Positions 1-64,000 of a DNA stretch of 64,000 nt are shown piece by piece. Position numbers and translations under genes: made by a program. The notes beneath the pieces are model-generated. The model saw nothing but the letters and a program-made list of their open reading frames with translations. It was not told where the DNA came from and ran no database searches. The stretch lies in the sequence record LT603033.1; one strand, 5' to 3'. Position 1 is the stretch's first letter; the number at the start of each line of letters is the position of its first letter.

Positions 1-4
1 TGGT

Positions 5-415
5 ATGTACGGTGAGGATAAAACATATTATGCGTCAATGAAATTTCAAGATTTTCACGAGATGTTAATATCGTTATCATATGAAGATGTTGATCCAAGA
101 TGGAGTTCCAGTATTTCACTATCGAGAATGGTAATTCGTAGTAAGCATCGTTATATTTCGTCAAAGAATACTCCTAACTTGATTAATATTGTGTTGAATG
201 AAAATACAAATCCCCTATCTAAACATGATATCGTACCGTTAACCGATGAAGTTCTTTTTCAATTGAGTACCATTTGTGATGAAGATGTGATATCATGTAT
301 GAAAATTTATGAGAAGGTTGGGAGTGATATTCCCATGAACTATTACCTAACTATAGATGGAACGTACCTTCGAGATGAGGTTCTAGCGTACATTGACAGT
401 GTTTTACCAAAATAA
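5..415 (+). CDS. Hypothetical protein with FQLST motif (probably starts upstream of the window)
   Basis: ORF track; DEVLFQLST; followed by terminator. Confidence 0.6.
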   Translation: MYGEDKTYYASMKFQDFHEMLISLSYEDVDPRWSSSISLSRMVIRSKHRYISSKNTPNLINIVLNENTNPLSKHDIVPLTDEVLFQLSTICDEDVISCMKIYEKVGSDIPMNYYLTIDGTYLRDEVLAYIDSVLPK

Positions 416-435
416 AGACCCGTATGGGTCTTTTT
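414..435 (+). terminator. Intrinsic terminator
   Basis: AAAGACCC-gtat-GGGTCTTT plus T run. Confidence 0.85.
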
Positions 436-446
436 GTGTTTATGGC

Positions 447-475
447 TTTACAAGAGCATTCAGGTGTGTTATACT
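447..475 (+). promoter_or_regulatory. sigma70-type promoter
   Basis: TTTACA-17 nt-TATACT. Confidence 0.65.
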
Positions 476-502
476 TGATTTTAAATAGAGTTGGAGGAAT
501 CT

Positions 503-1069
503 ATGAGTACTGAATTAATTAAAGAAGTCACATTACTTCTGAAGCATTGTTTTAAGTTCATTCCTGATACTGGCTCACGCCAGTACATTAAAGTTAATGA
601 GAAATATAACATCAATATCCTTGTATCTGAAACTGCGAGCAGTTATGCTAACATTGAGTTGGATTCTGAAGAAAAATATACAGTATTACAAATCATAGCA
701 GATGTACAACGTAAACAAGATTATCGTTCTTCATTTTACAACGATTATCTGTGTGTTTGCTCAAACTTCAGTGAGAATAAAATTGTGTATAAGAATTTAT
801 ACACACATGAAGTGATTGATACATATAATTATAAAATTTCATCTGATGAATACAATGTTCTAATGTTCAACGCAAACCTTTTGTATGATGCCAGTACTGT
901 ACGCTGTTTAGAGTTAGCATATAAAATTCCAAAGATCATGGAAAGAAAAGATTTGATTCACTTTAAAACTATTTTAAAATACAGTACAAAAGAATTAGAG
1001 GATTTAGTACAGGCTCTTAAGAATTTCATTAATGAACATGTACCTGTTAAATTCGAGGATGCACAATGA
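503..1069 (+). CDS. Hypothetical protein
   Basis: GGAGGA RBS then ATG at 503. Confidence 0.75.
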   Translation: MSTELIKEVTLLLKHCFKFIPDTGSRQYIKVNEKYNINILVSETASSYANIELDSEEKYTVLQIIADVQRKQDYRSSFYNDYLCVCSNFSENKIVYKNLYTHEVIDTYNYKISSDEYNVLMFNANLLYDASTVRCLELAYKIPKIMERKDLIHFKTILKYSTKELEDLVQALKNFINEHVPVKFEDAQ

Positions 1070-1650
1070 ACCATATCAGAACTAAAATTTTGAGACTCAT
1101 GCATGACATTGCAGAACTTTCAGAGATTCATGACATTACGGAAATTGTTGAATTTGATAATTATCGACTGAAAATTGAAAACAAATCCAAACATCGTTTT
1201 GGTTCAGTTCAGTTGGATGTATATAAAACTTATGAATTTTCTAAAAAAATTAAAAGTTCATGGGATACGATTACTATGTACATTCGCACATCCAGAAATC
1301 GTGAACGTATTGGTTCTATTTCTTCTAATATGGTATTTGCGAATGCATTACATGAAAAAATGAATAAAATTGTAGAATCTGATTTCAGTGAAGATGATGG
1401 TTTTATTGGGTTGGATGTTCCACCAGAATTAGACCAAAGTGAAGATATTCGAGATGCATTCATTTTCCAGAAATCATTGTTGGACAATTACAAAGAATTC
1501 GAGTACTTAATGCTTTGTTACGATACTGCAAAAATTCTTGATTGTGGTGAACTAGTTATGTACAATGATTTTATCAATTGCAAGACTGATGTTCTGAATA
1601 CACTACTTCAAAATATAGAATCTGTTAAGGAAAAATATGAACGCTTATAG
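1066..1650 (+). CDS. Hypothetical protein, FQ-motif family
   Basis: ATGA overlap; DAFIFQKSL. Confidence 0.75.
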   Translation: MNHIRTKILRLMHDIAELSEIHDITEIVEFDNYRLKIENKSKHRFGSVQLDVYKTYEFSKKIKSSWDTITMYIRTSRNRERIGSISSNMVFANALHEKMNKIVESDFSEDDGFIGLDVPPELDQSEDIRDAFIFQKSLLDNYKEFEYLMLCYDTAKILDCGELVMYNDFINCKTDVLNTLLQNIESVKEKYERL

Positions 1651-2218
1651 TTATATGACAGAACGCCATCAGTTATTATATGATATCAGTAAAAAAATGC
1701 TATCAATTGTTGGTAGTGCGAAAGAAATTGAAAAACAATATCTCATCCGTGATGTATCAATTTCATCTAAATGTTGGTCAAATGAATATTACGACCACGG
1801 TATTCTTACTATTTCTGGGGCCAGAAATATTTGTATTGTAAAAAATAAAAGTAAAAGTAATGAAGAGTGTGAGATTAGAACCGATATACAAATTAAGGAT
1901 GATGGAAGTTTTTCACATCACCCATTCCATATTAGTACTATTGGTGTTTTATATAATATTAAAGTACTATTCGGTGATGAAGAGTATGTGTTAAAAGCTA
2001 TCAATCCAGATTCAAGTACAGTTGAAGAAGAACTGTTCCAGATGAGCACTGTTATACCTGAAGAGGTTCTTAGTACTGTTGTTTTTTGTAGTTTAATTTA
2101 TCATACATACAAAAAGAACCAATTCGATTTCCACATTTTAGGAACGTACATCTTCAATACTTTGAATGTTGATCGTTTAAAAGCATTAAATGCAGCAATG
2201 GATAAGGTGCTACAATGA
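1637..2218 (+). CDS. Hypothetical protein, FQ-motif family
   Basis: EEELFQMST. Confidence 0.75.
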   Translation: MNAYSYMTERHQLLYDISKKMLSIVGSAKEIEKQYLIRDVSISSKCWSNEYYDHGILTISGARNICIVKNKSKSNEECEIRTDIQIKDDGSFSHHPFHISTIGVLYNIKVLFGDEEYVLKAINPDSSTVEEELFQMSTVIPEEVLSTVVFCSLIYHTYKKNQFDFHILGTYIFNTLNVDRLKALNAAMDKVLQ

Positions 2219-2643
2219 CAAGAGATGATTGTTTGTACATATGGGATATAATTGAAACTACACTTTCAAATCCAGAAAATTATAAAACAAAAAAAAGACA
2301 ACGACACAAAATATGGATAGATTTGTTCGTTGAGGGCATACACGCAGTGACTATTTGGGATTCACCGAGGGCATCAGCATCTACTCTATTGGACAATGAA
2401 TGCATTGATTGCATTAATTCCACTTTTCATCTCTACGGTACTACATTTTTCGGTACATTTCTGGATATTGAAAGTAAAGATGATATTGATTCACTTGCGT
2501 TACAATACCAAGTACTGTATAATACTAAATTAATTTACGATTTAGTACTAGCTTCTTATGTGTATAAATTAATGATGAAATATAATCATATTTCTGTTTC
2601 AGTTTATACTAAGGATATTCTTTCATTAAGAGACAAAACATGA
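2215..2643 (+). CDS. Hypothetical protein
   Basis: ATGA-coupled ORF. Confidence 0.7.
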   Translation: MTRDDCLYIWDIIETTLSNPENYKTKKRQRHKIWIDLFVEGIHAVTIWDSPRASASTLLDNECIDCINSTFHLYGTTFFGTFLDIESKDDIDSLALQYQVLYNTKLIYDLVLASYVYKLMMKYNHISVSVYTKDILSLRDKT

Positions 2644-3149
2644 GTTTATTAAATGCACGCGAATTAGTTGAGATGTATGAGATTTTGTCTTCATATAAAA
2701 ATTCTCATGGAGATGTGATTCTCGACAAAAAGTTCCATGTCAGTGTTGAACATATATCAAATATAGATATGATTTCTTTGGTGGAAAGTAATAAGTCAGG
2801 TCTTGAACGCGATATCATGCGTTTGATTTATATTCCCAAACCATCATATACTAATGATAGTTCAATTAGTAATGAGACATTCATGTATAGTCCTGGTACG
2901 GATTCTACTATAGTATCGCTGTCCAATAAATCAATGGGTACTTTCCAATTCATCTATACCAGTACTGATAACATTGAAGAAATTGAATTTCAAAACAATA
3001 CATTAAGTCCATGTAGTAGTGTTATAACCTTTATGTCATATCTATGGTCAACTAAAACAAGTGCTGTTGTATATAGTTCAAATTATACACAAGATAGTAT
3101 TGTTGAATCATATAAAGTTCTAAAGGAATACTATGAAAATAACAAATGA
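2640..3149 (+). CDS. Hypothetical protein, FQ-motif family
   Basis: EEIEFQNNT. Confidence 0.7.
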   Translation: MSLLNARELVEMYEILSSYKNSHGDVILDKKFHVSVEHISNIDMISLVESNKSGLERDIMRLIYIPKPSYTNDSSISNETFMYSPGTDSTIVSLSNKSMGTFQFIYTSTDNIEEIEFQNNTLSPCSSVITFMSYLWSTKTSAVVYSSNYTQDSIVESYKVLKEYYENNK

Positions 3150-3714
3150 TTTTATTAAAAGTGTAGTACACCCTATGCTTAGTATTATGAAAAAAATACA
3201 GAATCTACCGGAAGATAACGATTACAAGTTTAATCGTTTTGATTCAGATGTGTTTTGTATTGAAATTGAAATTAATAACAATCGCAATTTACATTTAAAA
3301 TTCAAAGAATCGTCAAGTCCGTACTACAACTTTGATATGAATTTTAAAATAGATACTGACATTGAAGAAAACGTAATATCAAATCATACTAGCAAAAATG
3401 GTTTTATGCATAGAACTACTATGTACAATAATAAAAATAGTATTATATCTAAATGGAATCATCAATTCACTAAAATTTGTGAAATTGAATATAGTGATTT
3501 TGGTGAAGAGAATTACTTTCAGTTAAGTACAATTCATGAACTTCCACCGTATGATTATGTTAAAACATGGTTTGATATTCATAATATAATTGATGATGCA
3601 ATCAAACTTCCATTTGGTGTGTCAATATCATATACTGCTCCTAAAACATTTGTTTTTACTGAAGATATGATTATGAAAAAGATATGGGCAATTATCCCAC
3701 TTATGATGGATTAA
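3133..3714 (+). CDS. Hypothetical protein, FQ-motif family
   Basis: AAGGA RBS; EENYFQLST. Confidence 0.75.
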   Translation: MKITNDFIKSVVHPMLSIMKKIQNLPEDNDYKFNRFDSDVFCIEIEINNNRNLHLKFKESSSPYYNFDMNFKIDTDIEENVISNHTSKNGFMHRTTMYNNKNSIISKWNHQFTKICEIEYSDFGEENYFQLSTIHELPPYDYVKTWFDIHNIIDDAIKLPFGVSISYTAPKTFVFTEDMIMKKIWAIIPLMMD

Positions 3715-3718
3715 ATTC

Positions 3719-3757
3719 GTACCAGGGGTTGACTCTGGTATTTTTGTATGATACATT
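3719..3757 (+). promoter_or_regulatory. Terminator-like hairpin overlapping a sigma70-type promoter
   Basis: TACCAGGG/CTCTGGTA plus T run; TTGACT(3729)-17-TACATT(3752). Confidence 0.6.
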
Positions 3758-3775
3758 GTCCTAAAGGAGAATTTT

Positions 3776-4327
3776 ATGAACTACAATCATGATCTTTTTA
3801 CATTATGTGCATCCAAATGTGTTGATGGATGGACAGATAAAATCAATACCATAATTCATCGATATCTGGTCTTTAGTTCTCGTGCACGAAGTGAGGGGGC
3901 TATGGATTTCAAATATACACTATCTATTGATGGTGTAACTATCCATGCAGACGAAGAACGTCTGAGCATTAATTTGTATGATTCCTGTGTATTTGCTATT
4001 CACCAAAAGATGGGGAAAGGATGGGGTTGTAATAACATTAACTCAAAAGCTATCTTTTGGGTTGGTCACCACCAGACAGTACTTGATCCTTCAATCAAAT
4101 CTAATCTTTTATCCGATAATATGGTTTATGATTTATTGTACTCCGAAGAACAACATTTTCAGTTAAGTACATTACATGATCTGGCACAGTACGAGGATTG
4201 TTACAAAACATTAGAACTATGCCATTCCCTTGAACTTAAAGATAAATTGATACAAGTTTACCCTTCATTCTTTCATGAAGAAGTACAAAGTACACTAGAT
4301 CATATTTTATATGGATACGATAAATGA
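3776..4327 (+). CDS. Hypothetical protein, FQ-motif family
   Basis: AAGGAG RBS; EEQHFQLST. Confidence 0.8.
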   Translation: MNYNHDLFTLCASKCVDGWTDKINTIIHRYLVFSSRARSEGAMDFKYTLSIDGVTIHADEERLSINLYDSCVFAIHQKMGKGWGCNNINSKAIFWVGHHQTVLDPSIKSNLLSDNMVYDLLYSEEQHFQLSTLHDLAQYEDCYKTLELCHSLELKDKLIQVYPSFFHEEVQSTLDHILYGYDK

Positions 4328-4926
4328 GAAAAAGTTATCAAGAAGCTATTGACTTAATTCGTGAAGTTATCAAGGTGGCTCCTGCTGCTATTGAGTTCAA
4401 GAAGTCCATATACAAGAAGTATGGTTCAATGTCGAGTATGTGCTTTCAAAAGAAACGTAGAGCATTCACTACCCAGTACTGGAATGATTCTATCATCCTG
4501 AGCAATGAGACTCAGCGTATTTTAACACTAGAATCTGAACCTAATGAGTACGGGGAAGGGAACATTTGTGTACCTGATTATGATGAAATTAACTTCAACT
4601 GCGGTGATTTTGAAACAACATTATTACTTCATGAGGGTTATCCAGAAGGTGATGTATTAGCTGAGTACAATCCAAAAACTAAAATTCTCAAAAGAGGAAT
4701 CCAGTTCACTATTAATAACAAAGATGATGTTCAAGCAGCACTGATGCAACTGAGTACAAGTGAACCTATCACTATTAGTGTAGAAGAGTTATGGGGAATT
4801 ATTTCAGTACTCAATGAGTGCTACAAAGTAAAATCATTGCGTAAACACAGCATTATATTACATACCAATATGGCAAATATAAAATGTAAGCACATTCAAG
4901 AAATGGTGGTTCCAGATGGACTTTAA
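4324..4926 (+). CDS. Hypothetical protein, FQ-motif family
   Basis: AALMQLST. Confidence 0.75.
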   Translation: MRKSYQEAIDLIREVIKVAPAAIEFKKSIYKKYGSMSSMCFQKKRRAFTTQYWNDSIILSNETQRILTLESEPNEYGEGNICVPDYDEINFNCGDFETTLLLHEGYPEGDVLAEYNPKTKILKRGIQFTINNKDDVQAALMQLSTSEPITISVEELWGIISVLNECYKVKSLRKHSIILHTNMANIKCKHIQEMVVPDGL

Positions 4927-5500
4927 AGAAATTGAAAGTAAATTAAAGTACTTCAAAGATATCAAACTTCTTTGGAAAAAGTATAAAGTTGATTACAATT
5001 TCAGTGATGATGAGACAATAAAATACATTGAGATTAATATCAAAATCAAGTTCAAGAATAATAATTATGGTGAAGTAACCTTAAATCATACTGGTATATC
5101 ACTCAAGGACTATGATGGTACAACACTCGCATATTTTGACTTCACACCAGAACCAGGTGAAACACTACTTAGTGAGATAAATTCCTATGACATGGAAGTG
5201 TTCGGCGGGAATCCGTTACTGTTCCGACTTTCTGAAGAGTGGAGTGAAGAGTACTACACTTACAAAGATGGTGTAGTACTTGACATTCATGGAGAAGTTG
5301 TGAATGACTTGGAAGAACGTTTGTTCCAAGAATTGTGTGTTTCAAATACTTCATATGCATACAATCATATCCTTGACATGTTTGATTTATATAGTAAAAT
5401 AGATGCTGAAATGAAGGCACATGGTATTCATTACCTTACAATTAACGACTATGCTCAACTCGAAACCGCTGTGAAAGCATTGACTAAAGTACTGAAATAG
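4916..5500 (+). CDS. Hypothetical protein, FQ-motif family
   Basis: EERLFQEL. Confidence 0.75.
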   Translation: MDFKEIESKLKYFKDIKLLWKKYKVDYNFSDDETIKYIEINIKIKFKNNNYGEVTLNHTGISLKDYDGTTLAYFDFTPEPGETLLSEINSYDMEVFGGNPLLFRLSEEWSEEYYTYKDGVVLDIHGEVVNDLEERLFQELCVSNTSYAYNHILDMFDLYSKIDAEMKAHGIHYLTINDYAQLETAVKALTKVLK

Positions 5501-5509
5501 GAATGAAAT

Positions 5510-5923
5510 ATGAAACTGTATCATGCGAGTACTGTAAAAATTGATAACTTTTATATCCCGTATGGTGGTCTTCATATGGGAGGTAAACACAGTGCTTTGG
5601 AAGCTGCATTACGCAAGCTGAGAAGCCCACTGAACGTAGTAGACGCATGTACAGTATACTTGCATACCTTAGAAGTTGATGTTGATAACGTGCTTCTGTG
5701 TGAAGATTTAGGCAGTGATGATGAGTGGCGTTCACTTATTGAGAATTGCACTGCTCAAGGTTATGATGCTGTTCAGTACAAAAATGATTACGAGCCAGAC
5801 AATGTTCCTAGCTTTATGATTTGGGATGCATCTAAAGTTCGCATCATTGAAGTTGATGCTATGCATATGGATGAAGCTGAAATGATTATCGAAGATTTTC
5901 TTGATGAATATGAAGGTGTATAA
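5510..5923 (+). CDS. Putative ADP-ribosyltransferase-fold protein (ART-PolyVal-like)
   Basis: KLYHAST, GGLHMG, GYDAVQYKNDYE, SFMIWDASKVRI layout. Confidence 0.5.
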   Translation: MKLYHASTVKIDNFYIPYGGLHMGGKHSALEAALRKLRSPLNVVDACTVYLHTLEVDVDNVLLCEDLGSDDEWRSLIENCTAQGYDAVQYKNDYEPDNVPSFMIWDASKVRIIEVDAMHMDEAEMIIEDFLDEYEGV

Positions 5924-6459
5924 TGACTGACCCGATGGTAGCACTGGCACGTACTAAGTTACTATTAAAGATTGGTGAGATTTTTACGGTTCTTCTGTCC
6001 AATAATATTGATATTACTGAGCTAGATATTAAGCAACCGTGGGAAGTGACTATGTTCTCGGCGTTCCACCGATTGTCATATAAAGGTGAAAGTGTTCTTG
6101 ATTTTAACCCTAAAGCAAAATTCATAGATTATGCTGCGTTGTACAGAGAGTTGCACCGGAATATTTATTCCGGTTGTATAACCAATAACTTCAAAGAAAT
6201 TAAAGTTCAAACTGCATCACATGAGTTCAATGATTTACTTTATCCAGAATTTAATCTAACGGAAGAATTACTCTTTCAGTACTCGTTAATTCTCACAAAT
6301 CTCGAAACGCTAGAGTACTACAAAGAGTTAGTAGATATTTTTATGAATACACGACTTTCAAAAGATATTGTGATATTCTGGTATACAGAGCATGTTACGG
6401 AGGAATTGCTTACTGAATTTCTTCTAAATATGACAGCTATAAAGGAGAAGTTATGTTAG
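5923..6459 (+). CDS. Hypothetical protein, FQ-motif family
   Basis: EELLFQYSL. Confidence 0.75.
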   Translation: MTDPMVALARTKLLLKIGEIFTVLLSNNIDITELDIKQPWEVTMFSAFHRLSYKGESVLDFNPKAKFIDYAALYRELHRNIYSGCITNNFKEIKVQTASHEFNDLLYPEFNLTEELLFQYSLILTNLETLEYYKELVDIFMNTRLSKDIVIFWYTEHVTEELLTEFLLNMTAIKEKLC

Positions 6460-6926
6460 ATATTTTAGGAAACATCGATACTGCAAATTATTTTATCCAG
6501 GACGCACTGTTCAATACAGTTCAACAAGGATTAGAAGTTCGTCATAACGTTTACCAAGGTGATGGTTATTTCGTTGATATTGTTGAGGCACGAAAGAATA
6601 CGTTTAATGTTAACATTACAACACTGGGTAGACAGAACATTGCACGAATTTTAGTAAGTAAAGATGAAATTGTATTGAGATACAGTGCTAAGTTTATGTT
6701 GACTTATAAGAAAAAAACTGATATGTTCAGTACTAATTTATTTGATGAGCCATTTGACCTTGAAGATATTGAAGCTACTTTCTTTACTCAAAGTACTATG
6801 GTAAAATACACTGATGTTCAATTTTCTGCTGATGTAATGTCAGAAACATTACAAATGATCAAGGTATTATTTTATGCATTTGAGCAATTTAGAGAAGAAA
6901 GAAACAAGGTTAACAACCACAGATGA
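6453..6926 (+). CDS. Hypothetical protein, FQ-motif family (divergent)
   Basis: AAGGAG RBS; EATFFTQST. Confidence 0.75.
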   Translation: MLDILGNIDTANYFIQDALFNTVQQGLEVRHNVYQGDGYFVDIVEARKNTFNVNITTLGRQNIARILVSKDEIVLRYSAKFMLTYKKKTDMFSTNLFDEPFDLEDIEATFFTQSTMVKYTDVQFSADVMSETLQMIKVLFYAFEQFREERNKVNNHR

Positions 6927-7287
6927 ACTAATAGAGGCGATCACTAAGGAGTCAAAATACCATAAAGGGATTCGTCTATACTTTATAGATACTGGTTCGA
7001 TGGAAGGTACATACATTTATGGTTCACAATCGTTGTCTTATGATACAATGCCAAATAAACATGTTAAAATCTTTTTAGGTTCAAGTAATAAAACTTTCTT
7101 GACAATTAATGATAGCAGTGTTATTATGAATTCGTTGGGTCATGATAAGGTGGAAATTGATCTAAACACGCTGGAGGATATTGATTTTTTTCAATACGAG
7201 TGTTTAGGTGTTGACTTACATGGCATTAGTAGCGATATGATAAAATCATTAATCAAATATTTCGAAGGTGTTCATAAATGTATCTAA
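6874..7287 (+). CDS. Hypothetical protein, FQ-motif family; start uncertain
   Basis: DIDFFQYE. Confidence 0.65.
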   Translation: MHLSNLEKKETRLTTTDELIEAITKESKYHKGIRLYFIDTGSMEGTYIYGSQSLSYDTMPNKHVKIFLGSSNKTFLTINDSSVIMNSLGHDKVEIDLNTLEDIDFFQYECLGVDLHGISSDMIKSLIKYFEGVHKCI

Positions 7288-7775
7288 CTAAATCAATGAA
7301 AAATTCATTTGATAAAATCAAGAGTTGTCTTGATGGAGAAAATATTACAAGTGTTACACAAACTGCTGACCAAATTCAAAGCAGTTCAAGTGATTGTACT
7401 GTTATTTTAGGTTTACATAGTCTACGTTTATCAATAGTAAATAATATTGACAACACTGCTATTGTAATCACACCATGCCATATTCAAAATGAGAATGGTG
7501 TATATCTTCATCACATGGGAACAGTATTTCATATTTTCAATACAAACGAAAACATTGTTAAGGAATACAAATCTCTTAATATTGATTCAGGTGAATTATT
7601 TCAAATGAGTACTTTGTACTCATGTAATTTTACAGATACTTCATGTATTTTGCCATTTTTCTTGGAAATTATTAAGAAAATGGAAAATTTAAAACGTGAA
7701 TACAATAAAGAAATGGTTCCTGAAGCTATATTAAATATTACTAATGCTATAGAGAAGTATAATGCAGTGACTTAA
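7278..7775 (+). CDS. Hypothetical protein, FQ-motif family
   Basis: GELFQMST. Confidence 0.75.
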   Translation: MYLTKSMKNSFDKIKSCLDGENITSVTQTADQIQSSSSDCTVILGLHSLRLSIVNNIDNTAIVITPCHIQNENGVYLHHMGTVFHIFNTNENIVKEYKSLNIDSGELFQMSTLYSCNFTDTSCILPFFLEIIKKMENLKREYNKEMVPEAILNITNAIEKYNAVT

Positions 7776-7817
7776 TAAAAACGCACATGGAGTGCATTAG
7801 AAGATCAAGGATAGATC

Positions 7818-8291
7818 ATGGAGATTAAAACTGTTGAAAATGGGAAAATTGATGACATTTTAGAGTTGGACGCATTCAAAGTTCATGATATAATGTTTAA
7901 TGTGAAGGACATTATTCAATGTCTATTTTTGTGTAGCAAGACAATGCATGATTTTTTTCACAACCCAAATACTAACGTTTTTATACTAACAATCAGTACT
8001 GAAAACTCGTTTATCATGGGTATGCCTATGAGTACAAATGAACAATATATTGATTGTGTTATTCGTAATAACGATAGTATTACGCCACAATCTGAAGTAC
8101 GTAAAAAGAAAAACACCTACACAATCAAAGATGATAAAATTATGATGTGCTGTAGTAAAGGGTTTATATTAGATAATTTTATCGTAAAAGACAGTTATCA
8201 CGACTTTAAAGTATCTGAAAATCAATCCAATGTAGTTCTTTATGCGAGTGACATAGAAAGTCTAACAGTTAAAGATCCTAGTTTGGAGTAA
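7818..8291 (+). CDS. Hypothetical protein
   Basis: AAGGA RBS. Confidence 0.7.
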   Translation: MEIKTVENGKIDDILELDAFKVHDIMFNVKDIIQCLFLCSKTMHDFFHNPNTNVFILTISTENSFIMGMPMSTNEQYIDCVIRNNDSITPQSEVRKKKNTYTIKDDKIMMCCSKGFILDNFIVKDSYHDFKVSENQSNVVLYASDIESLTVKDPSLE

Positions 8292-8293
8292 TT

Positions 8294-8425
8294 ATGTCGA
8301 AGAAAGTTAACAATTTCGTACAGAAACATATGAATGAGTTTAATAAACCTCAGACACATGTGGATCGTAAAAAAGAAATGAAAAATGGTAAAGTAAAACA
8401 CAAGTCGAGATTTATTCTCGACTAA
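8294..8425 (+). CDS. Small basic protein, 43 aa (not in ORF track)
   Basis: GGAG RBS; MSKKVNNFVQKHMNEFNKPQTHVDRKKEMKNGKVKHKSRFILD; resembles small basic ORFs of T4-like phages. Confidence 0.7.
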   Translation: MSKKVNNFVQKHMNEFNKPQTHVDRKKEMKNGKVKHKSRFILD

Positions 8426-8432
8426 TTTTTTG
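8403..8432 (+). terminator. Terminator overlapping stop codon
   Basis: AGTCGAGA-tttat-TCTCGACT then AATTTTTT. Confidence 0.65.
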
Positions 8433-8454
8433 TCTAAATTTATGAGGATTGTAT

Positions 8455-9306
8455 ATGTTAGATATTTCAGATTTTCTTAATTTTAAAAAGTATTCAGTAC
8501 TTGAACATATCAACGAATTTCTGAATTCCCCAACACCATTTGGTATCAGTACATCAGATACATACGATGGATATAGAATCTTCCCATGCAATGACTTTCA
8601 AATTTCTGTCAAAAAAGGTACTTCAAAAGAAGTTGCAATTCGTGATGTAGTACTGTATAGCGATTCTTCTATTTATTACTGTCATGATGTGAACAATTTT
8701 GAATCTCTTTCAACACCTAATTGTTCATACTACAAATCCAATGACACAATGATGTACAAAGAAGAACACATCAATGGGGTTTCGTTTTATAAAACCGCCA
8801 GCGATAAATCATATACATCTAGAGATGATTTTGGAAAATATACATGCACTATGTATACGGATGATGAAAAATCAAATCGTATTCATTCATTCGAATCCAA
8901 ATTCAAAGAGAGTGAAGTTTCAAATATCACTATACAAGAAAAGGTTACCGAAGATGGTGTTGTGTATCGTAGTACTGCATTCTTCCGAATGAAAGATATT
9001 GCAACTGGTCGCCCAATGATGTATAATATTGACATATTCATGAAAGGTGAATCATCGGAAGTGGTGATTAGTACTGGTTATCGTGCCAACTACACATTTA
9101 CAATGGAATCACCTGATGCATCGTTGGTACATCTATTCAACAATTTATATACTTTCCAATTCGAACTTGGTTTCGAAACAAATGAATATCAAATATTTGA
9201 GATATTAAAAAGTAATATTATTAATAAATTGGAATATTACTTCAAGTTAGGCGGGAAGATGAACATAGTTAATACTATGTTACGCAACATAAAAGAAACA
9301 ATGTAA
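8455..9306 (+). CDS. Hypothetical protein
   Basis: GAGGA RBS; 283 aa ORF. Confidence 0.8.
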   Translation: MLDISDFLNFKKYSVLEHINEFLNSPTPFGISTSDTYDGYRIFPCNDFQISVKKGTSKEVAIRDVVLYSDSSIYYCHDVNNFESLSTPNCSYYKSNDTMMYKEEHINGVSFYKTASDKSYTSRDDFGKYTCTMYTDDEKSNRIHSFESKFKESEVSNITIQEKVTEDGVVYRSTAFFRMKDIATGRPMMYNIDIFMKGESSEVVISTGYRANYTFTMESPDASLVHLFNNLYTFQFELGFETNEYQIFEILKSNIINKLEYYFKLGGKMNIVNTMLRNIKETM

Positions 9307-9322
9307 TTATGGAGGATTTGGT

Positions 9323-9616
9323 ATGGATACTAAATTCAAACTTATTTTCAAAACAGAGCCGTATATCCCTTATACTGGTGAACGTTTTATTCCACCTGGT
9401 GCAGTGGAGATTGAGCATCCTGATGGAACAAAATTGTATCTCAGCCCATGTTCGTATGAACGTGCAGTTGAAATGCTAATTATGAATAGCAAACATTGTA
9501 GTAATAAGTACATTAGCTACTTATACAATGAACATATTCTAGAATTTAATGATGAGAATATGTTCATGCTGGCTATTAACGATTTCAATAACTGGCACGA
9601 AAGTTTGACTATTTGA
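9323..9616 (+). CDS. Hypothetical protein, FQ-motif-like
   Basis: GGAGG RBS; DENMFMLAI. Confidence 0.75.
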   Translation: MDTKFKLIFKTEPYIPYTGERFIPPGAVEIEHPDGTKLYLSPCSYERAVEMLIMNSKHCSNKYISYLYNEHILEFNDENMFMLAINDFNNWHESLTI

Positions 9617-9626
9617 TAAAATATTG

Positions 9627-9654
9627 TGGACATGACAATTCCTTGTGATATAAT
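9627..9654 (+). promoter_or_regulatory. GGACA-class promoter
   Basis: TGGACA-16-TATAAT with TGA before the -10. Confidence 0.7.
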
Positions 9655-9687
9655 GTTCACATCTTTTTTTGATAAATGGAGATATAG

Positions 9688-10074
9688 ATGAATACAAGTT
9701 CTGTTCTAAAAGCTATTGGTGGTGTACTTCTGATTGAAGTCCAGGGTGAACCTAAGCTATGTTGCTTAGAAGACATGAAGAATACTAAACACTTCAGTAC
9801 TGGTCAGATTTTCAATGCCATTCGTATTCTAAATGACAAATCCATTGCTGATTATGGAAAAGTTTGGCCTGTATATCAAAATGCTGATGGTGATATCAGT
9901 ACTGATTGGAAAACAATTGAGGCGGTACGACAAAGTTGTGAGAGTGATTGGGACTTCATTGTTGAAGTTTGTGATCAACTACAAGAAGATGTTCCAGAAA
10001 TTGTCGAACGAAAAGAAGTCCTAGCACGACTTGAAAAATTCCGTCACGGAACACTACAGTATGACACAATCTAA
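9688..10074 (+). CDS. Hypothetical protein
   Basis: GGAG RBS. Confidence 0.8.
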   Translation: MNTSSVLKAIGGVLLIEVQGEPKLCCLEDMKNTKHFSTGQIFNAIRILNDKSIADYGKVWPVYQNADGDISTDWKTIEAVRQSCESDWDFIVEVCDQLQEDVPEIVERKEVLARLEKFRHGTLQYDTI

Positions 10075-10123
10075 TCTGCTTATTAAAAATATCTAATTAA
10101 CATTATATAAAAGGAATTTAAAA

Positions 10124-10429
10124 ATGGAAGACAATGGAATGAAATTTGATATGTTTGAAGGTGTACCAGAGTTCGATTTCAATAAACTTGAAAATGGTGA
10201 AGAATCAGAACTAGTAAGTGTTACACTAAAATCAGATACCAAAAAGAAATATTCCCCATCAGTTCGTTCACGTTCTCAAGAAGAATATGAAACCTTCATT
10301 GAGAGTATTCATTACGAAACGTTCCATCATGCAGATGGTACTCCGTATGAAGTTCGTGTTACAGTACTGAAGCCTGAAGTAAACCCAATGGAAAATCTAC
10401 GTCCTGTTTACTGCTGGGCAAGCCACTAA
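10124..10429 (+). CDS. Hypothetical acidic protein
   Basis: AAGGA RBS. Confidence 0.75.
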   Translation: MEDNGMKFDMFEGVPEFDFNKLENGEESELVSVTLKSDTKKKYSPSVRSRSQEEYETFIESIHYETFHHADGTPYEVRVTVLKPEVNPMENLRPVYCWASH

Positions 10430-10435
10430 TAAACC

Positions 10436-10468
10436 AAAGGACGGGATATAATATCTCGTCTTTTTTTT
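10436..10468 (+). terminator. Intrinsic terminator
   Basis: GACGGGATA-taa-TATCTCGTC plus T8. Confidence 0.85.
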
Positions 10469-10480
10469 GTCTGGAGATAT

Positions 10481-11329
10481 ATGAAACTTTATCTAATCGT
10501 TGACTACAATAAGGGTTATTATGACTACGCAGAAGAATCTGAAGGGTATTGCTCGTCTACTAATGTCAATGTACGCACCAGTAGTACACATGAGCATGAA
10601 TCTATTACAAACCTAAAAGATTTCATCGCATATCGAGCATTTGAAAAGAATTTCTGTCGTAGTAGATATTCGAAGTTTGAGTACCCGTTAATTGATGTTC
10701 CTGATGAATTGATGTTCCAGTTAATGCTCACTGGAGTACAAGATTATGATTACATCGCGTACAATCACATTACTAAGAAAATTTATATCGGTACGTCAAC
10801 ACATGACATTTCTATGTATGCATCATGCCCAGATGATCGAATGAATGATAGAAAATCATACTATAGTGGATCAGTTGGTTTAAATGATTCATTAAATGAA
10901 AATTTATTCTTTGAGTACGAGTTTGATAATCATCGAGGGAAAAAAGACCGAGAAGATTATTGTACTGAAATTGATAGTACCAATGGATATGAAGAAGTGA
11001 AAGAAGCGATAATGCCATATATCCTTGACAAGTACTACAAAGATTTTCAGTACTGTAGTAATTTTCTAATCCGAAATTCTATCATAATCGGTCGTCAAAG
11101 TACTGCATTCTCTAAGTACTACAATGATTCCCCTGTTGCTGAAAATGAAAACTGTAATATTCTCTCAATCCCACGTGAAGATATGGTATTCATGTTCACA
11201 TCTTTCATTGAAGATGATGAGTTGTATGTAAAAAACAAGCACAGGTTCATGCCAAGTAAGATTGAGGTTATGAGAAGCTTAAGTGCAGATATCTTAACTA
11301 ATTTCACTGAAAAAACAGAATACAACTGA
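10481..11329 (+). CDS. Hypothetical protein, FQ-motif family
   Basis: GGAG RBS; DELMFQLML. Confidence 0.8.
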   Translation: MKLYLIVDYNKGYYDYAEESEGYCSSTNVNVRTSSTHEHESITNLKDFIAYRAFEKNFCRSRYSKFEYPLIDVPDELMFQLMLTGVQDYDYIAYNHITKKIYIGTSTHDISMYASCPDDRMNDRKSYYSGSVGLNDSLNENLFFEYEFDNHRGKKDREDYCTEIDSTNGYEEVKEAIMPYILDKYYKDFQYCSNFLIRNSIIIGRQSTAFSKYYNDSPVAENENCNILSIPREDMVFMFTSFIEDDELYVKNKHRFMPSKIEVMRSLSADILTNFTEKTEYN

Positions 11330-11355
11330 GACATACCATAAGTTTATGATATAAT
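11328..11355 (+). promoter_or_regulatory. GGACA-class promoter upstream of candidate ncRNA
   Basis: GAGACA-16-TATAAT with TGA before the -10. Confidence 0.65.
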
Positions 11356-11359
11356 GTAA

Positions 11360-11392
11360 GGTGACAGCAGAATATGTTGTCGCCTTTTTTTT
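11360..11392 (+). terminator. Terminator-like hairpin immediately after the -10 box
   Basis: GGTGACAGCA-gaata-TGTTGTCGCC plus T8. Confidence 0.8.
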
Positions 11393-12007
11393 AATCCTGA
11401 AAGGTTCCATATGGAAATGATTAAAGCCTAATCCACTCGAAAAGTAGAGGGTAGATGAGTAGTCCTTTCAGTACGAACAGCAAATGAAACCCGTTAGATG
11501 ATGGCATAGTTTGAACCACTCACGGCAATGCGGCTGTATAAAGAACTCCAATAGGATAAAGAGAGTTCCTCGATAGACATATAAGGATCGCACCTTACCA
11601 ATTATCTAAGGGAGATTTCATGAGAAATTTGCGGTCGGAATTATACAATATAGTTGCGTCCAAATTTTGTGAAATCAAATACAAGTACTGGTCATATGGT
11701 ATTTGTATTATGTGTCGGGATGTTTAAGACCGACGACCGTTGCTACAAGAACCGCGATAGAGAGAAACAGAGCAACCCGCTTTCGTCTCGTAAGAGAATT
11801 CGTGATATGAACTATGTGAAGGCCACCAGCGTCAAACTTTTTTGTTCTTTCCCCTGCGGGGGGATGAAATATGCTCAAGCAAACCCCGTCAATATTAATT
11901 AAAAGAAAATAGTACTTGTAGAATTAGACATGCGTAGCATGGTAATTCTACTGATGTTGATGGAATCAACGTCACGTATATTCATTGATGTTTCCATAGG
12001 AATAATG
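11393..12007 (+). ncRNA. Candidate large structured non-coding RNA or cis-regulatory leader (family unknown; ends approximate)
   Basis: No credible ORF; about 41% GC over 11401-11880; more than 12 helices including long-range pairs, a three-way junction and a GNRA-capped hairpin. Confidence 0.7.
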
Positions 12008-12550
12008 ATGGCATTTATTAGAAAACAAAAAACTTTTACCTATAAGACTTTGGATTTTGTTGATTGTGAAAACCAATTACAAGATGAAGATAACTTTACA
12101 GGATTTGTTGTTATTAAAGAAAAAGGATGCATTTCGTATATAAAGGAATTACAGAACGGCATTGAAGTTACTTCAGTCAAATTACTTCCTACACAAAAAC
12201 CAACAATATTAAAAGCACAGTATGGTAATTATTTCGAGGAAAGATATAGTAATAATTTAATAAGTGTTAAGGCTCATATTATAAAAGGAGAACTAGAAGG
12301 AGAATATAGAAAATACAACCCACAAGGAAAATGTGTTTGGGTTAAATACTTCAATTCAGGAAATGATGTAACATCTGAAATAATTGAGTTTTTAGGTTTA
12401 ACATGTACCCCTGAAACTCTTCATGATTACAAATTTAATACTGAAGAAGAGTTTAATCTGATGATGCGTTATGGTTCACATTTTAAATTTTTATATGAAT
12501 ATAACATTGACAGTAGTACTTTTGATAAGATAGTACAGAACTGTCTCTAA
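12008..12550 (+). CDS. Hypothetical protein (MORN-like repeats; FQ-motif-like C-terminus)
   Basis: AGGA RBS at 11998; GELEGEYRKY..GK..W..YF..G; EEEFNLMMRYG. Confidence 0.75.
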   Translation: MAFIRKQKTFTYKTLDFVDCENQLQDEDNFTGFVVIKEKGCISYIKELQNGIEVTSVKLLPTQKPTILKAQYGNYFEERYSNNLISVKAHIIKGELEGEYRKYNPQGKCVWVKYFNSGNDVTSEIIEFLGLTCTPETLHDYKFNTEEEFNLMMRYGSHFKFLYEYNIDSSTFDKIVQNCL

Positions 12551-12566
12551 CAAAAGGAATTATATA

Positions 12567-13088
12567 ATGTCGAAGAAGGATGCTTCGAAAAAACATTCAG
12601 TACATTTTAGTACTGGTAAAGATAACTGGACAACTCCAAAAGATTTCTTTGAAGAGTTAGATGAGTTATGGGGATTTACGCTTGATGCTGCTTGTGTTGA
12701 TGAGACTGCATTATGTGAGAATTATTTTACACCAAATGATGATTCTCTTTCACAGGATTGGGGAAAGAATATAGTTTGGTTGAACCCTCCATATAGTGAT
12801 TTGAAAACATGGTTATCTAAAGCAGTAGATGCGTATAATAAAGGGGCAACTGTATTAATTCTTGTACCATCAAGAACGGATACTATAGCCTTTCAGGATT
12901 ATGCTGCGAAAGTTTGTGATTGTATTTGTTTTATTAAGGGAAGGTTACGATTTGGTATCCCAGAAGAACCAGAGAAGAAAACAGATTCAGCACCATTTCC
13001 TTCGTGTCTGATAGTACTGGATAAGTACTTAACCACTGCTAAAATCAATTATCTTAAATCTCTTGGGTTGGTGATGAAGAATTTATGA
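12567..13088 (+). CDS. Phage-type DNA N6-adenine methyltransferase (small Dam-like family)
   Basis: W.TP..FF, FTLDAA, VWLNPPYS, LVPSRTDT, IKGRLRF, APFPS. Confidence 0.85.
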   Translation: MSKKDASKKHSVHFSTGKDNWTTPKDFFEELDELWGFTLDAACVDETALCENYFTPNDDSLSQDWGKNIVWLNPPYSDLKTWLSKAVDAYNKGATVLILVPSRTDTIAFQDYAAKVCDCICFIKGRLRFGIPEEPEKKTDSAPFPSCLIVLDKYLTTAKINYLKSLGLVMKNL

Positions 13089-13618
13089 AAGAAACATGTG
13101 TATTAACGTTTGGTCGTATTAATCCTGTACATCGTGGACATGGTTTAGTTTTTGAAAAGGCCAAAACATTACAAGAACAGTACAATGCTGATTTAAAAAT
13201 ATATCTAAGCACCAGTACTGACAATATAAAAAACCCACTCCCACCTGAACTAAAAATGTATTATACAGAGGGATTCTATCCTTCAGTGCAAGAGAACATC
13301 TACACAGAAGACAATCTATTTGATATAATGAGAGAACTGGATGGAAAGTACTTAGATGTTCTTTTCATTTGTGGTTCTGACCGTATTGATTCTTTTCAAA
13401 AAACTCTTGACATGTACAATGGTAAGTTGTATAATTTTTGTAGTATAAAAGCAATTCAAGCAGGTATTGACCGTAATGTAAGTCAATATAGCTCAACACA
13501 AATGCGTAACTTCGCAAAAAATGAAGATTTTGATAGTTTTCGTGAGTTTTTACCTGGAAATGACGAGGACTTAAAAATACAATTATTTGAAGACGTTATA
13601 AAATACATGAGGAAATAA
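13085..13618 (+). CDS. HxGH cytidylyl/nucleotidyltransferase-like protein
   Basis: TFGRINPVHRGH, CGSDR, YSSTQMR. Confidence 0.8.
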   Translation: MKETCVLTFGRINPVHRGHGLVFEKAKTLQEQYNADLKIYLSTSTDNIKNPLPPELKMYYTEGFYPSVQENIYTEDNLFDIMRELDGKYLDVLFICGSDRIDSFQKTLDMYNGKLYNFCSIKAIQAGIDRNVSQYSSTQMRNFAKNEDFDSFREFLPGNDEDLKIQLFEDVIKYMRK

Positions 13619-13620
13619 TT

Positions 13621-13914
13621 ATGTCAGTACTGTTCAAAACCAATCCAGTACTTTGGGATCAAAATGAGCAATCAGGATTTCGTTCCATCCATGTTGAATA
13701 CAAAGGTAATACTGTAGTTGCAATTATTGCTAACAAAACTCTAGGAAACTGGACTGCACAGGTTGTTCCTATGGGATATTCTTACACATCTGATGAGGTT
13801 CAATTCCTGGCTGAACTATATCGTCAAGTGCCGTTTATCATTAATGTACTAGAAGGTAATGATACATTATCACATGCAGATGTGATTAATTTTCTTGGAA
13901 ACTTGCATGTGTGA
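13621..13914 (+). CDS. Hypothetical protein
   Basis: GAGGA RBS. Confidence 0.75.
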   Translation: MSVLFKTNPVLWDQNEQSGFRSIHVEYKGNTVVAIIANKTLGNWTAQVVPMGYSYTSDEVQFLAELYRQVPFIINVLEGNDTLSHADVINFLGNLHV

Positions 13915-14194
13915 TGAAATAAATCTTACAGGATATTTTTTACAAGAATCAATGATTAAATTTAGTGATAAATTTTCAGTACTGGATGGTATCGAAATGT
14001 GGCATGTCAAACCACTGTTCCACACTTTCAGTAAAGAGCACAAAATGTTATTGACTGAAGCCAGTAAATCAAATAACATATGTGAAATCAAAATTGGTGT
14101 AAATGTCTATAAAGGGATGGTTATCTTTTTTGACAATAACAGCAACTACTTTTATATTGTTAAGGAGCATTACGTTGACAAATACAAATACTAA
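13907..14194 (+). CDS. Hypothetical protein
   Basis: Coupled ORF. Confidence 0.65.
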   Translation: MCDEINLTGYFLQESMIKFSDKFSVLDGIEMWHVKPLFHTFSKEHKMLLTEASKSNNICEIKIGVNVYKGMVIFFDNNSNYFYIVKEHYVDKYKY

Positions 14195-14789
14195 TACATA
14201 TTTCCGTTATCTTCGCTTAGGTCTTTCCCTACGTCCGATCCGTGGAAAGTGCGATTCACTCGCTGACCTTGACTATGCATATGCATTACATCATGAAGGT
14301 GTACAGTATGTATTGGGTGATTATGGTGAATTTGAAGAAACAAATGACAGTACTGGAATTAATGCTGGTGTAGAAAATCTTAACAACATTGCTAACAGTT
14401 CTCGCCATGACATTGTGTTACAGATTCAAAACTTTATTGAGCAGCACACAGGTAAACGTGTTTGGTGCTATGTCGGTACGGATGCACAAATGTCAATTTC
14501 ATTCGGTAACGATGAAGGATATGTTGCACAGCTTATTATGGATTTTGAATCTGAAGAGAAGTTTTTAGAATTCAAAGAAAAGATTATTCAGTCACTTGTT
14601 GATATGGGTATCCCCGAAGATAAAATGCCAGAAGTTCAAAACATTGATGAATTTGTTTTGATTCCATCTGATGAGAAATATGATGCAATGTTTACTGCTC
14701 TTAATATTCCAGGAGTTATTGTGGAGTACTTTGATGATGGTGATGATAGTATCTATATCGATCTAGATGACGATGACGACGATGAATAA
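14175..14789 (+). CDS. Hypothetical acidic protein (TTG start after TAAGGAG)
   Basis: Strong RBS 14161-14167; poly-Asp C-terminus. Confidence 0.7.
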   Translation: MTNTNTNTYFRYLRLGLSLRPIRGKCDSLADLDYAYALHHEGVQYVLGDYGEFEETNDSTGINAGVENLNNIANSSRHDIVLQIQNFIEQHTGKRVWCYVGTDAQMSISFGNDEGYVAQLIMDFESEEKFLEFKEKIIQSLVDMGIPEDKMPEVQNIDEFVLIPSDEKYDAMFTALNIPGVIVEYFDDGDDSIYIDLDDDDDDE

Positions 14790-14794
14790 TGTAC

Positions 14795-14823
14795 ATAGCC
14801 CGACATAAGTTCGGGCTATTTTT
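14795..14823 (+). terminator. Intrinsic terminator
   Basis: ATAGCCCGA-cataagt-TCGGGCTAT plus T run. Confidence 0.85.
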
Positions 14824-14835
14824 GTAAGGGGATAT

Positions 14836-15111
14836 ATGAATTATAAAGTTCTACAATATACATACAGTGTTTTATTTGATTTACATCACAATGGAAGATA
14901 TCTCAATACAATACGAGAAAACACATTCACTCATACTATCTGGATTAATCACTTAATAATGATACGTGAATATTTTGTTAATAGTGAGATAATCATTCGT
15001 GGTAAAAAACAGAAGATAGAACAAGTTAATAGTTTTGGTGGTAAATTAGTACTATCATTTATAGATAGTAATACTAATGAAAGATATAGTATAGATTTGG
15101 TGGATATATGA
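14836..15111 (+). CDS. Small hypothetical, TYK-array paralog
   Basis: LQYTYSVLFDL. Confidence 0.7.
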   Translation: MNYKVLQYTYSVLFDLHHNGRYLNTIRENTFTHTIWINHLIMIREYFVNSEIIIRGKKQKIEQVNSFGGKLVLSFIDSNTNERYSIDLVDI

Positions 15112-15374
15112 ATTATAAAGATTTCCTACTAACATACAAGATTATTCGAGATTTAGCACACGACAATGATAGCCCTAGTCTAGAAGACACATGCACTCAA
15201 ATGATTCATACGATTCGTGGTAAGATTAAAAAAAAATTCAGTACTGTTATTATTGGTGATGACCATGCAGAATTTTCTGATATAATCATTAGACGTGATG
15301 GTAAAGTTGAGGTTCAGTACTACACTGATTTTGGATTTACCAGTATTCCGTTGGAGATATTCCCTTGGGATTAA
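15108..15374 (+). CDS. Small hypothetical, TYK-array paralog
   Basis: LLTYKIIRDL. Confidence 0.7.
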   Translation: MNYKDFLLTYKIIRDLAHDNDSPSLEDTCTQMIHTIRGKIKKKFSTVIIGDDHAEFSDIIIRRDGKVEVQYYTDFGFTSIPLEIFPWD

Positions 15375-15676
15375 ATTTAAATGATATACAATTCACTTAT
15401 AAGATCCTATATGATTTGTATGATGTATACCTTGTTAGTAACAACATAGGTTCACATAACCGATCCAAAGAACAACCATTTATTGATTTATATATTGAGT
15501 ACTTAGATTCAGTAGGTGAATATATAAAAAAGAATTACAGTACTTTTATCGATGGAAATGATATATTCGAGTTCTCTGGAGTTAAATCATACAATGGGAT
15601 TATCCATGTTGAATTTCTTGAAATAACCGATAGGGGATTTATCGAGATTAAAGTTGTGAAGTTGGTGAATTTATAA
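15365..15676 (+). CDS. Small hypothetical, TYK-array paralog
   Basis: LNDIQFTYKILYDL. Confidence 0.75.
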   Translation: MGLNLNDIQFTYKILYDLYDVYLVSNNIGSHNRSKEQPFIDLYIEYLDSVGEYIKKNYSTFIDGNDIFEFSGVKSYNGIIHVEFLEITDRGFIEIKVVKLVNL

Positions 15677-15712
15677 GAGGTTACATATGTTATTAAATGA
15701 TATACAATTCAC
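15377..15712 (+). repeat. 20-nt direct repeat at starts of two paralogs (15377-15396 and 15693-15712)
   Basis: TTAAATGATATACAATTCAC twice. Confidence 0.9.
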
Positions 15713-15998
15713 ATACAAATTTTTGTATATCCAATACGCTACGGTTGATGCTGGAGAATATCTCTACAGTGAAATCTATCGTTCGGTATGGATAAAGTTT
15801 TTGGATGAATTACATGAATATTACCATGATTTGTGTATAGTTCGTGATAATAAAATATACAAATTTCGCGATATTGTTAGTCATAGCGGTAAGCTACGAT
15901 TGGAATTAAGTACTGATAGTGATGTTGATTGGATTGGTGTAAATTTACTGGAATTGAAGAATGAAAAACAACTTAAAGGAAATACAAGTATTTTATAA
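15687..15998 (+). CDS. Small hypothetical, TYK-array paralog
   Basis: LNDIQFTYKFLY. Confidence 0.75.
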   Translation: MLLNDIQFTYKFLYIQYATVDAGEYLYSEIYRSVWIKFLDELHEYYHDLCIVRDNKIYKFRDIVSHSGKLRLELSTDSDVDWIGVNLLELKNEKQLKGNTSIL

Positions 15999-16245
15999 AT
16001 TCTTATACTTATCATATGTAAAAGATGAGTACTATGAAAGTGTATATTATTTTTTATGGCAACATTACCGTACTATAGTAAGAGATTTATATATAGGAAA
16101 ATCTATCATATCCAATGGTGAAAAATGTATCTGTACGGATGTAGTTAGTTTTAATGGTTCTTTAACACTGTGTTTCAGATGCGATAATAATAGTGGGTCA
16201 TTTTCATTAAACGTATATCAGTTAGAAGGAATAAATTTTGAATAA
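15961..16245 (+). CDS. Small hypothetical, TYK-array paralog
   Basis: LKEIQVFYKFLY; LYIGKSII. Confidence 0.7.
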   Translation: MKNNLKEIQVFYKFLYLSYVKDEYYESVYYFLWQHYRTIVRDLYIGKSIISNGEKCICTDVVSFNGSLTLCFRCDNNSGSFSLNVYQLEGINFE

Positions 16246-16438
16246 ATGTCCATATTGTAACAGTACTCAATTAGCTCGTTTCCGTTTAGATTCAGACTGG
16301 GCGACTGGTGCTGGTGATTTCTTCCCTATTAATGATGATGCGGAATACACCGAAGAACAACATAAAGATTTTGATAAATCATGGCGACCTGACATTGAGT
16401 GCATTTATTGCCTTAATTGTGAGCGTGTCCATGACTAA
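16238..16438 (+). CDS. Small zinc-ribbon-like protein
   Basis: CPYC ... CIYCLNC. Confidence 0.65.
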   Translation: MNKCPYCNSTQLARFRLDSDWATGAGDFFPINDDAEYTEEQHKDFDKSWRPDIECIYCLNCERVHD

Positions 16439-16694
16439 AGCTGAACTAATCGTTCATACATATAAAATGATATCAAGTATTGAGTTGCCCTATAGTGAAG
16501 ATAATCCAGTACTGGAAAATTTTATTGAATCCTTAAAAGAATATTATATTGGTAAATCACTGAATATTAATAATATTAATTTCACTATAACGGATGTGGG
16601 ACCAGGAAAAAACGTACTAATTGTATGTATTACTTCAACTGGTAACCCATTATACCCAATATCAGTAATTTTTGAGGTATTAGGTGATTTATGA
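16431..16694 (+). CDS. Small hypothetical, TYK-array paralog
   Basis: LIVHTYKMI; YYIGKSLNI. Confidence 0.7.
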   Translation: MTKAELIVHTYKMISSIELPYSEDNPVLENFIESLKEYYIGKSLNINNINFTITDVGPGKNVLIVCITSTGNPLYPISVIFEVLGDL

Positions 16695-16981
16695 ATATCA
16701 TATTAATACAAAAAACATATACTCTACTGATGAAAGAATATACTAATACTTATGATGAAAAGTGCAGTGCAAATCATAATATGTATGAATTCATTACTCA
16801 AGAGTACAGGGATTATATATATGCTGTGTTAGTGTGTAGATATTTCAGTACTAGAAAATACCCAAAACTTCAAATAGTTGATGTTTCTTTTTATTTCAAT
16901 GGTCATATTACTATTCATAGTTTAGACCAAGATTCAACAACGTACTTAAACTTTTCATTTGATGAGGTAACATTTTTATGA
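16691..16981 (+). CDS. Small hypothetical, TYK-array paralog
   Basis: LIQKTYTLL. Confidence 0.7.
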   Translation: MNIILIQKTYTLLMKEYTNTYDEKCSANHNMYEFITQEYRDYIYAVLVCRYFSTRKYPKLQIVDVSFYFNGHITIHSLDQDSTTYLNFSFDEVTFL

Positions 16982-17154
16982 GAACAGTATTTTTTATCTG
17001 GAGTCTTTTTTCATTGGCAGTACTGACAGTATGTGGGATTTGTTTCCTTTCATCAATTAATACTTGGTATATCAATTTACTATTTCCATTTGTCGGTGTT
17101 GGTTTAGGGTTTACTTTGCATAGTGTATGTAAGGATTACAATGAGAACAAATGA
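16978..17154 (+). CDS. Small two-helix membrane protein, 58 aa (not in ORF track)
   Basis: GAGG RBS, ATGA overlap; MRTVFFIWSLFSLAVLTVCGICFLSSINTWYINLLFPFVGVGLGFTLHSVCKDYNENK. Confidence 0.7.
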   Translation: MRTVFFIWSLFSLAVLTVCGICFLSSINTWYINLLFPFVGVGLGFTLHSVCKDYNENK

Positions 17155-17419
17155 AGTACTTATTGCTGAAACAATGAAGATGATTTACAATATCACGTCA
17201 GCACAGAATATGCCCTATCCAACTAAGTCTTTATTGAGGACTGTGTATCTGGGGATAGTACAGGAGTACTACAAATCCAAGCACCGAAGCATTATTAGTG
17301 TTTATCGTGATTATGAAAGGATTCGTATTTTATTCTGGAACAAGAATCGAGTACGTTCTGAATGTGACCTAGTGGACTTTAAATTAGAGAATCTTTATTG
17401 CTATAAACAGGGACAATAG
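17141..17419 (+). CDS. Small hypothetical, TYK-array-like
   Basis: AAGGA RBS; LIAETMKMIY. Confidence 0.65.
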   Translation: MRTNEVLIAETMKMIYNITSAQNMPYPTKSLLRTVYLGIVQEYYKSKHRSIISVYRDYERIRILFWNKNRVRSECDLVDFKLENLYCYKQGQ

Positions 17420-17437
17420 TTTAATTCATGATATAAT
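17410..17437 (+). promoter_or_regulatory. GGACA-class promoter
   Basis: GGGACA-16-TATAAT with TGA before the -10. Confidence 0.7.
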
Positions 17438-17477
17438 AATGGGTAAGGAACAATAATTAACACAAGGAGTGTGTGAA

Positions 17478-18206
17478 ATGCTTGACCGTATCCGTTTCGC
17501 TACAGAGATGGCGAATGAATTAAACATGGCAAATTTCCAAATGTTAACATCAGTAATGGCTGAACATGCATGTGCTTATTCTGTAAGTGGTGTGCAGTGT
17601 GGTCAGGAGAATATGTTAGCAGATGTTTATAGTGAAGTGCAAAGTAAGCAATATAGTGTAAAGACATATAAGGATAAGTTTGTTAGTCTTTATATGAACG
17701 AAGATATTGCCGAAGACCGTAAATTCACTGATTTTATTATTGAACGCCGAGTATCAGGTGTATCTAATCCTAATGCATCAAGCGAGGAAGTTTTTGCAGA
17801 AGTACTGAAAGATATATACGAAAATGAATTAAAAAGTAAGAATCATTACAATGTACGTGAAACTAACACAGTGCTCTTGGGATATGATGAAGACGAAGAA
17901 TACTATTATTTTCGTATGACTGAAGTTCCTTTTGAATACAAATCTCCATATACAACTACAGTGAAAGAATTTACTGAAAAAAGTAAAAACTTCATGAAGC
18001 ATGAAGGAAATCGTTGTAGTATAAATGGTTATGACGAAAATGGCATTCACATTTATGAATGGGTTCACCCAAATTGTCAGACATACACTCGTTGCTTGAA
18101 AAAACGTTATAATTTAGAAGAGCATGAATCATTCTATTTTAAAGTTAAGAAGCAAGGTTACACTCGCCCCGCCGATTCTGAATTGATGGGTATGATATAT
18201 TTCTAA
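17478..18206 (+). CDS. Hypothetical protein
   Basis: AAGGAG RBS. Confidence 0.8.
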   Translation: MLDRIRFATEMANELNMANFQMLTSVMAEHACAYSVSGVQCGQENMLADVYSEVQSKQYSVKTYKDKFVSLYMNEDIAEDRKFTDFIIERRVSGVSNPNASSEEVFAEVLKDIYENELKSKNHYNVRETNTVLLGYDEDEEYYYFRMTEVPFEYKSPYTTTVKEFTEKSKNFMKHEGNRCSINGYDENGIHIYEWVHPNCQTYTRCLKKRYNLEEHESFYFKVKKQGYTRPADSELMGMIYF

Positions 18207-18216
18207 GGAAACTTCT

Positions 18217-18498
18217 ATGGATTTTTATCTACACACATGGACATACGAACAATATATTACATTATATCTTGAAATTATTAACACAGAACCTAGGTGTGGT
18301 TGTTGGTTCGCAGATATCATAAAAGAGTATGCTGACGAGTTCGAGTTTGTGTATCTTGGGTCTGATATATTTGTAAAAAGTGTAGGTAAAACCGGACGAA
18401 TCACTGATATAGATTACGACACTGTTAGTGTGAATTTCTATGTTGATTTTCCTGATGCTGGCGTTGATGGTGTATATTGTCTTTATGAAATAATTTAA
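18217..18498 (+). CDS. Small hypothetical (YxG-xxV family)
   Basis: AAGGA RBS; VYLGSDIFV. Confidence 0.7.
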   Translation: MDFYLHTWTYEQYITLYLEIINTEPRCGCWFADIIKEYADEFEFVYLGSDIFVKSVGKTGRITDIDYDTVSVNFYVDFPDAGVDGVYCLYEII

Positions 18499-18504
18499 AT
18501 TCTT

Positions 18505-18529
18505 AGACCAGCGTTTGCTGGTCTTTTTT
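18505..18529 (+). terminator. Intrinsic terminator
   Basis: AGACCAGC-gttt-GCTGGTCT plus T run. Confidence 0.85.
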
Positions 18530-18542
18530 CGCAGGTACAAAG

Positions 18543-18845
18543 ATGTTCAGTATAGATTTAATTAACAGTACTATCAAAATGTTGGCTGATTTGGTGAGAC
18601 AATCCAATGGAACTTTATATCCATCAATGTATAAAATGTTTGACCGATACATCAAGGATTGTAACATATCATTATATGGACTTGCTGTTGATATAGACGA
18701 TTACTATGGAATTAATACTTCATATAAAACAGGAATTTTAATTGGTATTAATATAAAGATGGGGTATTTACCTTATTACTGTATAGGATTACCAGATAAT
18801 ACTTTTGTAGAATATCCAGCCAGTACTATTAAATTAAGAGGATAA
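18543..18845 (+). CDS. Small hypothetical, TYK-array-like
   Basis: LINSTIKMLADL. Confidence 0.65.
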   Translation: MFSIDLINSTIKMLADLVRQSNGTLYPSMYKMFDRYIKDCNISLYGLAVDIDDYYGINTSYKTGILIGINIKMGYLPYYCIGLPDNTFVEYPASTIKLRG

Positions 18846-18852
18846 AACTAAA

Positions 18853-19431
18853 ATGAATGTATTAGAATTAAGTACTAAGCTGATTAGTATGCGTAATGAG
18901 TGGTACGATTGGTTTTATAATGGTACTGATATGGATTTTTCAAAATATCCATTTATGGAATCAGGATGTGATGCAAGATACCGCTGGTTGAGCAAAGATT
19001 GTTCTGGTTTACATATTCTAGTTGACGATAGTGGTCAGGGAATTATAAAAGATTTACTTCAAGTTGAACAACTCGTCCATGATAATTGGTGTGATAACGA
19101 TCCATACCTTGGAAATATGATTTATGTAAGTGAAGATGATTGCATATTCGTTATCCAGCGTCATGGTAATTCTATGTTTTATGTAGCAGATAGCAGTACT
19201 CCAGAAGGTGCAGCAGCCGATGGACTTATGCCTAAGATTGATATATTGGAATTTGGATTACCTGAGCACTTCCAGATTAGTACTTTATACGATATTCCAC
19301 CACTTGAGTTCTTTGAAGAATTTAAATTGTACTACAATGATCTTCAAAAATTGAGTACTGATCGACGCATTGAAATAACTGTTAAGTACATGGACGGAAC
19401 GAAATTAACTGATACGGGGATAGAATTTTGA
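18853..19431 (+). CDS. Hypothetical protein, FQ-motif family
   Basis: PEHFQISTLYDIPP. Confidence 0.8.
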   Translation: MNVLELSTKLISMRNEWYDWFYNGTDMDFSKYPFMESGCDARYRWLSKDCSGLHILVDDSGQGIIKDLLQVEQLVHDNWCDNDPYLGNMIYVSEDDCIFVIQRHGNSMFYVADSSTPEGAAADGLMPKIDILEFGLPEHFQISTLYDIPPLEFFEEFKLYYNDLQKLSTDRRIEITVKYMDGTKLTDTGIEF

Positions 19432-20117
19432 TTAAAGATTTAGATAGAATTTTATATGTACTAAGGGGTGTAATTACATTACATCCACAAATCAATCGAA
19501 TTGAAAGTACATTTCAGTTGGAGTCAAGAGAAACTCCATATTCACATATATCAAATGTAGTTGGTTCACTCAGTACTGAAGACTCGTCTTACGATATTTG
19601 TGTATGTGAAGTACAACCAAGTTCGGATCTTGGATTTGCTATTTTTGATAAAGATCAAAATCTCATTAGTATGTTTCAGTGCAATAATCCTTTTTGGAAA
19701 ACATGCCTGTATCCAGAGTGGGCTATGCTTGATCCAACCAAGAGTACCATTAAAGTTTATGACTCTAAAAATGATGAAGTCGTTATTGATTTAGATGAGT
19801 CAATGTCAGAGGAAGAACACTTTCAGCTAATGATGATGCGTGCTATGCCTGAATACAATGCAATGATTAACACTGTGCAATACATTAAGGATACCATGCC
19901 AGCGTTGCGTACACATGAGTTTTGTCATCCGGTATTGTATGAACATCTAGATTTAGACTTCAGTACTATTAAATTTAAAGATAGTGTTAAAAAATATATT
20001 CAAGAGAATGTTAAATTTGATTTTATTAGTACTATGAACAATAATCCAAAAACTAATTTTAGGCATCAGTACAATGAATCTTTGTCCGGTGGACGTGATA
20101 CCAGTTGGTGGAAATAA
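19428..20117 (+). CDS. Hypothetical protein, FQ-motif family
   Basis: EEEHFQLMM. Confidence 0.75.
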   Translation: MIKDLDRILYVLRGVITLHPQINRIESTFQLESRETPYSHISNVVGSLSTEDSSYDICVCEVQPSSDLGFAIFDKDQNLISMFQCNNPFWKTCLYPEWAMLDPTKSTIKVYDSKNDEVVIDLDESMSEEEHFQLMMMRAMPEYNAMINTVQYIKDTMPALRTHEFCHPVLYEHLDLDFSTIKFKDSVKKYIQENVKFDFISTMNNNPKTNFRHQYNESLSGGRDTSWWK

Positions 20118-20118
20118 T

Positions 20119-20382
20119 ATGAATATTAAAGATAGATTACAATTACTGTACACACTTGAACAGGCTGCTTATGATCTTGTTCGAAAAATCTCAGATGAAC
20201 TACCTAAAGGAACTAAAGTTCGTGTACGTGAGATGAATTATTTTTCTGGAGTAATTGAAGAACAAGTACTAACAGTGAATAAAGTAACATACTATGAATC
20301 TGAGTTGTCTATTCAGTGTGAATCTGATGATGGATTAATATCATATTATGGAACTGATGTAGATATAGAGGTAATAAAATGA
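20119..20382 (+). CDS. Small hypothetical
   Basis: ATG at 20119; LPKGTKVRV. Confidence 0.7.
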   Translation: MNIKDRLQLLYTLEQAAYDLVRKISDELPKGTKVRVREMNYFSGVIEEQVLTVNKVTYYESELSIQCESDDGLISYYGTDVDIEVIK

Positions 20383-21521
20383 CCCTTTTGCAAATATATG
20401 AAGATTTAATGCACTTATGTAATACAAACGATGCATTCTTTTATGTGGATCATAAAAGTCCTGCTGGTGGCACGTATCGTGTATTCAGTTATCGTCTAGC
20501 ATCATACACTGATTTCATGCAACCAAATGCGTTGGAAACCCGTGGCTCTATGTGGGAAATTGATGAAGAAGGTGAAATGATACGTTGTGCAGCACGTACA
20601 ATGAAAAAGTTCTTCAATGCTTACGAGAATCCTGCTACAATGTTCCCTGCTAACACCACATGCGATGACATTGCGGTAGTGATGCCTAAGTTGGATGGTT
20701 CGATTATCAGTACTTACCGTGATAATGATGGTGAGATTCGTTGTAAATCACATACTGCATTGTATTCTGACCATGCGATTAACAGTACTCGACTTATTAA
20801 CGAGAACCAGAATTTGTATCAGTACATCGACGAAGCGGAACGTTTAGGTTACACAGTTAATATGGAGTATACAAGCCCAGAGTACCGAATTGTATTACCA
20901 TATCAGGTAGAACAACTGTTTGTACTGAACGTTCGTCATCGTGTGAGTGGTGAGTTGCTATGTGGTAAAGCACTACGTGATAAGTTTCCATGTCTTGCAC
21001 AGTACAGTACTAATATGACTGGAAAAGATATTCATCACACTTTTCCGGTACGAAATACCTTCCGTGAAAGCGTGGAGGAAGTTCATAAAATGCTTGATAT
21101 TGAGGGTTTTGTGTGCATCCTAAATAATGGGACAATGTGTAAAATAAAGACTGACTGGTACAGTTCATTACATCTTACAAAAGATAGTATTATTATTGAT
21201 TCTCATTTATATGAAGCAGTATTAAATGGTTCTAGTGATGATTTAAAACAATTGTTCAGTACTGATGAATATGCTATGCAAAAGATATTAAGAATGGAAC
21301 AATTGGTATTTTCGTGCTATAATGCATTACAAGATGAAGTAGAAAGCTTCGTCAAGGAACACAAGCACTTGGAGCGAAAGGAATTCGCAATGAAGGTTCA
21401 GGAGTGTTTAACTAATGAACTGAATCGTCAGGGCTTGGCCTTTGCAATGTATAACAATAAGAAAGTTGATTACAAAGAGACTCTTATAAAATACATGAAA
21501 ATTGTACTAAAGGATTTTTAG
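20379..21521 (+). CDS. rnlA: RNA ligase 1 (T4 RnlA-like)
   Basis: FSYRLASY, MKKFFN, motif I PKLDGS, EYTSPEYRIV, EGFV, KIKTDWY. Confidence 0.9.
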   Translation: MTLLQIYEDLMHLCNTNDAFFYVDHKSPAGGTYRVFSYRLASYTDFMQPNALETRGSMWEIDEEGEMIRCAARTMKKFFNAYENPATMFPANTTCDDIAVVMPKLDGSIISTYRDNDGEIRCKSHTALYSDHAINSTRLINENQNLYQYIDEAERLGYTVNMEYTSPEYRIVLPYQVEQLFVLNVRHRVSGELLCGKALRDKFPCLAQYSTNMTGKDIHHTFPVRNTFRESVEEVHKMLDIEGFVCILNNGTMCKIKTDWYSSLHLTKDSIIIDSHLYEAVLNGSSDDLKQLFSTDEYAMQKILRMEQLVFSCYNALQDEVESFVKEHKHLERKEFAMKVQECLTNELNRQGLAFAMYNNKKVDYKETLIKYMKIVLKDF

Positions 21522-21551
21522 TACTATCTAGCCTAAGCACAAGGAGAAGTG

Positions 21552-21806
21552 ATGGCTAAACCTAAGTATAAAAATGACGGTTCCCTTTCTCCGACTGAGT
21601 TCAGGAAAATACAAGAAGAAATCGATGAATTACAGCACAAACGCTCAATGAAAGGTGTGAAGATAAGTAAGAAACGAATCGAGAATACCTTCGGATGTAG
21701 TAGTACTGAATACAAGAAGAAAAGGAAACCAAAAGGTGTTAAGCCGAGAATACATGATGTAACTCGCTATACATCGAAACGTGAAAATAAATTTGATCCA
21801 CTATAA
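21552..21806 (+). CDS. Small basic protein
   Basis: AAGGAG RBS; Lys/Arg-rich. Confidence 0.7.
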   Translation: MAKPKYKNDGSLSPTEFRKIQEEIDELQHKRSMKGVKISKKRIENTFGCSSTEYKKKRKPKGVKPRIHDVTRYTSKRENKFDPL

Positions 21807-21815
21807 GGAGTTCAT

Positions 21816-22046
21816 ATGAAAGTTGAAGTTCAGCATAGTATTGTTCAGGATATGTCAGTAGTTAAATTTCTTTCTCTGAAAGATTACTTCAGATGTATCA
21901 AGTTCCTAGAAGAATCTCAATTACAGTGGACCCCATTAAAGTACAGTTCATCCAATGATACAGCTAGTATTCGTTGTGATGAATCTGTACTTGTGAAAAT
22001 CTCCAAACGATTTGGAGTAGGAAAAGTTAATGAGCACAGTAAGTGA
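21816..22046 (+). CDS. Small hypothetical
   Basis: TAAGGAG RBS. Confidence 0.75.
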   Translation: MKVEVQHSIVQDMSVVKFLSLKDYFRCIKFLEESQLQWTPLKYSSSNDTASIRCDESVLVKISKRFGVGKVNEHSK

Positions 22047-22284
22047 CCTAAAATACTACAACAAAACTGCGGATACGTTTATTACTCATTTATATGAAGA
22101 ATTTAGTCGTATCCGTAAGGAATATACAGGTAAATGTATTTTATATAGTTCTTATCATAGTGGTGGAATTGAAAGTGCTTACATTACTAAAGTGAAGTTT
22201 TCTGATGACTATCAATTACTCTTTGAATTAGATGATTGTTTCGTTATTGAAGCTTGTTTGATAGTGGATGTTCTAGATAATTGA
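22030..22284 (+). CDS. Small hypothetical (YxG-xxV family)
   Basis: EYTGKCIL. Confidence 0.7.
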   Translation: MSTVSDLKYYNKTADTFITHLYEEFSRIRKEYTGKCILYSSYHSGGIESAYITKVKFSDDYQLLFELDDCFVIEACLIVDVLDN

Positions 22285-22290
22285 GGACAT

Positions 22291-22605
22291 ATGAATAAAG
22301 AACTTGCATTTGAGAGGATCGAAAAGTTAAAGTACATTGAAAAGGAACTAATAGAATCTGTCGAATCAATGGTCGAAGATTACGTTTTCGATTTTAAGAA
22401 AACATTGATTGGATGTAAAGTTAAATGCTGGGATCATACAATCAGAGAATGGTTCAGTACTATAATTCTTGATGTTAAAGTATCGCGTACTGCTATTGGT
22501 AATTTAGTAAATGGTGAATGCTTTGTATACACTGAATACAATAACGGAACAAGAAACCTTTCAAGAGGATGGCACAAACTCGAAGATGTAGAATTCATTG
22601 AGTAA
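22291..22605 (+). CDS. Small hypothetical (YxG-xxV family)
   Basis: GAGGA RBS; LIGCKVKC. Confidence 0.75.
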   Translation: MNKELAFERIEKLKYIEKELIESVESMVEDYVFDFKKTLIGCKVKCWDHTIREWFSTIILDVKVSRTAIGNLVNGECFVYTEYNNGTRNLSRGWHKLEDVEFIE

Positions 22606-22617
22606 CAAGGAGTAATA

Positions 22618-23550
22618 ATGCCAACTATTACACTAACAGTTGGGTTGCCTGGTTGTGGTAAAACCACATGGGCAGTTCAAGAAATTAAAAATGCCAAATC
22701 AAAGACTATCAACATCAACCGTGATGATATTCGTGAATCTATGGCTGGGTCACATGATGCTTACAAATTCAACGATGCTAATGAGCAGTACGTAACTAAA
22801 ATGCAGTTCAGTGCAGCAAATTCAGCAGCAGAGAATGGTTGGAACATCATTGTGTCCGATACGAACCTTAAACAACATTTCCGTGATGAATGGAAACGTT
22901 GGGCTAAAGATAATGAATACGACTACAAAGAAAAGAACTTCTACGAAGATTTCGTACCTAATGAAGATCGTGGTGCAGATGTTCATGTTTTCTTTAAGAT
23001 TAAAGAGTTCGTAAAACTTTGTAAGAAACGTAACCTCATGCGTGAGCGTTCAGTACAAGATAATATCATTGACACTATGGCAGATACGTACTATTATAGT
23101 AAGGCCATGCACGTTGGTTACTATGGTAATTCACGAGAAGCTGCTGTTATCGTTGATATTGACGGTACTCTTGCTCATAAATGGGGTCGTAATCCTTACG
23201 ATGAAAGTACTGTTCTTCAGGATACACCAGATGAAGAAGTTATTTTGTCTATTATCGCTGAAGCAGTTTTTCATAAACGCAAGATTATCGTCATGAGTGG
23301 GCGTACTGAAGGGTGTCGTGCTGATACCGAACAGTGGCTTAAGAATTGGGGTATTCCTTACGATGCATTGTTTATGCGAGACATAGATGATAAACGCCCC
23401 GATGATGTTGTAAAATTCGACCTGTACATGAAAAATGTGGTTGATCATTACGATGTTAAAAAGGTTTATGATGACCGCGATCAAGTTGTATTCATGTGGC
23501 GTAAGCTACTTGGCTTGAAAGTAATGCAAGTTGCAGAAGGAAATTTCTAA
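22618..23550 (+). CDS. pseT: Polynucleotide 5-kinase/3-phosphatase (T4 PseT-like)
   Basis: GLPGCGKTT P-loop, NRDDIR, VSDTNL; HAD DIDGT, SGR, DDR. Confidence 0.93.
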   Translation: MPTITLTVGLPGCGKTTWAVQEIKNAKSKTININRDDIRESMAGSHDAYKFNDANEQYVTKMQFSAANSAAENGWNIIVSDTNLKQHFRDEWKRWAKDNEYDYKEKNFYEDFVPNEDRGADVHVFFKIKEFVKLCKKRNLMRERSVQDNIIDTMADTYYYSKAMHVGYYGNSREAAVIVDIDGTLAHKWGRNPYDESTVLQDTPDEEVILSIIAEAVFHKRKIIVMSGRTEGCRADTEQWLKNWGIPYDALFMRDIDDKRPDDVVKFDLYMKNVVDHYDVKKVYDDRDQVVFMWRKLLGLKVMQVAEGNF

Positions 23551-23553
23551 TAC

Positions 23554-23582
23554 AAAAGGGATCATATGTTGGTCCCTTTTTC
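23554..23582 (+). terminator. Intrinsic terminator
   Basis: AAAAGGGATCA-tatgt-TGGTCCCTTTT. Confidence 0.85.
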
Positions 23583-23599
23583 TTTTAAGGTATATTATA

Positions 23600-23776
23600 A
23601 TGAATGTAAAAACACAGATGTTGTTACAAAAAGAATACTTAGAAAATATAGAAATGTTCTATAGATTGTCTTTATACGAAAATAAAGATAAAAAATATAA
23701 CTTTTCTAAACAACTAAACACAAGTACTAATGATTATCTATTTTCATCAATGTTTTATGTGAGAGGTTTATTATAA
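23600..23776 (+). CDS. Small hypothetical
   Basis: TAAGG RBS. Confidence 0.55.
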   Translation: MNVKTQMLLQKEYLENIEMFYRLSLYENKDKKYNFSKQLNTSTNDYLFSSMFYVRGLL

Positions 23777-24036
23777 TGGATAAATTTCACACAGATATAA
23801 CACAGATAGGTAATCTTATCAATAGTCTAATTACTGATTTAGAAGAAAAGTATTTAGGTCGAAATGTATACGTAGAAATGTATGAAACATATGGTGTTAT
23901 TGATATGATTTATTACAGTGCATTGAAGTGTGAAATACGTTTAACAGTATGTTTGTTTGAAAAAAATACATTCAACAGAAGTACTGCAATTCGCCAAGTT
24001 GGAGTTGATGATATAGAATTATACGAGGAACAATGA
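23776..24036 (+). CDS. Small hypothetical (YxG-xxV family)
   Basis: KYLGRNVYV. Confidence 0.7.
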   Translation: MDKFHTDITQIGNLINSLITDLEEKYLGRNVYVEMYETYGVIDMIYYSALKCEIRLTVCLFEKNTFNRSTAIRQVGVDDIELYEEQ

Positions 24037-24287
24037 TGTTTGAGCAAGACTTAGAGATATTCAAAAGTCATATTGATTACTTGACTATATTAGAAAATGA
24101 TTTAACTACAAAGTACAAAGGTATTCGTGTTCTGTGCTGGTATGATGATTGGGATTATAAACGTGAACTCACTATTGATCGAATTTATTTCAGTGACGGT
24201 GTACTAAATGTACATGGTGTAAATGATTTTGGTCATTCATATACATATTCTAATAATGCTAAATTTAAAAGGATCTACAATGAATGA
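24033..24287 (+). CDS. Small hypothetical (YxG-xxV family)
   Basis: KYKGIRVLC. Confidence 0.7.
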   Translation: MMFEQDLEIFKSHIDYLTILENDLTTKYKGIRVLCWYDDWDYKRELTIDRIYFSDGVLNVHGVNDFGHSYTYSNNAKFKRIYNE

Positions 24288-24582
24288 ATATTATCATAAT
24301 TTATTCGATTACATAAAACTAATAGATGATCTTTCTTTCGAATTTCTTAGTACTGAAAAAGTTCTTGAACCTCTCTATTATGATTGTATTAGTTCACTAT
24401 GTTTAGATGAAAAAGAGATATTAGCAAACAACTTACCATCCACGGTCTGTACAATCAATGGTTCCAAGGCATTAGTGTGCGAGGTTAATTTTCATAAATC
24501 ACTTAATACAATTGTTTACAAGTTCGATAACACTTGGGTAAATCATGTAACCAGTAATATTAAATCTGTGAGATTTTTATGA
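24280..24582 (+). CDS. Small hypothetical
   Basis: AAGGA RBS. Confidence 0.65.
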   Translation: MNEYYHNLFDYIKLIDDLSFEFLSTEKVLEPLYYDCISSLCLDEKEILANNLPSTVCTINGSKALVCEVNFHKSLNTIVYKFDNTWVNHVTSNIKSVRFL

Positions 24583-24875
24583 ATATAAAAAAATTATTTG
24601 AACAAGTAAATTTATTGTACTGGTGTTCAGACGGTTCAGATAAGGAATATAGTGAAGTTTATTTAGAACTGTTTAGAACTGAAATTCATCAAATTCGAAG
24701 ATACCTAATTGATAACAAAACTAAAGTACAAGTAAGATACCATAACGGTACTTTAAAGAATGGTGTAATTATTGGATTGATAGTTACACGAATGTCTAAT
24801 AATATTAAAGTTGCAGTTAGATTAATGACTGATGATGGTGTCTACACAATAGAAGCTAGTGAGATTATATATTAA
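24579..24875 (+). CDS. Small hypothetical
   Basis: ATGA-coupled. Confidence 0.7.
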   Translation: MNIKKLFEQVNLLYWCSDGSDKEYSEVYLELFRTEIHQIRRYLIDNKTKVQVRYHNGTLKNGVIIGLIVTRMSNNIKVAVRLMTDDGVYTIEASEIIY

Positions 24876-25181
24876 ATGGATATACAAACATTCAATAAAC
24901 TTAAGTACTATGATGATGGTTTTGCATTAATAATTAACGAACTTGATGGAATACCATACGAATATCATAATCAAGTAATGAAGATAATAAAATGTATATG
25001 TGAAGAATTAAAAAGTATATTTAAAAATGAATATGTTTATGATTTAGGTAATAATAGCAAAAAACTATACATAAAGAAATTCTGGGGAACGCATTGCGGT
25101 TTGATGGTCGATTTAGGTTTAAGTTTAGACGATAATTCTGAATCATGTTCATTATATATAGATGAAATGCGAATATCATGA
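24876..25181 (+). CDS. Small hypothetical
   Basis: Abuts upstream stop. Confidence 0.65.
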   Translation: MDIQTFNKLKYYDDGFALIINELDGIPYEYHNQVMKIIKCICEELKSIFKNEYVYDLGNNSKKLYIKKFWGTHCGLMVDLGLSLDDNSESCSLYIDEMRIS

Positions 25182-25238
25182 GACGTATCAGAATTCGGTG
25201 ATATAATTTGATTACATCACCAATAGGGAGAAGTTGAA

Positions 25239-25565
25239 GTGAATGGTTCGTTTTTAACAATATTAGAAAAGACAACCGAGATGCTTTCTAGCTCGTTAAT
25301 GCAGATTTTCAGTACTAATAATTTATACAATACCCAGGTGTTAGATTCAATTAATAATAACTATGTGGTAAGTATATCTGATGAAATATGTCCATTTAAC
25401 GCGTATTCAATTTATAGTGTAGAAGAGTTTCATATATCCGAGATTCGATGTGGTTTTGGTGCTTGGTTAGTTCTAAATGAACGTTCAGGGTTGTCTTTAT
25501 ACATCGAAGAAGTTAGTAAATTTATATACAAAGGAGTAGAATATGTTAACCCCAATTATTCTTAG
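25239..25565 (+). CDS. Hypothetical protein; start uncertain
   Basis: GTG start after GGGAG. Confidence 0.55.
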   Translation: MNGSFLTILEKTTEMLSSSLMQIFSTNNLYNTQVLDSINNNYVVSISDEICPFNAYSIYSVEEFHISEIRCGFGAWLVLNERSGLSLYIEEVSKFIYKGVEYVNPNYS

Positions 25566-26184
25566 CAGTGCATATGTAATCGGTATTATTATTTCTGGTA
25601 TGCTTGCATATAACTATAACCGAAGTGTTCTAGGTTATGTAGTACTTGGTACAGTACTAAGTCCAGTGATTGCCATTGGTCTTCTTGTTATGCTAGGTGA
25701 GAAAAATACAAGCTTCTTTATTACTAAAGAACTTGATAAAATCACTCCAGCACCAGAAACAGTTATTCCAGAAGTTAAAGAAGAAGTTAAAGAAGAAGTT
25801 AAAGAAGTTGAAGTTCAAATGCAAGTTAAAGTGTATAATACACTTGAAGAAACTGATCCTAAAGTTGTAGTGAATGTAGTTCCAGTAGTTGAAGATGTGA
25901 AACCAAAAGCTCCTAAAGTACAGAAAAATACTAAAACTGCAAAGAAAGCTCGTTACACTAAAGGTAAGAACAAAGGTAAATCTAAGGATGAACCAAAACT
26001 AGATGTTCATGACCATACTGCACAAATTGCAACGGCAGCGACCGCAGCAGCAATCGTAACATCACCAATCTACAACAATGATGATTACAGTGATTATAGC
26101 CGTCACAGCAGTTCTTCCTCTGATTCTTGTTCCTATGATAGCTCTAGTTCTGATTCAAGTTCATCGTCTGGAAGTTGTGATTAA
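25543..26184 (+). CDS. Membrane-anchored protein with E/K/V-rich linker and Ser/Asp-rich tail
   Basis: AAGGAG RBS; two hydrophobic N-terminal segments; ends SSSSSDSCSYDSSSSDSSSSSGSCD. Confidence 0.8.
   Translation: MLTPIILSSAYVIGIIISGMLAYNYNRSVLGYVVLGTVLSPVIAIGLLVMLGEKNTSFFITKELDKITPAPETVIPEVKEEVKEEVKEVEVQMQVKVYNTLEETDPKVVVNVVPVVEDVKPKAPKVQKNTKTAKKARYTKGKNKGKSKDEPKLDVHDHTAQIATAATAAAIVTSPIYNNDDYSDYSRHSSSSSDSCSYDSSSSDSSSSSGSCD
25771..25806 (+). repeat. Tandem repeat (GAAGTTAAAGAA)x3, in frame EVKE
   Basis: Direct reading. Confidence 0.9.
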
Positions 26185-26513
26185 TGTCAATGAAACCACT
26201 AATTCAACATAATATTTTTTATAGGTCATTATTCAAAATTCAAGATGATTTTTATCAGACGTTGAGTAATGATCTTATAGGTAAAACTGTACGATATTCG
26301 GAACAATACATCAAACGTATGACAAGTGAGTATATTGACCCTGAATACGAATACGACATTGAACACATTAATCCCAATACTAGAATGAAAATCATTGAGA
26401 TATTTAAGAATGGGAGAACTATAGGTGCTGAAATTGAGTACTTGAATTGTGATTGTTACATAGATACCGAGTTGAGTTTGGATTATCTTGTTTTAGTGGA
26501 TGATGAGGAATAA
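26184..26513 (+). CDS. Small hypothetical (TYK/YxG family-like)
   Basis: IFYRSL; DLIGKTVRY. Confidence 0.7.
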   Translation: MSMKPLIQHNIFYRSLFKIQDDFYQTLSNDLIGKTVRYSEQYIKRMTSEYIDPEYEYDIEHINPNTRMKIIEIFKNGRTIGAEIEYLNCDCYIDTELSLDYLVLVDDEE

Positions 26514-26515
26514 TT

Positions 26516-26731
26516 ATGATAACATTTTTTGCAATATATGGATTTGTAGCATTTGTTACATTTATAACCAACTTTCTAGTACTCAATTGGGGTTGTTTTA
26601 AAGATGAAATCATGATTATCATGAATCTCCAAACAGCAGCACTGATGGCTATTATTTGGCCTGTAACATTAGTATATATTTTTATTTCACTTACCCAAGA
26701 TATTATTAACAAATATAAGAGAAAGAAATAA
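26516..26731 (+). CDS. Small membrane protein
   Basis: GAGGA RBS; two hydrophobic segments, basic tail. Confidence 0.75.
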   Translation: MITFFAIYGFVAFVTFITNFLVLNWGCFKDEIMIIMNLQTAALMAIIWPVTLVYIFISLTQDIINKYKRKK

Positions 26732-26982
26732 TGTTCAACACTGACTTATCACATCTGCGATATCTTATGTCTTTGGCTGATGATTTTATAAATGATCTGA
26801 AGCCAAAATATATTGGTCAAGAAGTACGATTAATAAACTCCAGAGGGTATGGAAAGTATATTATTACTGATATGTATATTAGTGGTGGTGAATGGCGTTT
26901 TAAAATTAATACTTATCTTAAAGATGGTTCTTTTGCTGGAACACAAGTTACTAAACACACTAATATTATATGGTTGGAGTAA
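26731..26982 (+). CDS. Small hypothetical (YxG-xxV family)
   Basis: KYIGQEVRL. Confidence 0.7.
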   Translation: MFNTDLSHLRYLMSLADDFINDLKPKYIGQEVRLINSRGYGKYIITDMYISGGEWRFKINTYLKDGSFAGTQVTKHTNIIWLE

Positions 26983-26984
26983 TA

Positions 26985-27728
26985 ATGAAACACTTCTTAG
27001 AAGTAACCGTACCTGATGATAAAGATTTATACATTGTAGGTGATTTGCATGGTAATGGTAAACTATGGGATGCTACAGTGAAAGAATTTGGTATTACACA
27101 CAATGATTATGTTTTCAGTGTAGGTGATATTATCGACCGTGGAGAACAAAATTCAAAGCTCCTTTTTGAATTTTTGTTCGGAGAAAATCGTTACATGATT
27201 GCGGGTAATCATGAGATGATGTGCGTTGATTCGGAAACACTTCGAGATTGGTATCATTGTTGGATAAGTAATGGTGGTGATAAATTCCTTGATGAAGTTG
27301 GAGGAACAGGCATTCAATTCTTTCGTCAGTACTTAAAGGATCTCCCTATGATTATCCAAATCAATCACCGAGGATTGAAGATTGGGTTAGTTCATGCTGG
27401 AGTTCCGTTGGAATATACAACATGGGAACGATTTGTTAATGGGACAAAATCACTTAGTGCTGATATAATTGATAAGTGCTTGTGGGATAGAAAAACATTC
27501 GATTATTGTAGAACTAATAATACATATTATGCACCTAAGTTAGATGGAGTGCATTGTGTCTTTAGTGGACATACAGCAGTTACAGATCCACTAATTTACG
27601 GTAATCGCATTTGGATTGATAGTCAGTTCTTGACGGGTGACTTAACTCTCGCTACTCCACAAAGTGGTGGAATGAGATACTTACGTAAAGAAAAAGATGA
27701 GTACTCATTCAATCGTTTCAAAAGGTAA
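26985..27728 (+). CDS. Ser/Thr protein phosphatase (PPP family, lambda NinI/PphA-like)
   Basis: GDLHG, GDIIDRG, GNHE, LVHAG, GHT. Confidence 0.9.
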   Translation: MKHFLEVTVPDDKDLYIVGDLHGNGKLWDATVKEFGITHNDYVFSVGDIIDRGEQNSKLLFEFLFGENRYMIAGNHEMMCVDSETLRDWYHCWISNGGDKFLDEVGGTGIQFFRQYLKDLPMIIQINHRGLKIGLVHAGVPLEYTTWERFVNGTKSLSADIIDKCLWDRKTFDYCRTNNTYYAPKLDGVHCVFSGHTAVTDPLIYGNRIWIDSQFLTGDLTLATPQSGGMRYLRKEKDEYSFNRFKR

Positions 27729-27733
27729 TAATT

Positions 27734-28003
27734 ATGCATGATGTAGTTAAAAAATATTTGAATGATAGATATATTATGAAAAAATCTATTAATTCTATCC
27801 TAAAAGACCATGCTAATCAAATACGTGAGATTCTATCAAATAAACTTATTGGTTGTTCAGTTGAGTTCAACTACAAAAAGAATGTCGTGAAGATTGGAGT
27901 TATTAAACGTGTAGTTGCTGTTTATGACCAAAATGTATATGTTGAAATTGAATATGATGGTAAATTATCACAATTAAGTACTGAAGATTTAACATTTTTA
28001 TAA
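27734..28003 (+). CDS. Small hypothetical (YxG-xxV family)
   Basis: KLIGCSVEF. Confidence 0.7.
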   Translation: MHDVVKKYLNDRYIMKKSINSILKDHANQIREILSNKLIGCSVEFNYKKNVVKIGVIKRVVAVYDQNVYVEIEYDGKLSQLSTEDLTFL

Positions 28004-28013
28004 GGAAATAGAA

Positions 28014-28241
28014 ATGAAAGTAATTCAAGTTATGGTAGAAAAATACCAAACTGAAGATGGTCGTATTTTTGATTCAGCTAAACAAGCTGAACACCATGAA
28101 CGTATTATTTCGGGTGCACGTAAAGTATGTTCTACATGTAATGGAACACAACAAGTACCGTCAGAAGATTACCGCAGCTTTTATGCTTGTCCACACTGTG
28201 ATGGGAAAGGCTACGTAGAAAAACAAGAGGTATGGAAATGA
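28014..28241 (+). CDS. Small protein with DnaJ-type Cys zinc finger
   Basis: CSTCNGT ... CPHCDGKG. Confidence 0.7.
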   Translation: MKVIQVMVEKYQTEDGRIFDSAKQAEHHERIISGARKVCSTCNGTQQVPSEDYRSFYACPHCDGKGYVEKQEVWK

Positions 28242-28651
28242 AATTGTATTGTTTAACTAATATGTACTGCCAAGGTGTCCAAGCTGGTATTCAAGCATTC
28301 CATGCTGGTGTTAAACTAATTAAAGAATATGAAGGTACTGCTTTCAGTACTATTATTGATGAATGGTACTATGAACACGAAACTATTGTAGTACTAAATG
28401 CTGGTGGACATGATAAGTTAAATTCTTATTATAACAACCTTAGCAAACAGGGAAAAGTTCCGTTTGCCAAATTCAATGAAGCTGGATTGAATGATGCTAT
28501 TACCTGTGTAGCAGTACTGTGTACGTCTGAAATGATTGAAGACATGGCTGTTATGCGTATGAATCTTCCTGCTGGTGATCAACTAATGCAAGTAAAATAT
28601 GGTGCATTGTTTGACACATTAAAAGCAATCAGCACAATGAGGACCATTTGA
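28232..28651 (+). CDS. Peptidyl-tRNA hydrolase type 2 (PTH2)-like protein
   Basis: GIQAFHA, W...ETIVVL, F.EAGL...ITCVAV pattern. Confidence 0.5.
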   Translation: MEMKLYCLTNMYCQGVQAGIQAFHAGVKLIKEYEGTAFSTIIDEWYYEHETIVVLNAGGHDKLNSYYNNLSKQGKVPFAKFNEAGLNDAITCVAVLCTSEMIEDMAVMRMNLPAGDQLMQVKYGALFDTLKAISTMRTI

Positions 28652-29850
28652 TGGATTTTCCAGAGAAGTTATTTGTTGCACGTTCCTATGTAAACCACAA
28701 CCAAGTTGATGGTTTTATTATCGATGCAACAAAATCACATACAAAAGCGTTTGAAACAAAGAAAGAGAGAGCAGAGTACTGGGCAAAGAAGAACAATCTT
28801 CCATCGTTATATATTGACAACGTTCCAACTACGGGATTTTGTGTAGTTGATAAATTAACAACTCATGCACGAGAAACATATTTCACGATCCGTCACCCAG
28901 AAGGATTTGAATTTATGATTAGTGCAAAAAACATGAATGATTTAATTATCAATAACGATATAATCAAAGGTGTTTTTGTAGACCCAATGTTTTTCAACAA
29001 TAACTTAGAATTAATTAATGGTAAAACAAAAACGTTTGCTAAGTTAGTTGAAAAAGAAAATAAAAAAGAACAACAAAAAGAAACTGTAGCAGGTCTTAAA
29101 GTTGGTGATGGTTTCACTTATCTTAAAGAAGATTACTATTACTGCGGTAAAGTACATGCAATTTGTATAAAGAAAACTAAAGAATTTGCATATCCCGACA
29201 AAAGTTCTGTTTATCATTTACTTTTCAACAGTACTCGTGGAACTTATGCATTGAATCAACGTTTGGATAATTACAATCTGGAACCTCGTGCACTCTTGAA
29301 TAAGAAGACTACGGCAGATGAAGAAATTAAACTTGCTAATGAATTTTGGCAAAGCTATAGATCAAACAGACATAACCCATTAGGTGAATCTAACATTCCA
29401 GTACTGGTACACAATAAATCATTTAAAGCAAAAGACCTAAAAATTAAATATGAAGAAATAAATGTTGATGATCTTATGAATAATGGACGTTTCAACGAGA
29501 ACGTACCATTTATGACTAAAGATAATGAACAAACATATCGCGTATTTTTTGGTGTAAGTAATAATACAACGCGTAGTTATTATGGGCGTAGTGGAGATTA
29601 TAATATCCATTATAATGATAAATTTGAACGCTTTAGTGCATATCCAGTTCAAATTGATGATAATGGGATTATGGTAATGGATGTTGATATTAATGAACAC
29701 TCATCATTTAGTACATGGAATGGCTATCGTTCCCCATTCTTCCCACCAAATGAACGCAAAACATCAAGTTCTCGTTACTACCAAGATAAGCCGTGTCACG
29801 TTCAACTATCAATTAGTAATCCACTTTATATTGGAAAGTATTATCTATAA
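28651..29850 (+). CDS. Hypothetical protein (about 400 aa)
   Basis: Long coupled ORF. Confidence 0.85.
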   Translation: MDFPEKLFVARSYVNHNQVDGFIIDATKSHTKAFETKKERAEYWAKKNNLPSLYIDNVPTTGFCVVDKLTTHARETYFTIRHPEGFEFMISAKNMNDLIINNDIIKGVFVDPMFFNNNLELINGKTKTFAKLVEKENKKEQQKETVAGLKVGDGFTYLKEDYYYCGKVHAICIKKTKEFAYPDKSSVYHLLFNSTRGTYALNQRLDNYNLEPRALLNKKTTADEEIKLANEFWQSYRSNRHNPLGESNIPVLVHNKSFKAKDLKIKYEEINVDDLMNNGRFNENVPFMTKDNEQTYRVFFGVSNNTTRSYYGRSGDYNIHYNDKFERFSAYPVQIDDNGIMVMDVDINEHSSFSTWNGYRSPFFPPNERKTSSSRYYQDKPCHVQLSISNPLYIGKYYL

Positions 29851-29861
29851 AGGAATATACA

Positions 29862-31280
29862 ATGAGCATTTTAGCAATTCTTGAAAGCATTAAAAATACT
29901 AGCAGTACACTAGGCAAAAAAGCTATTCTTGAACAAAATAAAGATAATGTAACTTTACAAAAAGTACTGAAATATACTCTAGACCCTTCTATCGTTAGTG
30001 GCTATAAGAAGCTCCCTGCCGCTGATGACGTATATCAACATATGACGTTAGATGAAGCAATTGATAAGCTAGAATGCATTTACAAGCGTGATGTGACAGG
30101 AAATGCGGGGCGTGATTTCATTGCTTCAGTACTGGGTTCTGTATCTGAAGATGATCAAGAAGTTCTCCGTAAAATGCTTACTAAAAACCTTGATTGTGGT
30201 ATTCAAGAAAAGAACTGCAATGATGTATTTGGTAAAGGCTTTATTAAAGACGAACCATATATGCGTTGTTCTTTGATTGACAAAAAGACTGCAAAGAACA
30301 TCAACTTCAAAGATTATGGTTACGCTATATCAGAAGTGAAAATGGATGGTCAGTACTTGAACCACGTTGTCATTAATGGTTCATTAACTTCTACATCCCG
30401 TAATGGTAAACTATACGACTTCCTGGGTTGTCGTGATGGTGAGATGGCAGGTCTTGCTCACATCATCCAAAGTAAAGATGAACGTTTTAGTAGTGGTGTA
30501 GTCTTTATGGGTGAAGGTGTAGTACTGGACAATGATGGAGAAACCATTCTCCCACGCACTACTGGCAATGGTATAATTCAGAAAGCTGGAAAAGATAGTA
30601 TCAGTCAGAATGAAGCAATGCGTACTGTATTTGTTCTATGGGATGTTGTTCCATATGATGCATTTTGTGAAGGTGTATGGGATGTAAAACGTAAAGAACG
30701 TCGCGAGATCTTAGTAGATGCAATTAACGAACTCAGTAGTGATTTTGTTCGTATGGTTGGATTCCGTAAAGTTCTAAACATCAAAGAAGCATTTGAGTAC
30801 AATAGTGAACTAATGAGCGTAGGTGAAGAGGGTTCAGTACTGAAATGTGAAGATGGTATCTGGAAATCTCACACTTCTCCTAAGCAATTGAAAATGAAAC
30901 TCAAAATGCAACTGGACTTGCGTATTGTTGGTTTCAATGAAGGTGAAGGTAAGCGTAAAGGTAGCCTTGGTTCTTTACAACTGGAAAGTGCGTGTGGTAC
31001 ATTGAAAGTTAATGTAGGTACTGGAATTAAAGAGAAAGACGCAGAATGGACGTTTAAAACCATTTGGGAAAGAATGCAAGAACTCATCGGTCAAGTAGTA
31101 ACAGTAGAGTGCAATGATATTGTATTCGATAAGCGTACTGGCGAGCCATCACTATTTTTACCAGTGTTTATTGAATTTAGATTTGACAAAAACACTTGTG
31201 ACGACTATACTCGTATCTTAGAAATTCGTGATAGTGCTGTTGAGGTGTTCTCTAATAGTATTCTTGAATCACTCGGTTAA
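29862..31280 (+). CDS. ATP-dependent DNA ligase (T4 gp30-like)
   Basis: EVKMDG motif I, SRNG, GEG, WD, EEGSVLK, K.K, OB-fold SLFLPVF. Confidence 0.95.
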   Translation: MSILAILESIKNTSSTLGKKAILEQNKDNVTLQKVLKYTLDPSIVSGYKKLPAADDVYQHMTLDEAIDKLECIYKRDVTGNAGRDFIASVLGSVSEDDQEVLRKMLTKNLDCGIQEKNCNDVFGKGFIKDEPYMRCSLIDKKTAKNINFKDYGYAISEVKMDGQYLNHVVINGSLTSTSRNGKLYDFLGCRDGEMAGLAHIIQSKDERFSSGVVFMGEGVVLDNDGETILPRTTGNGIIQKAGKDSISQNEAMRTVFVLWDVVPYDAFCEGVWDVKRKERREILVDAINELSSDFVRMVGFRKVLNIKEAFEYNSELMSVGEEGSVLKCEDGIWKSHTSPKQLKMKLKMQLDLRIVGFNEGEGKRKGSLGSLQLESACGTLKVNVGTGIKEKDAEWTFKTIWERMQELIGQVVTVECNDIVFDKRTGEPSLFLPVFIEFRFDKNTCDDYTRILEIRDSAVEVFSNSILESLG

Positions 31281-31299
31281 TCATTTATAGGAGGTAATT

Positions 31300-32091
31300 A
31301 TGAAATTTGTTGTAACGTCAGACGTACACGGTGGCACTGATTACCTCCATAGTGGTGATTACAGTGATACAGTACTGATTATTGCTGGGGACTTCGATGA
31401 AGTTAAACGCAGTCGTTACCGTACTGGTATCGAATCACTATGTAAGCAGTTTAAGAATGTAGTACTGGTTCCTGGAAATCATGAATATTATGGTTCCAAT
31501 ATCCACAAAACGCATAAAGTACTGTCCGATATACAAGATGAGATTCCAAATTTCATCTTTTTGCAAAACAAATTTGTATGGCTGGATGGAGTACTGCTTG
31601 TTGGTAGTACTCTGTGGACAGACTTCGATAAAGGTAATTCTTTGACGAAGTTTGATGCTCGTCAGAAGATGAACGATTACAAACATATCCGTCATGGAAC
31701 AACATCAGAGCCTTGGCGTAAGAAACTGACACCAGATGATACTGAGTTTATGCATCACAAAGATAAACAATTTATCAAAAATTCTATTGACACAGTTCGC
31801 TTTATGCATGATAATGATTTCAAGGTCATCGTGGTTACCCATCACGCACCAAGTTATCAAAGTATTTCACCAAAATATAAAAATGATTCACTGAATGGTT
31901 GTTACTGTTCCGATATGGATCAGTACATTGAAGATTTGGGTGCTGATGTTTGGATTCATGGTCATGTTCATAGTAGCTTTGACTACCACATTGGTAAGAC
32001 ACGTATCATTTGTAATCCACGAGGCTATGAATCATACAGTGGAGCTTGTGAGAATTTTGATTACAATCCTAAATTTGTATTTGAAATTTAA
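31300..32091 (+). CDS. Calcineurin-like metallophosphoesterase
   Basis: SDVH, IAGD, PGNHEYY, VTHHAP, WIHGHVH, CNPRGY. Confidence 0.9.
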   Translation: MKFVVTSDVHGGTDYLHSGDYSDTVLIIAGDFDEVKRSRYRTGIESLCKQFKNVVLVPGNHEYYGSNIHKTHKVLSDIQDEIPNFIFLQNKFVWLDGVLLVGSTLWTDFDKGNSLTKFDARQKMNDYKHIRHGTTSEPWRKKLTPDDTEFMHHKDKQFIKNSIDTVRFMHDNDFKVIVVTHHAPSYQSISPKYKNDSLNGCYCSDMDQYIEDLGADVWIHGHVHSSFDYHIGKTRIICNPRGYESYSGACENFDYNPKFVFEI

Positions 32092-32103
32092 TGAGAGGAT
32101 ATT

Positions 32104-32487
32104 GTGTCATTAATTTATTTTGAACTACCAGAATATACCAATTATCCAAGCCGAGTTATTTGCTCAGTTTATAGTAATGCATATCATCACTTGTTAGTGA
32201 ATAGTAATAAAGCTGTGCATTATTATCGAAATAAAGAACCACGTACATTAAAGAATCGTTATGGGTTTGACCCAACTAACACTGAAGTTGAACTCTGTGA
32301 TCTGTTCGGGGAAGTAATGGTGGTGTTGAAACGAGATATTCATCTTTTCCATACATACAAACTTAATCAGTACTTTATGGAAACACTGTCTATACGTTCC
32401 CATGCTCCGATGATTAAAGTTGATTTGAATTATGTTGATGATAAATTGAAATATGATTTCATTAATTCACTTGTTTATTTGGAGTAA
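32104..32487 (+). CDS. Hypothetical protein
   Basis: GAGGA RBS, GTG start. Confidence 0.7.
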   Translation: MSLIYFELPEYTNYPSRVICSVYSNAYHHLLVNSNKAVHYYRNKEPRTLKNRYGFDPTNTEVELCDLFGEVMVVLKRDIHLFHTYKLNQYFMETLSIRSHAPMIKVDLNYVDDKLKYDFINSLVYLE

Positions 32488-32488
32488 T

Positions 32489-32893
32489 ATGAATATACGT
32501 TCAGTACGAATATTTTCATTTGTTGATATGAATAAAAAACACTCTTATGTGTTTGAAAATGTCAATAAGTTAAATCCTCATACGGCACAAATGATTGAAA
32601 CCATGAAGAACTTGAGTTTACATATAGAAGTTTACTATCTTCATGACGATTCTGTTTTTGTATATGATGATGGATGGTATGACGGTGTGTTTTATGATGA
32701 CATTAGCACTACTGCTGATTACTACTTTCTAGTGAGTAATCCATTATTCAGTACTAAAACTTTGTTTGACATTACCGATACAAGCGTGTATGATACAAGT
32801 CATGTTGAGTTACTTAAGTTTGATCCAGTATTATTTAACAAAGAGACGGCGTATTGGATGACTGATTTCTTTTCAAATATTCCAGTAAAATAG
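32489..32893 (+). CDS. Hypothetical protein
   Basis: GGAG RBS. Confidence 0.7.
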   Translation: MNIRSVRIFSFVDMNKKHSYVFENVNKLNPHTAQMIETMKNLSLHIEVYYLHDDSVFVYDDGWYDGVFYDDISTTADYYFLVSNPLFSTKTLFDITDTSVYDTSHVELLKFDPVLFNKETAYWMTDFFSNIPVK

Positions 32894-32895
32894 TT

Positions 32896-32923
32896 TGGAC
32901 ATTTTAAATCTTAGTGATATAAT
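32896..32923 (+). promoter_or_regulatory. GGACA-class promoter for clpP
   Basis: TGGACA-16-TATAAT with TGA before the -10. Confidence 0.7.
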
Positions 32924-32957
32924 ACTCACAACAACGAAATAATAGAGGAAATTAATA

Positions 32958-33653
32958 ATGGTTGAACAATTCATGTTTGGTGGTTATGCTAATGGCGAAG
33001 TACGTAACATTTCTATTCCTTACGTAGTTGAGAAAGTTAATGGTTCAGAACGTACATATGATCTAGCATCTCGTATGATGCAAGACCGTATCATTTTCCT
33101 TGATACTGATTTCAATGATCAAATGGCACATATCATCAAACAACAATTGGTATGGTTAGACTCACAAGGTGATTCCCCTATTACATTCTACATTAGTTCA
33201 CCGGGTGGTTCAGTACACGCAGGTTTGGGTATTGCAGACGTTGCTAAGTCTTGTATTTCCCCAATTCGCACTGTAGTTATGGGTTATGCAGCATCAATGG
33301 GTTGCTATACACAATCTGTAATTGGTACTAAAGGTTTCCGTTTAGGTGGTAAGCGTTCTTATTTCATGTGTCACCAAGTAAGTTCTGGTACACAAGGTCT
33401 AATTACAGACCAGAAGATTTCCCTACAACATTCTGATGCACTGAATACATTGTTGACCAAAGAAATTGCAGAAGCTGTAGGTGTATCACATGAACAATTA
33501 CTAAAAGATGCTGACCGCGATTTGTGGTTAAATGCAGAAGAAGCACTTGAATATGGTGAACATGGTTTCATTGATGGTATTATTCTTGGACCACGTAACG
33601 AAGAAGGTAAGTACTTAGTTAAGCGTCGCGGCGGTGTAGAAGAGTGGGTGTAA
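32958..33653 (+). CDS. clpP: ClpP protease subunit
   Basis: RMMQDRIIFL, ISSPGGSV, GYAASMG (Ser), MCHQ (His), DRDLWLNAEEALEYG. Confidence 0.92.
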   Translation: MVEQFMFGGYANGEVRNISIPYVVEKVNGSERTYDLASRMMQDRIIFLDTDFNDQMAHIIKQQLVWLDSQGDSPITFYISSPGGSVHAGLGIADVAKSCISPIRTVVMGYAASMGCYTQSVIGTKGFRLGGKRSYFMCHQVSSGTQGLITDQKISLQHSDALNTLLTKEIAEAVGVSHEQLLKDADRDLWLNAEEALEYGEHGFIDGIILGPRNEEGKYLVKRRGGVEEWV

Positions 33654-33690
33654 GATAGATTGTGATGCCTCAATATGGGGCATCATCTTT
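33653..33690 (+). terminator. Hairpin after clpP, possible terminator
   Basis: TGATGCCTC-aatat-GGGGCATCA; weak T tract. Confidence 0.5.
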
Positions 33691-33701
33691 GTGGAGATTA
33701 T

Positions 33702-33992
33702 ATGAAAGTACTAGTACGTAATAATACGGAAGTAGCAAATGTATTAGAAGATTCCGATTTTATTAATGTTGCGTTCGATCAAATTAGTGCAGTAGCACTT
33801 GAATTAAAAAATGTAGATGAATCTGAGCGTGTGCTGAATGGTTTTGCAATTGTACTTGAATTAATGAAGGAAGTACTANNNNNNNNNNNNNNNNNNNNNG
33901 TTGATGCGGTTCAACATGCAGAAGCTGTGCGTAAAGAACACGGTACATTCTCTGACAAAAAATACATTCAAACTGATGAGGTAAAAGAATAA
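33702..33992 (+). CDS. Hypothetical protein (contains N gap)
   Basis: GGAG RBS; frame kept across gap. Confidence 0.65.
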   Translation: MKVLVRNNTEVANVLEDSDFINVAFDQISAVALELKNVDESERVLNGFAIVLELMKEVLXXXXXXXVDAVQHAEAVRKEHGTFSDKKYIQTDEVKE

Positions 33993-33993
33993 T

Positions 33994-34440
33994 ATGTCCA
34001 ATGCACAATATAAAGATGGTTATGACGCATACAAAGCAAAAGTAGTTCTAAGTGCTGAACAGCTAAAAATGCAGCATCCATTATATCGTCAGGGCTATCG
34101 TGCAGCACAAGCAGAAGCAATGAAGAAAAATAATGTAACTTTCCCTACTACACTATATGATATTCCAAAACGTCCACACATTTTTAAAGCTGAATGGACT
34201 GATATTATGGCAGCGACAAAGCGTCCACGCTTTGCTAAATTACACACCGATGAAGGTCGCTGGTTGCTAATGGGGATTATGAAAGCAGTTGAGAATCAAT
34301 CTCATAAGATTGTTCGTTATAAAGATGTTGTTNNNNNNNNNNNNNNNNNNNNNNNCCTTGTACTTCAATATGGTTATGATGAAGGTGTTCTAACTGTCGC
34401 TGATTGTGAAAAATATCAGTACACCCCATATCAAAAATAA
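33994..34440 (+). CDS. Hypothetical protein (contains N gap)
   Basis: ORF; terminator follows. Confidence 0.7.
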   Translation: MSNAQYKDGYDAYKAKVVLSAEQLKMQHPLYRQGYRAAQAEAMKKNNVTFPTTLYDIPKRPHIFKAEWTDIMAATKRPRFAKLHTDEGRWLLMGIMKAVENQSHKIVRYKDVVXXXXXXXXLVLQYGYDEGVLTVADCEKYQYTPYQK

Positions 34441-34450
34441 TATTGTGAAA

Positions 34451-34479
34451 AGGAATCCTATCATGGGATTCCTATTTTT
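34451..34479 (+). terminator. Intrinsic terminator
   Basis: AGGAATCCTA-tca-TGGGATTCCT plus ATTTTT. Confidence 0.8.
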
Positions 34480-34566
34480 ATTGCTGTATATCAATTTTCC
34501 ATTGATCATATTTTGATCTATATGAGCTAAATACCCAAGGAATCATTGTTACTAGGGTAGGTGAAT

Positions 34567-35115
34567 ATGCAGCAATATAATTTAACTGAAGAACAAAGTG
34601 ATATTTTTTACCATCATNNNNNNNNNNNNNNNNNNNNNNNTTTAAAAATTAATTCTGAAGCAATTGATATATTGAAGAAATGGTATAGTTGTTATAATAA
34701 AAACAAAAAGTGGTATTGGTTTAATAGAAATATAAAATCATTTCTAAAAACAATCACATACACTGATAGTATTGAGTTAATACATAGTTCTATTGGATAT
34801 AGTTACTTAACTAAACACAACAGTACTATGATGTTATCAGGGTTTAAAGTTGAAAGAATTTCCAAGTTAACAGGTTTGTCATTAGAAACAATTCTATATG
34901 ATATTGAGAAAATTTGGAAAACTATAGAATTAATGCATAAAAATATGTCATTCATATATAGAAATNNNNNNNNNNNNNNNNNNNNNNNNNNNNATCATAA
35001 TAAACCGTATGTATTGGATGAAAAGTACTATAATCATATGGAAGTTTGTTCTAAACTCGTTGATGATTGGAATCTAGAGGGACATAATGAAATACACACA
35101 CCTAAGTATAGATGA
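34567..35115 (+). CDS. Hypothetical protein (contains N gaps)
   Basis: ORF across two small gaps. Confidence 0.6.
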   Translation: MQQYNLTEEQSDIFYHHXXXXXXXXLKINSEAIDILKKWYSCYNKNKKWYWFNRNIKSFLKTITYTDSIELIHSSIGYSYLTKHNSTMMLSGFKVERISKLTGLSLETILYDIEKIWKTIELMHKNMSFIYRNXXXXXXXXXXHNKPYVLDEKYYNHMEVCSKLVDDWNLEGHNEIHTPKYR

Positions 35116-35611
35116 TACTAATATCTGGTTAGATAACATAATCAAGACATTAGAATTAATTAAACTTACATTACAAAAAACTACTGATATTGAAATTAAT
35201 ATTAAACAAGAAATATTAAACTATTATCATAGAAACAAATATAGCACGTTTATCTCTAAATTAATTTATGGATTATATGATATTGAAGATATTTGCATCG
35301 GTTACAGTACTGGTATTTGCTTCACAGTTAATGGTTTAAAAAATGATTTAAATTTCAGACTTTCCGATGAAGAGCAAGATTTTCGTAGATTTTGTGATAA
35401 TATTATGGATACAGATAAAATTACATTTGTTATTGAATTAAATCAAACGTGGTCTACATATGCAGATAAACCATTTGAAATTAATGAAACAGATGTGTTA
35501 AACTATATTCGAGTTATGAAAATTCATGATTTGTGTAAAAACGCATTGTTAAGTATTGGAGCTTATAATGAAACATACGACTTGGTTGAAGATAGCAGAA
35601 GTAGTTGCTGA
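35087..35611 (+). CDS. Hypothetical protein
   Basis: GAGGGA RBS. Confidence 0.7.
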   Translation: MKYTHLSIDDTNIWLDNIIKTLELIKLTLQKTTDIEINIKQEILNYYHRNKYSTFISKLIYGLYDIEDICIGYSTGICFTVNGLKNDLNFRLSDEEQDFRRFCDNIMDTDKITFVIELNQTWSTYADKPFEINETDVLNYIRVMKIHDLCKNALLSIGAYNETYDLVEDSRSSC

Positions 35612-36047
35612 GGAAAGTAAATGTATTTCACAANNNNNNNNNNNNNNNNNNNNNNNNNNNNNNNNNNNNNNNNNNNNNNNNNNNNNNNNNNNNNNNNNNN
35701 NNNNNNNNNNNNNNNNNNNNNNNNNNNNNNNNNNNNNNNNNNNNNNNNNNNNNNNNNNNNNNNNNNNNNNNNNNNNNNNNNNNNNNNNNNNNNNNNNNNN
35801 NNNNNNNNNNNNNNNNNNNNNNNNNNNNNNNNNNNNNNNNNNNNNNNNNNNNNNNNNNNNNNNNNNNNNNNNNNNNNNNNNNNNNNNNNNNNNNNNNNNN
35901 NNNNNNNNNNNNNNNNNNNNNNNNNNNNNNNNNNNNNNNNNNNNNNNNNNNNNNNNNNNNNNNNNNNNNNNNNNNNNNNNNNNNNNNNNNNNNNNNNNNN
36001 NNNNAATTATTGTTAATTGCATTTATGATAAGGGTCTTGATAAATGA
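35568..36047 (+). CDS. cd: Probable dCMP deaminase, mostly hidden by N gap
   Basis: N-terminus MKHTTWLKIAEVVAEESKCIS resembles T4 Cd (MKASTVLQIAYLVSQESKCCS); catalytic motifs fall in the gap. Confidence 0.65.
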   Translation: MKHTTWLKIAEVVAEESKCISQXXXXXXXXXXXXXXXXXXXXXXXXXXXXXXXXXXXXXXXXXXXXXXXXXXXXXXXXXXXXXXXXXXXXXXXXXXXXXXXXXXXXXXXXXXXXXXXXXXXXXXXXXXXXXXXXXXXXXXXXXXXXIIVNCIYDKGLDK

Positions 36048-36232
36048 CAGTAATAATTATTATTGCTTTTCTAATAACAGTGTTTTTCATTTTTATGTTA
36101 TATATAGTTGCTATGGATGAACCTAATACTTCTTTTCGAAATTATGAAGTTCGTTTTTCTGCACAAAATAATAAGTACTATATTGTAAACTGTATACACC
36201 GTAGTGAGAAAAGGGTAACAAGTAGATTTGGA
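36044..36232 (+). CDS. Membrane-anchored hypothetical protein; 3-prime end lost in gap
   Basis: Hydrophobic N-terminus, ATGA overlap. Confidence 0.55.
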
Positions 36233-36331
36233 NNNNNNNNNNNNNNNNNNNNNNNNNNNNNNNNNNNNNNNNNNNNNNNNNNNNNNNNNNNNNNNNNNNN
36301 NNNNNNNNNNNNNGTATGGCTCCTTTTTTTG

Positions 36332-36709
36332 TTAACCAGGGAGGTTACAATAATACAAATCCCAAGGGTGATATTTCATCGCACCAGTACTCAATTTAAT
36401 TTTATGAAACTGGAATGATTCGGCAAATGCACTATCGTCAATCTTAATACAAAAAGTGTTTTTGGCTAGAGTTGGTGCAATTTCCAATGCTGTTTTAGAT
36501 GCATCTAATCTAATTTTATCTTTATCATAACTAGTGATAGTTACAAAACGATAAACATTAAAATCAGTATCAATGAGATCGTAAACACAACTAGAACGTT
36601 GATTAAAGATGTTCAAGTTATATTTCAATTCACCGTTTATATTAGCTGCGGTTACACAAAACCCGCCGATATTGAATGGTAGTTTACCTTGTGCTGCGAT
36701 AGCTTTCAT
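36332..36709 (-). CDS. Hypothetical protein; only credible minus-strand gene
   Basis: AAAAAGGAAATAAAAT-ATG RBS on minus strand; no competing + ORF over most of its length. Confidence 0.7.
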   Translation of the reverse strand: MKAIAAQGKLPFNIGGFCVTAANINGELKYNLNIFNQRSSCVYDLIDTDFNVYRFVTITSYDKDKIRLDASKTALEIAPTLAKNTFCIKIDDSAFAESFQFHKIKLSTGAMKYHPWDLYYCNLPG

Positions 36710-36779
36710 ATTTTATTTCCTTTTTTAAATATAAGTATGAAATATATTTGTTTTTTACATCAGATGCACCATGAACTAG

Positions 36780-36808
36780 TTGACAAAACATCAGTGGTAT
36801 GATATGAT
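36780..36808 (+). promoter_or_regulatory. sigma70-type promoter
   Basis: TTGACA-17-TATGAT with TGA before the -10. Confidence 0.65.
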
Positions 36809-36870
36809 CTGTTATAAACTGTACACCTTAAGTTTTATTTTTAAAAATTTGAGTTAAGTACAGAAAAAGT

Positions 36871-36899
36871 TTGACTTAAGTGTTTAAGTACTATATTAT
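36871..36899 (+). promoter_or_regulatory. sigma70-type promoter
   Basis: TTGACT-17-TATTAT. Confidence 0.55.
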
Positions 36900-36934
36900 T
36901 TATATCTTCCTAAACAAAATTGAGGACTTGTTAT

Positions 36935-37543
36935 ATGAAAAGACTATGGCTTGAAGTGATACAAGCAGCGATGTTTCTATTGTTAATAAATTTTCCAGCC
37001 AGTGCTGGTATTGAAAGTAAAAATGTGATAAAGTATAATCCTGAAACCCGAAATGTATATTTCATATCAGATATTACAGATGGGTCACTCAAGAGAATGA
37101 TAGAGTTGTATGATAAAGAACACTATGATACCATCACAATTACATCTCCTGGTGGTGATTTTGATGCAGGTATTCGAATGGCAAACTTTGTTAGAGACAA
37201 TGGGATAAATTTAATTGTTTCTAGGTATTGCAATTCAGCATGTACTGTGGTATTCTTTAGTGTATCTCCCGAAAAGCGATATATGACAAATCGCTCAGTA
37301 CTGGGTCTTCATAACATTTCGATTAAAAGTAATGTTACTGATGGTGATAATTCATTTGTGTCTGTAAGACAGCTATCAACTTTTACCGAAGAAATGGCAA
37401 CAAAGGTAGGTTTCCTTTTTTCACTATATGCAGCAAATGGAATCCCACCAGAAGTTCTATTTAGAGTTAGTCGTTCTCGTGGTGAAGATGTTGTAATATT
37501 AACAAAACCAGAACTGGTTTTTTACGGTTCAGTCAAACAATAA
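36935..37543 (+). CDS. Signal-peptide-bearing ClpP/crotonase-fold protein
   Basis: Signal-like N-terminus ending ASA; ITITSPGGD, CNSAC, LGLH. Confidence 0.65.
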   Translation: MKRLWLEVIQAAMFLLLINFPASAGIESKNVIKYNPETRNVYFISDITDGSLKRMIELYDKEHYDTITITSPGGDFDAGIRMANFVRDNGINLIVSRYCNSACTVVFFSVSPEKRYMTNRSVLGLHNISIKSNVTDGDNSFVSVRQLSTFTEEMATKVGFLFSLYAANGIPPEVLFRVSRSRGEDVVILTKPELVFYGSVKQ

Positions 37544-37613
37544 AAATAATTAAAATAACAGGATGATTATGATGTACTTCCTTTGTTATTAATTATATTG
37601 AGATTATATAACT

Positions 37614-37874
37614 ATGACAAACATCCAAAACTTGACATCTATTATTTTTTATGCTACTGTAGTAATGTATGCTACAGTTATTTTTCTAACAGTTTTCATT
37701 TACAAAGATTATCGTAATGGCTTTATTGATCCAACTACAATGAAGTTCAATTCAAAATTCGAAGCAATAATTTATTATGTACTATCAACTTCATACTTGG
37801 TGTGCCTAATGTTGTTAGGAGCACTAATTTATATCTTATACACAACATTATTTGCAATTGGAGCTATTTTATGA
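37614..37874 (+). CDS. Small membrane protein
   Basis: Two hydrophobic segments. Confidence 0.7.
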   Translation: MTNIQNLTSIIFYATVVMYATVIFLTVFIYKDYRNGFIDPTTMKFNSKFEAIIYYVLSTSYLVCLMLLGALIYILYTTLFAIGAIL

Positions 37875-38464
37875 CCTGTATTATTGCACACACTGACGGA
37901 GTAAGTTCTTTTATTGCTGGCGATAAGTTAGGAAGCAATGGATTTACAAAAACTGTTCAAACTGAGCCAAAGGTTTTCGAGAAAGAATTTATCAAGTTAC
38001 ATGATGATGGACTAACTAGAACTAAAGAAGTAATGGCATTGGGTTATACTACATCATTTCGTATGGGTCAGTTGTTAAATTATAACCTTAATTTACCTGA
38101 ACAAGCTGCTGGTCAAACATTTTCACAATATTTGGTTCTTAAAGTTATTCCANNNNNNNNNNNNNNNNNNNNNNNNNNNNNNNNNNNNNNNNNNNNNNNN
38201 NNNNNNNNNNNNNNNNNNNNNNNNNNNNNNNNNNNNNNNNNNNNNNNNNNNNNNNNNNNNNNNNNNNNNNNNNNNNNNNNNNNNNNNNNNNNNNNNNNNN
38301 NNNNNNNNNNNNNNNNNNNNNNNNNNNNNNNNNNNNNNNNNNNNNNNNNNNNNNNNNNNNNNNNNNNNNNNNNNNNNNNNNNNNNNNNNNNNNNNNNNNN
38401 NNNNNNNNNNNNNNNNNNNNNNNNNNNNNNCGTAAGCGAAGAGTTTGATGTTTTAAAATATTAA
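37871..38464 (+). CDS. HslV/proteasome-beta-like Ntn peptidase (contains N gap)
   Basis: MTCIIA (N-terminal Thr nucleophile), AGD, PKVF, GYTTSFRMGQLL. Confidence 0.65.
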   Translation: MTCIIAHTDGVSSFIAGDKLGSNGFTKTVQTEPKVFEKEFIKLHDDGLTRTKEVMALGYTTSFRMGQLLNYNLNLPEQAAGQTFSQYLVLKVIPXXXXXXXXXXXXXXXXXXXXXXXXXXXXXXXXXXXXXXXXXXXXXXXXXXXXXXXXXXXXXXXXXXXXXXXXXXXXXXXXXXXXXXXXXXXXXVSEEFDVLKY

Positions 38465-38491
38465 AAGTACTAATATTATAAGAGAGAATAG

Positions 38492-38686
38492 ATGATGGCA
38501 TACACAATTTATGAATGGGTTTTGAGTTTTTTTATAGTTTTTTCTATTGTTGTAATTTATAACAATGCTAAATGCTTATATAGGGACTTGAAATCCAATG
38601 GTTATCACAAAGATAATAATTTTATGTATGCCTATCATATTGGAATCATTCTGTTATTATCAATATATTTAATTGTTTTTTTATAA
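38492..38686 (+). CDS. Small membrane protein
   Basis: Two hydrophobic segments. Confidence 0.65.
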   Translation: MMAYTIYEWVLSFFIVFSIVVIYNNAKCLYRDLKSNGYHKDNNFMYAYHIGIILLLSIYLIVFL

Positions 38687-38695
38687 GGATTGAAT

Positions 38696-39448
38696 ATGAT
38701 ATCAGAAAAATTTATAAGCAATGAAGGTAAAAAGCGATTACTGATTATATCAGGTGCAGGACTTTCTGTTGAAAGTGGTATGGAACCTTTTCGATTTGAT
38801 GATGGTTTGTGGGATACATTTAAAATTAATGATGTATGTAACATTGCTAGTTTAACTACGAAATATCACGTTGTTCATTCCTTCTATAATACATTACGTG
38901 TAAAATTGGGTCAATGCAAACCCAATGCAATGCATTATTTTATAAAATCGTTAGAAGATCAATATGGTGATTGCTTCCTTCATATGACTTCTAACATGGA
39001 CGATCTTTATACTCGTATTGGTGGTCATGAGCTTAAACTTCATGGAAACTTGTGCGAAGTTATTGAAAATTATAGTATCAATTCCGATGATTATAATGTT
39101 ATTAACTGCGGATACGAACCATACATACCAAAACATGATGTTTTTGCCAAACCAAATGTAGTAATGATTGGAGAATATCATCGTTATGTTGATGGTATTC
39201 GCTTACCAATTTACGAAGAACGAAATAATGTGTTGAAATCTCTTAATGAAAATGATACAGTTATTGTAATTGGTAGTAGCGATACAGTACTGGTATGGTC
39301 GAGATTAGCAGCAGCATTACCATGTTATAGTGTTAATGTTAACATTCGTAAAAATGATAATGATTTTTTGTTTAATGAAAAAGTTATCAAGCCAGCAACC
39401 AAAGCAATACCGCATCTAGAGACTATAATTAAGGAACGTATGAAATGA
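38696..39448 (+). CDS. Sir2-family NAD-dependent enzyme
   Basis: SGAGLSVESG..PFR, PNAMH, TSNMDDL, KLHG, KPNVV, GSS, VN. Confidence 0.88.
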   Translation: MISEKFISNEGKKRLLIISGAGLSVESGMEPFRFDDGLWDTFKINDVCNIASLTTKYHVVHSFYNTLRVKLGQCKPNAMHYFIKSLEDQYGDCFLHMTSNMDDLYTRIGGHELKLHGNLCEVIENYSINSDDYNVINCGYEPYIPKHDVFAKPNVVMIGEYHRYVDGIRLPIYEERNNVLKSLNENDTVIVIGSSDTVLVWSRLAAALPCYSVNVNIRKNDNDFLFNEKVIKPATKAIPHLETIIKERMK

Positions 39449-39996
39449 GTGTTAAAGAAGTTCCCTTTGGTGAATATGGCACACGTGCAAATTTTGTATT
39501 TTGTTATTTCTTTGCAAGAAAATGCAACCCTTACAAAAACTATGAGTTGAATGATATACCAGAAGTAAATTTAGTATTACTGCAATTACGATGGGATGGT
39601 CTTCTTGGTGGATGTGGTGGAACCGTAGAAAGTACTGATATCTCACTAGAAGATGCGTTGCGTCGTGAAGTTCAAGAAGAAATGGATTACAATATTTTTG
39701 TTTCCCATCTTCGACCACTCAAAACTTTTGAAATTTACCCAGGTGCAAACAGTCACAGTTTTAGCTATGAAGTAACCTATGACGAGTTGAAACACATTAG
39801 AGATGGATACACTAATGCTAAACATGCAAGTGCAGAAGTTGCTGGTGTAAATTTATGTCATATTTCTCGTTATTCTAAGGGACAAAATCGAGAAGCGGGA
39901 TATAATAATCTTATGACACAGAACTTCATCGGTACAGCAAAACAAGAATTGGAGTATCTGGTTCAAAAAGAAAACTTACTAATTAGTTATCTATAG
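39445..39996 (+). CDS. Nudix hydrolase, NUDT16-like
   Basis: LLQLRWDGLLGGCGGTVESTDISLEDALRREVQEEM; EVAG; NFIGTAKQEL. Confidence 0.8.
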   Translation: MSVKEVPFGEYGTRANFVFCYFFARKCNPYKNYELNDIPEVNLVLLQLRWDGLLGGCGGTVESTDISLEDALRREVQEEMDYNIFVSHLRPLKTFEIYPGANSHSFSYEVTYDELKHIRDGYTNAKHASAEVAGVNLCHISRYSKGQNREAGYNNLMTQNFIGTAKQELEYLVQKENLLISYL

Positions 39997-40005
39997 GAGT
40001 TTAAC

Positions 40006-40326
40006 ATGTCTTACTCAATGTTTTTGGATGATATTCGTGATGCAAATCTATATTATCCAAACCAAGATATGGTGGTATGTCGTGACTTTAAAAGTGCATG
40101 TGAATATGTTATTGAAAATGGAATTCCAGCATTTGTATCATTCGACCATGACTTGGGTGATGTGAGCGAAGACGAAAAGACTGGATATTCTTTTGCTAAG
40201 TTTCTTATTGATTATATGTTTGATAATAATATTAAAGAACCGTTTGAGTACTTTGTTCACAGTAGTAATCCTGTTGGTAAAATTAATATTGAAACATACT
40301 TAAACAATGGATTTAACTCATTATGA
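40006..40326 (+). CDS. Cyclic-phosphate-processing receiver-like domain protein
   Basis: FLDDIR, VSFDHDLG, TGYSFAKFL, HSSNPVG..NI. Confidence 0.75.
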   Translation: MSYSMFLDDIRDANLYYPNQDMVVCRDFKSACEYVIENGIPAFVSFDHDLGDVSEDEKTGYSFAKFLIDYMFDNNIKEPFEYFVHSSNPVGKINIETYLNNGFNSL

Positions 40327-40625
40327 TTCAAACACACATCAAAAGTCTTATTTGTACTGTTCTGTTAGGTGCAGGAGTTCTTTGGTTCGGACAGTATCAC
40401 GAGAACACTAAGCGTACCAACATTCACTACAATACCGCAGAAGTTGTTAGTTTAGGACAATGTAGCGAGTCCAAATGTTCATTTATGTATAAAACCCAAA
40501 ATGGTGAAGTACGTAATGGACTATCAAGAGAACCAGTTTCAATTGGTCAACTTGTTTACCAGGAGTGCTGGGAAGAAAAGGTTCGAGGTTCACGTTGCTA
40601 TGTTGAATACGAACCAAATATGTAA
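40323..40625 (+). CDS. Membrane-anchored hypothetical protein
   Basis: N-terminal hydrophobic helix; four extracytoplasmic Cys. Confidence 0.7.
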   Translation: MIQTHIKSLICTVLLGAGVLWFGQYHENTKRTNIHYNTAEVVSLGQCSESKCSFMYKTQNGEVRNGLSREPVSIGQLVYQECWEEKVRGSRCYVEYEPNM

Positions 40626-40685
40626 TAATCCGAGTCAATAACATTAGTCGAGTACAAGGATGTACTCATAACTCAAGGATGTTTT

Positions 40686-42125
40686 ATGAAAAAATATACA
40701 ATTGACACAAACGTACTACTATCTGACCCTAATGCATCTATTGCTTTTGATGGTGCTGCAATCATTCTACCATTTACAGTACTGGAAGAATTGGATTCAA
40801 TTAAGAGTCGTAATGTAGATGTTTCACGCGATGCTCGTGTTGCTATTCGTAACATTGAAGCAATTATTGCAGATGCATCACATGATGAGATTAGTAGTAC
40901 TGGTGTTAATATTGCTGATGTTCATACCAATATGAATCCTGATAGCAAATTGTTTGTTATTACAAACGAAGAAGCTGAAGCACTAATTCGTACTAAAGGT
41001 TCAGAAGAGAAAGTTCAAACCCTTCTCAAAAGCACAGTACCTGATGATAAAATCATTCTGGTAGCTTTAGCAACAGAATCAGTACTGGTAACTCGTGATA
41101 TCAACATGCGTATCAAAGCACTAAGTTATGGTGTCGAGGTACAAGATTATCGCCATGATATTGTTATTGGTGATAGTGATTTGATTCACATTGGTCAACA
41201 CCATTTGGAAATCAATTTTTGGGAAGTATATAGCAACTTAACCAATACTAATATTCAATCCGAACAAGTTGGTCGTCGTTTGTATCATTACATTTCCAAA
41301 AGCTTGATTGAGCATTTGCTCCCACAAAATCTATGCATCGGGGATTATCTATATGATGATGCAGACGTATTATTTGTGTACGAAGGTCAATCAGCAATTG
41401 AGGAAGATGATGGAACACTAACACCAGAAGATATTTTGGTATTCCAAGATATTGGACAATCAGTAGCTTTACGTGCTAAAGTATGGGATATTAAAGCAAA
41501 GAATATCCAACAAGCACTCGCCATCAACAGTATTCTCGATCCTGATGTACATCTAACAGTACTGCTAGGTTCTGCTGGTACTGGTAAAACACTAATTACG
41601 ATTGCGACTGCATTAGAATTAGTACTGGAAAAACGTAAATACGACCGAATCATCTTCTCTAAAACTCAAGACTCACAGTTTGAAGATATTGGTTTCTTGC
41701 CAGGTTCAGAAGCAGAAAAAGTGATTCCATTCTGTGGAGCCGCAATTGACGCGTTAGAGTTTCTTCATAAAGATGATGCTAACCCTCAAGGTAGTATTGA
41801 AGAGATTATGAAACGTAATGTTATTCAATTTAAAGCACTAAACTTTGTACGTGGACGTTCATTCACCAACACTATTCTAGTAGTTGATGAATTCCAAAAC
41901 ATTACACCTGCACAAGCCAAAACAATCTTGACACGAGCAGGATTAAACTGTAAAGTAGTAATTATGGGTAACTTGAGTCAGATTGACAGTAAGTTTATTA
42001 GTCCTGTTAACAGTGGTTTGACATATGTAACTGAGAAGTTTAAAGATTGGGCAGGTTGTCGTGTCATCGAACTAGAAGGTGTTGTTCGTTCACCACTTGC
42101 AGAATTTGCTGAAGAAAATATGTAA
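40686..42125 (+). CDS. phoH: PIN plus PhoH-family ATPase (PhoH2-type)
   Basis: IDTNVLL, PFTVLEELD, VTRDINMRIKA; GSAGTGKT, RGRS, VDEFQN, GN..QID. Confidence 0.92.
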   Translation: MKKYTIDTNVLLSDPNASIAFDGAAIILPFTVLEELDSIKSRNVDVSRDARVAIRNIEAIIADASHDEISSTGVNIADVHTNMNPDSKLFVITNEEAEALIRTKGSEEKVQTLLKSTVPDDKIILVALATESVLVTRDINMRIKALSYGVEVQDYRHDIVIGDSDLIHIGQHHLEINFWEVYSNLTNTNIQSEQVGRRLYHYISKSLIEHLLPQNLCIGDYLYDDADVLFVYEGQSAIEEDDGTLTPEDILVFQDIGQSVALRAKVWDIKAKNIQQALAINSILDPDVHLTVLLGSAGTGKTLITIATALELVLEKRKYDRIIFSKTQDSQFEDIGFLPGSEAEKVIPFCGAAIDALEFLHKDDANPQGSIEEIMKRNVIQFKALNFVRGRSFTNTILVVDEFQNITPAQAKTILTRAGLNCKVVIMGNLSQIDSKFISPVNSGLTYVTEKFKDWAGCRVIELEGVVRSPLAEFAEENM

Positions 42126-42133
42126 TATTGTAT

Positions 42134-42162
42134 GGGACATTATGTCCCATACATGATATAAT
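42134..42162 (+). promoter_or_regulatory. GGACA-class promoter with -35 inside a hairpin
   Basis: GGGACA-17-TATAAT; TATGGGACA-tta-TGTCCCATA inverted repeat 42131-42151. Confidence 0.7.
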
Positions 42163-42193
42163 GTTGTTATCATAATACAGAAGGAGATATAAA

Positions 42194-42382
42194 ATGGCTA
42201 AACAACCTAAGAAAAAAGAACCAGTAGCAAAAGTTAAGAAAGAGAAAGTTATTCAATCTAAAGAACAACGTATGTACGAACAACGTAAGAGTGAAACCCT
42301 ATCCGGTCTTCAAGCTCTACGCAAACAAGGTGTACTAACTCGTGCACAGTACCGTGAACTAGTAGCTCAGAAAGGTTTTTGA
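42194..42382 (+). CDS. Small basic protein
   Basis: AAGGAG RBS. Confidence 0.8.
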   Translation: MAKQPKKKEPVAKVKKEKVIQSKEQRMYEQRKSETLSGLQALRKQGVLTRAQYRELVAQKGF

Positions 42383-42485
42383 TTCATTTGAAGACATATT
42401 GTGGAGTTCTTAATAAATACTTTTATAAGAATAATAATACTTTTTATTAAATTAAAAAGAACTCCATGTGTTATTTCAGTTTTTC

Positions 42486-42512
42486 GTCCCTGTCTTTTGG
42501 CAGGGATTTTTT
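42486..42512 (+). terminator. Intrinsic terminator
   Basis: GTCCCTGTC-tttt-GGCAGGGAT plus T run. Confidence 0.85.
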
Positions 42513-42608
42513 ATATCTATATCTTGACAAAAGGAACAAATCATGAGAACATGTATTAAAGGAAGAATGACTTTCCATTAGGTTATTTTAACTTAAAGGA
42601 GATTTCAT

Positions 42609-43166
42609 ATGTTTTTTGACCAAACATTTACGTTGTATCACGATTCTGGTAAAGTTGAGATTGTAGACGATCTACTTCAATACATTGCTGACCATCAAGG
42701 GATAGATCGTTTCCACAGTAAGATGAAATTTGATTTAGCAGAATTCAACAAAAAGAATCGTGAAACTTTTTGGAAGAACCGTTTCTATTACGAAATGTTC
42801 CCAGAAGAGTTTGTGGGTTATTATCTTTGTACTGAAAAAGGATTACTTGTATCTCCTGATTTACTTATGGGTGAATACATGATACTCTATAATGAGTACT
42901 GGGAACATAAACGTAAAGCTCGTGATACGGAATGGCGACATAAGCGTTCGTATATGTACAAACATAACCACTCCCGATACAAGCGTCCTAAGACACAACA
43001 AGAGCGTCGTATGGCTTGTGCAGTACTGAAGGATGAGGGGGAACCTGATATACGTGGAAGACGTAAGATGCGTTCATTACCATCGTATTGGGACGATATC
43101 AGAACAAGACATAGTACTGGCTGGAAATACAGTACTAAACGTAAACATCAATACAAAGGGAGCTAA
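42609..43166 (+). CDS. Hypothetical protein with basic C-terminus
   Basis: AAGGAG RBS; RPKTQQERR...LPSYWDD...WK...KRKHQY. Confidence 0.8.
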   Translation: MFFDQTFTLYHDSGKVEIVDDLLQYIADHQGIDRFHSKMKFDLAEFNKKNRETFWKNRFYYEMFPEEFVGYYLCTEKGLLVSPDLLMGEYMILYNEYWEHKRKARDTEWRHKRSYMYKHNHSRYKRPKTQQERRMACAVLKDEGEPDIRGRRKMRSLPSYWDDIRTRHSTGWKYSTKRKHQYKGS

Positions 43167-43180
43167 TGCTCCCTAATTTT
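43157..43180 (+). terminator. Intrinsic terminator overlapping stop
   Basis: AGGGAGC-taat-GCTCCCT then AATTTT. Confidence 0.7.
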
Positions 43181-43193
43181 ATAGGTGAACTTT

Positions 43194-43523
43194 ATGAACA
43201 AAATTGACGTTACTGTAGTGATTGGTTATATTGAAATTGAACCGTGTGACATTGATACCTTTATTGACACTCTTGATAAGTATCGTGCTGAATATAACGG
43301 TCACATTAGTCTTTCACCAGACAGTGGTTACGGCGGTTTTCATGGATACAATGTAATTTGGACCAGAGAAGAAACTGACGAAGAATATAATACACGAATT
43401 GAAGCTGAATCTAAAAAATGTGAAGAAATTGAACGTCAAGAAATGAAACACTTAATGAACAAGAAATCATTAAGTACCGAAGAGAAATCTAAACTGCTAA
43501 AATACATCAAGGATTACATGTAA
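43194..43523 (+). CDS. Hypothetical protein
   Basis: AGGTG RBS. Confidence 0.75.
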   Translation: MNKIDVTVVIGYIEIEPCDIDTFIDTLDKYRAEYNGHISLSPDSGYGGFHGYNVIWTREETDEEYNTRIEAESKKCEEIERQEMKHLMNKKSLSTEEKSKLLKYIKDYM

Positions 43524-44173
43524 TGAAAAATGTAACTCAAGAAAAGATTCTGTACCTTGCAAAGTACAATGGTGGTTTCAATATCATTAGCCGTGAGTAC
43601 AGTGGTAATTTGGCTAAGTTGATTGACAGTTTGTTAGAATTTGATTTCATTAAATGGGAAACTAATGAACTTTGGTACGAATATGCTGGTCAGAAATGGG
43701 AAAGTGATTATGATAATGCAATACATTCATACACTATCACCAAAGCAGGTGAAGTTCGATTAGCCATTATGCGTTGTGCATATACTTACAAAAATCATAA
43801 AGGTGAAGAAAAACATATTCGCAGAAATGAAGAGCTATTACTTCTCATGGAAGCAGCAAAAGTTACAATGCATGATTTGTTCCACCACCCACGTTGGTAT
43901 GAAAATCTAACAAAAGCAGAGTACAAAGCTTTACGTTACATTGATGAACAAAACAACAACCCAGTTGAAGTTGATGATGTTAGTGATGATGAACTAAGCC
44001 TCAAAAATGTATTTGAAAGTACCAGTACTGAAAGTATTACAGACATTTCTGTACAGATGGCACTAAAAGCAATGGAACTTTTCAAGACACAATATGAAGG
44101 ACACAGTGCTGAAGAAGTAGAGCGTGAGTTCATTACACGCGTACAGATTGCATTGTTCCAATCGAAAAAGTAG
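43523..44173 (+). CDS. Hypothetical protein
   Basis: Coupled ORF. Confidence 0.8.
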   Translation: MKNVTQEKILYLAKYNGGFNIISREYSGNLAKLIDSLLEFDFIKWETNELWYEYAGQKWESDYDNAIHSYTITKAGEVRLAIMRCAYTYKNHKGEEKHIRRNEELLLLMEAAKVTMHDLFHHPRWYENLTKAEYKALRYIDEQNNNPVEVDDVSDDELSLKNVFESTSTESITDISVQMALKAMELFKTQYEGHSAEEVEREFITRVQIALFQSKK

Positions 44174-44186
44174 GATGATATGAAAT

Positions 44187-44377
44187 ATGAACATCCGTGA
44201 TGGGTTATCATATAAAGAAGCAGGTAAAGATGGTGTCAAAGGTGAAGCTGTAGATCTTTGCATTTGTGCACTTGACATGTTCGCTTTGTAATGCGATAAT
44301 ATGAGTTCAGAAGAGATGGAACGTGAGTTACTTACATGAATGTTAAACTAGCCAAATGGCGTAAATCAATTCAATAG
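44187..44377 (+). pseudogene. Disrupted remnant of a MazG-like (all-alpha NTP-PPase fold) gene
   Basis: MNIRDGLSYKEAGKDGVKGEAVDLCICALDMFAL*CDNMSSEEMERELL, then frameshift to MNVKLAKWRKSIQ*; TAA at 44289. Confidence 0.55.
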
Positions 44378-44386
44378 GTATTTTAA

Positions 44387-45358
44387 ATGAAAACTAAAAT
44401 TATTTCTGAACAAAAAATTGGCAATACTACAGTACTGAATCTTGAAGTTCAAGGTCTTAGTAATGTTCGTTCTCTTACGGTTTGTACTCAGAGAGATGAT
44501 TTGACTGATTTCTATAGCTCAGAATACATGTCAGAAGAACCTTGGGATATGGGATGGTTGGACGGTAGTAGTTATATCAGTTCACGTTATAGTTTTGGTT
44601 CTCATGAAAATATTGAACAATTAAAAAATGAGTATATTAAACTCAGTGATACTATTGAAATGAAAGAAGAAGATTGTGTAGAACTTTTCATTTTTGAATT
44701 CGATGCCGGAAATGGTAATTCATTACTAGTAAGTAATATTGAAGAACATTTAATGTATCATGAAATTGAAGATGTAGATTTTGAAAGTATTAAAAATGTT
44801 GTTCATATGGTTGGTGGTAGTATTACTGATGATTCAGATATCGGTCATAATATTTCACTGTGCTTAATTTCTCATCCAAAAACTCGTGGTTTTAAAGTTC
44901 CACAAGATGAAACTTACGTGTCTGAAACTGCTGATGAAGGAATTTATCCTTGGAATGATTATGTAGAATACTATGGTCATTTCTGTTCTGATACAAAAGA
45001 ACTGAAAAAAGGCGAACAATATTTTGATATGTTCCGTGCTGCACAGCGTTTAGTACTGAATAATACTGAACTATTTCCTGATCGCGGCGAAGAAAATATG
45101 ATTGATATTATCTTCAAGAACTATGATTATGTACAGAACATTCCTGATAATGTACATTTGGAATATGTTCACGGTTCTTCAAACAAATTCTATAATATTG
45201 AATTGAATGCTCCAGTGTGTGAAGTAATTATTGAGTACGGTGCTATTGGTAAAACCAGTACTACTGATGGTGAAGAATTCGAAACTATTGAAGAAGCACG
45301 TAAGTTCTTCGAGAAGAAAGTAATTTCCAAAATTAAAAGTGGTTATAGCCCAAAATGA
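44387..45358 (+). CDS. Protein with C-terminal WGR-like domain
   Basis: HLEYVHGSSNKFYNIEL...IEYGAIG....F.T.EEA.KFFEKKV..KIKSGY. Confidence 0.7.
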   Translation: MKTKIISEQKIGNTTVLNLEVQGLSNVRSLTVCTQRDDLTDFYSSEYMSEEPWDMGWLDGSSYISSRYSFGSHENIEQLKNEYIKLSDTIEMKEEDCVELFIFEFDAGNGNSLLVSNIEEHLMYHEIEDVDFESIKNVVHMVGGSITDDSDIGHNISLCLISHPKTRGFKVPQDETYVSETADEGIYPWNDYVEYYGHFCSDTKELKKGEQYFDMFRAAQRLVLNNTELFPDRGEENMIDIIFKNYDYVQNIPDNVHLEYVHGSSNKFYNIELNAPVCEVIIEYGAIGKTSTTDGEEFETIEEARKFFEKKVISKIKSGYSPK

Positions 45359-45735
45359 AAATCACACGCTTTGGTAAAACCTTTGAACTAAACATTGTTT
45401 CTGTTTATAAAAAAGGAAAATCAGGAAAGTTAAGCACTGATAATATTAGATTTGTTATTAGTGATTATTATGATATGTTTAATCAGGCATTTGAAGAAAA
45501 TAAATTTGGTTTGATTTTATGTAAACCACAAAAACCGGAATTAGGTATTTTGGATTTAAGAACTGATAAGTCTGATTTTATTGGTAATCTTGATATTATT
45601 GAATTTAAAGTTGATATATCAAAAGAACATTTTAGAATTAAAAACTATAATTATTACAAAGTTGATATTAATTCTATCGAAGTACAAAACGTACTTGATG
45701 AACTTATCAGTAATAATTCGTGTTTTACTAAATGA
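45355..45735 (+). CDS. Hypothetical protein
   Basis: ATGA-coupled. Confidence 0.7.
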   Translation: MKITRFGKTFELNIVSVYKKGKSGKLSTDNIRFVISDYYDMFNQAFEENKFGLILCKPQKPELGILDLRTDKSDFIGNLDIIEFKVDISKEHFRIKNYNYYKVDINSIEVQNVLDELISNNSCFTK

Positions 45736-45747
45736 GAAAAAAATATC

Positions 45748-45981
45748 ATGAAAAATATATTCATTACATTAACAATATTTGTATCCATTATTCTCTGTGG
45801 TTGTGCTCCTAAAGTTGATGAGATGGATGCTGAAATCATCCGTCAAGGTTTAACAAAACTAAATCACCAAGGAACACTATACGCATGTCATACTATGCGT
45901 CATGGGCAAGATCTTAATCTCATGTGCAGGAAGATTGTGAATCGCAAACGTCTTAATACTGTTCCGAAGGATGCACAATGA
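45748..45981 (+). CDS. Putative lipoprotein
   Basis: Basic N-terminus, hydrophobic core, lipobox LCGC. Confidence 0.65.
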   Translation: MKNIFITLTIFVSIILCGCAPKVDEMDAEIIRQGLTKLNHQGTLYACHTMRHGQDLNLMCRKIVNRKRLNTVPKDAQ

Positions 45982-46148
45982 AAGAAGTAATTGACTACAA
46001 ATGTAAAAATTGTGGCAAAGATAAGGGTAAGCATTCAGTACAAGGGATGGCTTGTCCAAATCCAGGACGTGGTAATTTCAGAGGGTTCAGTACTGAAAAG
46101 TCTTACGAACCGGATCATACCAAACCTGTAATGGGTTATAAATTATGA
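45978..46148 (+). CDS. Small Cys/His protein, 56 aa (not in ORF track)
   Basis: AAGGA RBS, ATGA overlaps at both ends; CKNCG..KGKH....ACP. Confidence 0.7.
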   Translation: MKEVIDYKCKNCGKDKGKHSVQGMACPNPGRGNFRGFSTEKSYEPDHTKPVMGYKL

Positions 46149-46504
46149 GTGATTATGTAGCATTTCTTCATCGCTTTGGAGAAGCTAAAGAAAAACATAT
46201 TATCCGTATGCCATTATATGGTGAAAAAGACTGGTACAAAAGTACTATCAGTGTAGGTGCATTTCGTGACCGTGAAGCTGGATTCTTTCTGGGTAAGAAA
46301 CATGAACGAGAGGTACTTTGCTCACTGTGGCGTTTGGATGAATGGGATAGTGAGAACGTAAGAACTGCTGAATCAATGCTGGCTATTGTTGGTATTGCGA
46401 ACTATCAGCATCCATATGACCTATTACCTACATTTGAACATGCTTCTTTGTTTGACTTTTACAAAGCAGTAGGGTATGATTATAAAAAGAAACGTTACAT
46501 TTAA
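46145..46504 (+). CDS. Hypothetical protein
   Basis: Coupled ORF. Confidence 0.8.
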   Translation: MSDYVAFLHRFGEAKEKHIIRMPLYGEKDWYKSTISVGAFRDREAGFFLGKKHEREVLCSLWRLDEWDSENVRTAESMLAIVGIANYQHPYDLLPTFEHASLFDFYKAVGYDYKKKRYI

Positions 46505-46508
46505 TATC

Positions 46509-46535
46509 AGTACTGTCATAATGGCAGTACTTTTT
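46509..46535 (+). terminator. Intrinsic terminator built from two AGTACT sites
   Basis: AGTACTGTCA-taa-TGGCAGTACT plus T run. Confidence 0.75.
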
Positions 46536-46549
46536 AATTGGAGATTACT

Positions 46550-47164
46550 ATGACTACATCGGAAAAGTACTGGTGGATTTTGGCTCATCCTAAATTCATA
46601 AACAAAGATATGGTTCCAGCTAGGATTGATATAGAACCTCATGATGTGTGTCCAATGACAAATCGAATTGAAGATTTCAAAGCATTGAATACAAAGACTC
46701 AATTTTGGGTAGAATTTCTTTCACCAATGTATATTGAGCAAGACGACGAATGGGTACAAGCACATGATTATCAATTGGATTGTGGTGGTGATACGTATGA
46801 AGAGGCGATTGATAAATTATACAAAAATGTGCTAAACACATATGGTGATTACACCCAACAAGAAGCAGATAACACATTTAATAAGATCCATGCATTCAAA
46901 TCTACTCCATCAATTTTTAATCCCACTAAAACTGTTTGGGAGGAACGACACAGTTGGAGTTCATGTGTAATCGATGAAGAAACCAAAGAAAAAATCATCG
47001 ATGATATAAAAAATTTAAAAAATACGATAGAAGCCTTGCGTGAATTCATAATGTCTTGTACAATAGAACAACAGAAAGAGGCAAAGATACATTTGGAGAG
47101 TGAAGAATGTAAACTTTGGGTTCTAGAGAAATCTATTGAAAAGGGTATAGACTTAGACTTATGA
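46550..47164 (+). CDS. Hypothetical protein
   Basis: GGAG RBS. Confidence 0.8.
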   Translation: MTTSEKYWWILAHPKFINKDMVPARIDIEPHDVCPMTNRIEDFKALNTKTQFWVEFLSPMYIEQDDEWVQAHDYQLDCGGDTYEEAIDKLYKNVLNTYGDYTQQEADNTFNKIHAFKSTPSIFNPTKTVWEERHSWSSCVIDEETKEKIIDDIKNLKNTIEALREFIMSCTIEQQKEAKIHLESEECKLWVLEKSIEKGIDLDL

Positions 47165-47529
47165 ATAGTAAATTGGAGAAACTAATCGAAGAATTACGCC
47201 AGATGCCACCTATTGAACAAGTAGGAAATTACAAACGGTATCGTGTTATTGCTCGTGCACTTGATAAAAAAGGTAGAGTACTGGCAACTCGCACAAATTC
47301 TTATACACAGACTCACCCAGTACAGAAGGGTTTCGCCATTCGTGCTGGGCGACCGCAAGGTGAGTTTCTTCATGCTGAAATTTCATGTTTACTGGCTGCT
47401 CGTGCTGATGTTCATACTTTACTGATTGCACGGATAAGTAAAGATGGAATTCCTGTTCCGGCTAAACCATGTGAAATTTGCTCATTAGCAATAAAAGAAT
47501 ATGGGGTGAAAGAGATTATCCACACATGA
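47161..47529 (+). CDS. Zinc-dependent cytidine/nucleotide deaminase-fold protein
   Basis: FLHAEI ... AKPCEIC ... YGVKEI. Confidence 0.8.
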   Translation: MNSKLEKLIEELRQMPPIEQVGNYKRYRVIARALDKKGRVLATRTNSYTQTHPVQKGFAIRAGRPQGEFLHAEISCLLAARADVHTLLIARISKDGIPVPAKPCEICSLAIKEYGVKEIIHT

Positions 47530-47747
47530 AAATTGAAAGATATGCTAAGCATACTGTTGGGTGTGTAAATGATATATTCTATTATTATATTTTTGCACCT
47601 GAACTACGTTTTCAAATCACAACATACAATGATGGCAGATTTAAAGATACAAACTTCCTCATAACCGACTTAGCAAAGTATGCGAATACAGAACATTTTA
47701 ATCATTTAGTATTTGTGTACTGTATACCAAACCCAAATAAAAAGTAG
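47526..47747 (+). CDS. Small hypothetical
   Basis: ATGA-coupled. Confidence 0.65.
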   Translation: MKIERYAKHTVGCVNDIFYYYIFAPELRFQITTYNDGRFKDTNFLITDLAKYANTEHFNHLVFVYCIPNPNKK

Positions 47748-47757
47748 GAGATTAAAA

Positions 47758-48117
47758 ATGGCTAAAACAATTTCTTTAAAAAATGAAAATGTAGGACAAC
47801 GCAAAGATGGTTTCTTTGGTTTTTCTTGGACAACATTATTCTTTGGACCGTTCCCTGCATTGTTTCGTGGTGACTTTATTACGTTCATCGGTGCATTCGT
47901 AATTTACTTCATCCTCAACGCAGTGTCATTTTGGATTGTGGGTACAATTGCAATGGTTGTATGGGCATTTCTTTATAATAAGTACTACACCGTGAATCTC
48001 ATCAAGAATGGGTATAAATTCAATGGCACACATGAAGAAAATGCTGAAGCTGCAATGGCTTTGCAAATTGATTTGAATAAAAACAACACAGTTGATAAAA
48101 ATAAAGATCCTGAATAA
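47758..48117 (+). CDS. Membrane protein (HrgC/DUF2628-like)
   Basis: AGGAG RBS; GFSWTTLFFGPFPALFRGD, YNK.Y...LIK.GY. Confidence 0.7.
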   Translation: MAKTISLKNENVGQRKDGFFGFSWTTLFFGPFPALFRGDFITFIGAFVIYFILNAVSFWIVGTIAMVVWAFLYNKYYTVNLIKNGYKFNGTHEENAEAAMALQIDLNKNNTVDKNKDPE

Positions 48118-48336
48118 ATGGAAAAATACGATATAATTTACGATTATTATGGTAAGGCTTATATGAAGTGTGGGCGTTATGTTGAACTCTCTAATAGAGA
48201 ATCAATAGATCCCCACACTCTTATAACAATTCATAATTCGTACTATAAAAAAGTTACAATAGCTAATTTTGCAACATACGTAAATAATCCTTTATTTCCT
48301 TACATTATTCAGTACTACTGTAGAGTTATCAAATAA
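48118..48336 (+). CDS. Small hypothetical
   Basis: Abuts upstream stop. Confidence 0.6.
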   Translation: MEKYDIIYDYYGKAYMKCGRYVELSNRESIDPHTLITIHNSYYKKVTIANFATYVNNPLFPYIIQYYCRVIK

Positions 48337-48347
48337 GGTAAAAAGAA

Positions 48348-48758
48348 ATGTTAGCTGATGAATTTATGTCACTAAGTATCAAGATATTTGATATACTAGG
48401 TGATGAAACAGATTTCAATCTAAGCGACAAAGATATTCCATTGGAAGATGGTGGATACTTTTTTGCGATTGGAACTACGTATAATCTGGATCTTTCAAAG
48501 CCTATCAGTGATGATAGTGATTATAATGCAACAACATATTTTGATTTCCAGCTTGAAGGACATAAAGAGCGTTTACTAACGTACAGACGTAAAGGTAGTT
48601 TCAATAGAACCGAGATTACAATAATGGATTTTGAAAAACGCATTGAACTAGCTAAGAAACATCCATTCATCAGTACTCATACATTTAATAGACTAATCGA
48701 TCTATTAGATAATTATCCATATACAATCCGAGGGTCGTTACGTTTAAATGCAGAATGA
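48348..48758 (+). CDS. Hypothetical protein
   Basis: TAAGG RBS. Confidence 0.75.
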   Translation: MLADEFMSLSIKIFDILGDETDFNLSDKDIPLEDGGYFFAIGTTYNLDLSKPISDDSDYNATTYFDFQLEGHKERLLTYRRKGSFNRTEITIMDFEKRIELAKKHPFISTHTFNRLIDLLDNYPYTIRGSLRLNAE

Positions 48759-48933
48759 AATCTTCAAAAAAGAATACGATGGTGAAAGTCTCTATGATAT
48801 TCAAAGAGACGTACATGAAGCCTTCGATTCAAGATTTAACCCATTAGCTGAACAAATCCCACAAGATGAGTTTGGTTTTCAGGAAGGCACTTTCACAGTG
48901 ACTATTACATGGAGTCCAGATGAGACTAGCTAA
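48748..48933 (+). CDS. Small acidic hypothetical
   Basis: Overlapping ORF. Confidence 0.65.
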   Translation: MQNEIFKKEYDGESLYDIQRDVHEAFDSRFNPLAEQIPQDEFGFQEGTFTVTITWSPDETS

Positions 48934-49036
48934 ACTTGTCATAGGTTGTAGTGCACTTGCTGCATATATGCTTTTTTCCGCACCAACCAATGTATTACTG
49001 TTAATTTGGGCAGTTGTTATATTAGCAGTACTTTAA
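48920..49036 (+). CDS. 38-aa hydrophobic peptide (not in ORF track)
   Basis: GGAG RBS; MRLAKLVIGCSALAAYMLFSAPTNVLLLIWAVVILAVL; stop runs into terminator. Confidence 0.65.
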   Translation: MRLAKLVIGCSALAAYMLFSAPTNVLLLIWAVVILAVL

Positions 49037-49058
49037 AGCACCCTAGTGGTGCTTTTTC
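49035..49058 (+). terminator. Intrinsic terminator
   Basis: AAAGCACC-ctagt-GGTGCTTT plus T. Confidence 0.85.
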
Positions 49059-49195
49059 TATTTGTGCAAATAAAAACCAATGTGACTTTTCCTTGATATA
49101 GGTCAAGAGAAATAACCTGTTCTGACGCTATAATGTTGTCTGGTGATATTAAATATCTTCACCCCCATATGATTTCAAAATACAAGGAATGTACA

Positions 49196-51001
49196 ATGCA
49201 ATTAGATAAATTATATACTGACGTAACGAATTTCCTCAATCAGAGCAATACTGATCTTACCAACGAAAATGCGAACAAAGATGCGAAATGCGTCAATACA
49301 CACAGGGATTTACTTGCAGGTATCCTATCTAAGCATTATTCACAAGATGTTATTCCAAATGAGCTAATGCAGTGGCATAATGATGGTTATGGTCATATTC
49401 ATGATTTAGACTACTATATCAGCCCATTAACCAACTGTTGCTTAGTTAACTACCCAGATATGCTAAAAAATGGATTTACCATTGGTTGTGCCAAAATTGA
49501 AGAACCAAAGAGTTTTAGTGTAGCATGTACAGTACTGACACAGATTGTACAAGCTGTAGCTAGTTCCCAATACGGCGGTCAATCGTTGGCTCACATTGAT
49601 GTCGGTTTAGAACCTTACGTTCAAAAGTCATGGGATAAGCTGTTAGAAAAACAAAAGAAATATAATCTAAGTGATGAGTTCATTGAAGAAGAATTACGAA
49701 AAGAAGTATACGATGGATGTCAAACATTACTTTACCAGACTAATTCAATGATTAGCACTAATGGACAAGCTGCATTCATTTCTCTTAGTTTAGGGCTTAA
49801 TACTTCTAAATTTGGTAAATTAATCACTGAACAGTACTTAAAAGTTCATGAGAATGGTTTAGGTAAAGATAAGATTACTCCAGTGTTTCCTAAAGTAATT
49901 TTCTTTTTACAAGATGGTATAAACATGAATACCAATGATAGTAATTATGACCTTAAACAGTTAGCTATGCGTTGTGCATCAAAACGAATCTACCCAGACT
50001 TTGTTTCAGTTCCATTAAATCACAAAGTGACGGGAAGTAGTAGTACTGCTGTAACACCGATGGGATGTCGTTCATTCTTAGGAAAATGGGAAGATTCAAA
50101 TGGAAATGAACAATACAACGGTCGTTTCAATTTAGGTGTGGTTTCTATCAATTTACCTCTAATTGCTCTTGAGAGTGATTCTGATGGAGAGTTTTTTGAT
50201 AAGATAGACGAGCATATGAATATTGCATATCGTGCTCAGATGAACCGTGTGGAGCGTTTAAAAGGCACTAAAGCGAAGCAGAATCCAATTTTGTTCATGG
50301 AAGGTGCATTAGCACGTTTAGGTGCAGAAGAAACCATTGACAAGCTATTTTACAATGGTTATGCTAGTATTAGTATTGGTTATGTTGGTCTTGTTGAATG
50401 TTCAGAAATCCTCACTGGTTCTATCAGTAAGGAGTTTTGTATGTCAGTACTGAATTATATGAAAGTAAAATGTGATGAGTTCAAAAAAGAAAGTAATATT
50501 GCTTTTAGTCTATATGGAACTCCAGCAGAGTCGCTTTGTTATAAATTTGCACGTTGCATTGAAGCAAAATATCCTTCAGTACTAAAACGTGATTACATCA
50601 CAAATTCCTTCCATCAACCAGTATGGGTAGAAAGTTCTCCATTTGATAAATGGAGTTATGAAGAAGGGTTTGCTTACCTAAGTAACGGTGGAAACATCAG
50701 TTATGTTGAATCTCCAAACTTAGCAAACAACATTCAAGCACTTGAAACATTAGTTAACTATGCGTACACTAAGATACCATATTTTGGTATTAACCAACCA
50801 GTTGACCATTGTTATGAATGTGGCTTCCAGGGTGAGTTCAGTGTAGATAAACATGGTTTCCACTGTCCTGTATGTGATAATCGTAATGAGAAGACAATCT
50901 CAGTGATTCGTCGTGTTTCTGGGTACTTGGGTAATCCTTCTTCGCGTGGCTTCAATAAAGGCAAGCAACAAGAGTGTTGTGAGCGTATTCAGCACAAATA
51001 A
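49196..51001 (+). CDS. nrdD: Anaerobic (class III) ribonucleotide reductase, large subunit, no ATP cone
   Basis: AAGGA RBS; ENANKD, HIHDLDY, NCC, QYGGQ, PMGCRS, RFNLGVVSINLP, YGTPAESL, Zn-site Cys pairs, RRVSGYLG. Confidence 0.96.
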   Translation: MQLDKLYTDVTNFLNQSNTDLTNENANKDAKCVNTHRDLLAGILSKHYSQDVIPNELMQWHNDGYGHIHDLDYYISPLTNCCLVNYPDMLKNGFTIGCAKIEEPKSFSVACTVLTQIVQAVASSQYGGQSLAHIDVGLEPYVQKSWDKLLEKQKKYNLSDEFIEEELRKEVYDGCQTLLYQTNSMISTNGQAAFISLSLGLNTSKFGKLITEQYLKVHENGLGKDKITPVFPKVIFFLQDGINMNTNDSNYDLKQLAMRCASKRIYPDFVSVPLNHKVTGSSSTAVTPMGCRSFLGKWEDSNGNEQYNGRFNLGVVSINLPLIALESDSDGEFFDKIDEHMNIAYRAQMNRVERLKGTKAKQNPILFMEGALARLGAEETIDKLFYNGYASISIGYVGLVECSEILTGSISKEFCMSVLNYMKVKCDEFKKESNIAFSLYGTPAESLCYKFARCIEAKYPSVLKRDYITNSFHQPVWVESSPFDKWSYEEGFAYLSNGGNISYVESPNLANNIQALETLVNYAYTKIPYFGINQPVDHCYECGFQGEFSVDKHGFHCPVCDNRNEKTISVIRRVSGYLGNPSSRGFNKGKQQECCERIQHK

Positions 51002-51009
51002 GGTAAATT

Positions 51010-51342
51010 ATGGATTTAAAGCCAATTGTGGTTAACAAATACAAAGAACCGTATGATGTGTATATTGGACGTGGGTCTAAATGGGGAAACCCATTTACCC
51101 ATATTAAAGATAAACAAACCAAAGCCGAGTTCATTGTTAGTACAAGAGAAGAATCAATTGAAAAATTCAGAGAATACATTATTGAACGTATTTCTTGTGG
51201 AGAAGTTAAGATTGATGAATTACTTGAACTCGCAGGGAAACGCCTTGGTTGTTTCTGTAAACCAAAATCATGTCACGGCGATGTTCTTGTCGAAATAGTG
51301 AGTGCAATATTAGATGAATTACCAGACGATAATCAAGGATGA
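51010..51342 (+). CDS. DUF4326-like protein
   Basis: YDVYIGRGSKWGNPF, L.GKRLGCFCKPKSCHGDVL. Confidence 0.85.
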   Translation: MDLKPIVVNKYKEPYDVYIGRGSKWGNPFTHIKDKQTKAEFIVSTREESIEKFREYIIERISCGEVKIDELLELAGKRLGCFCKPKSCHGDVLVEIVSAILDELPDDNQG

Positions 51343-51784
51343 TTTAGTAAATGGAGAGGGCGTTCGCTGCTCTTTATTTGTTAGTGGGTGTTCGCACGGA
51401 TGTGATGGTTGCTTCAATGAAGAAGCATGGGATTACAGAAGTGGTCAATTGTTCAGTACTGAAACAGTTGAGATTATACTACAGGAACTAAAAAAACCAT
51501 ATGTTAGTGGTTTGTCACTTCTAGGCGGCGATCCATTAATGAAAAAGAATATAGATGAAGTTTTAAATCTATGCAAAGTAGTTAAAGAAACTTATCCTAG
51601 TAAAACTATTTGGTGCTGGAGTGGGTATACTTTAGATGAGATTATGAAAAATCATGCTAAAGATATACTTCAGTACTTAGATGTATTAGTTGATGGTAAA
51701 TTTATTGAGTCCGAAAAGAATTTAAAATTACCTTTCCGTGGTTCAAATAATCAAAGAATACTATATAAAAATAAAGATTTTTAG
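51314..51784 (+). CDS. nrdG: Anaerobic RNR activase (radical SAM)
   Basis: NGEGVRCSLFVSGCSHGCDGCFN, LLGGDP, VDG.F, FRGSNNQR. Confidence 0.94.
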   Translation: MNYQTIIKDDLVNGEGVRCSLFVSGCSHGCDGCFNEEAWDYRSGQLFSTETVEIILQELKKPYVSGLSLLGGDPLMKKNIDEVLNLCKVVKETYPSKTIWCWSGYTLDEIMKNHAKDILQYLDVLVDGKFIESEKNLKLPFRGSNNQRILYKNKDF

Positions 51785-51787
51785 CAT

Positions 51788-51810
51788 AAGCACCCGTTGG
51801 GTGCTTTTTT
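51788..51810 (+). terminator. Intrinsic terminator
   Basis: AAGCACCC-gtt-GGGTGCTT plus T run. Confidence 0.85.
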
Positions 51811-51818
51811 ATTATGTA

Positions 51819-51826
51819 TATAAATA
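51819..51826 (+). promoter_or_regulatory. T4-type late promoter
   Basis: TATAAATA just upstream of structural-type genes. Confidence 0.75.
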
Positions 51827-51860
51827 CATTAACTAATATCTAATTTATAAGGGATATATA

Positions 51861-54557
51861 ATGTCAAAGAAAATATATGGTGGCTTAGATGTCACACATA
51901 ATGTGACAGTTAATGGTAAAAGAACAATTCAAGGAATAAATGAACAAGTTTTTGATTCCAACGGTAACTTGGAATTAGATACTTATTCCAGAGATGAAGT
52001 ACTAGATATAGTAAGTATGATGCCAATCTCCCATTATGGTTCACAAAACTATCTACCTGCGGGTGTTTCTGGGGATTTCAATGGTGCATCAGAAAACCAG
52101 TCACAACGTAGAAATAAAATTTTATTAGAAAACGATGGTACACTAGTACTTTTACGTAGTGGGACAAACGGTAGTGTTGAGGGATTATTTTATTCATATT
52201 TGGCTAACGCATTATCAGTTGATGACATGAGCCGTACAATTAACACCAGTCGTCAATACAAGCCTGGATTTTTTGGTTCAAATAGAGTTGCGATTGGTTT
52301 ATACAATACTGATCCAAATATTTTACTCGGTAGATATATTGATACTTCTAACAGTACTAATGGTTTGTTCATATCAATTACCAATGGTACATTAGATGAT
52401 AAATTGCATACTGGTTTTTTCGTTAACCAAGCAGATATATCACCTGAAGGTGGTATTGAATATGCTATGATGGCAGAAGATGGTTCTATATATGTTTTTA
52501 ACGTACTTAATGAAAATAACCAACTACAATTAGTTGTTGTTAAAGTTGTTTATAATATAAGCAATGGTACTTATACTGCAACTCGAATTACTGGATGGAC
52601 TACTAAAACATTTTATAACACGACATATTCTGCACAAAATAATATGGTTATTACTAATCAGGTAATATCAACAAATATTGCTGATAAACCTTATGCTTAT
52701 GTCCCACAAAATCTACGCGGTATTGGGATTTACATGACATCAATTGATTTATATGTTGCACAGCAGCCAGGAACGCAGAATTTCCGCTTTAGAATGAACG
52801 GGGACGCTTGGTTTACAATGGCAACATATAATACACGTCCACAACATAGTTACAGTTTTGTGTTCAATATGAGTACTAAACAATGTACATTAGATGCAGG
52901 TAACGATATTGGTTCATATCAAGCACCATTAGTTATAACTAATACTGGTTCGGCATTAGTTCCTACTGGTAACGTTTTAAATAACGATCCATTGTATAAC
53001 CATGCAAATGCAAGAAACATTTATAGTTCATATTTTTATTTGAATTCTGGTGAAGCTTTTTGTACTGCATGTCCAAACTTAGCAGAACCATTACTTATGC
53101 AAAAAGCTAAGTTTCCTATTCAAATAGTTTATAGTATGCTGAATGTCCGTGCTGTACTTTCTACTGACTTCAAAGGTGGTATAGTTCGCCCGTCTTTTGG
53201 ATCAGCGGTTGGTTCATTTATTAATGGTGTAGAATTACTACCAGATAACAGTACTAAACAATATTCACGTGCTTCGGGTAGTGGTGGATTTAGACCATCA
53301 TATGCAGTTCATAAAAGTACTCCTAATTTTACATTTAAATCATTATCTTTAGGAACAATACAAGGTTATGAACCTACGGTCGAACGTGCTAATGTTGATG
53401 ATAATGCAAATAATAGAATTTTTATTAGTAGTATTTCTGGGTCAACTGTCACAACCAATGGTGGTATTTTTATGGTTGGGCAACGTTATTCACAATCATT
53501 ATCCTATGATAAAAACTTAAATGGCACAGGAATTATAAGCGTTACACAATCAGTACTGGACAATTTTAGAAATACTGAATATGCCAAAGTTCTAAGTGAT
53601 TGGAATTTATCAGCACAAGCATACCGTGATATGACACTATTTGTTCCACAACAAACAGACATTCCAGCTTTTGTTATGTTGAGTACAATTACTAATGATT
53701 ATAGAAACTATATTAGAATTGCTGAAGTTAATGTCAATACTAGAGTTGGTAATATTACATCTATTACATTTAAGCGTTTAGTACTTGAGAATACTTATGG
53801 TGATAACTTTACACCAACTGGGAATGGTTCGATTGCATCTTCTTCTGTTGGTTTGACAATATATGATGGTGGTTCATTCTACTTCATTGGTGGTTCTGAC
53901 CCATTATCACATCCAACAATAGGTAATACTGCAACTCATCAATTTAGAGCATATGTAACTAAATCAACTGCACAATTTACAAGTTTTATAATTACTGGAT
54001 CTCATGCCAGTTATGAACAAGGAAGTCAACCAGCAGCATTACCTGGTATTGGTTTTGGAATTTTTGAACCAATGGATTACTCAAATAAAATGACATTCAA
54101 AAAATATGGAACAACGATTGCAGACTATAATAACTGGACTGCACAAGGTAGCCCAATTAACGTAGTATCCCAGGACGTTGCTCAAGGGTTTATTGTATAT
54201 TTTACAGAGGAAACACCAGTTATTCTTTCAGGTAAGTCATTTTCACTACCAGTTTCAAATATTGATTTGAGAACTATTAAGTCTAATCCAGCAAATACAA
54301 CATTTTATGTATATGTTAAATTGGAACAAGGATTGGCAAACTATTACATAACTACTGATGTTATTTCTGAAACAGGAACAACTGCATATAATATTTTTTG
54401 GATAGGTACAATTCAAACTAATGCAATTCAAATCGAAACAATTAATATACAAAAACGTTCCCGTTTAGATATATTTGGTGCTTCACTTGAATCAGCAGGT
54501 TCATCGTTCCCAGTTAGCTACGGTCTACCATCACAAACAGGAACCATAAACTGGTAA
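51861..54557 (+). CDS. Putative virion structural protein (tail/baseplate-associated), paralog A
   Basis: Late promoter; T/S/N/G-rich beta-type composition; N and C modules shared with next two ORFs. Confidence 0.65.
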   Translation: MSKKIYGGLDVTHNVTVNGKRTIQGINEQVFDSNGNLELDTYSRDEVLDIVSMMPISHYGSQNYLPAGVSGDFNGASENQSQRRNKILLENDGTLVLLRSGTNGSVEGLFYSYLANALSVDDMSRTINTSRQYKPGFFGSNRVAIGLYNTDPNILLGRYIDTSNSTNGLFISITNGTLDDKLHTGFFVNQADISPEGGIEYAMMAEDGSIYVFNVLNENNQLQLVVVKVVYNISNGTYTATRITGWTTKTFYNTTYSAQNNMVITNQVISTNIADKPYAYVPQNLRGIGIYMTSIDLYVAQQPGTQNFRFRMNGDAWFTMATYNTRPQHSYSFVFNMSTKQCTLDAGNDIGSYQAPLVITNTGSALVPTGNVLNNDPLYNHANARNIYSSYFYLNSGEAFCTACPNLAEPLLMQKAKFPIQIVYSMLNVRAVLSTDFKGGIVRPSFGSAVGSFINGVELLPDNSTKQYSRASGSGGFRPSYAVHKSTPNFTFKSLSLGTIQGYEPTVERANVDDNANNRIFISSISGSTVTTNGGIFMVGQRYSQSLSYDKNLNGTGIISVTQSVLDNFRNTEYAKVLSDWNLSAQAYRDMTLFVPQQTDIPAFVMLSTITNDYRNYIRIAEVNVNTRVGNITSITFKRLVLENTYGDNFTPTGNGSIASSSVGLTIYDGGSFYFIGGSDPLSHPTIGNTATHQFRAYVTKSTAQFTSFIITGSHASYEQGSQPAALPGIGFGIFEPMDYSNKMTFKKYGTTIADYNNWTAQGSPINVVSQDVAQGFIVYFTEETPVILSGKSFSLPVSNIDLRTIKSNPANTTFYVYVKLEQGLANYYITTDVISETGTTAYNIFWIGTIQTNAIQIETINIQKRSRLDIFGASLESAGSSFPVSYGLPSQTGTINW

Positions 54558-54568
54558 AGGATTACATA

Positions 54569-55156
54569 ATGGCATATAAAATAAGAGCAGACCTTAAGGC
54601 AATGCAACAAGTAACAGTTCAGGGTAAAAGTACTGGTCTTGGTGTATTAGGTAATAATATGACTTATTACCCAACAAATTCAAATGGGGAATGTACATTC
54701 CCCTCTATTACCAAAGATGAAGTTAACTTTATTGTCAATGGATTACCACTTACACAATACGGAGAATTGTATGATGACGCTAGTCTAAATATTACTTCAT
54801 CAGGCTATAGTCTTACATTTAACAGACAGATACCATCATTTATTGGTGGTTATCTTTATAAATTTCCAGCAGTTTCTATTTTTGCTTCAACTGTTTCATC
54901 TGGAACACAAACACAATACGTATATGCAACGTTAGTTCTCGGTGAACCAATTTATAAAATATCACCAACACAAATACAAGAATCTGAAATTATAATGTTT
55001 ATTGGAACACTGACCGTTGGTACAAGTGGTATTACAAATATAAACATTAATAAAGTATCCAGATTTAGTACATATAGACCTAGTGTTACACAAAAAGGTT
55101 CTTCATTCCCAGTCAGTACTGGAAAACCATCAGAAACTGGTACAATTGGTTGGTAA
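54569..55156 (+). CDS. Putative virion protein, short paralog B (N plus C modules only)
   Basis: KDEV..IV..LP...YG; GSSFPVSTG.PS.TGTI.W. Confidence 0.65.
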   Translation: MAYKIRADLKAMQQVTVQGKSTGLGVLGNNMTYYPTNSNGECTFPSITKDEVNFIVNGLPLTQYGELYDDASLNITSSGYSLTFNRQIPSFIGGYLYKFPAVSIFASTVSSGTQTQYVYATLVLGEPIYKISPTQIQESEIIMFIGTLTVGTSGITNININKVSRFSTYRPSVTQKGSSFPVSTGKPSETGTIGW

Positions 55157-55172
55157 ATTAAGGAAAAGAAAG

Positions 55173-57902
55173 ATGTCATCAAAACGAATTATAGGAAGTG
55201 CCGAGATCCTTGGGAACTTGGCAATTGGACAAAGGTACGCTATGCGTACTTTTAATGGAACCTCACCGAATGCCAATACTGGAATTGTTCAATATCCAAT
55301 ATATAAGCGTTCAGAAGTTCAAAGTATTTTAGATATGTTGCCTATATCACGTGTAGGAGAAATGGATTACTTACCATTAAACGTAAGTGGGTCGTATGAA
55401 GGTGCTACACCTATGTCAAGTGACCAAGTAGTTCAGCCAACAATTATTGAAGATGATGGAACCGCCGTTGTTCTGCGTAGCGGAACCAATGGTAGTACTA
55501 AAGGTTTTTATTATTCATTTATACGAGAACTCCGAAATATAACTATGATTTCACAAGAAAGTGTTATTTCAACCAATTCAATGTATAAACCTTCAATTAT
55601 GAGTAGTACTGAAAATATTAAGTATTTTATTGGCTCTAATGGTTATGAGATGCTTGGATGTTTAAGTACTGAAGATAATTATATTTTTACTATAACCAAT
55701 GGCACATTTAACGAAATATCACATATTCATGCTAAAGTGCCAAGTACTTCTTTTGGTAATGATATGCCAATATATACACATATTGTTGGGACAAAGGTTT
55801 ATATTTGGTGTAAAGATAAAAGTGTTTCTAATTTAGGATTAGCACTTTCAATTTATACAGTAGAGCTAAGTGATGTGAAAGCAAGCTCAATGACATCATT
55901 AACAAAAGTTACTGGGTTATCAGGTCAAACTGTTCGAAACACAAGTTATTCTGCATCTAATAACATAAGAGTGTTCGATAAATTATATAGTGTTGGTACT
56001 AGCTCGGATTCATTATTCGAAGTTACATCACCAGTATCACGTGTAGAATTTTCAGACTATACAGACTTTAACATTCAAGCCAACGTTAGTCCTGATTTAT
56101 CAAAAATACGTGTAACTTTATATCCAACACATCGAATGGTTACACCTTTGTATATTTCAACAGTTTATGGTACTGGAATCAGTTTTGTTTATAATATAAA
56201 CTCAAAATCTATGTCACTAGATGGTAGTGCTCGTGCACCTGCAACTGTTTCATATAATAATGGATTTCAAGTTTCTAACCCATTTGAAATTGATATGGTC
56301 AACTTCACAGGGACAACTGCTGCTGGTGTATTAGGAAACGCAGGTGGTTTATGTCAAACTAAAGATGGTTTGGTATTTGCATCTAAATTTAGATGGAGTT
56401 CAACTGAATTTTATGGTCTACAACGATATAAGGTTAGTGGTACACCGTTTGATTCATGGGTTGCCAGTACTAGAACCGCAAGTAACGTTATAAATGCAAA
56501 CGTTTTACCAGTTTTTGGTAGTGCTGTTGGTGCAAACCTTTTAGGTGTACGTTTCATCGATAATAGAAAAATATTATTAGCATGTTCTGGTACGTATGAT
56601 GATGTAACATATAATTATAATAATACTGTTTTTTCTGAAATAGGTTCACAACCAACATATCAATATAACTCAGTTCAAAATAATACTACATTAAATGGTT
56701 TTGCACCACAATCTAATCGTAAACAAATAGGCGATGATTTTACATACACTGCTATGATTTCTCTTGTTGATACCGATGGTAGTGTTAGATGTTATGGAAC
56801 ATCATTCATTGAAGGTGTATATAAAACAAGTGGTGGATTATTAAACCCAGATACTTTAGAATTTGATGAAACATATACAATAGAACCAACGGTATTAGAA
56901 TCATTAAAACAAGATATTTTTGCTAATCTAGGAAACTCTGGCATTGTTGGTACACTATCTGGACAAATTGTATTATATTATGTACCTGATAATACTTTTT
57001 CTAAATCCATCGCAGTAGTTTCAGCATATAATCTTAACAATAACCAAGGTTATGCAATCTATGCCGAAGTTGATGTTGTATTATCTGGAACTAACATAAC
57101 TTCAGCTACATTGGTGAGTACTAGATATGAGACACTTAGTTCTGTTACAGGAATTATTACTGAAGCATATATGAAACGTTGTACTGGTCTAACAGTTGCA
57201 AAATATTCAGGATTTGGTTACATTGGTGTTGATGCTGTTCATCAATTTTCACAACCAGGTAATGCACAATTTAAGATGATGATAGCTAAAACAGTAGATG
57301 GTGTCATAACATCAAATCGTTTTTTATCATCTAGTTACATCCAACTTGGTGCAGCATATCAACATGGTGTTATTCCTGGTGTTGGTTTTGGATATTACAA
57401 TTTTCAAGATTCTGACTATCAAACCAAATCTGTATTCAGCGTTTTTGGTACAACATCTGCTGAAATGGATGGTTTAATTAGTGGAAATGGTAGCGTTAAA
57501 GAAAAGATTGTGGTAGTATCACAAGACGTTGCACAAGGATTCTCAGTGTACTTTACACGTGAAGTTCCGGTGTTTTTAGGTGGAATTTTCGACAGACTAC
57601 CTATACAAAGTGTTGATTTAAGTACTGTAAAAAGTAATCCAGCTAATACTACGTTCTATTTGTATATACAAATGAACAGGAATACTAAGAAAGCGTCATA
57701 TGTTATTAGTACTGAAACAATTGATGAATCTTTAACTAGCACTTACATTGGTAAGATAGTTACTGGAACTTCAGGAATAACTTCAATTGATACAGAAAAA
57801 GTAACTCGTTTTTTGACATATCGTCCAAGTACAACGAAACGTGGTTCAGCGATACCTGCCAGTACTGGTGTACCATCAGGTCCAGGTACACGTTGGAAAT
57901 AA
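55173..57902 (+). CDS. Putative virion structural protein, paralog C
   Basis: TAAGGA RBS; EDDGT.V.LRSGTNGS; VSQDVAQGF; KSNPANTTFY. Confidence 0.65.
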   Translation: MSSKRIIGSAEILGNLAIGQRYAMRTFNGTSPNANTGIVQYPIYKRSEVQSILDMLPISRVGEMDYLPLNVSGSYEGATPMSSDQVVQPTIIEDDGTAVVLRSGTNGSTKGFYYSFIRELRNITMISQESVISTNSMYKPSIMSSTENIKYFIGSNGYEMLGCLSTEDNYIFTITNGTFNEISHIHAKVPSTSFGNDMPIYTHIVGTKVYIWCKDKSVSNLGLALSIYTVELSDVKASSMTSLTKVTGLSGQTVRNTSYSASNNIRVFDKLYSVGTSSDSLFEVTSPVSRVEFSDYTDFNIQANVSPDLSKIRVTLYPTHRMVTPLYISTVYGTGISFVYNINSKSMSLDGSARAPATVSYNNGFQVSNPFEIDMVNFTGTTAAGVLGNAGGLCQTKDGLVFASKFRWSSTEFYGLQRYKVSGTPFDSWVASTRTASNVINANVLPVFGSAVGANLLGVRFIDNRKILLACSGTYDDVTYNYNNTVFSEIGSQPTYQYNSVQNNTTLNGFAPQSNRKQIGDDFTYTAMISLVDTDGSVRCYGTSFIEGVYKTSGGLLNPDTLEFDETYTIEPTVLESLKQDIFANLGNSGIVGTLSGQIVLYYVPDNTFSKSIAVVSAYNLNNNQGYAIYAEVDVVLSGTNITSATLVSTRYETLSSVTGIITEAYMKRCTGLTVAKYSGFGYIGVDAVHQFSQPGNAQFKMMIAKTVDGVITSNRFLSSSYIQLGAAYQHGVIPGVGFGYYNFQDSDYQTKSVFSVFGTTSAEMDGLISGNGSVKEKIVVVSQDVAQGFSVYFTREVPVFLGGIFDRLPIQSVDLSTVKSNPANTTFYLYIQMNRNTKKASYVISTETIDESLTSTYIGKIVTGTSGITSIDTEKVTRFLTYRPSTTKRGSAIPASTGVPSGPGTRWK

Positions 57903-57906
57903 ATTT

Positions 57907-57947
57907 AAAGCTCGTCTATTGACGGGCTTTTCTTTTATGTGTATAAT
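57907..57947 (+). promoter_or_regulatory. Terminator hairpin containing the -35 of a sigma70 promoter
   Basis: AAAGCTCGTC-tatt-GACGGGCTTT; TTGACG(57919)-17-TATAAT(57942). Confidence 0.8.
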
Positions 57948-57969
57948 TGAATAAAAATAGGAGGAAATT

Positions 57970-58536
57970 ATGGTCAAATCTTTATTACCGCCACCAAAAC
58001 GTCACAAAATCAAAGAAATGAAAGAACAACGTACATTAAAGATGTACATCAATTTAGTTAAGTTACTGTGTAAAAGTCCATCGCTCAAAGCAGAGTTTAA
58101 AACTGATGATGACCGCAAAGCACTAATTGAGATGAAATATATGCTCAGTAAAATGTCCTTTTACAAATTTGTAAAAGAATACGCAACTGAACCATTTAGT
58201 CCTCGTTGGAGATCCAAACCAAGAGAGTATTTTTACGGTGGTTCATATACGGATCGCATTCAAGACACAGTGATGGGCGTAGAGTTCGAGATTGATTATG
58301 AGCCGAATGGTGTGGAAAACTTGCAGATTGAGAAACGTTTACCAAGTGAAGAAGAAATTTATGTTTATGCAAGAAAACTTTCAACTTACAGTTCAAGAAT
58401 TACTCTAGGCAATTTAGATTCATTAATTATTTTCTATACACGTGTTGGTGTAGATAAGATGGTAACTAAACTCAATGAACTTTCATTACAACAAAAACAG
58501 ATTAATGCATACAAAGACATTACTGATTTATACTAA
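57970..58536 (+). CDS. Hypothetical protein, triplet paralog 1
   Basis: AGGAGG RBS; KSPSLK...TDDDRKALIEMKYMLSK. Confidence 0.8.
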   Translation: MVKSLLPPPKRHKIKEMKEQRTLKMYINLVKLLCKSPSLKAEFKTDDDRKALIEMKYMLSKMSFYKFVKEYATEPFSPRWRSKPREYFYGGSYTDRIQDTVMGVEFEIDYEPNGVENLQIEKRLPSEEEIYVYARKLSTYSSRITLGNLDSLIIFYTRVGVDKMVTKLNELSLQQKQINAYKDITDLY

Positions 58537-58542
58537 TGAGGA

Positions 58543-59064
58543 ATGGATATGTTTTTTGGATCAGTTGGAAAACAAAACAGTACTTTAATTTGGCATGAAA
58601 TTATCTTTAAAATTATATCTAAAAGCTACTCACTAAAGGATATTATCACCACAGATAATGATAGACGTATCCTGTTAGATGCAAAATATAAATTGAGCAA
58701 ACACCCTTTACTTTCTTTAATCATTGATTACGTTAATGATTATGAATCTAGTCGTTGGAAGTGGGAAGACGGCGGTTTATTTCGTGGAAAAACATTCTAC
58801 GGTGCGGAACGATATGTTTTCAGTGATGCATCAAATGGCGTTAAGTTTGTTATTAGAAACTTTAACTCCAAAGAAAATGATTATCTTGAAAGTGGAGTGA
58901 AAGTATATATCGATAATAATAGCAATGTCCTAACATATGACGAATCACTAATTATGTTACAAATAATGCGTGGAGTTGAAGGTGTAAGAAACAACCTTAC
59001 TAAATTGAAAATCCAGCAAAATGATATACATAATAGACAGAAAATTAAGGGTTTATATAAATGA
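58543..59064 (+). CDS. Hypothetical protein, triplet paralog 2
   Basis: KSYSLK...TDNDRRILLDAKYKLSK. Confidence 0.8.
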   Translation: MDMFFGSVGKQNSTLIWHEIIFKIISKSYSLKDIITTDNDRRILLDAKYKLSKHPLLSLIIDYVNDYESSRWKWEDGGLFRGKTFYGAERYVFSDASNGVKFVIRNFNSKENDYLESGVKVYIDNNSNVLTYDESLIMLQIMRGVEGVRNNLTKLKIQQNDIHNRQKIKGLYK

Positions 59065-59570
59065 TTTCATTTTTCAAAAAGAAACAAAAAGTTGATGAAA
59101 CCGGATTAGAATCGTTTCTATGGACTCTTATCATCAAAAAAAGTCCATTGATAAAAGAATATGCTATCAATGATGCTAATAGAAAAACTATCATTGAATA
59201 CAAATACGAATTATCAAAATGCGATCCAATCGTTTATCACTTTGCGAAGTACTGTTCAAAAAATTTATCGGATATCACAATAGACCATGAGTCAGTTCCA
59301 ATGAGCTTTCCTTATGGTGATTGGGTAGATACTTTTGATATTTTTGATGGGTCCAATGGATTCAGTTTCTTTTACTCGTCAAATAAAGCAAATGTTCGTA
59401 TTAAAACAGAGATAGGTTGGGCACAGCATAGCTCAAATAAAGAAGATTATAATTTATTAGCTGACGTATACCGAAGTGTGAAGAATTCAAAGGATATTGA
59501 TGAAAGAATTAAAAAGCAAAATCGTATATCTTTATCACTTGAAACATACAAGTCAAAGTATGGTGGTTAA
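59061..59570 (+). CDS. Hypothetical protein, triplet paralog 3
   Basis: KSPLIK...NDANRKTIIEYKYELSK. Confidence 0.8.
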   Translation: MISFFKKKQKVDETGLESFLWTLIIKKSPLIKEYAINDANRKTIIEYKYELSKCDPIVYHFAKYCSKNLSDITIDHESVPMSFPYGDWVDTFDIFDGSNGFSFFYSSNKANVRIKTEIGWAQHSSNKEDYNLLADVYRSVKNSKDIDERIKKQNRISLSLETYKSKYGG

Positions 59571-59572
59571 CT

Positions 59573-59974
59573 ATGACTACAGTTGATGATATCTATAGCA
59601 CTATACGCAATATGAGTACAGATAGAAAAGTATTTGGCGATAAAGAAAAATCTAAGTGTTATGGTATTGATTCTTTTGATATAATTTCTTATGAGTACAA
59701 TACAAGTGGAAATAGTTCACTGAATATCGTCTGTCCTCGTGACCCAGAAAATAATTTTATGTATGTTGAAATTAATAATGATGGAATGTTTTTTACAAAA
59801 GTTTTCAAAGGTGGAATTAATTACGAACCTATTGAATGTATGAATGAAGAAACTTTCTTTCAAGAAGATACAATTATCAATTTAGGTTTTAGTTTTGATG
59901 ATTATAAAACATTAGAACATGACTTTAATCGTTATTATAATGGTTTCTTAAAGGAGTTAACAATTTATCTATGA
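59573..59974 (+). CDS. Hypothetical protein, FQ-motif family
   Basis: EETFFQEDT. Confidence 0.7.
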   Translation: MTTVDDIYSTIRNMSTDRKVFGDKEKSKCYGIDSFDIISYEYNTSGNSSLNIVCPRDPENNFMYVEINNDGMFFTKVFKGGINYEPIECMNEETFFQEDTIINLGFSFDDYKTLEHDFNRYYNGFLKELTIYL

Positions 59975-61203
59975 ATAACCAATATATTGAACAAACAATA
60001 GTGAAACACTTGGCTGGGTCACAAGCCTACGGAACCAGTACACCGGAAAGTGATACTGATTATCGTGGTATTTTTCTTGCTAATAAAGAATTTATTCTTA
60101 CACCCTTCTATAAGGTCAAAGAGGTAGCTGACAAAAGCGAAGAAGATACTAAATTCTATGAGTTGAATCAGTATTTAAAATTATACACTGAAGCTAACCC
60201 TAATATTCTTGAATCACTTTGGGTTGAACCTGAACACATTGTGGAAAGTACTGAGATTTATGACTATCTTCGTTCATTTAACCAAAAACTTCTTAGTTCT
60301 AAGATTGCATTTTCATATACTGGATATGCATATAATCAGATTAAGCGTATGACAAATCATCACGGTTGGATGGATAAAGAGCGTATTGCTGAAAAACGAT
60401 TAAATGAGATTTTAGAAGAACACCCTGCCGATGAGGTTCTTGCGTGGATGTATGATTCATTCCCACAGTATCTTGTTGAACGTTTAGATACATCCAACTT
60501 ACATCCATTTAATGCTAAAAAGATTGATTTTGAAAAATATATGCGTGATACATCATTACAGTTAGTTTCGAAAAATCCATTAAAGCAATATCATTTCGTA
60601 AGATTAGTGCATAACTACACTACTGAAAAAATTCTTGATCGTGATTTCAATTTATTGAATTTTAATAATGGTTATGAACTAATTCATTACGGAGAAAACA
60701 TTTTTGCGATTATTAAAAATCCGAATGAAAGCACTATCAACGGTGATGGATCATTGCGTTATTTTTCTAAAGAGCGTAGTACTGAAGAGTTGAAAACCAA
60801 ACCAGAACTAATTGTCAAATTTAACGAAAAAGAATATCAGGAAAATAGTGAGAATAGGAAAAGTTATCATAAATGGAAAGAAAATCGTAATGCCAAACGT
60901 GCTATTTTAGAATCACAACACGGATACGATTGTAAACATGCTATGCACACAATCCGACTTTTGAATAGTGCAGAAGAAGCATTACAAAGTGGAATTATTC
61001 AAGTTAAACGACCAGATGCACAAATGTTGATGGATATTCGTAATGGTAAATGGAAGTATGAAGAAGTATTAGAATATTTCGATGATAAAGTACAATACAT
61101 TCGTGATGTTCTATATAAGAAATCAGTACTTCCTAAAAAACCAAACATCAAGTTAGCATCAAAAATTATCATTGATATTAGAGAAATGCAATGGTATAAG
61201 TAA
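59971..61203 (+). CDS. Pol-beta-superfamily nucleotidyltransferase (RlaP-like)
   Basis: GSQAYGTSTPESDTDYRGIF, ANPNILE.LW, GYDCKHAMH.IRLL, L.DIRNG. Confidence 0.85.
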   Translation: MNNQYIEQTIVKHLAGSQAYGTSTPESDTDYRGIFLANKEFILTPFYKVKEVADKSEEDTKFYELNQYLKLYTEANPNILESLWVEPEHIVESTEIYDYLRSFNQKLLSSKIAFSYTGYAYNQIKRMTNHHGWMDKERIAEKRLNEILEEHPADEVLAWMYDSFPQYLVERLDTSNLHPFNAKKIDFEKYMRDTSLQLVSKNPLKQYHFVRLVHNYTTEKILDRDFNLLNFNNGYELIHYGENIFAIIKNPNESTINGDGSLRYFSKERSTEELKTKPELIVKFNEKEYQENSENRKSYHKWKENRNAKRAILESQHGYDCKHAMHTIRLLNSAEEALQSGIIQVKRPDAQMLMDIRNGKWKYEEVLEYFDDKVQYIRDVLYKKSVLPKKPNIKLASKIIIDIREMQWYK

Positions 61204-61315
61204 CATATACAAGTGTATAATGGTACTAAAAATGCCATTATACTCGATAAATACTCAATATAAATTAACGCAAGGATTAAGTCTGGCACACCAAATCGTT
61301 TCCGTGATTTATAAC

Positions 61316-61344
61316 TTGACATAGAAAAAGTAATTATGTATAAT
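61316..61344 (+). promoter_or_regulatory. Consensus sigma70 promoter
   Basis: TTGACA-17-TATAAT. Confidence 0.85.
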
Positions 61345-61345
61345 C

Positions 61346-61375
61346 AGAGAACTTCATATGGAGTTCTCTTTTTTT
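61346..61375 (+). terminator. Terminator hairpin directly after the -10 box
   Basis: AGAGAACTTC-atat-GGAGTTCTCT plus T run. Confidence 0.85.
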
Positions 61376-61388
61376 ATAAGGTGATAAA

Positions 61389-61808
61389 ATGTTAAATGAA
61401 CGTATTAAAAATGCACTACATGTATTGAACCAAGAAGTAAATTCTATTGATAAAAGTACTGACCGTTATAAAGTAATGCATGAAATCAAACAAGAATTGG
61501 AATCTATTAATAAGGGAGAATGGTGGTATCTTCAGCCCGAATATCAAACTCGTGAATTAAACGATGTTGAAAAAGAAATTGTCAAATTCATCACTACTCG
61601 TTACTGTGATACATCAGAGAATGATGTATCAGCGAACTTCAATCTTACTAAATTGGAAGTCGAAGAAAAATTCAATTTTGATTGGCTTGATTGGATTGAA
61701 ATGGTAATGGAACTAGAAGAAAAATTCAATGTTGAAGTTGATGAAAAGTTCGAGAATAATGAAACTAAGCTGTATGAACTAGTAGAACATATTCAAAAAA
61801 TGTTGTAA
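61389..61808 (+). CDS. Acyl-carrier-protein-like protein lacking the phosphopantetheine Ser
   Basis: C-terminal DWLDWIEMVMELEEKFNVEV aligns with E. coli AcpP [20 protein letters not shown]. Confidence 0.7.
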   Translation: MLNERIKNALHVLNQEVNSIDKSTDRYKVMHEIKQELESINKGEWWYLQPEYQTRELNDVEKEIVKFITTRYCDTSENDVSANFNLTKLEVEEKFNFDWLDWIEMVMELEEKFNVEVDEKFENNETKLYELVEHIQKML

Positions 61809-61827
61809 AACTATACAATTGTATACT

Positions 61828-61834
61828 CTAAATA
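61828..61834 (+). promoter_or_regulatory. Possible late promoter variant before spanins
   Basis: CTAAATA, preceded by the palindrome TATACAATTGTATA (61812-61825). Confidence 0.35.
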
Positions 61835-61861
61835 ATATCATCAACTATAGGAGATATTATT

Positions 61862-62236
61862 ATGAGTATGTTAGAAATAATTGTTTCAAAAATTCTTATT
61901 CCATTTTGGAAACCAATTTCTTTTGTATTATTAATTGGCGGTTCAGCTTATGCTGGTTGGGAAGCTAATACTTATTACAGTGGCTATCAACAAAGCATAG
62001 AGCAACAAATAGCTAAAAAAGTTGATACCGCCTTGGATAAAATGCAACAAGAAAATGCAAAAAATTACCTTGAAACGAAAAAAATCATGGAAGATAATGC
62101 TAAAGTTATTGAAACAAAGGTTCCTTTTATTGTAGAACGTGAAGTTTATAAGAATGTATGTTTAGATGAAGATGGTGTAAAAGTACTGAATGAACTAAAA
62201 CAAAATTCTCAAGCTGCGAGGAATAAATTCAAATGA
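61862..62236 (+). CDS. Inner-membrane spanin (Rz-like)
   Basis: N-terminal TM, coiled-coil, C-terminal YKNVCLDEDG; paired with downstream lipoprotein. Confidence 0.8.
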   Translation: MSMLEIIVSKILIPFWKPISFVLLIGGSAYAGWEANTYYSGYQQSIEQQIAKKVDTALDKMQQENAKNYLETKKIMEDNAKVIETKVPFIVEREVYKNVCLDEDGVKVLNELKQNSQAARNKFK

Positions 62237-62541
62237 AAAAATTATTAGTTCCGTTTATTTCTTTTTTAATTATAAGTGGATGTGCCGAACAAGTAAAACT
62301 ACAATCCCCTGCTCCAATTAAACAAGAAATTCTGTTAGAAAGATGTGATGATGATACACCTCTACCACAAAAAATTATGATTGACAAAAATGGTTTTAAA
62401 GGTTATGATGGTGCAGAAATTCTTAAAGTACTTACTCGTTGGGATGCAGTCTACAATGAATGTGCTTTAAAACATGACGCATTGATTAAAACTATTCGTG
62501 ATTTACAAGGTAAAGATATTAAAATCAATATCAAGGAATAA
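62233..62541 (+). CDS. Outer-membrane lipoprotein spanin (Rz1-like)
   Basis: Lipobox ISGC; C..PLP; W..VYNECALKHDAL. Confidence 0.8.
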   Translation: MKKLLVPFISFLIISGCAEQVKLQSPAPIKQEILLERCDDDTPLPQKIMIDKNGFKGYDGAEILKVLTRWDAVYNECALKHDALIKTIRDLQGKDIKINIKE

Positions 62542-62542
62542 A

Positions 62543-63154
62543 ATGAACAAATATCATGTTTACTATACGACAAAATTATCACTTCTTGACGAATTAAATC
62601 AACGAAGTACTAAGATGAAACGCTACACTTTAAATGGAATTACTTTTAGGTATTTCCCACAAAAAGTTCTTACATTTATTAAGAATCCAAAATGCGTGGC
62701 ATGTGGGATTGAAGCCACTGAAGTACGCATTGAACGTTCATTTTGTTCTGATCCAGTATATGGTAAACCACATTTAAATGTATATGCTGTATGTGGTCTT
62801 TATGAAGTGTTGATGACAGTTGATCATAATCATCTGGCATCTAAGGGTGGACCTGATTTAGAGTCAAACTTTAATACTATGTGCTCCAGATGTAATCAAC
62901 TACGTTCGAATAAAACTGAAACAGTTGATGAGTTTCTTGAGAAAGTTAAAGGTCGTAATCTTCTCCAAGAACATATGAATAATTTCTTTAATGTACAAAA
63001 AAAGAAAAATAACATTGACAAGTCGAAACTACTAGAAGAACGTAGGTTACGTCAAGAATTATGGGAAACTGATCATCTATGGCATGTTCGAGAGTTTGGT
63101 CGTCATATGAAAGCTTTGAAAAAAGAACAGAAGAAATTGAATAAACATGATTGA
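62543..63154 (+). CDS. HNH endonuclease-domain protein
   Basis: AAGGA RBS; CVACG, MTVDH...SKGG...N...MCSRCNQLRSNK. Confidence 0.8.
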   Translation: MNKYHVYYTTKLSLLDELNQRSTKMKRYTLNGITFRYFPQKVLTFIKNPKCVACGIEATEVRIERSFCSDPVYGKPHLNVYAVCGLYEVLMTVDHNHLASKGGPDLESNFNTMCSRCNQLRSNKTETVDEFLEKVKGRNLLQEHMNNFFNVQKKKNNIDKSKLLEERRLRQELWETDHLWHVREFGRHMKALKKEQKKLNKHD

Positions 63155-63195
63155 TATGATATTATAGGGACTTGATTATTCAAGTCCTTTTTTTT
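63137..63195 (+). promoter_or_regulatory. sigma70-like promoter followed immediately by terminator hairpin
   Basis: TTGAAT-17-TATTAT(63160); GGACTTGA-ttat-TCAAGTCC plus T run. Confidence 0.6.
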
Positions 63196-63206
63196 GGAGA
63201 AAATAA

Positions 63207-63563
63207 ATGAAATCTAAAATCTTTTTACCACAATTAATGTGGCATCTAGCAGAGTTAGATGAAAATGATGAATATACTGACTATGGTGCATGGGATGACA
63301 GTACTGAAACTTTTAAACCAGATGTAAAATATAAAATCATCTGCAATGAAAGCAAAGGACACAGAAGGTGGACTGAAGAATTTGATCTCGTATTTCTTGA
63401 CATGAGCACAAATAAGTTTTATCATTGTACTTATGAACGAGGTTTAACAGAAGATAGACCAGTACAACCATTCAGTACTGAAACTGATGGTGTTAAGTGC
63501 AATGAAGTTTCTGTTACCAGAGAAGAAATTATCACTTATCGAACTTTGTGGAAATATTTGTAA
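63207..63563 (+). CDS. Hypothetical acidic protein
   Basis: GGAG RBS. Confidence 0.75.
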   Translation: MKSKIFLPQLMWHLAELDENDEYTDYGAWDDSTETFKPDVKYKIICNESKGHRRWTEEFDLVFLDMSTNKFYHCTYERGLTEDRPVQPFSTETDGVKCNEVSVTREEIITYRTLWKYL

Positions 63564-63564
63564 A

Positions 63565-63963
63565 ATGCTTAAAGAATTAGATTTTTCAAACTTAGAAATT
63601 ATCAGTGCTGTAAAAAACATTTCCGATATGGGAGATGAGAAAGCAGTTCTTGTTACTATTACTTTTGTAAAAGAAAAAGATAGCTATAGCCATTTAACTG
63701 GCATTGAAGAACTAATTCATAAAACCAATCTTGAGAATGATGGTAAACTCATCAAGCTTCAGGCTTCCTATACGCAAAAAACGTCAAATTTTATAGACCT
63801 AAATAATGTAGTCAAGGTGGTATACAATCATCCTGAACACACATATAGGAATACGACAAGAAATGAAAATGTTGCTAACGATTCGAATATTATCGAAGAT
63901 GTTGAATTCATAAACACAATTTTTGATCGTTGTTCTAAGGATTTAAAAAAAGTATACATGTAA
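63565..63963 (+). CDS. Hypothetical protein
   Basis: ATG at 63565. Confidence 0.65.
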   Translation: MLKELDFSNLEIISAVKNISDMGDEKAVLVTITFVKEKDSYSHLTGIEELIHKTNLENDGKLIKLQASYTQKTSNFIDLNNVVKVVYNHPEHTYRNTTRNENVANDSNIIEDVEFINTIFDRCSKDLKKVYM

Positions 63964-63964
63964 T

Positions 63965-63992
63965 GGGACATTATATGTTCCAATGATATAAT
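63965..63992 (+). promoter_or_regulatory. GGACA-class promoter
   Basis: GGGACA-16-TATAAT with TGA before the -10. Confidence 0.7.
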
Positions 63993-64000
63993 GTATATAG

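What the first reader, a model, noticed from the sequence alone, without database searches (positions are those of the whole stretch)
506..63479. Palindrome AGTACT over-represented about 8-fold across the window: a HIP1-like genome signature
Seen in sequence: a hand count gives about 180 AGTACT sites, against about 22 expected from base composition (about 63,200 called bases at about 32% GC). Sites occur in all three frames: Ser-Thr at 506, Glu-Tyr-Leu at 1502, Ser-Val-Leu at 13626. They also occur over a stop codon (21520), in the candidate ncRNA (11684, 11911) and in a terminator stem (46509, 46526). They are often extended to CAGTACTG. The same-composition palindrome ACTAGT was noticed only a few times (not counted exhaustively). 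Density is about 3.5/kb in the first 20 kb and lower near the right end. Established: phages usually avoid 6-bp palindromes because of restriction, and AGTACT is the ScaI site. Cyanobacterial HIP1 and enterobacterial GATC are precedents for selected, methylase-linked palindromes. Inference: DNA-level selection for a site that a phage protein binds, methylates or uses in recombination, repair, packaging or self/non-self marking.
Basis: partly seen in the sequence, partly recalled or inferred. Interest (0 to 1): 0.85.

Follow-up and report, generated by a model that had tools for sequence, protein, structure and literature searches.

The report
Selected AGTACT palindrome in jumbo phages
A giant E. 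coli phage and all its close relatives carry the six-letter palindrome AGTACT about nine times too often and conserve it even at silent codon positions; this looks like a phage version of the unexplained cyanobacterial HIP1 palindrome and is probably tied to the phage's own DNA methylases.

Summary
The window is Escherichia phage vB_Eco_slurp01 (LT603033.1, bases 124001-188000). It has 183 AGTACT sites against 17-21 expected; the whole genome has 901 against 118. The excess is not a codon or GTAC artefact. Synonymous shuffles give 42±6 coding sites in the window against 163 observed. A-before and T-after GTAC are coupled (odds ratio 3.1). Silent positions inside sites are conserved across relatives (ACT 89% vs 62%). 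ST, QY and VL are among the most over-used dipeptides.

AGTACT is the top hexamer in all 13 RaK2-like genomes sampled and is not enriched in the Pseudomonas sister clade. It co-occurs with a Dam-family adenine methylase encoded in the window (12567-13088) and with total absence of GCGC. The C/G flanks track a second, DNMT3-like cytosine methylase, but that link is weaker. Sites are spaced more evenly than random, are densest in the terminal-repeat early region, and sit at fixed positions in σ70-type promoters.

My best reading (about 0.4): a selected, methylase-linked iterated palindrome that serves as a dense epigenetic or self mark. Methylation of AGTACT itself is untested. An 8.3 kb block carrying only the one-sided variant AGTACA remains unexplained.

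The parts
506..63479 (.). The set of 183 AGTACT sites. 163 lie fully inside called genes, in all three frames, and 20 lie in non-coding or partly coding DNA.
   Evidence: shuffle controls
12567..13088 (+). Gene for a 173-aa Dam-family N6-adenine DNA methyltransferase (PF05869, E 6e-32). It is the candidate writer of the mark. No restriction partner is annotated beside it or found among the neighbours I scanned.
   Evidence: Pfam; PHROG 111. Homologues are present in 12 of 12 other AGTACT-rich genomes and absent from MIJ3
12008..12550 (+). Conserved upstream neighbour of the methylase gene (180 aa, PHROG 16210, unknown function)
   Evidence: the same gene order is seen in CBB
13085..13618 (+). 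Conserved downstream neighbour, a cytidylyltransferase-like protein
11330..12007 (+). Gene-free stretch upstream of the methylase operon with two sites (11684, 11911). At 11911 the site abuts a -35-like TTGTAG. No Rfam match.
46494..46541 (+). Two sites (46509, 46526) forming the arms of a 10-bp hairpin followed by a T run. The same DNA also reads as a σ70-type promoter, GTTACA-17-CATAAT, with the site in the spacer directly upstream of the -10.
21519..21525 (+). Site overlapping the TAG stop codon of the RNA ligase gene
33879..36313 (.). Region holding six masked N runs; a seventh lies at 38153-38430. Not read. Coordinates are continuous across them.

Best explanation
AGTACT is a positively selected, clade-wide iterated palindrome, a phage counterpart of cyanobacterial HIP1.

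Shown: selection acts on the DNA word itself. It acts in coding DNA in every frame, at silent positions, strongly enough to distort dipeptide usage, and in non-coding DNA. It favours a dense and fairly even coverage of the genome, about one site per 390 bp. That is close to the density I recall for GATC in E. coli (about one per 240 bp, from memory, not checked here).

Inferred, and the mechanism I commit to: the word is the target of the phage's own orphan Dam-family adenine methylase, encoded in the window at 12567-13088. Methylated sites would serve as an epigenetic or self mark on phage DNA, read by a symmetric DNA-binding factor. The mark would have two uses. One is local control of early σ70-type promoters in the terminal-repeat region, where sites sit against the -35 and directly upstream of the -10. 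The other is a genome-wide function that needs a site within about 2 kb of everywhere, for example telling fully methylated from newly replicated DNA, organising or packaging the 348 kb genome, or telling phage from host DNA.

The preference for C before and G after the site is a separate, weaker layer that follows a second, DNMT3-like cytosine methylase.
For: 1. Size and reach of the excess: 183 vs 17-21 in the window and 901 vs 118 in the genome. Every 10 kb bin is enriched.
2. Not a coding artefact: synonymous shuffles give 218 ± 14 vs 740 observed (genome) and 42 ± 5.6 vs 163 (window). 52% of Ser-Thr pairs are written AGT-ACT against 15% expected.
3. Not a GTAC bias: A-before and T-after are coupled, odds ratio 3.1, P 6e-42.
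4. Purifying selection: against TH47 (83% identity) 68% of sites are kept vs 38% of all hexamers; against a Klebsiella phage (72%) it is 37% vs 18%. With the amino acid conserved, the codon is identical in-site vs off-site for ACT .89/.62, GTA .82/.51 and TAC .82/.53 (P values).
5. Proteome imprint: ST is the top dipeptide (1.48; TS 0.98), with QY at 1.43 and VL at 1.40.
6. Clade-wide: AGTACT is the top hexamer (5.4-10.9x) in 121Q, TH47, RaK2, a Klebsiella phage, Hallingskeid, GAP32, XbC2, CBB, Munch, PHA46, Yen9-04, BF and an IMG/VR genome. It is at 0.25x in MIJ3 and 0.5-2x in eight other contigs whose terminase is about 43-45% identical.
7. The Dam-family methylase is present in all 13 enriched genomes and absent from MIJ3.
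8. RaK2 virion DNA is reported to resist methylation-sensitive enzymes and to carry m5C (PMC3622015, data not shown there).
9. Other short palindromes are avoided (GCGC 0, GGCC .43, CCGG .54, GATC .59). So this genome is under ordinary restriction pressure, and AGTACT must be protected or beneficial.
10. Even spacing: gap CV .81-.83, P about 0.0004; the longest gap in the conserved half is 2.1 kb vs 3.6 kb expected.
11. Promoter placement: about a third of intergenic sites lie 1-3 nt upstream of a -10-like hexamer, while coding sites match chance. Pairs 20-25 bp apart occur twice as often as expected. The hotspot of 6-7 sites per kb coincides with the terminal repeat in slurp01 and in CBB.
12. 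The flanks track the C5 methylase in 8 genomes with it vs 5 without, needing at least two changes on the tree.
Against: No methylation data exist for AGTACT in any of these phages.

The specificity of the Dam-family enzyme is unknown. The family members I recall as characterised (T1 and Stx-phage Dam) methylate GATC and are only 31-36% identical to it.

The methylase is one of many genes that separate this clade from the Pseudomonas clade, so 13 of 13 against 0 of 1 is weak as a correlation.

No reader protein has been identified, and there is no MutH or Vsr homologue.

The link between C5 and the flanks rests on one strong contrast and one weak one: Mimasvirus vs Eneladusvirus is 35% vs 28% on single flanks (P 0.12) and 31/186 vs 6/102 for CAGTACTG (P 0.009). 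The C5 enzyme looks CpG-specific, and CAGTACTG contains no CpG.

A conserved 8.3 kb block uses the non-palindromic AGTACA instead, which a simple 'symmetric methylated site' model does not predict.
Confidence: 0.4

Rival explanations
1. The sites are binding sites for a sequence-specific dimeric DNA-binding protein (phage-encoded, or less likely host) that acts without methylation. This would be a global transcription regulator or nucleoid-organising protein that also occupies early promoters.
For: The site is palindromic. It sits at fixed promoter positions, abutting the -35 and directly upstream of the -10, often as pairs about 20 bp apart. The hotspot lies in the early, terminal-repeat region in two genera. 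Spacing is even.
Against: No candidate protein has been found. About 82% of sites (740 of 901) are inside genes, away from promoters, and these are conserved too. The only host protein I know with AGTACT at the centre of its site, SlmA, fits worse than chance. This rival does not explain the co-distribution with the methylases, although it is compatible with it.
Confidence: 0.27
2. The functional unit is an oriented single-strand word, (C)AGTAC, read by an enzyme that tracks along one strand (a primase, helicase or nuclease-control signal, in the manner of Chi). The palindrome would simply be the cheapest way to place the unit on both strands.
For: Block 1 (record 104113-112398) has 43 AGTACA on the sense strand (expected 3.8), in all frames, with the same C/G flanks. 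It has no AGTACT and no TGTACT, and it is conserved in TH47 and ECO103. Outside the two blocks AGTACA is about 1.5-fold commoner on the sense strand (my tally from the 4-kb bins). The block lies just inside the terminal repeat.
Against: Outside block 1, the non-palindromic AGTACN words are only 1.5-2.3x enriched, against 9x for the palindrome. The two flanks are strongly coupled (odds ratio 3.1-3.3), which independent oriented units would not give. The mirror-image block 2 is a tandem array of paralogues and so is not independent evidence. No such block was seen in the parts of other genera I sampled.
Confidence: 0.12
3. A neutral by-product of biased repair or mutation tied to methylation (Elhai's model for HIP1), in which a repair system keeps converting near-sites into sites without any function for the sites.
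For: The link to methylases is the same as for HIP1 (PMC4390886). Relatives show many lineage-specific sites, so there is turnover.
Against: None of the 18 one-mismatch neighbours shows the depletion expected of a source: most are at or above expectation (AGTATT 1.1-1.26) and only AGGACT/AGTCCT is low (about 0.5). A conversion process strong enough to give a ninefold excess should drain its source. No Vsr homologue was found. CpG depletion does not differ between genomes with and without the C5 gene. The same positions are retained across 72-83% identical genomes, which argues for selection and not replenishment, as Xu et al. argued for HIP1 (PMC5861425). The even spacing is not explained either.
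Confidence: 0.08
4. A compositional, codon-usage or dipeptide artefact, or a side effect of general GTAC enrichment.
For: A maximal-order Markov model built from pentamers predicts most of the count (observed/expected 1.21). GTAC as a whole is 2.2x enriched.
Against: The pentamer counts are themselves dominated by the hexamer: 68% of all AGTAC lie in AGTACT. The excess survives the synonymous and codon-order shuffles. Non-coding DNA is richer than coding DNA (4.4 vs 2.4 per kb). The flanks are coupled.
Confidence: 0.01

Closest known systems
HIP1 (GCGATCGC), the highly iterated palindrome of cyanobacteria
   Same: Both are short palindromes that are hyper-abundant across a whole clade, inside and between genes. 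Both are conserved beyond coding constraint, non-randomly spaced, and accompanied by two orphan methylases, one N6-adenine and one C5-cytosine (PMC4390886, PMC5861425, PMC13756078; here).
   Different: HIP1 is in a cellular genome; this is in a virus. HIP1 is a GC-rich 8-mer at 15-300x; here the unit is an AT-rich 6-mer at about 9x (44x for the 8-mer CAGTACTG, whose outer bases are not coupled to each other). For HIP1 the methylase targets are known and nested within it; here neither target is known, and the C5 enzyme looks CpG-specific, so it cannot act within CAGTACTG. HIP1 shows periodicity of 10-90 kb; here I tested only local evenness. The one-sided AGTACA block has no HIP1 counterpart that I know of.
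Dam/GATC in enterobacteria
   Same: An orphan adenine methylase is present and its presumed palindromic target has similar density (here about 2.6 sites per kb, against about 4 per kb for GATC in E. coli, which is my recollection). GATC sites also occur in promoters, and the mark distinguishes old from new DNA.
   Different: GATC is a 4-mer that needs no enrichment to be dense. The phage has no MutH homologue (SeqA was not searched). GATC itself is depleted in this phage (0.59x).
Restriction-site (palindrome) avoidance in phages; AGTACT is the ScaI/Eco255I site
   Same: The phage shows classic avoidance for other palindromes (GCGC 0 of 176 expected, GGCC, CCGG, GATC).
   Different: AGTACT goes the opposite way, so it is either protected by methylation or not targeted in the hosts.
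Chi, DNA uptake sequences and KOPS (over-represented functional words)
   Same: These too are genome-wide, selected, over-represented short words read by a DNA-processing machine. Chi itself is also about 11x enriched in this phage.
   Different: Those words are asymmetric and their orientation matters. AGTACT is a palindrome. Only the AGTACA block behaves like a polar word.
SlmA-binding sites (GTGAGTACTCAC)
   Same: They share the central AGTACT, and the hosts are Enterobacterales, which I recall have SlmA.
   Different: The phage flanks fit the SlmA consensus worse than chance: 5 sites have two or fewer flank mismatches against 20.5 expected (consensus from PMC3020112).

Membership tests
HIP-type iterated palindrome | A short palindrome many-fold over-represented genome-wide | tested here: met
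   901 vs 118 sites; 9.0x under a dinucleotide model; top hexamer
HIP-type iterated palindrome | Present across a clade of related genomes, not in one genome only | tested here: met
   13 of 13 RaK2-like genomes at 5.4-10.9x; not enriched in MIJ3 or in the other contigs with about 43-45% terminase identity
HIP-type iterated palindrome | Sites conserved within and between ORFs beyond coding constraint | tested here: met
   Site retention 68% vs 38% and 37% vs 18%; synonymous codons in sites kept more often
HIP-type iterated palindrome | Orphan methyltransferases in the genome that methylate the palindrome or a nested part of it | tested here: inconclusive
   Two methylase genes are present and co-distributed, but their targets are unknown. 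Homology cannot assign specificity.
HIP-type iterated palindrome | Non-random (periodic or even) distribution along the chromosome | tested here: met
   Gap CV .81-.83, P about 0.0004. Long-range periodicity was not tested.
Methyl-directed mismatch-repair mark (Dam/GATC type) | A MutH-type endonuclease that reads hemimethylated sites | tested here: not met
   PF02976 absent from 5 clade genomes; the control rings in E. coli
VSP-type biased repair product | A Vsr endonuclease and depletion of the deamination neighbour | tested here: not met
   PF03852 absent; AGTATT observed/expected 1.1-1.26
SlmA-binding site | GTG...CAC flanks around AGTACT | tested here: not met
   5 vs 20.5 expected with two or fewer flank mismatches
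Promoter element | Located at a fixed distance upstream of transcription units, and oriented | tested here: inconclusive
   True for about a third of intergenic sites, but 82% of sites are inside genes with no excess of -10-like hexamers
Polar (Chi/KOPS-like) word | Asymmetric sequence with strand or orientation bias | tested here: not met
   The word is a palindrome and its halves are coupled. Only the AGTACA block is polar.
Restriction-avoided palindrome | Under-representation | tested here: not met
   Ninefold over-representation, while GCGC, GGCC, CCGG and GATC are under-represented

The most novel reading that the evidence does not exclude
RaK2-like jumbo phages run a two-word DNA identity code of their own. 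AGTACT, written by their Dam-family methylase, is kept at about one site per 400 bp as a positive 'self' or epigenetic mark that a phage factor reads. That factor would use it for early-promoter control in the terminal repeat and for genome-wide replication, packaging or protection. GCGC is forbidden outright because a phage- or host-borne activity destroys DNA that carries it. If so, this would be the first HIP1-like system in a virus, and it is in an E. coli phage where the decades-old question of what such iterated palindromes do can be answered by ordinary genetics.
Probability: 0.25. Interest if true: 0.9.

Novelty: new variant of a known kind. Interest (0 to 1): 0.78.

Why it matters
Phages are textbook avoiders of short palindromes, and this genome does avoid several. 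A palindrome held at ninefold excess by selection strong enough to skew silent codon positions and dipeptide usage, across at least five genera and eight host genera, therefore points to an unrecognised DNA-level function in a whole group of 350 kb phages.

The nearest precedent, cyanobacterial HIP1, has resisted explanation for about thirty years. A coliphage analogue with a 173-aa candidate methylase can be tested with standard tools: methylome sequencing, ScaI digestion, gene knock-out and promoter reporters.

The result also has practical value. AGTACT density together with GCGC absence is a simple signature for recognising this clade in metagenomes. It also warns that recoding or synthesising these phage genomes for therapy could destroy a functional layer.

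I found no paper in the searched library that reports the motif.

Tried and rejected
1. Codon, dipeptide or GTAC artefact: rejected.

2. VSP-type conversion from one neighbour: no neighbour shows the depletion a source would, and there is no Vsr.

3. Birth of AGTACTG from AGTACCG by m5CpG deamination, as an explanation of the flanks: not supported. CpG depletion overlaps between genomes with and without the C5 gene, and AGTACCG is not depleted.

4. SlmA sites: the flanks fit worse than chance.

5. Phage-encoded MutH: absent.

6. An N4-cytosine methylase (the type I recall for M.ScaI) as the universal writer: CBB and GAP32 have one, but a search with the available part of the CBB protein finds none in slurp01.

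7. Inferring methylase specificity by homology: the closest homologues outside the clade are 42-46% identical (a Staphylococcus phage and Lactococcus phages), the GATC-specific T1 and Stx enzymes are 31-36% identical, and there is no solved structure.

8. 'Orientation flip around an origin' between the two AGTACT-free blocks: withdrawn. Block 2 is a tandem array of 22 paralogues, and GC skew shows no switch between the blocks.

9. 'The deserts are the terminal repeat': wrong. The terminal repeat is the hotspot, and the deserts start at its inner edge.

10. Read-end pile-ups at sites (nicks or cuts): not testable. All 24 listed runs are kept as contigs.

11. Rfam on the window: no match.

12. 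Literature searches for the motif in these phages: nothing found.

13. No whole genome is held for the window. I rebuilt the record from annotated stretches, keeping the window's N runs.

Full report
**What the window is.** Bases 1-20000 and 38600-63500 of the window match Escherichia phage vB_Eco_slurp01 (LT603033.1) at 100% identity, at record positions 124001-144000 and 162600-187500. This is a 348,043-bp jumbo myovirus of the genus Asteriusvirus, related to 121Q, PBECO4 and RaK2. The offset is the same on both sides of the N runs, so the masks have exact length and coordinates are continuous. I did not read the masked letters in this record or in relatives. No whole genome is held for the window. 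I therefore assembled the record from annotated stretches outside the masked part and kept the window's N runs in place.

**The observation.** AGTACT occurs 183 times in the window. Base composition predicts 21, and dinucleotide-preserving shuffles give 17.3 ± 4.5 with a maximum of 29. It is the most over-represented hexamer by a wide margin. The next palindrome reaches only 1.45x, and ACTAGT, which has the same composition, has 9 sites. Genome-wide there are 901 sites against 118 expected, and every 10 kb bin is enriched, with 9 to 67 sites against about 3.4.

**Is it a by-product of something else?** No.
- Shuffling synonymous codons within each gene keeps every protein and each gene's codon usage. 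It gives 218 ± 14 coding sites against 740 observed, and 42 ± 5.6 against 163 in the window alone.
- Shuffling codon order gives 130 ± 12.
- 52% of Ser-Thr pairs are written AGT-ACT, where codon usage predicts 15%.
- Non-coding DNA is richer than coding DNA, at 4.4 vs 2.4 sites per kb.
- A pentamer-based Markov model predicts most of the count (ratio 1.21). That is circular, because 68% of all AGTAC pentamers lie inside AGTACT.
- The direct test is whether an A before GTAC and a T after it are coupled. They are, with an odds ratio of 3.1 and P of 6e-42. So the complete hexamer is favoured beyond any GTAC or half-site bias.
- The further preference for C before and G after the site (45% each against about 21-23% background; CAGTACTG 190 vs about 4.4 expected) is real. 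But the two outer bases are independent of each other (odds ratio 1.16), so the unit is the hexamer.

**Selection.**
- Against TH47 (83% identity, 136 kb aligned), 158 of 233 sites are retained (68%), compared with 38% of all hexamers.
- Against a Klebsiella phage (72% identity, 98 kb aligned), 61 of 165 sites are retained (37%), compared with 18% (P 3e-20 and 5e-9).
- Where the amino acid is conserved, the codon is identical far more often inside sites than outside. In TH47 the figures are ACT .89 vs .62, GTA .82 vs .51 and TAC .82 vs .53.
- Relatives also carry many sites of their own, so there is turnover around a maintained density.
- The word has left a mark on the proteins. ST is the most over-represented dipeptide (1.48; TS 0.98). 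QY (1.43) and VL (1.40) are also near the top. These are the pairs the word encodes in its three frames.
- None of the 18 one-mismatch neighbours shows the depletion expected of a source; most are at or above expectation and only AGGACT/AGTCCT is low (about 0.5). This argues against a conversion process feeding on one neighbour.

**Distribution.**
- Spacing is more even than random in the two large gene blocks. The gap CV is .81-.83 (P about 0.0004), also against a null drawn from near-site positions. The longest gap in the conserved half is 2.1 kb, where 3.6 kb is expected.
- Pairs 20-25 bp apart occur twice as often as expected, and otherwise spacing is near random at short range.
- Density peaks at 6-7 sites per kb between about 72 and 96 kb of the record. 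There many sites sit in σ70-type promoters. Some abut the -35 (AAAGTACTTGCAA-N17-TATAAT). Others lie in the spacer directly upstream of the -10 (TTGACA...AGTACTG-TATAAT). Often both positions are occupied.
- About a third of intergenic sites have a -10-like hexamer 1-3 nt downstream, whereas coding sites match chance.
- This hotspot corresponds to the direct terminal repeat. Sharanji has a 20,668-bp repeat (PMC11895373). The CRJP21 record ends at the equivalent of slurp01 base ~96,218, and several longer records carry this region at their ends.
- In CBB, whose 22,456-bp repeat is supported by read depth and PFGE (PMC5259590), the repeat holds 143 sites, or 6.4 per kb.

**Phylogenetic range.** In the orthologous terminase neighbourhood, or in larger samples, AGTACT is the top hexamer in all 13 RaK2-like genomes examined, at 5.4 to 10.9x. 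These cover Asteriusvirus, the RaK2 group, Mimasvirus, Eneladusvirus, the Munch group and Hallingskeid. Their recorded hosts are Escherichia, Klebsiella, Salmonella, Cronobacter, Pectobacterium, Serratia, Yersinia, Erwinia and (as recorded) Xanthomonas. In the Pseudomonas phage MIJ3 (terminase 43% identical) it is at 0.25x, and in eight metagenomic relatives of that kind it is at 0.5-2x.

**Candidate machinery.**
- *The Dam-family enzyme.* The window encodes a 173-aa Dam-family N6-adenine methyltransferase (12567-13088; PF05869, E 6e-32). No restriction enzyme is annotated next to it, and the neighbours I scanned have unknown functions. Homologues are present in all 12 other enriched genomes and absent from MIJ3.
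- *The C5 enzyme.* A second enzyme, a 286-aa C5-cytosine methyltransferase (record 2929-3789), has as its closest solved relatives the catalytic domains of DNMT3A/B/C (E 3e-23, full length), ahead of M.HaeIII and M.HhaI. The RaK2 paper reports, as data not shown, that RaK2 DNA is cut only by methylation-insensitive enzymes and that bisulfite sequencing shows methylated CpG (PMC3622015).
- *C5 and the flanks.* The C5 gene is present in the eight genomes with strong C/G flanks (33-46% C at -1; 16-28% of sites are CAGTACTG). It is absent from the five without (26-30%; 2-7%). Five of these assignments were predictions made before the search, and all held. A three-protein tree requires at least two changes of the C5 state. 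One contrast is strong: Asteriusvirus, RaK2 and Hallingskeid against the Munch clade, 44% vs 29%, P 2e-6. The other is weak: Mimasvirus against Eneladusvirus, 35% vs 28%, P 0.12 on single flanks, and P 0.009 for the double flank. I treat this link as suggestive only.
- *What homology cannot tell.* The specificity of neither enzyme can be inferred by homology.

**Context: ordinary palindrome avoidance elsewhere.** GCGC is absent from the whole slurp01 genome (0 against 176 expected) and from every clade genome sampled (0 against about 560 expected in total). In MIJ3 it is normal (38 vs 42). GGCC, CCGG and GATC are at 0.43-0.59x. So the clade is shaped by restriction-type pressure, and AGTACT, the ScaI/Eco255I site, runs against it.

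**How it most likely works.** Selection on the DNA word is shown. The rest is inferred. The combination of features closely matches cyanobacterial HIP1 (PMC4390886, PMC5861425, PMC13756078). Those features are a palindrome, clade-wide reach, dense and even coverage, conservation at silent positions, two orphan methylases, heavily methylated virion DNA in RaK2, and placement inside early promoters.

I therefore commit to the following, with a probability of about 0.4. AGTACT is the target of the Dam-family enzyme. The methylated sites are read as an epigenetic or self mark, locally at early promoters in the terminal repeat, and globally by a process that needs a site within about 2 kb of everywhere.

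The main rival (0.27) is a dimeric DNA-binding protein acting without methylation. A polar single-strand reading (0.12) is kept alive by one unexplained observation, described next. Neutral biased repair (0.08) and compositional artefact (0.01) are unlikely.

**Unexplained.** Directly inside the terminal repeat lie two stretches free of AGTACT. The first (record 96.3-102.4 kb) is a tandem array of 22 paralogous small genes, so its lack of sites and its repeated TGTACT are not independent events. The second (record 104113-112398, ending 11.6 kb left of the window) contains 18 unrelated genes. It has no AGTACT but 43 AGTACA, all on the sense strand, against 3.8 expected. These lie in all three frames and in intergenic DNA, with the same C/G flank preferences. 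TH47 and ECO103 have the same block. 27 of 35 aligned AGTACA sites are retained in TH47, and none is AGTACT in either relative. So one conserved 8 kb region is under selection for a one-sided version of the word. I saw no such block in the parts of other genera that I sampled.

**Novelty.** I found no report of the motif, of the GCGC absence or of the AGTACA block in the papers on these phages or in full-text searches. Iterated methylase-linked palindromes are known from cyanobacteria, so this is a new variant of a known kind, in a virus and in a tractable host.

**Limits.**
- Relatives were sampled as stretches of 21-167 kb, not as whole genomes.
- Gene frames come from a greedy ORF call that matches the annotation where I checked it.
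- The methylase correlation has only one clear negative genome.
- No sequencing run with raw reads was available.

Noticed in passing
whole window (0 sites); whole record LT603033.1; loci L009, L020-L039: GCGC is completely absent: 0 in the window, 0 vs 176 expected in the genome, and 0 vs about 560 expected across all 13 clade genomes sampled. It is normal in the Pseudomonas relative MIJ3 (38 vs 42). Absolute avoidance across many host genera suggests a phage-borne or universal GCGC-directed nuclease.
   Followed up: partly
outside the window: record 104113-112398 (L008:4113-12398), ending 11.6 kb left of window base 1: An 8.3 kb block of 18 unrelated small genes has no AGTACT but 43 AGTACA on the sense strand (expected 3.8). 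They occur in all frames, with the same C/G flanks, and are conserved in TH47 (L037) and ECO103 (L038).
   Followed up: partly
outside the window: record 96.3-102.4 kb (L007/L008): A tandem array of 22 paralogous genes of about 70-80 aa begins at the inner edge of the terminal repeat. About 5.4 kb of it (96,082-101,460) holds no AGTACT.
   Followed up: partly
outside the window: record ~75.8-96.2 kb (L007): The AGTACT hotspot coincides with the inferred ~20.7 kb direct terminal repeat. GC skew switches sign sharply at about 76 kb. The ORFs at 72-76 kb are annotated on the + strand but have negative GC skew.
   Followed up: partly
outside the window: record 76.1-78.3 kb (L007:26100-28300): A gene-free stretch of about 2.2 kb with repeat arrays that carry AGTACT: roughly 60-bp repeats at 76321-76501 and roughly 53-bp repeats at 78062-78168. 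It could be an origin or a regulatory hub.
   Followed up: no
window 20463, 28400 (+), 11823 (-); genome-wide: The E. coli Chi sequence GCTGGTGG is about 11x enriched in the phage (26 vs 2.4 expected; 18 on the + strand, 8 on the - strand), and it is also enriched in relatives.
   Followed up: partly
outside the window: record 2929-3789 (L006); TH47 record 175441-177327: The phage C5 methylase is closest to DNMT3 catalytic domains among solved structures. In TH47 the gene is split by an insert of about 1 kb within one 633-aa open frame, which may be an intein or a homing endonuclease.
   Followed up: no
whole window: GATC is depleted (0.59x genome-wide; TGATCA 0.25x and AGATCT 0.16x in the window) even though the phage carries a Dam-family gene. 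This is a hint that the enzyme may not be GATC-specific.
   Followed up: no
window 38153-38430: There is a seventh N run of 278 bases that the scan's note on the finding did not list.
   Followed up: yes
window 8000-14000: Near-identical DNA (54-74% of sampled words) is present in 19 further public runs from 12 other studies, from bovine gut, wastewater, manure and freshwater, so this phage group is widespread.
   Followed up: no
loci L036 and L039 (CBB), GAP32: Mimasvirus genomes carry a further N4-cytosine methylase, and GAP32 is reported to carry a second adenine methylase. Methylase content varies within the clade while the AGTACT excess does not.
   Followed up: partly

What the first reader, a model, noticed from the sequence alone, without database searches (positions are those of the whole stretch)
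11360..12007. Candidate novel large structured ncRNA in a gene-dense phage genome
Seen in sequence: the longest stretch without a credible ORF in the window (about 650 nt) has about 41% GC over 11401-11880 (hand count 199/480) against about 32% background, and sits behind a promoter (11328-11355). It shows nested pairing. Long-range helix: CATAGTTTG 11505-13 / TGAACTATG 11808-16. Inside it: TGTATAA 11535-41 / TTATACA 11641-47, which encloses GAACTC/GAGTTC (11543-68) and a three-way junction (GATCGC/GCGGTC 11586-11636 with arms CCTTA/TAAGG and AGATTTC/GAAATTT). Further helices: 11-bp AATACAAGTAC/GTATTTGTATT (11678-11709), GTCGG/CCGAC (11714-34) whose loop GATGT could pair with GCGTC 11656-60 as a pseudoknot, GTTGCT/AGCAAC (11739-76), GNRA-capped TCTC-GTAA-GAGA (11786-97) and TCCCC/GGGGA (11850-64). 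A T-rich tract follows the long-range helix at about 11838-11850. Established: phages carry large ornate RNAs such as ROOL and GOLLD. Inference: this is a functional folded RNA, possibly of an undescribed class. I could not match it to tRNA, tmRNA, RNase P or group I intron cores.
Basis: partly seen in the sequence, partly recalled or inferred. Interest (0 to 1): 0.88.

Follow-up and report, generated by a model that had tools for sequence, protein, structure and literature searches.

The report
Multi-copy pseudoknotted RNA of jumbo phages
The gene-free gap is a real gene for a roughly 500-nucleotide, heavily pseudoknotted non-coding RNA that RaK2-like jumbo phages carry in three to five dispersed copies, matches no catalogued RNA family, and has an unknown job.

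Summary
The window is an Asteriusvirus jumbo coliphage, 100% identical to vB_Eco_slurp01. Window 11326-11900 is one self-contained unit: a sigma-70 promoter with an extended -10, a leader hairpin, a 5' RNA domain (11427-11676), a 3' RNA domain (11678-11812) and a conserved 3' block (11845-11900).

The same unit occurs 4 times in 121Q-type genomes, 5 times in Munch, GAP32, BF, XbC2 and Kaldavass, and 3 times in RaK2. The copies are co-oriented, lie in unannotated gaps, and each has its own promoter.

Across 54-56 sequences the proposed pairs are 82-91% Watson-Crick/GU, against 31-51% in register-shifted controls. Compensatory double changes are four- to eight-fold in excess. At least three pseudoknots covary; one 6-7 bp loop-to-3' pairing has 14 sequence variants.

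No Rfam 15 family matches, no ORF is conserved, and RNA libraries from two studies hold contigs over it.

Its long-range helix, its TGTATAA/TTATACA helix and two junction arms are not conserved.

The biochemical function is unknown. I favour a trans-acting folded RNA, acting as scaffold, ribonucleoprotein core or ribozyme. A cis leader role and an origin-primer role are not excluded.

The parts
11326..11355 (+). Promoter of the RNA gene: GAGACA (11328-33), 16-nt spacer, TG-extended TATAAT (11350-55). The expected start is about 11361-11363.
   Evidence: The scan scores 10 of 12 with TG. A G(G/A)(G/A)ACA...TGnTATAAT promoter lies 25-75 nt upstream of the core in all 29 copies inspected. TGnTATAAT stands 45-56 nt before each of the four 121Q copies.
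11358..11393 (+). 12-bp hairpin plus U8. It is the intrinsic terminator of the upstream gene (10481-11329). Because the promoter precedes it, it is also the 5' leader hairpin of the RNA.
   Evidence: Terminator scan. ARNold terminators are annotated at the same place in G17, GAP32 and Munch. Orthologues at this locus keep the promoter-hairpin-U-run order.
11405..11416 (+). P1, a small variable hairpin in the leader (UUCC/GGAA).
   Evidence: A hairpin of different sequence sits at this place in nearly all copies. It was not counted formally because the alignment is poor there.
11427..11676 (+). 5' domain.
- P2 11428-30/52-54 and 11434-38/47-51
- P3 11459-61/72-74, flanked by tandem G.A
- P4 11477-81/11533-37
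- P5 11491-94/11522-25
- P6 11497-11504/11516-21
- P7 11543-48/63-68
- P8 11582-86/93-97
- P9 11614-20/70-76
- Pseudoknot PK1 11528-30/11578-80
- P7 loop with J8/9, 11554-57/11604-07
- Possible P8 loop with P9 internal loop, 11587-92/11630-35
   Evidence: 82.4% of cells pair, against 31-41% when partners are slid. There are 359 double-change cells against 55-98. Blind MI-APC ranks these pairs at the top. P8 forms in 31 of 33 sequence variants. The P7-loop contact is weaker: 4.33 against 3.65.
11643..11668 (+). Movable module UACAAUAUAG(U/A)U(G/C)CGUCCAAAUUUUG inside the P9 arm.
   Evidence: The same roughly 25-nt motif sits in the P9 arm in some paralogues and in the P15 arm of the 3' domain in others. 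121Q copy L005 has both.
11678..11812 (+). 3' domain.
- P10 11678-88/11699-11709
- P11 11714-18/30-34
- P12 11739-43/72-76
- P13 11753-57/11800-04
- P14 11760-64/80-84
- P15 11786-89/94-97
- P12 crosses P13/P14, forming a pseudoknot
- The P10 loop 11692-97 pairs with 11805-10, forming a second pseudoknot
   Evidence: 90.7% of cells pair, against 43-51% when slid. There are 398 double-change cells against 45-77. P12, P13 and P14 are 100% paired with compensatory changes. The loop-to-3' pairing scores 6.96 for cognate pairs against 4.05 +/- 1.36 for non-cognate pairs, with 14 variants. CM R1 scores 105 bits, E = 1.7e-22, and this is the only hit in the window.
11823..11835 (+). First copy of the direct repeat A-Y-C-(N)-N-CGUCA-R, here within CCACCAGCGUCAA.
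   Evidence: CGUCA is invariant in 56 sequences. Positions 11826 and 11835 change in parallel with 11884 and 11892 of the second copy, giving the same letters rather than complementary ones.
11838..11843 (+). U-tract. In three of the five paralogue groups a GC-rich hairpin plus U7 (an intrinsic terminator) stands here. This copy and its orthologues have no hairpin.
   Evidence: Alignment A2, columns 207-245. The terminator scan finds nothing here in the window.
11845..11900 (+). Conserved 3' block. It holds hairpin P16 (11845-54/11859-68, CCCC/GGGG core), the near-invariant GGGGGAUGAA, the second CGUCA-R repeat (11883-92) and a TATAAT-like or TATAAAT-like hexamer.
   Evidence: It is present in all copies, including RaK2. 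In the 121Q genome it occurs exactly 4 times, always next to an RNA copy and on the + strand. The hairpin shows only C-to-U one-sided changes and no compensatory pairs. RNA-library contigs run across it.

Best explanation
Window 11326-11900 is a stand-alone gene for a large structured non-coding RNA. It is about 480-540 nt long, on the + strand.

Shown:
- It is one of four paralogues in this phage, and of 3-5 in the RaK2-like jumbo phages examined.
- Each copy has its own host-type promoter (sigma-70 with an extended -10).
- The RNA folds into two domains with at least 16 helices and at least three covarying pseudoknots.
- Many junction and loop nucleotides are invariant across the genera.
- A movable docking-type module sits on either of two arms.

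Inferred:
- Host RNA polymerase makes the RNA early in infection.
- The RNA folds into a compact globular shape in which the P9 and P15 arms point to the same place.
- It acts in trans as a scaffold, the core of a ribonucleoprotein, or a ribozyme.
- The two parallel-evolving CGUCA-R repeats and the GGGGGGAUGAA block at the 3' end are a recognition site for a phage or host factor.

The confidence figure refers to 'a functional structured ncRNA gene family'. For a trans-acting role specifically I would say about 0.6. I would give no particular biochemical activity more than about 0.3.
For: - Copy number. Four + strand copies at 70-73% identity in 121Q. Five full-length copies in each of five other genomes. 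Three in RaK2.
- Synteny. The copy upstream of the Dam methylase operon is syntenic in Munch, Kaldavass, XbC2, BF, GAP32 and RaK2.
- Covariation. Blind MI-APC puts Watson-Crick antiparallel pairs at the top.
- Strand. Many G-U pairs fit only the + strand RNA.
- Promoters. A conserved promoter precedes every copy examined.
- Independence from neighbours. One locus lies between minus-strand genes, so the unit is not tied to a downstream gene.
- No coding signal. No conserved ORF; indels are not multiples of three.
- Expression. RNA libraries of two studies hold contigs over 11368-11938 and over a paralogue. In X5 and X6 nothing lies over 12152-14900.
- No known family. No Rfam hit.
Against: - There is no direct transcript mapping. 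The RNA evidence is assembled contigs, which cannot give ends, strand or level, and DNA carry-over is not excluded.
- The single-sequence folding z-score is only -1.35.
- The leader holds a full terminator hairpin right after the expected start, which might abort many transcripts of this copy.
- The 3' block shows no compensatory covariation and lies after a terminator in three of five paralogue groups, so it may act as DNA.
- The sequences come from one phage clade with strong phylogenetic structure, which inflates shuffle-based statistics. The slid-register controls are the fairer comparison.
- No partner protein, target or activity is known.
Confidence: 0.9

Rival explanations
1. Cis-acting leader. 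The folded RNA works on its own transcription complex or transcript, as processive antitermination or attenuation in the manner of HK022 put or Bacillus EAR. It would decide whether polymerase passes the terminator that follows it and reads into downstream genes.
For: - The RNA starts right at a strong promoter.
- In three of five paralogue groups an intrinsic terminator follows it, and then a conserved block.
- In four of five loci the next genes are on the same strand.
- The window's copy has no terminator and faces the Dam operon.
Against: - One conserved locus is followed by minus-strand genes, in both 121Q and GAP32.
- The downstream genes share nothing.
- In X5 and X6 no contig covers the downstream operon although the RNA is covered.
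- Known antitermination RNAs, from my own knowledge, are far smaller and simpler.
- A further promoter-like element lies downstream of the unit in many copies.
Confidence: 0.15
2. Replication-origin unit. The transcript primes or licenses DNA synthesis, like ColE1 RNA II or the T4 origin R-loops. The invariant G-run and the CGUCA-R direct repeats of the 3' block would be the hybrid-forming site and the protein-binding site.
For: - The copies are co-oriented and evenly spread. In GAP32 the gaps are 64, 79, 84, 79 and 53 kb. For five random points on a circle, P(minimum gap of 53 kb or more) is about 0.005 by my calculation.
- The 3' block behaves like a sequence-specific element without RNA covariation, and it contains direct repeats that change in parallel.
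- It lies after the terminator in several paralogues.
Against: - There is no GC-skew inflection at any of the four 121Q copies; skew follows gene strand.
- Multiple covarying pseudoknots and invariant loops are far more structure than known primer RNAs need.
- Even spacing could also arise because deletions between direct repeats that lie close together would be tolerated, so such pairs would be lost.
- All genomes are syntenic, so the spacing is effectively a single observation.
Confidence: 0.1
3. Not an RNA. The unit is a dispersed DNA repeat, such as a remnant of a mobile element, recombination hot spots or protein-binding arrays, or it hides small protein genes.
For: - Some automatic annotations place tiny hypothetical CDSs in the gap.
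- Copies within Asteriusvirus and within RaK2 cluster by genome, as gene conversion between repeats would give.
Against: - Compensatory changes keep pairing in more than 60 pairs, with G-U pairs valid on one strand only.
- Loop-to-strand pseudoknots covary.
- No ORF is conserved, and indels break every frame.
- No transposase, integrase or terminal repeats lie nearby.
Confidence: 0.03

Closest known systems
ROOL and GOLLD (large ornate RNAs of phages and prophages; Rfam families)
   Same: Both are phage-borne, several hundred nucleotides long, rich in pseudoknots and conserved junctions, independent of neighbouring genes, and of unknown function.
   Different: No sequence or structure match to either model at E up to 10. 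The hosts here are Enterobacterales, with one Xanthomonas isolate, not Lactobacillales, rumen or lake organisms. There are 3-5 diverged paralogues per genome, and no tRNA neighbours. Homo-oligomeric cages, reported for ROOL and GOLLD (10.1101/2024.12.08.627333), were not tested here.
ncRNA001-004 of Pseudomonas jumbo phage PA5oct (RNA-seq defined; PMC7318152)
   Same: They are unexplained 236-619 nt non-coding transcripts on the + strand of a jumbo phage distantly related to the RaK2 group. Two of them make up 1-5% of phage reads each, depending on the stage of infection.
   Different: No detectable homology. nhmmer finds nothing in the ncRNA002 locus. The 3'-domain CM gives one 23.6-bit hit in the whole genome, outside any annotated ncRNA and without profile support. 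No structure or paralogy was reported for the PA5oct RNAs.
Hammerhead ribozyme core
   Same: The P2/P3/P4 junction reads C-A-G-A-U-G-A-G / stem / C-G-A-A. This resembles CUGAUGA-stem II-GAAA with tandem G.A pairs next to an invariant G-C.
   Different: Many copies have GUUGAG where the hammerhead's A6 would stand. The position equivalent to A14 covaries as a base pair (A-U 33, U-A 10). The three-way junction is not closed. There is no Rfam hammerhead hit. It is best read as a shared local G.A motif.
Group I introns of T4-like phages
   Same: Similar size, a pseudoknotted core, peripheral arms that swap tertiary modules, and a GUUCNNNGAUAGAC string reminiscent of the R element (recalled from memory).
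   Different: It is not inserted in a gene and it has its own promoter. There is no hit to Intron_gpI even at E = 10.
ColE1 RNA II and T4 origin transcripts
   Same: A roughly 0.5 kb transcript from a strong promoter, with a G-run near its 3' part, at dispersed co-oriented sites.
   Different: This RNA is much more conserved and more pseudoknotted. There is no skew signal and no evidence of hybrid formation.
csRNA catalogue of viral intergenic regions (Fremin et al. 2023; PMC10690425)
   Same: It was mined from IMG/VR, which contains these phages, so sub-motifs of this RNA may be among its unnamed entries.
   Different: The catalogued motifs are 29-151 nt long, so the whole RNA, its domains and its paralogy are not described there. 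I could not check the supplementary lists.

Membership tests
Any Rfam 15 family (4227 models, including ROOL, GOLLD, OLE, tmRNA, RNase P, group I/II introns, 6S, hammerhead) | Covariance-model score at or above the family's gathering threshold | tested here: not met
   There are 0 hits in the whole window at gathering thresholds. At E up to 10 over 11200-12200, only terminator-like sRNA noise appears at 11324-11392, plus two weak hits inside the next gene. Fifteen other copies give no recurrent hit.
Group I intron | It interrupts a gene, and a P3-P9 core is recognised by RF00028 | tested here: not met
   The element lies between a terminator and the next gene and has its own promoter. There is no RF00028 match.
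Hammerhead ribozyme | Invariant CUGANGA and GAAA strands in a closed three-way junction | tested here: not met
   GAUGAG alternates with GUUGAG. The A14 equivalent (11477) covaries with 11537. P4 does not return to P2.
tRNA / tmRNA | Cloverleaf or tRNA-like domain found by ARAGORN | tested here: not met
   ARAGORN finds 0 genes in the window.
ROOL/GOLLD-type RNA-only assemblies | Homo-oligomeric cage held by intermolecular loop contacts | not testable with these tools
   This needs native gels, SEC-MALS or cryo-EM of the transcript.
PA5oct ncRNAs | Sequence or structure homology to ncRNA001-004 | tested here: not met
Processive-antitermination leader RNAs (put, EAR) | Always in the 5' leader of a co-directional operon whose terminators it overrides | tested here: inconclusive
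   This holds at 4 of 5 loci. The locus next to endonuclease VII is followed by minus-strand genes. Read-through itself was not testable.
Origin primer RNA (ColE1 RNA II type) | Persistent RNA-DNA hybrid at a mapped origin; strand-asymmetry switch | tested here: inconclusive
   There is no skew inflection at the copies, but in this genome skew follows transcription. Hybrid formation was not testable.
The new family itself (RaK2-like phage RNA) | Promoter, 5' domain, 3' double pseudoknot, then the CGUCA-R / GGGGGGAUGAA block | tested here: met
   The window copy matches the nhmmer profile end to end (E = 7e-166) and CM R1 (105 bits). All helices can form in it.

The most novel reading that the evidence does not exclude
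A previously unrecognised class of large catalytic or self-assembling RNA. Jumbo phages of E. coli, Klebsiella, Salmonella and related hosts would make several diverged paralogues early in infection. These would fold into a compact double-pseudoknot architecture. They would then act as a ribozyme or build an RNA or ribonucleoprotein particle, possibly from several paralogues together, that the phage needs for takeover or replication.
Probability: 0.3. Interest if true: 0.92.

Novelty: categorically new. Interest (0 to 1): 0.82.

Why it matters
Large RNAs with this much conserved tertiary structure are rare. The few known classes (ribosomal RNA, RNase P, group I and II introns, OLE, ROOL, GOLLD) have each taught new biochemistry.

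This one sits in phages of E. coli, Salmonella and Klebsiella that grow on laboratory strains. Unlike ROOL or GOLLD, it can therefore be deleted, tagged, probed and imaged in a tractable system.

Its 3-5 anciently diverged paralogues give unusually rich covariation for modelling. They also raise a new question: why does one genome keep several versions of one RNA?

The finding also corrects genome annotation. About 0.65-0.9 kb gaps in more than 60 deposited jumbo-phage genomes are left blank or filled with spurious small CDSs.

Tried and rejected
- Rfam at gathering and at permissive thresholds, on this copy and on 15 others: nothing.
- ARAGORN: nothing.
- Single-sequence folding: not significant on either strand, and the MFE fold disagrees with the covariation model because of the pseudoknots.
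- RNAalifold on the raw MAFFT alignment recovered only part of the structure.
- Homology to the PA5oct RNA-seq ncRNAs: rejected.
This is about what chance predicts. Only one was real: a 68.8-kb contig in a Buttiauxella MAG that is evidently phage DNA.
- Origin idea tested by GC skew: no inflection.
- A closing helix between the 5' leader CUGA and the 3' UCAG, judged by eye: not consistent across copies.
- A small ORF behind the SD-like UAAGGGAG, or in the GGGGGGAUGAAAAUG block: not conserved, with frame-breaking indels.
A 132-position model, R1, was used instead.
- Literature searches for an earlier description found none.

Full report
**What the window is.** The 711 bases around the finding are 100% identical to Escherichia phage vB_Eco_slurp01. 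They are 95-99.9% identical to nearly all of the other roughly 350-kb coliphages listed, among them PBECO4, 121Q, SP27 and G17; the records opened are assigned to the genus Asteriusvirus. In curated records the stretch is an unannotated gap. It lies between a hypothetical gene with an ARNold-predicted terminator and a small operon that encodes a hypothetical protein, an N6-adenine methyltransferase and a cytidylyltransferase.

**Checking the observation.** The gap is real: the upstream ORF stops at 11329 and the next annotated start lies near 12008. GC is 0.38-0.41 over 11300-11999, against 0.28-0.35 on either side. The promoter is real by consensus: GAGACA, a 16-nt spacer and a TG-extended TATAAT at 11328-11355, scoring 10 of 12. 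Straight after it comes a 12-bp hairpin plus eight U (11358-11393). This is the terminator of the upstream gene, and it necessarily also forms the 5' leader of anything started at that promoter. Folding the single sequence is not informative. The z-score is -1.35 on the + strand and -0.41 on the - strand.

- The 121Q genome holds four + strand copies at 70-73% identity, near 90, 193, 247 and 327 kb.
- Salmonella phage Munch, Erwinia phage Kaldavass, Xanthomonas phage XbC2, Serratia phage BF and Cronobacter phage GAP32 each hold five full-length copies.
- Klebsiella phage RaK2 holds three more diverged ones.
- The window holds one copy.
- Two pattern scans of IMG/VR found further copies only on contigs that are, or are pieces of, genomes of about 350-380 kb.
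- In 185,579 prokaryote genomes the only true hit was a phage-like contig binned into a Buttiauxella MAG.
- The copy studied here is syntenic: it sits upstream of the methylase operon in Munch, Kaldavass, XbC2, BF, GAP32 and RaK2.
- The other loci share no neighbours. None is next to a tRNA. One conserved locus is followed by minus-strand genes.
- All 29 copies inspected are preceded, 25-75 nt upstream of the conserved core, by a G(G/A)(G/A)ACA...TGnTATAAT promoter.

The unit is therefore a gene in its own right, not the leader of one particular operon.

**Structure.** I aligned 56 non-redundant copies and ranked all column pairs by mutual information with APC correction, without using any fold. 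The top of the list is almost entirely Watson-Crick pairs in antiparallel runs. From these and from inspection I built a model, and every helix can form in the window sequence.

*5' domain (11427-11676).* It holds helices P2 to P9. A 3-bp pseudoknot links 11528-30 to 11578-80 and crosses P4. The P7 loop contacts the strand just before the invariant UAAGGGAG.

*3' domain (11678-11812).* It holds P10 to P15 and two pseudoknots:
- GUUGC/GCAAC (11739-43/11772-76) crosses the coaxial pair P13/P14.
- The P10 loop (11692-97) pairs with 11805-10.

*Counts on the 3' domain.*
- 90.7% of cells are standard pairs, against 43-51% when the 3' partners are slid by 1-3 columns.
- There are 398 cells with changes on both sides, against 45-77.
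- The covariation score is 0.458, against 0.075-0.141.
- P12, P13 and P14 are 100% paired.

*Counts on the 5' domain.*
- 82.4% of cells are paired, against 31-41%.
- There are 359 double-change cells, against 55-98.
- The register I gave for P8 in that call was off by one. With the right register the hairpin forms in 31 of 33 sequence variants.

*Alignment-free test of the P10-loop pseudoknot.* Cognate loop and partner pairs score 6.96. Non-cognate pairs score 4.05 +/- 1.36. There are 14 distinct complementary variants, for example AUUGUAU/AUACAAU, GUCGAAU/AUUCGAC and UUCAUGU/ACAUGAA, and CUUGAAU/AUUCAAG in RaK2.

Frequent G-U pairs fix the RNA to the + strand.

A motif of about 25 nt, UACAAUAUAGAUCCGUCCAAAAUUUG, sits in the P9 arm in some paralogues and in the P15 arm in others. 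One copy has it in both. Large ribozymes move peripheral tertiary-contact modules in this way. It suggests that the two arms point to the same place in a compact fold; this is an inference.

- Correct: the hairpins at 11543-68, 11678-11709, 11714-34, 11739-76 and 11786-97, and probably the GATCGC/GCGGTC contact.
- Not conserved: the long-range helix 11505-13/11808-16, with cognate 5.02 against non-cognate 4.80. Also TGTATAA/TTATACA, CCTTA with the downstream TAAGG, and AGATTTC/GAAATTT.
- Not tested: the proposed GATGT/GCGTC pseudoknot.

**The 3' part is different in kind.** After the 3' domain comes an invariant CGUCA(G/A). In three of the five paralogue groups a GC hairpin with a U7 run, a textbook intrinsic terminator, follows it. 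The window's group lacks that hairpin. Then, in every copy, comes a block of about 55 nt: UUCAUUCCCCUGCGGGGGGAUGAAAAUGCCUCAACAAAUCUCGUCAG, followed by a TATAAT-like or TATAAAT-like hexamer.
- In 121Q this block occurs exactly four times, only beside the RNA copies.
- It shows no compensatory covariation. The only changes in its hairpin are C-to-U changes opposite the G-run.
- The two A-Y-C-(N)-CGUCA-R strings change in parallel, with the same letters rather than complementary ones.

I read the block as a sequence-specific recognition site. I cannot say whether it works in the RNA or in the DNA. For the window's copy, RNA-library contigs run through it.

**Expression.** Four RNA libraries from two studies were laid on 9000-14900: two wastewater metatranscriptomes and two 'whole organism metagenome' RNA-seq runs.
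- Contigs lie over 11368-11938, and over a second paralogue, seen as loose ends.
- In X5 and X6 contigs also lie over the upstream genes at lower word depth.
- Nothing at all lies over 12152-14900.

DNA carry-over would not be expected to stop there, so this is modest support for transcription. Contigs cannot give ends, strand or level.

**What it is not.**
- No Rfam 15 family matches this copy or 15 others, even at E up to 5-10.
- It is not a tRNA or tmRNA.
- The junction AGAUGAG-stem-CGAA looks like a hammerhead core, but it fails three defining features.
- It is not an intron, because it has its own promoter and lies between genes.
- The four RNA-seq-defined ncRNAs of the related jumbo phage PA5oct (PMC7318152) are not detectably homologous.
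- Literature searches found no earlier description.
- The large IMG/VR motif catalogue holds only motifs of 29-151 nt, so at most it holds fragments of this RNA.

**Evolution.** In the four genomes XbC2, Kaldavass, GAP32 and BF the five copies form five orthologous groups. Duplication therefore predates the split of those phages. The four Asteriusvirus copies cluster together, and so do the three RaK2 copies, although the window's copy is syntenic with group 1. That points to concerted evolution within a genome, through gene conversion or co-adaptation to a shared partner.

The copies are evenly spread. GAP32 gaps are 64, 79, 84, 79 and 53 kb, and P is about 0.005 for five random points on a circle (my calculation). 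Because the genomes are syntenic, this is effectively a single observation. It may simply reflect selection against deletions between direct repeats.

**How it most likely works.**

*Shown:* a promoter-bearing, multi-copy, strongly covarying, pseudoknotted RNA family.

*Inferred:* early synthesis by host polymerase, a compact fold, and action in trans as a scaffold, ribonucleoprotein core or ribozyme, with the 3' block as a docking site.

*Rivals:*
- A cis-acting antitermination or attenuation leader, about 0.15. It is favoured by the promoter-RNA-terminator order and disfavoured by the convergent locus and the unrelated downstream genes.
- An origin or primer unit, about 0.1. It is favoured by the spacing and the DNA-like 3' block and disfavoured by the absence of any skew inflection and by the complexity of the fold.
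- A non-RNA repeat, about 0.03.

**Verdict.** The element is a new family of large structured RNA, with no catalogued relative, in experimentally tractable phages. Its function is open.

Noticed in passing
window 11326-11393: The promoter's -10 hexamer ends 3 nt before the 12-bp terminator hairpin of the upstream gene. Transcripts of the RNA gene therefore begin inside or just before a complete hairpin plus U8. Orthologues at this locus keep the arrangement, while other paralogue groups have a leader hairpin without the U-run. This may attenuate this copy or protect its 5' end.
   Followed up: partly
window 11823-11835 and 11880-11892: Two direct repeats, A-Y-C-(N)-CGUCA-R, lie about 57 nt apart and change in parallel across phages (U/C at 11826 and 11884; G/A at 11835 and 11892). 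This looks like paired binding sites for one co-evolving factor.
   Followed up: partly
window 11893-11900, and the same place in other copies (A2 columns 296-305): A TATAAT-like, TATTAA-like or TATAAAT-like hexamer follows the second CGUCA-R in most copies. It resembles T4-type late promoters (from my own knowledge). About 60-70 nt further on, many copies have AAAATTCTTTGAC, a -35-like element with an A/T-rich upstream part.
   Followed up: no
L198 (DAMALH010000023.1, Buttiauxella sp. MAG, 68.8-kb contig), 2854-3429: A full-length copy of the RNA (E = 6.5e-80) lies on a contig binned as a bacterial MAG. It is almost certainly jumbo-phage DNA mis-binned into the MAG.
   Followed up: partly
phage records OR699181/OR699188 (Salmonella phage SD-2_S15, SD-15_S21), PQ464595 (Kaldavass) and several 2023-2025 Escherichia phage records: Automatic annotation places 2-7 tiny 'hypothetical protein' CDSs over the RNA gene. 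These are likely false genes.
   Followed up: no
121Q genome (L264-L281): TGnTATAAT occurs 85 times on the + strand and 16 times on the - strand. This is probably the phage's general class of host-polymerase promoters, to which the four RNA promoters belong.
   Followed up: no
Tree of copies: Copies within Asteriusvirus and within RaK2 are each other's closest relatives although they occupy loci that are orthologous to distinct groups in other genera. This indicates concerted evolution of the paralogues.
   Followed up: partly
window 12010-12187: Weak sub-threshold Rfam hits to RAGATH-27 (20.8 bits) and Hatchet (15.4 bits) fall inside the next coding region. I take them as noise.
   Followed up: no

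Follow-up and report, generated by a model that had tools for sequence, protein, structure and literature searches.

The DNA analysed here (the window) is a stretch of 64,000 nucleotides from sequence record LT603033.1, with a G+C content of 32.6%. On its plus strand, at 61389–61808, it carries a gene for a 139-aa protein (P0001) that was recognised as an open reading frame and by its match to PHROG 18343, and that we refer to as the pseudo-ACP gene. The sequence places a Shine-Dalgarno element, AAGGTG, at 61378–61383 of the same strand, 5 nt 5′ of the ATG. The protein itself divides into two parts, both read from the plus strand. Alignments and models assign residues 1–56 (61389–61556) to an N-terminal extension, a predicted helical hairpin (helices 4–18 and 23–41) followed by a linker, and residues 57–139 (61557–61805) match the acyl carrier protein (ACP) fold in profile, PDB, Foldseek, VIA-align, BLASTP and ESM-Atlas comparisons. 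Within the ACP-fold domain, the family alignment locates the equivalent of recognition helix II at residues 98–113 (61680–61727, plus strand), and the second residue of this helix, W99 (codon TGG, 61683–61685, plus strand), is aligned with the position of Ser36, the phosphopantetheine-bearing residue of AcpP.

In a megablast search the segment 60900–62300 was 100% identical to Escherichia phage vB_Eco_slurp01 and mostly 98.6–99.5% identical to 121Q, PBECO4, phAPEC6, Sharanji and others. To judge from its sequence, the source is an Asteriusvirus jumbo coliphage of the slurp01/121Q group, that is, a member of the RaK2-like myoviruses with genomes of about 350 kb. Seven runs of N, 825 bases in total, lie at 33879–38430 of the window and represent masked bases or gaps.

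Promoter, terminator-like hairpin and gene neighbourhood

The preliminary description had placed a TTGACA-17-TATAAT promoter ahead of the gene, and a motif scan indeed located a sigma-70-type promoter of this form, matching the consensus at 12 of 12 positions, at 61316–61344 on the plus strand. Sites with at most one mismatch to TTGACA-17-TATAAT occur 15 times in the window as compared to 2.07 expected, 14 of the 15 being on the plus strand, and such promoter-like sites are therefore real features of the phage. A second perfect site is found at 13407–13435. In the related phage CBB, RpoD-like promoters have been assigned to early genes (PMC5259590).

The same region contains an intrinsic-terminator-like hairpin (61346–61369; 10 bp stem, 4 nt loop), which the scan reported together with its T run at 61346–61376 of the plus strand. 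The hairpin begins two bases past the −10 hexamer and covers the position at which transcription from the promoter is expected to start. The full hairpin has a folding energy of −13.0 kcal/mol, and an RNA starting at the expected start (61350–61352) retains −3.5 to −1.6 kcal/mol; we infer that the hairpin stops transcripts arriving from upstream and lets promoter-initiated RNA through. This terminator–promoter cassette is kept in Sharanji, phAPEC6, A4, ph0011 and Turkey5, in all five of which the −35 hexamer and a −10-like hexamer are preserved and the spacers have diverged. It is missing from EcMJ and TH47, where the pseudo-ACP gene begins 10 nt past the nucleotidyltransferase gene, and from RaK2 and CBB, where it overlaps the upstream ORF. 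The suggestion that the promoter is of an early type is therefore plausible for the clade of this phage but does not hold family-wide; since the promoter is absent in several members, early expression is not a conserved property.

Downstream, an Rz-like i-spanin gene (61862–62236, plus strand; PHROG 1152, E 6.6e-29) starts 53 nt 3′ of the pseudo-ACP gene, and is followed by a putative o-spanin lipoprotein gene (62233–62541, plus strand) with a lipobox (...SGC) and an annotated o-spanin counterpart in phage Muenster. The scan picked up nothing terminator-like in the 53 nt that separate the pseudo-ACP and i-spanin genes, and the sequence therefore suggests that pseudo-ACP is probably co-transcribed with the i-spanin and o-spanin genes. 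The RNA data for the region consisted solely of low-depth wastewater metatranscriptome contigs, in which all genes were patchily covered and which carry no information on the start, timing or level of transcription.

The pseudo-ACP gene lies directly upstream of the spanin pair both in the window and in its relatives, and the order nucleotidyltransferase (PHROG 388) ... pseudo-ACP, i-spanin, o-spanin, usually then followed by an HNH endonuclease gene, is kept in Asterius-, Alcyoneus- and Mimasvirus. This arrangement raises the question of whether the protein could belong to a complex encoded by the phage, as its adaptor or accessory subunit, rather than being a competitor of host AcpP, in which case its partner could come from the same conserved block, either the nucleotidyltransferase upstream or the spanin and lysis genes downstream. 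ACP has such roles in mitochondrial complex I, MukBEF, and mycobacterial EmbAB and MmpL5, and the gene order shared by three genera and the uninterrupted run into the spanin genes would suit an adaptor; in Eneladusvirus, moreover, an ACP gene is located near a spanin-like gene and the ACP was detected by virion mass spectrometry (PMC7760394). However, jumbo phages are broadly collinear, so that shared gene order, and with it the spanin linkage, is weak evidence, and the i-spanin has almost no cytoplasmic part for binding. The serine-less ACP-like gene of Ackermannviridae described below does not adjoin annotated spanins either. Furthermore, the phAPEC6 virion proteome includes gp314c (the tail fibre) and gp315c, but not gp313c, which is the ACP-like protein (PMC7247149). 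We regard the adaptor role, the principal alternative to our own reading, as rather unlikely. The separate idea that the protein is a component of the virion in Asteriusvirus finds no support, as the ACP-like protein is missing from the phAPEC6 list.

The junction between the nucleotidyltransferase and pseudo-ACP genes differs among these phages. Relative to 121Q, phAPEC6 and Sharanji, a segment is missing from the window at 61204–61315, and the missing segment carries a 2.8-kb tail-fibre gene (phAPEC6 gp314c, a virion protein) as well as small ORFs. Alignment to Sharanji, phAPEC6, A4 and Turkey5 shows that the tail-fibre gene survives as a remnant of its final ~28 nt, TAA stop included, at 61288–61315 of the plus strand, and megablast coverage of the relatives begins at about 61287. 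A layout similar to the tail-fibre-less junction of the window is seen in ph0011 and UE-S1, and the wastewater contigs have the 121Q-type junction at 61287. Just 3′ of the nucleotidyltransferase stop codon lies an inverted repeat, GTATAATGG ... CCATTATAC, at 61214–61243, which is part of an intergenic fold of −22 kcal/mol with no T run after it. Further upstream of the nucleotidyltransferase gene, 58543–59570 holds two adjoining paralogous genes encoding 173 and 169 aa (PHROGs 18641 and 7868, which cross-match). On the other side of the pseudo-ACP gene, a promoter-like site matching at 11 of 12 positions (62381–62409) sits inside the o-spanin gene, ahead of the HNH endonuclease gene (62498/62543–63154), and a terminator-like hairpin follows that gene at 63166–63189; on its sequence layout, 62381–63189 looks like a self-contained mobile-endonuclease cassette.

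ACP fold and N-terminal extension

By sequence matches and by predicted structure, residues of about 57–139 form an ACP fold, as had been proposed from an alignment of the C-terminal part with AcpP by eye. The ACP model TIGR00517 matched residues 90–137 (E 1e-5), scoring 25.3 bits where the curated cut-off is 70.45, and every other NCBIfam ACP model likewise scored P0001 under its cut-off. Two PHROG families labelled 'acyl carrier protein' also matched (5934, E 1.6e-7; 4154, E 4.2e-6), as did PHROG 18343, whose function is unannotated and which covers residues 2–139, the N-terminal hairpin included (E 1.3e-61). Accordingly, P0001 has a full-length match in a RaK2-like family with the helix II motif F-x-F-D-x-L-D-W. 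In a phmmer search of the PDB, ACPs were the best 57 of 60 matches, their D-S-L-D being aligned with D-W-L-D, and in BLASTP E. coli AcpP (as given for MG1655) was 48% identical to P0001 over 31 aa (E 1e-6).

The structural comparisons point in the same direction. An AlphaFold2 model built with 14 family sequences reached a mean pLDDT of 84.5, with values >89 across most of the C-terminal domain. When this model was compared with the PDB by Foldseek, the best 50 matches were carrier proteins throughout, with target-normalised TM-scores (TMt) of up to 0.78, and in an exhaustive VIA-align search ACP and PCP domains ranked first (Z 8.7, rmsd 2.8 Å over 79 residues; model residues 55–139). The ESM-Atlas neighbours of P0001 are PF00550 clusters. 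Many of the VIA-align matches are ACPs that serve as structural subunits, including in non-lipid complexes, a point that may be added in favour of the adaptor role considered above. P0001 and AcpP, a type II ACP (PF00550 / TIGR00517), thus have the carrier-protein helical fold in common, as well as a closely similar helix II (D-x-L-D...E..M.LEE.F). Unlike AcpP, P0001 has Trp in place of Ser36, aromatic residues (F95, F97 and W102) around the former attachment site, a helical hairpin of 56 aa at its N terminus, and a score far under the family cut-off.

The N-terminal extension had been described as 60 aa long; it is present, with a length of about 56 aa. In the predicted structure its two helices are followed by a less confident linker, and M1, A9, L10, E16, S23 and Y27 are invariant. 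Whether the ACP domain or the extension was used alone as the query, the searches matched only the RaK2-like pseudo-ACP family. A language-model atlas search with the extension returned no matches, and the hairpin folded alone (pLDDT 80) gave no informative structural neighbour, the best Z being 5.4. An exhaustive search of representatives yielded eight proteins, which were family members or their fragments save for one weak match to a 1227-aa protein, and among IMG/VR viral contigs the family alignment matched solely 121Q. Full-length structural alignments to relatives in BFVD, among them the 'acyl carrier protein' of Serratia phage BF, gave a high rmsd, and therefore the models suggest that the extension and the ACP domain are perhaps not rigidly fixed to each other.

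The attachment site and helix II across the family

The attachment motif of P0001 reads D98-W99-L100, W99 (TGG) being aligned to Ser36 of mature AcpP, so the initial reading of DSL as DWL was correct. To survey the site, we used P0001 as a tblastn query and obtained 51 phage records, all RaK2-like save for a few distant matches to the ACP domain only; the site was scored in 21 distinct family sequences. Trp is seen in 121Q, Sharanji, phAPEC6, EcMJ, TH47 and several metagenomic proteins, and the Trp codon is unchanged in the wastewater contigs that extend across the region. A sequencing error, which the preliminary description had allowed for as the origin of the Trp, is ruled out, the codon being present in every record of the clade that was read.

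Serine was retained in only part of the family: 8 of the 21 sequences carry Ser and 8 carry Trp, and the remainder have Thr (2), Asn (1), Arg (1) or Glu (1). Trp characterises the 121Q-type phages, EcMJ, TH47 and the metagenomic proteins P0006–P0008; Ser is found in A4, ph0011, P0009–P0012, P0016 and Pectobacterium phage CBB; Thr in the Klebsiella phages RaK2 and Muenster; Asn in Turkey5; Arg in P0015, a close relative of Turkey5; and Glu in P0017. In a maximum-likelihood tree the Trp sequences constitute one clade, and hence a single origin, nested among Ser-bearing Asteriusviruses, and the six states require five changes. Since the Ser codon of the relatives is TCA, the change from Ser to Trp took two nucleotide steps. 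The pair of Turkey5 (L003:3001-3393) and P0015 is of separate interest: the two are closely related and have Asn and Arg, respectively, at the former Ser site, which therefore turns over even across short evolutionary distances.

This variability contrasts with the surroundings of the site. Among the 21 sequences its entropy is 2.01 bits, versus a mean of 0.94 for residues 95–115; on this alignment the attachment site is the most variable position of an otherwise nearly invariant helix II. No variation occurs at D98, D101 or F113, W102 is shared by 20 of the 21 sequences, and E104, E108 and E110 are nearly invariant. The seven residues D98, D101, W102, E104, E108, E110 and F113 correspond to D35, D38, T39, E41, A45, E47 and F50 of AcpP, in which helix II mediates interactions with Fab enzymes, MukB and IscS (PMC8602292, PMC13343975). 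Pairwise dN/dS between Trp- and Ser-bearing genes is 0.17–0.37, with similar values in the N-terminal extension and the ACP domain, and selection therefore maintains the gene with or without the Ser. The serine-less versions are 97–100% conserved among >20 phage isolates. Judged by these comparisons, the attachment Ser is dispensable across the whole phage family.

We searched for carrier machinery in 121Q, the nearest complete record. The sole match to the ACP model in its genome is the pseudo-ACP gene, and neither AcpS (TIGR00516) nor an Sfp-type transferase domain (TIGR00556) was matched in 121Q, whereas the controls found both in most reference bacteria. The host has an AcpS, which cannot use Trp. 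The notion that the protein is non-loadable is thus supported more strongly than when it was proposed from the single sequence: the site holds S, W, T, N, R or E, conservation extends over the rest of helix II and over the extension, and purifying selection acts on the gene.

These data also bear on the possibility that the family consists of true carriers, the Ser-bearing members being loaded by host AcpS for acyl or aminoacyl transfer and the Trp, Thr, Asn, Arg and Glu versions being inactive relics. Ser is likely ancestral and persists in the eight sequences listed above, CBB, A4 and ph0011 among them, and the Ser members keep the helix II residues aligned to the conserved acidic residues of AcpP. 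AcpS recognises acidic helix II residues of AcpP. Several observations speak against this possibility: purifying selection acts on the Ser-less versions as it does on the rest, these versions are almost unchanged from isolate to isolate, the site has changed at least five times without decay of the gene, and 121Q has no transferase or second ACP. We consider true carriage very improbable.

Similarly, the resemblance to ACP could be incidental, the protein acting through its high acidity as an unspecific mimic of, for instance, nucleic acid, in the manner of Ocr or T7 gp5.9. The ACP domain contains 21 Asp+Glu versus 9 Lys+Arg and has a calculated pI of 4.3, and the net charge of the whole protein is about −15; as a precedent, T7 gp5.9, a DNA mimic, is reported to inhibit MukBEF (PMC7617805). 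But ACPs are acidic anyway, conservation in the family sits on the helix II motif and the hydrophobic core rather than on spread-out charge, and no DNA-mimic fold is among the Foldseek and VIA-align matches, which makes an unspecific acidic mimic very improbable.

A second Ser-less lineage came to light through a weak match to Serratia phage IME250, which led to an 'acyl carrier protein' of Ackermannviridae (PHROG 4154), a type of protein present in 273 phage records by tblastn. Its motif is G-G-D-[E/D]-L-D, with Ser replaced by Glu or Asp in 4 of 4 sampled genomes from three genera (IME250, Vi01, phiD3 and PhaxI; genes at L013:2357-2677, L015:1495-1809, L016:201-521 and L017:195-524). As a matter of speculation, the acidic residue could imitate the phosphate of the prosthetic group. 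Like P0001, the Ackermannviridae protein, of about 105 aa, has an N-terminal extension and the same helix II without the Ser; it differs in having Glu or Asp and not Trp, a different, shorter N-terminal part, and a different gene context with no annotated spanins adjoining, and it matches P0001 over the ACP domain only. Ser-less ACP-like proteins thus recur, as far as the sequences tell, in large virulent enterobacterial phages. According to the sequence evidence, two large phage groups have lost the carrier function or never required it, and have kept the partner-docking helix.

Possible partners and function of the pseudo-ACP

The protein combines an ACP fold with the lack of a usable attachment site and with a helix II and hairpin conserved under selection, from which we infer that it binds other proteins by means of the ACP recognition surface. 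In the broad sense of a cofactor-independent ACP-fold binding protein, this reading is very likely. Our more specific proposal, to which we give an even chance on the sequences and models, is that the gene product would be a cofactor-independent ACP-fold 'pseudo-ACP' that acts via protein–protein binding and not acyl carriage. That it does so as a mimic of host AcpP, within the cofactor-independent binding reading, is possible although somewhat doubtful. Under the proposal, host sigma-70 RNA polymerase would transcribe the gene from the consensus promoter, probably together with the two downstream spanin genes. Helix II of the pseudo-ACP would then dock on a basic ACP-binding site, most likely one normally occupied by host AcpP, which would make the protein a mimic or competitor, and the N-terminal hairpin would add the affinity or specificity required to compete with the very abundant AcpP. 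Against this proposal stands the bulky and variable residue (W, R, E) at the former attachment site, which is at the centre of carrier–enzyme interfaces, so that the binding mode may differ from canonical docking.

Among the AcpP clients for which literature was examined, MukB is the sole one shown to accept apo-ACP. PlsB also accepts apo-ACP. In the case of MukB, apo-AcpP is bound at the joint and stimulates the ATPase to the same degree as holo-AcpP (PMC8602292). The idea of a decoy that titrates ACP partners, put forward in the preliminary description, is plausible as a hypothesis. The cellular concentration of AcpP, however, is about 100 μM (PMC8602292), so that simple titration would be difficult and a decoy would need a much higher affinity or very high expression. 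The literature disfavours two other candidates, SpoT and IscS. A screen for loss of the SpoT interaction yielded L42M among its ACP mutants (PMC3340395), and most family members have Met at the position of AcpP L42; in the case of IscS, S36T abolishes binding by ACP (PMC13343975). Co-folding of P0001 with pieces of E. coli MukB (residues 225–370 and 1060–1240, the AcpP-binding joint) gave a score of 0.01 in a single job, which amounts to 'no answer' and speaks neither for nor against binding.

Two known situations resemble the one proposed for P0001. The first is MukBEF-bound AcpP, which is a pure binding partner that acts through helix II with equal activity in the apo and holo forms, as would P0001; the difference is that in MukBEF it is the host's own AcpP that moonlights, whereas P0001 is a phage protein. 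The second is the toxicity of apo-ACP, in that unmodified ACP inhibits the growth of E. coli (Keating, Carey and Cronan 1995, J Biol Chem 270:22229; as cited in PMC13343975). An unloadable ACP impairs growth in this case, so that a Ser-less ACP-like protein can disturb host physiology, but the toxic ACP is an overproduced host protein and P0001 is an evolved viral gene. The target in this growth inhibition is reportedly PlsB.

In several GenBank records of such phages the gene is labelled 'acyl carrier protein', 'acpP' or 'D-alanyl carrier protein', names that imply lipid or carrier metabolism. For some of these phages, GenBank already records the fold and the name 'acyl carrier protein'; new relative to the literature searched are the dispensability of the Ser family-wide, the Trp in the 121Q clade, and the Ser-less state of the sampled Ackermannviridae proteins. 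The annotation should become 'ACP-like, lacks the phosphopantetheine attachment serine'. Our literature search for functional studies of any phage ACP-like protein found none.

In its most far-reaching form, the hypothesis is that both RaK2-like jumbo phages and Ackermannviridae encode evolved cofactor-free AcpP mimics, the higher-affinity docking of which, for example on the MukB joint or PlsB, switches off a host process or blinds an AcpP-dependent sensor. We hold this to be unlikely as it stands. The loss of the carrier site together with the retained docking helix points to the role of ACP as a hub that contacts MukB, IscS, SpoT and lipid enzymes as a possible viral target, and P0001 is a small, easily expressed protein with which this idea can be tested. 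If the hypothesis is true, the process switched off could be chromosome condensation or phospholipid synthesis, and the pseudo-ACPs would represent a new class of host takeover by protein mimicry.
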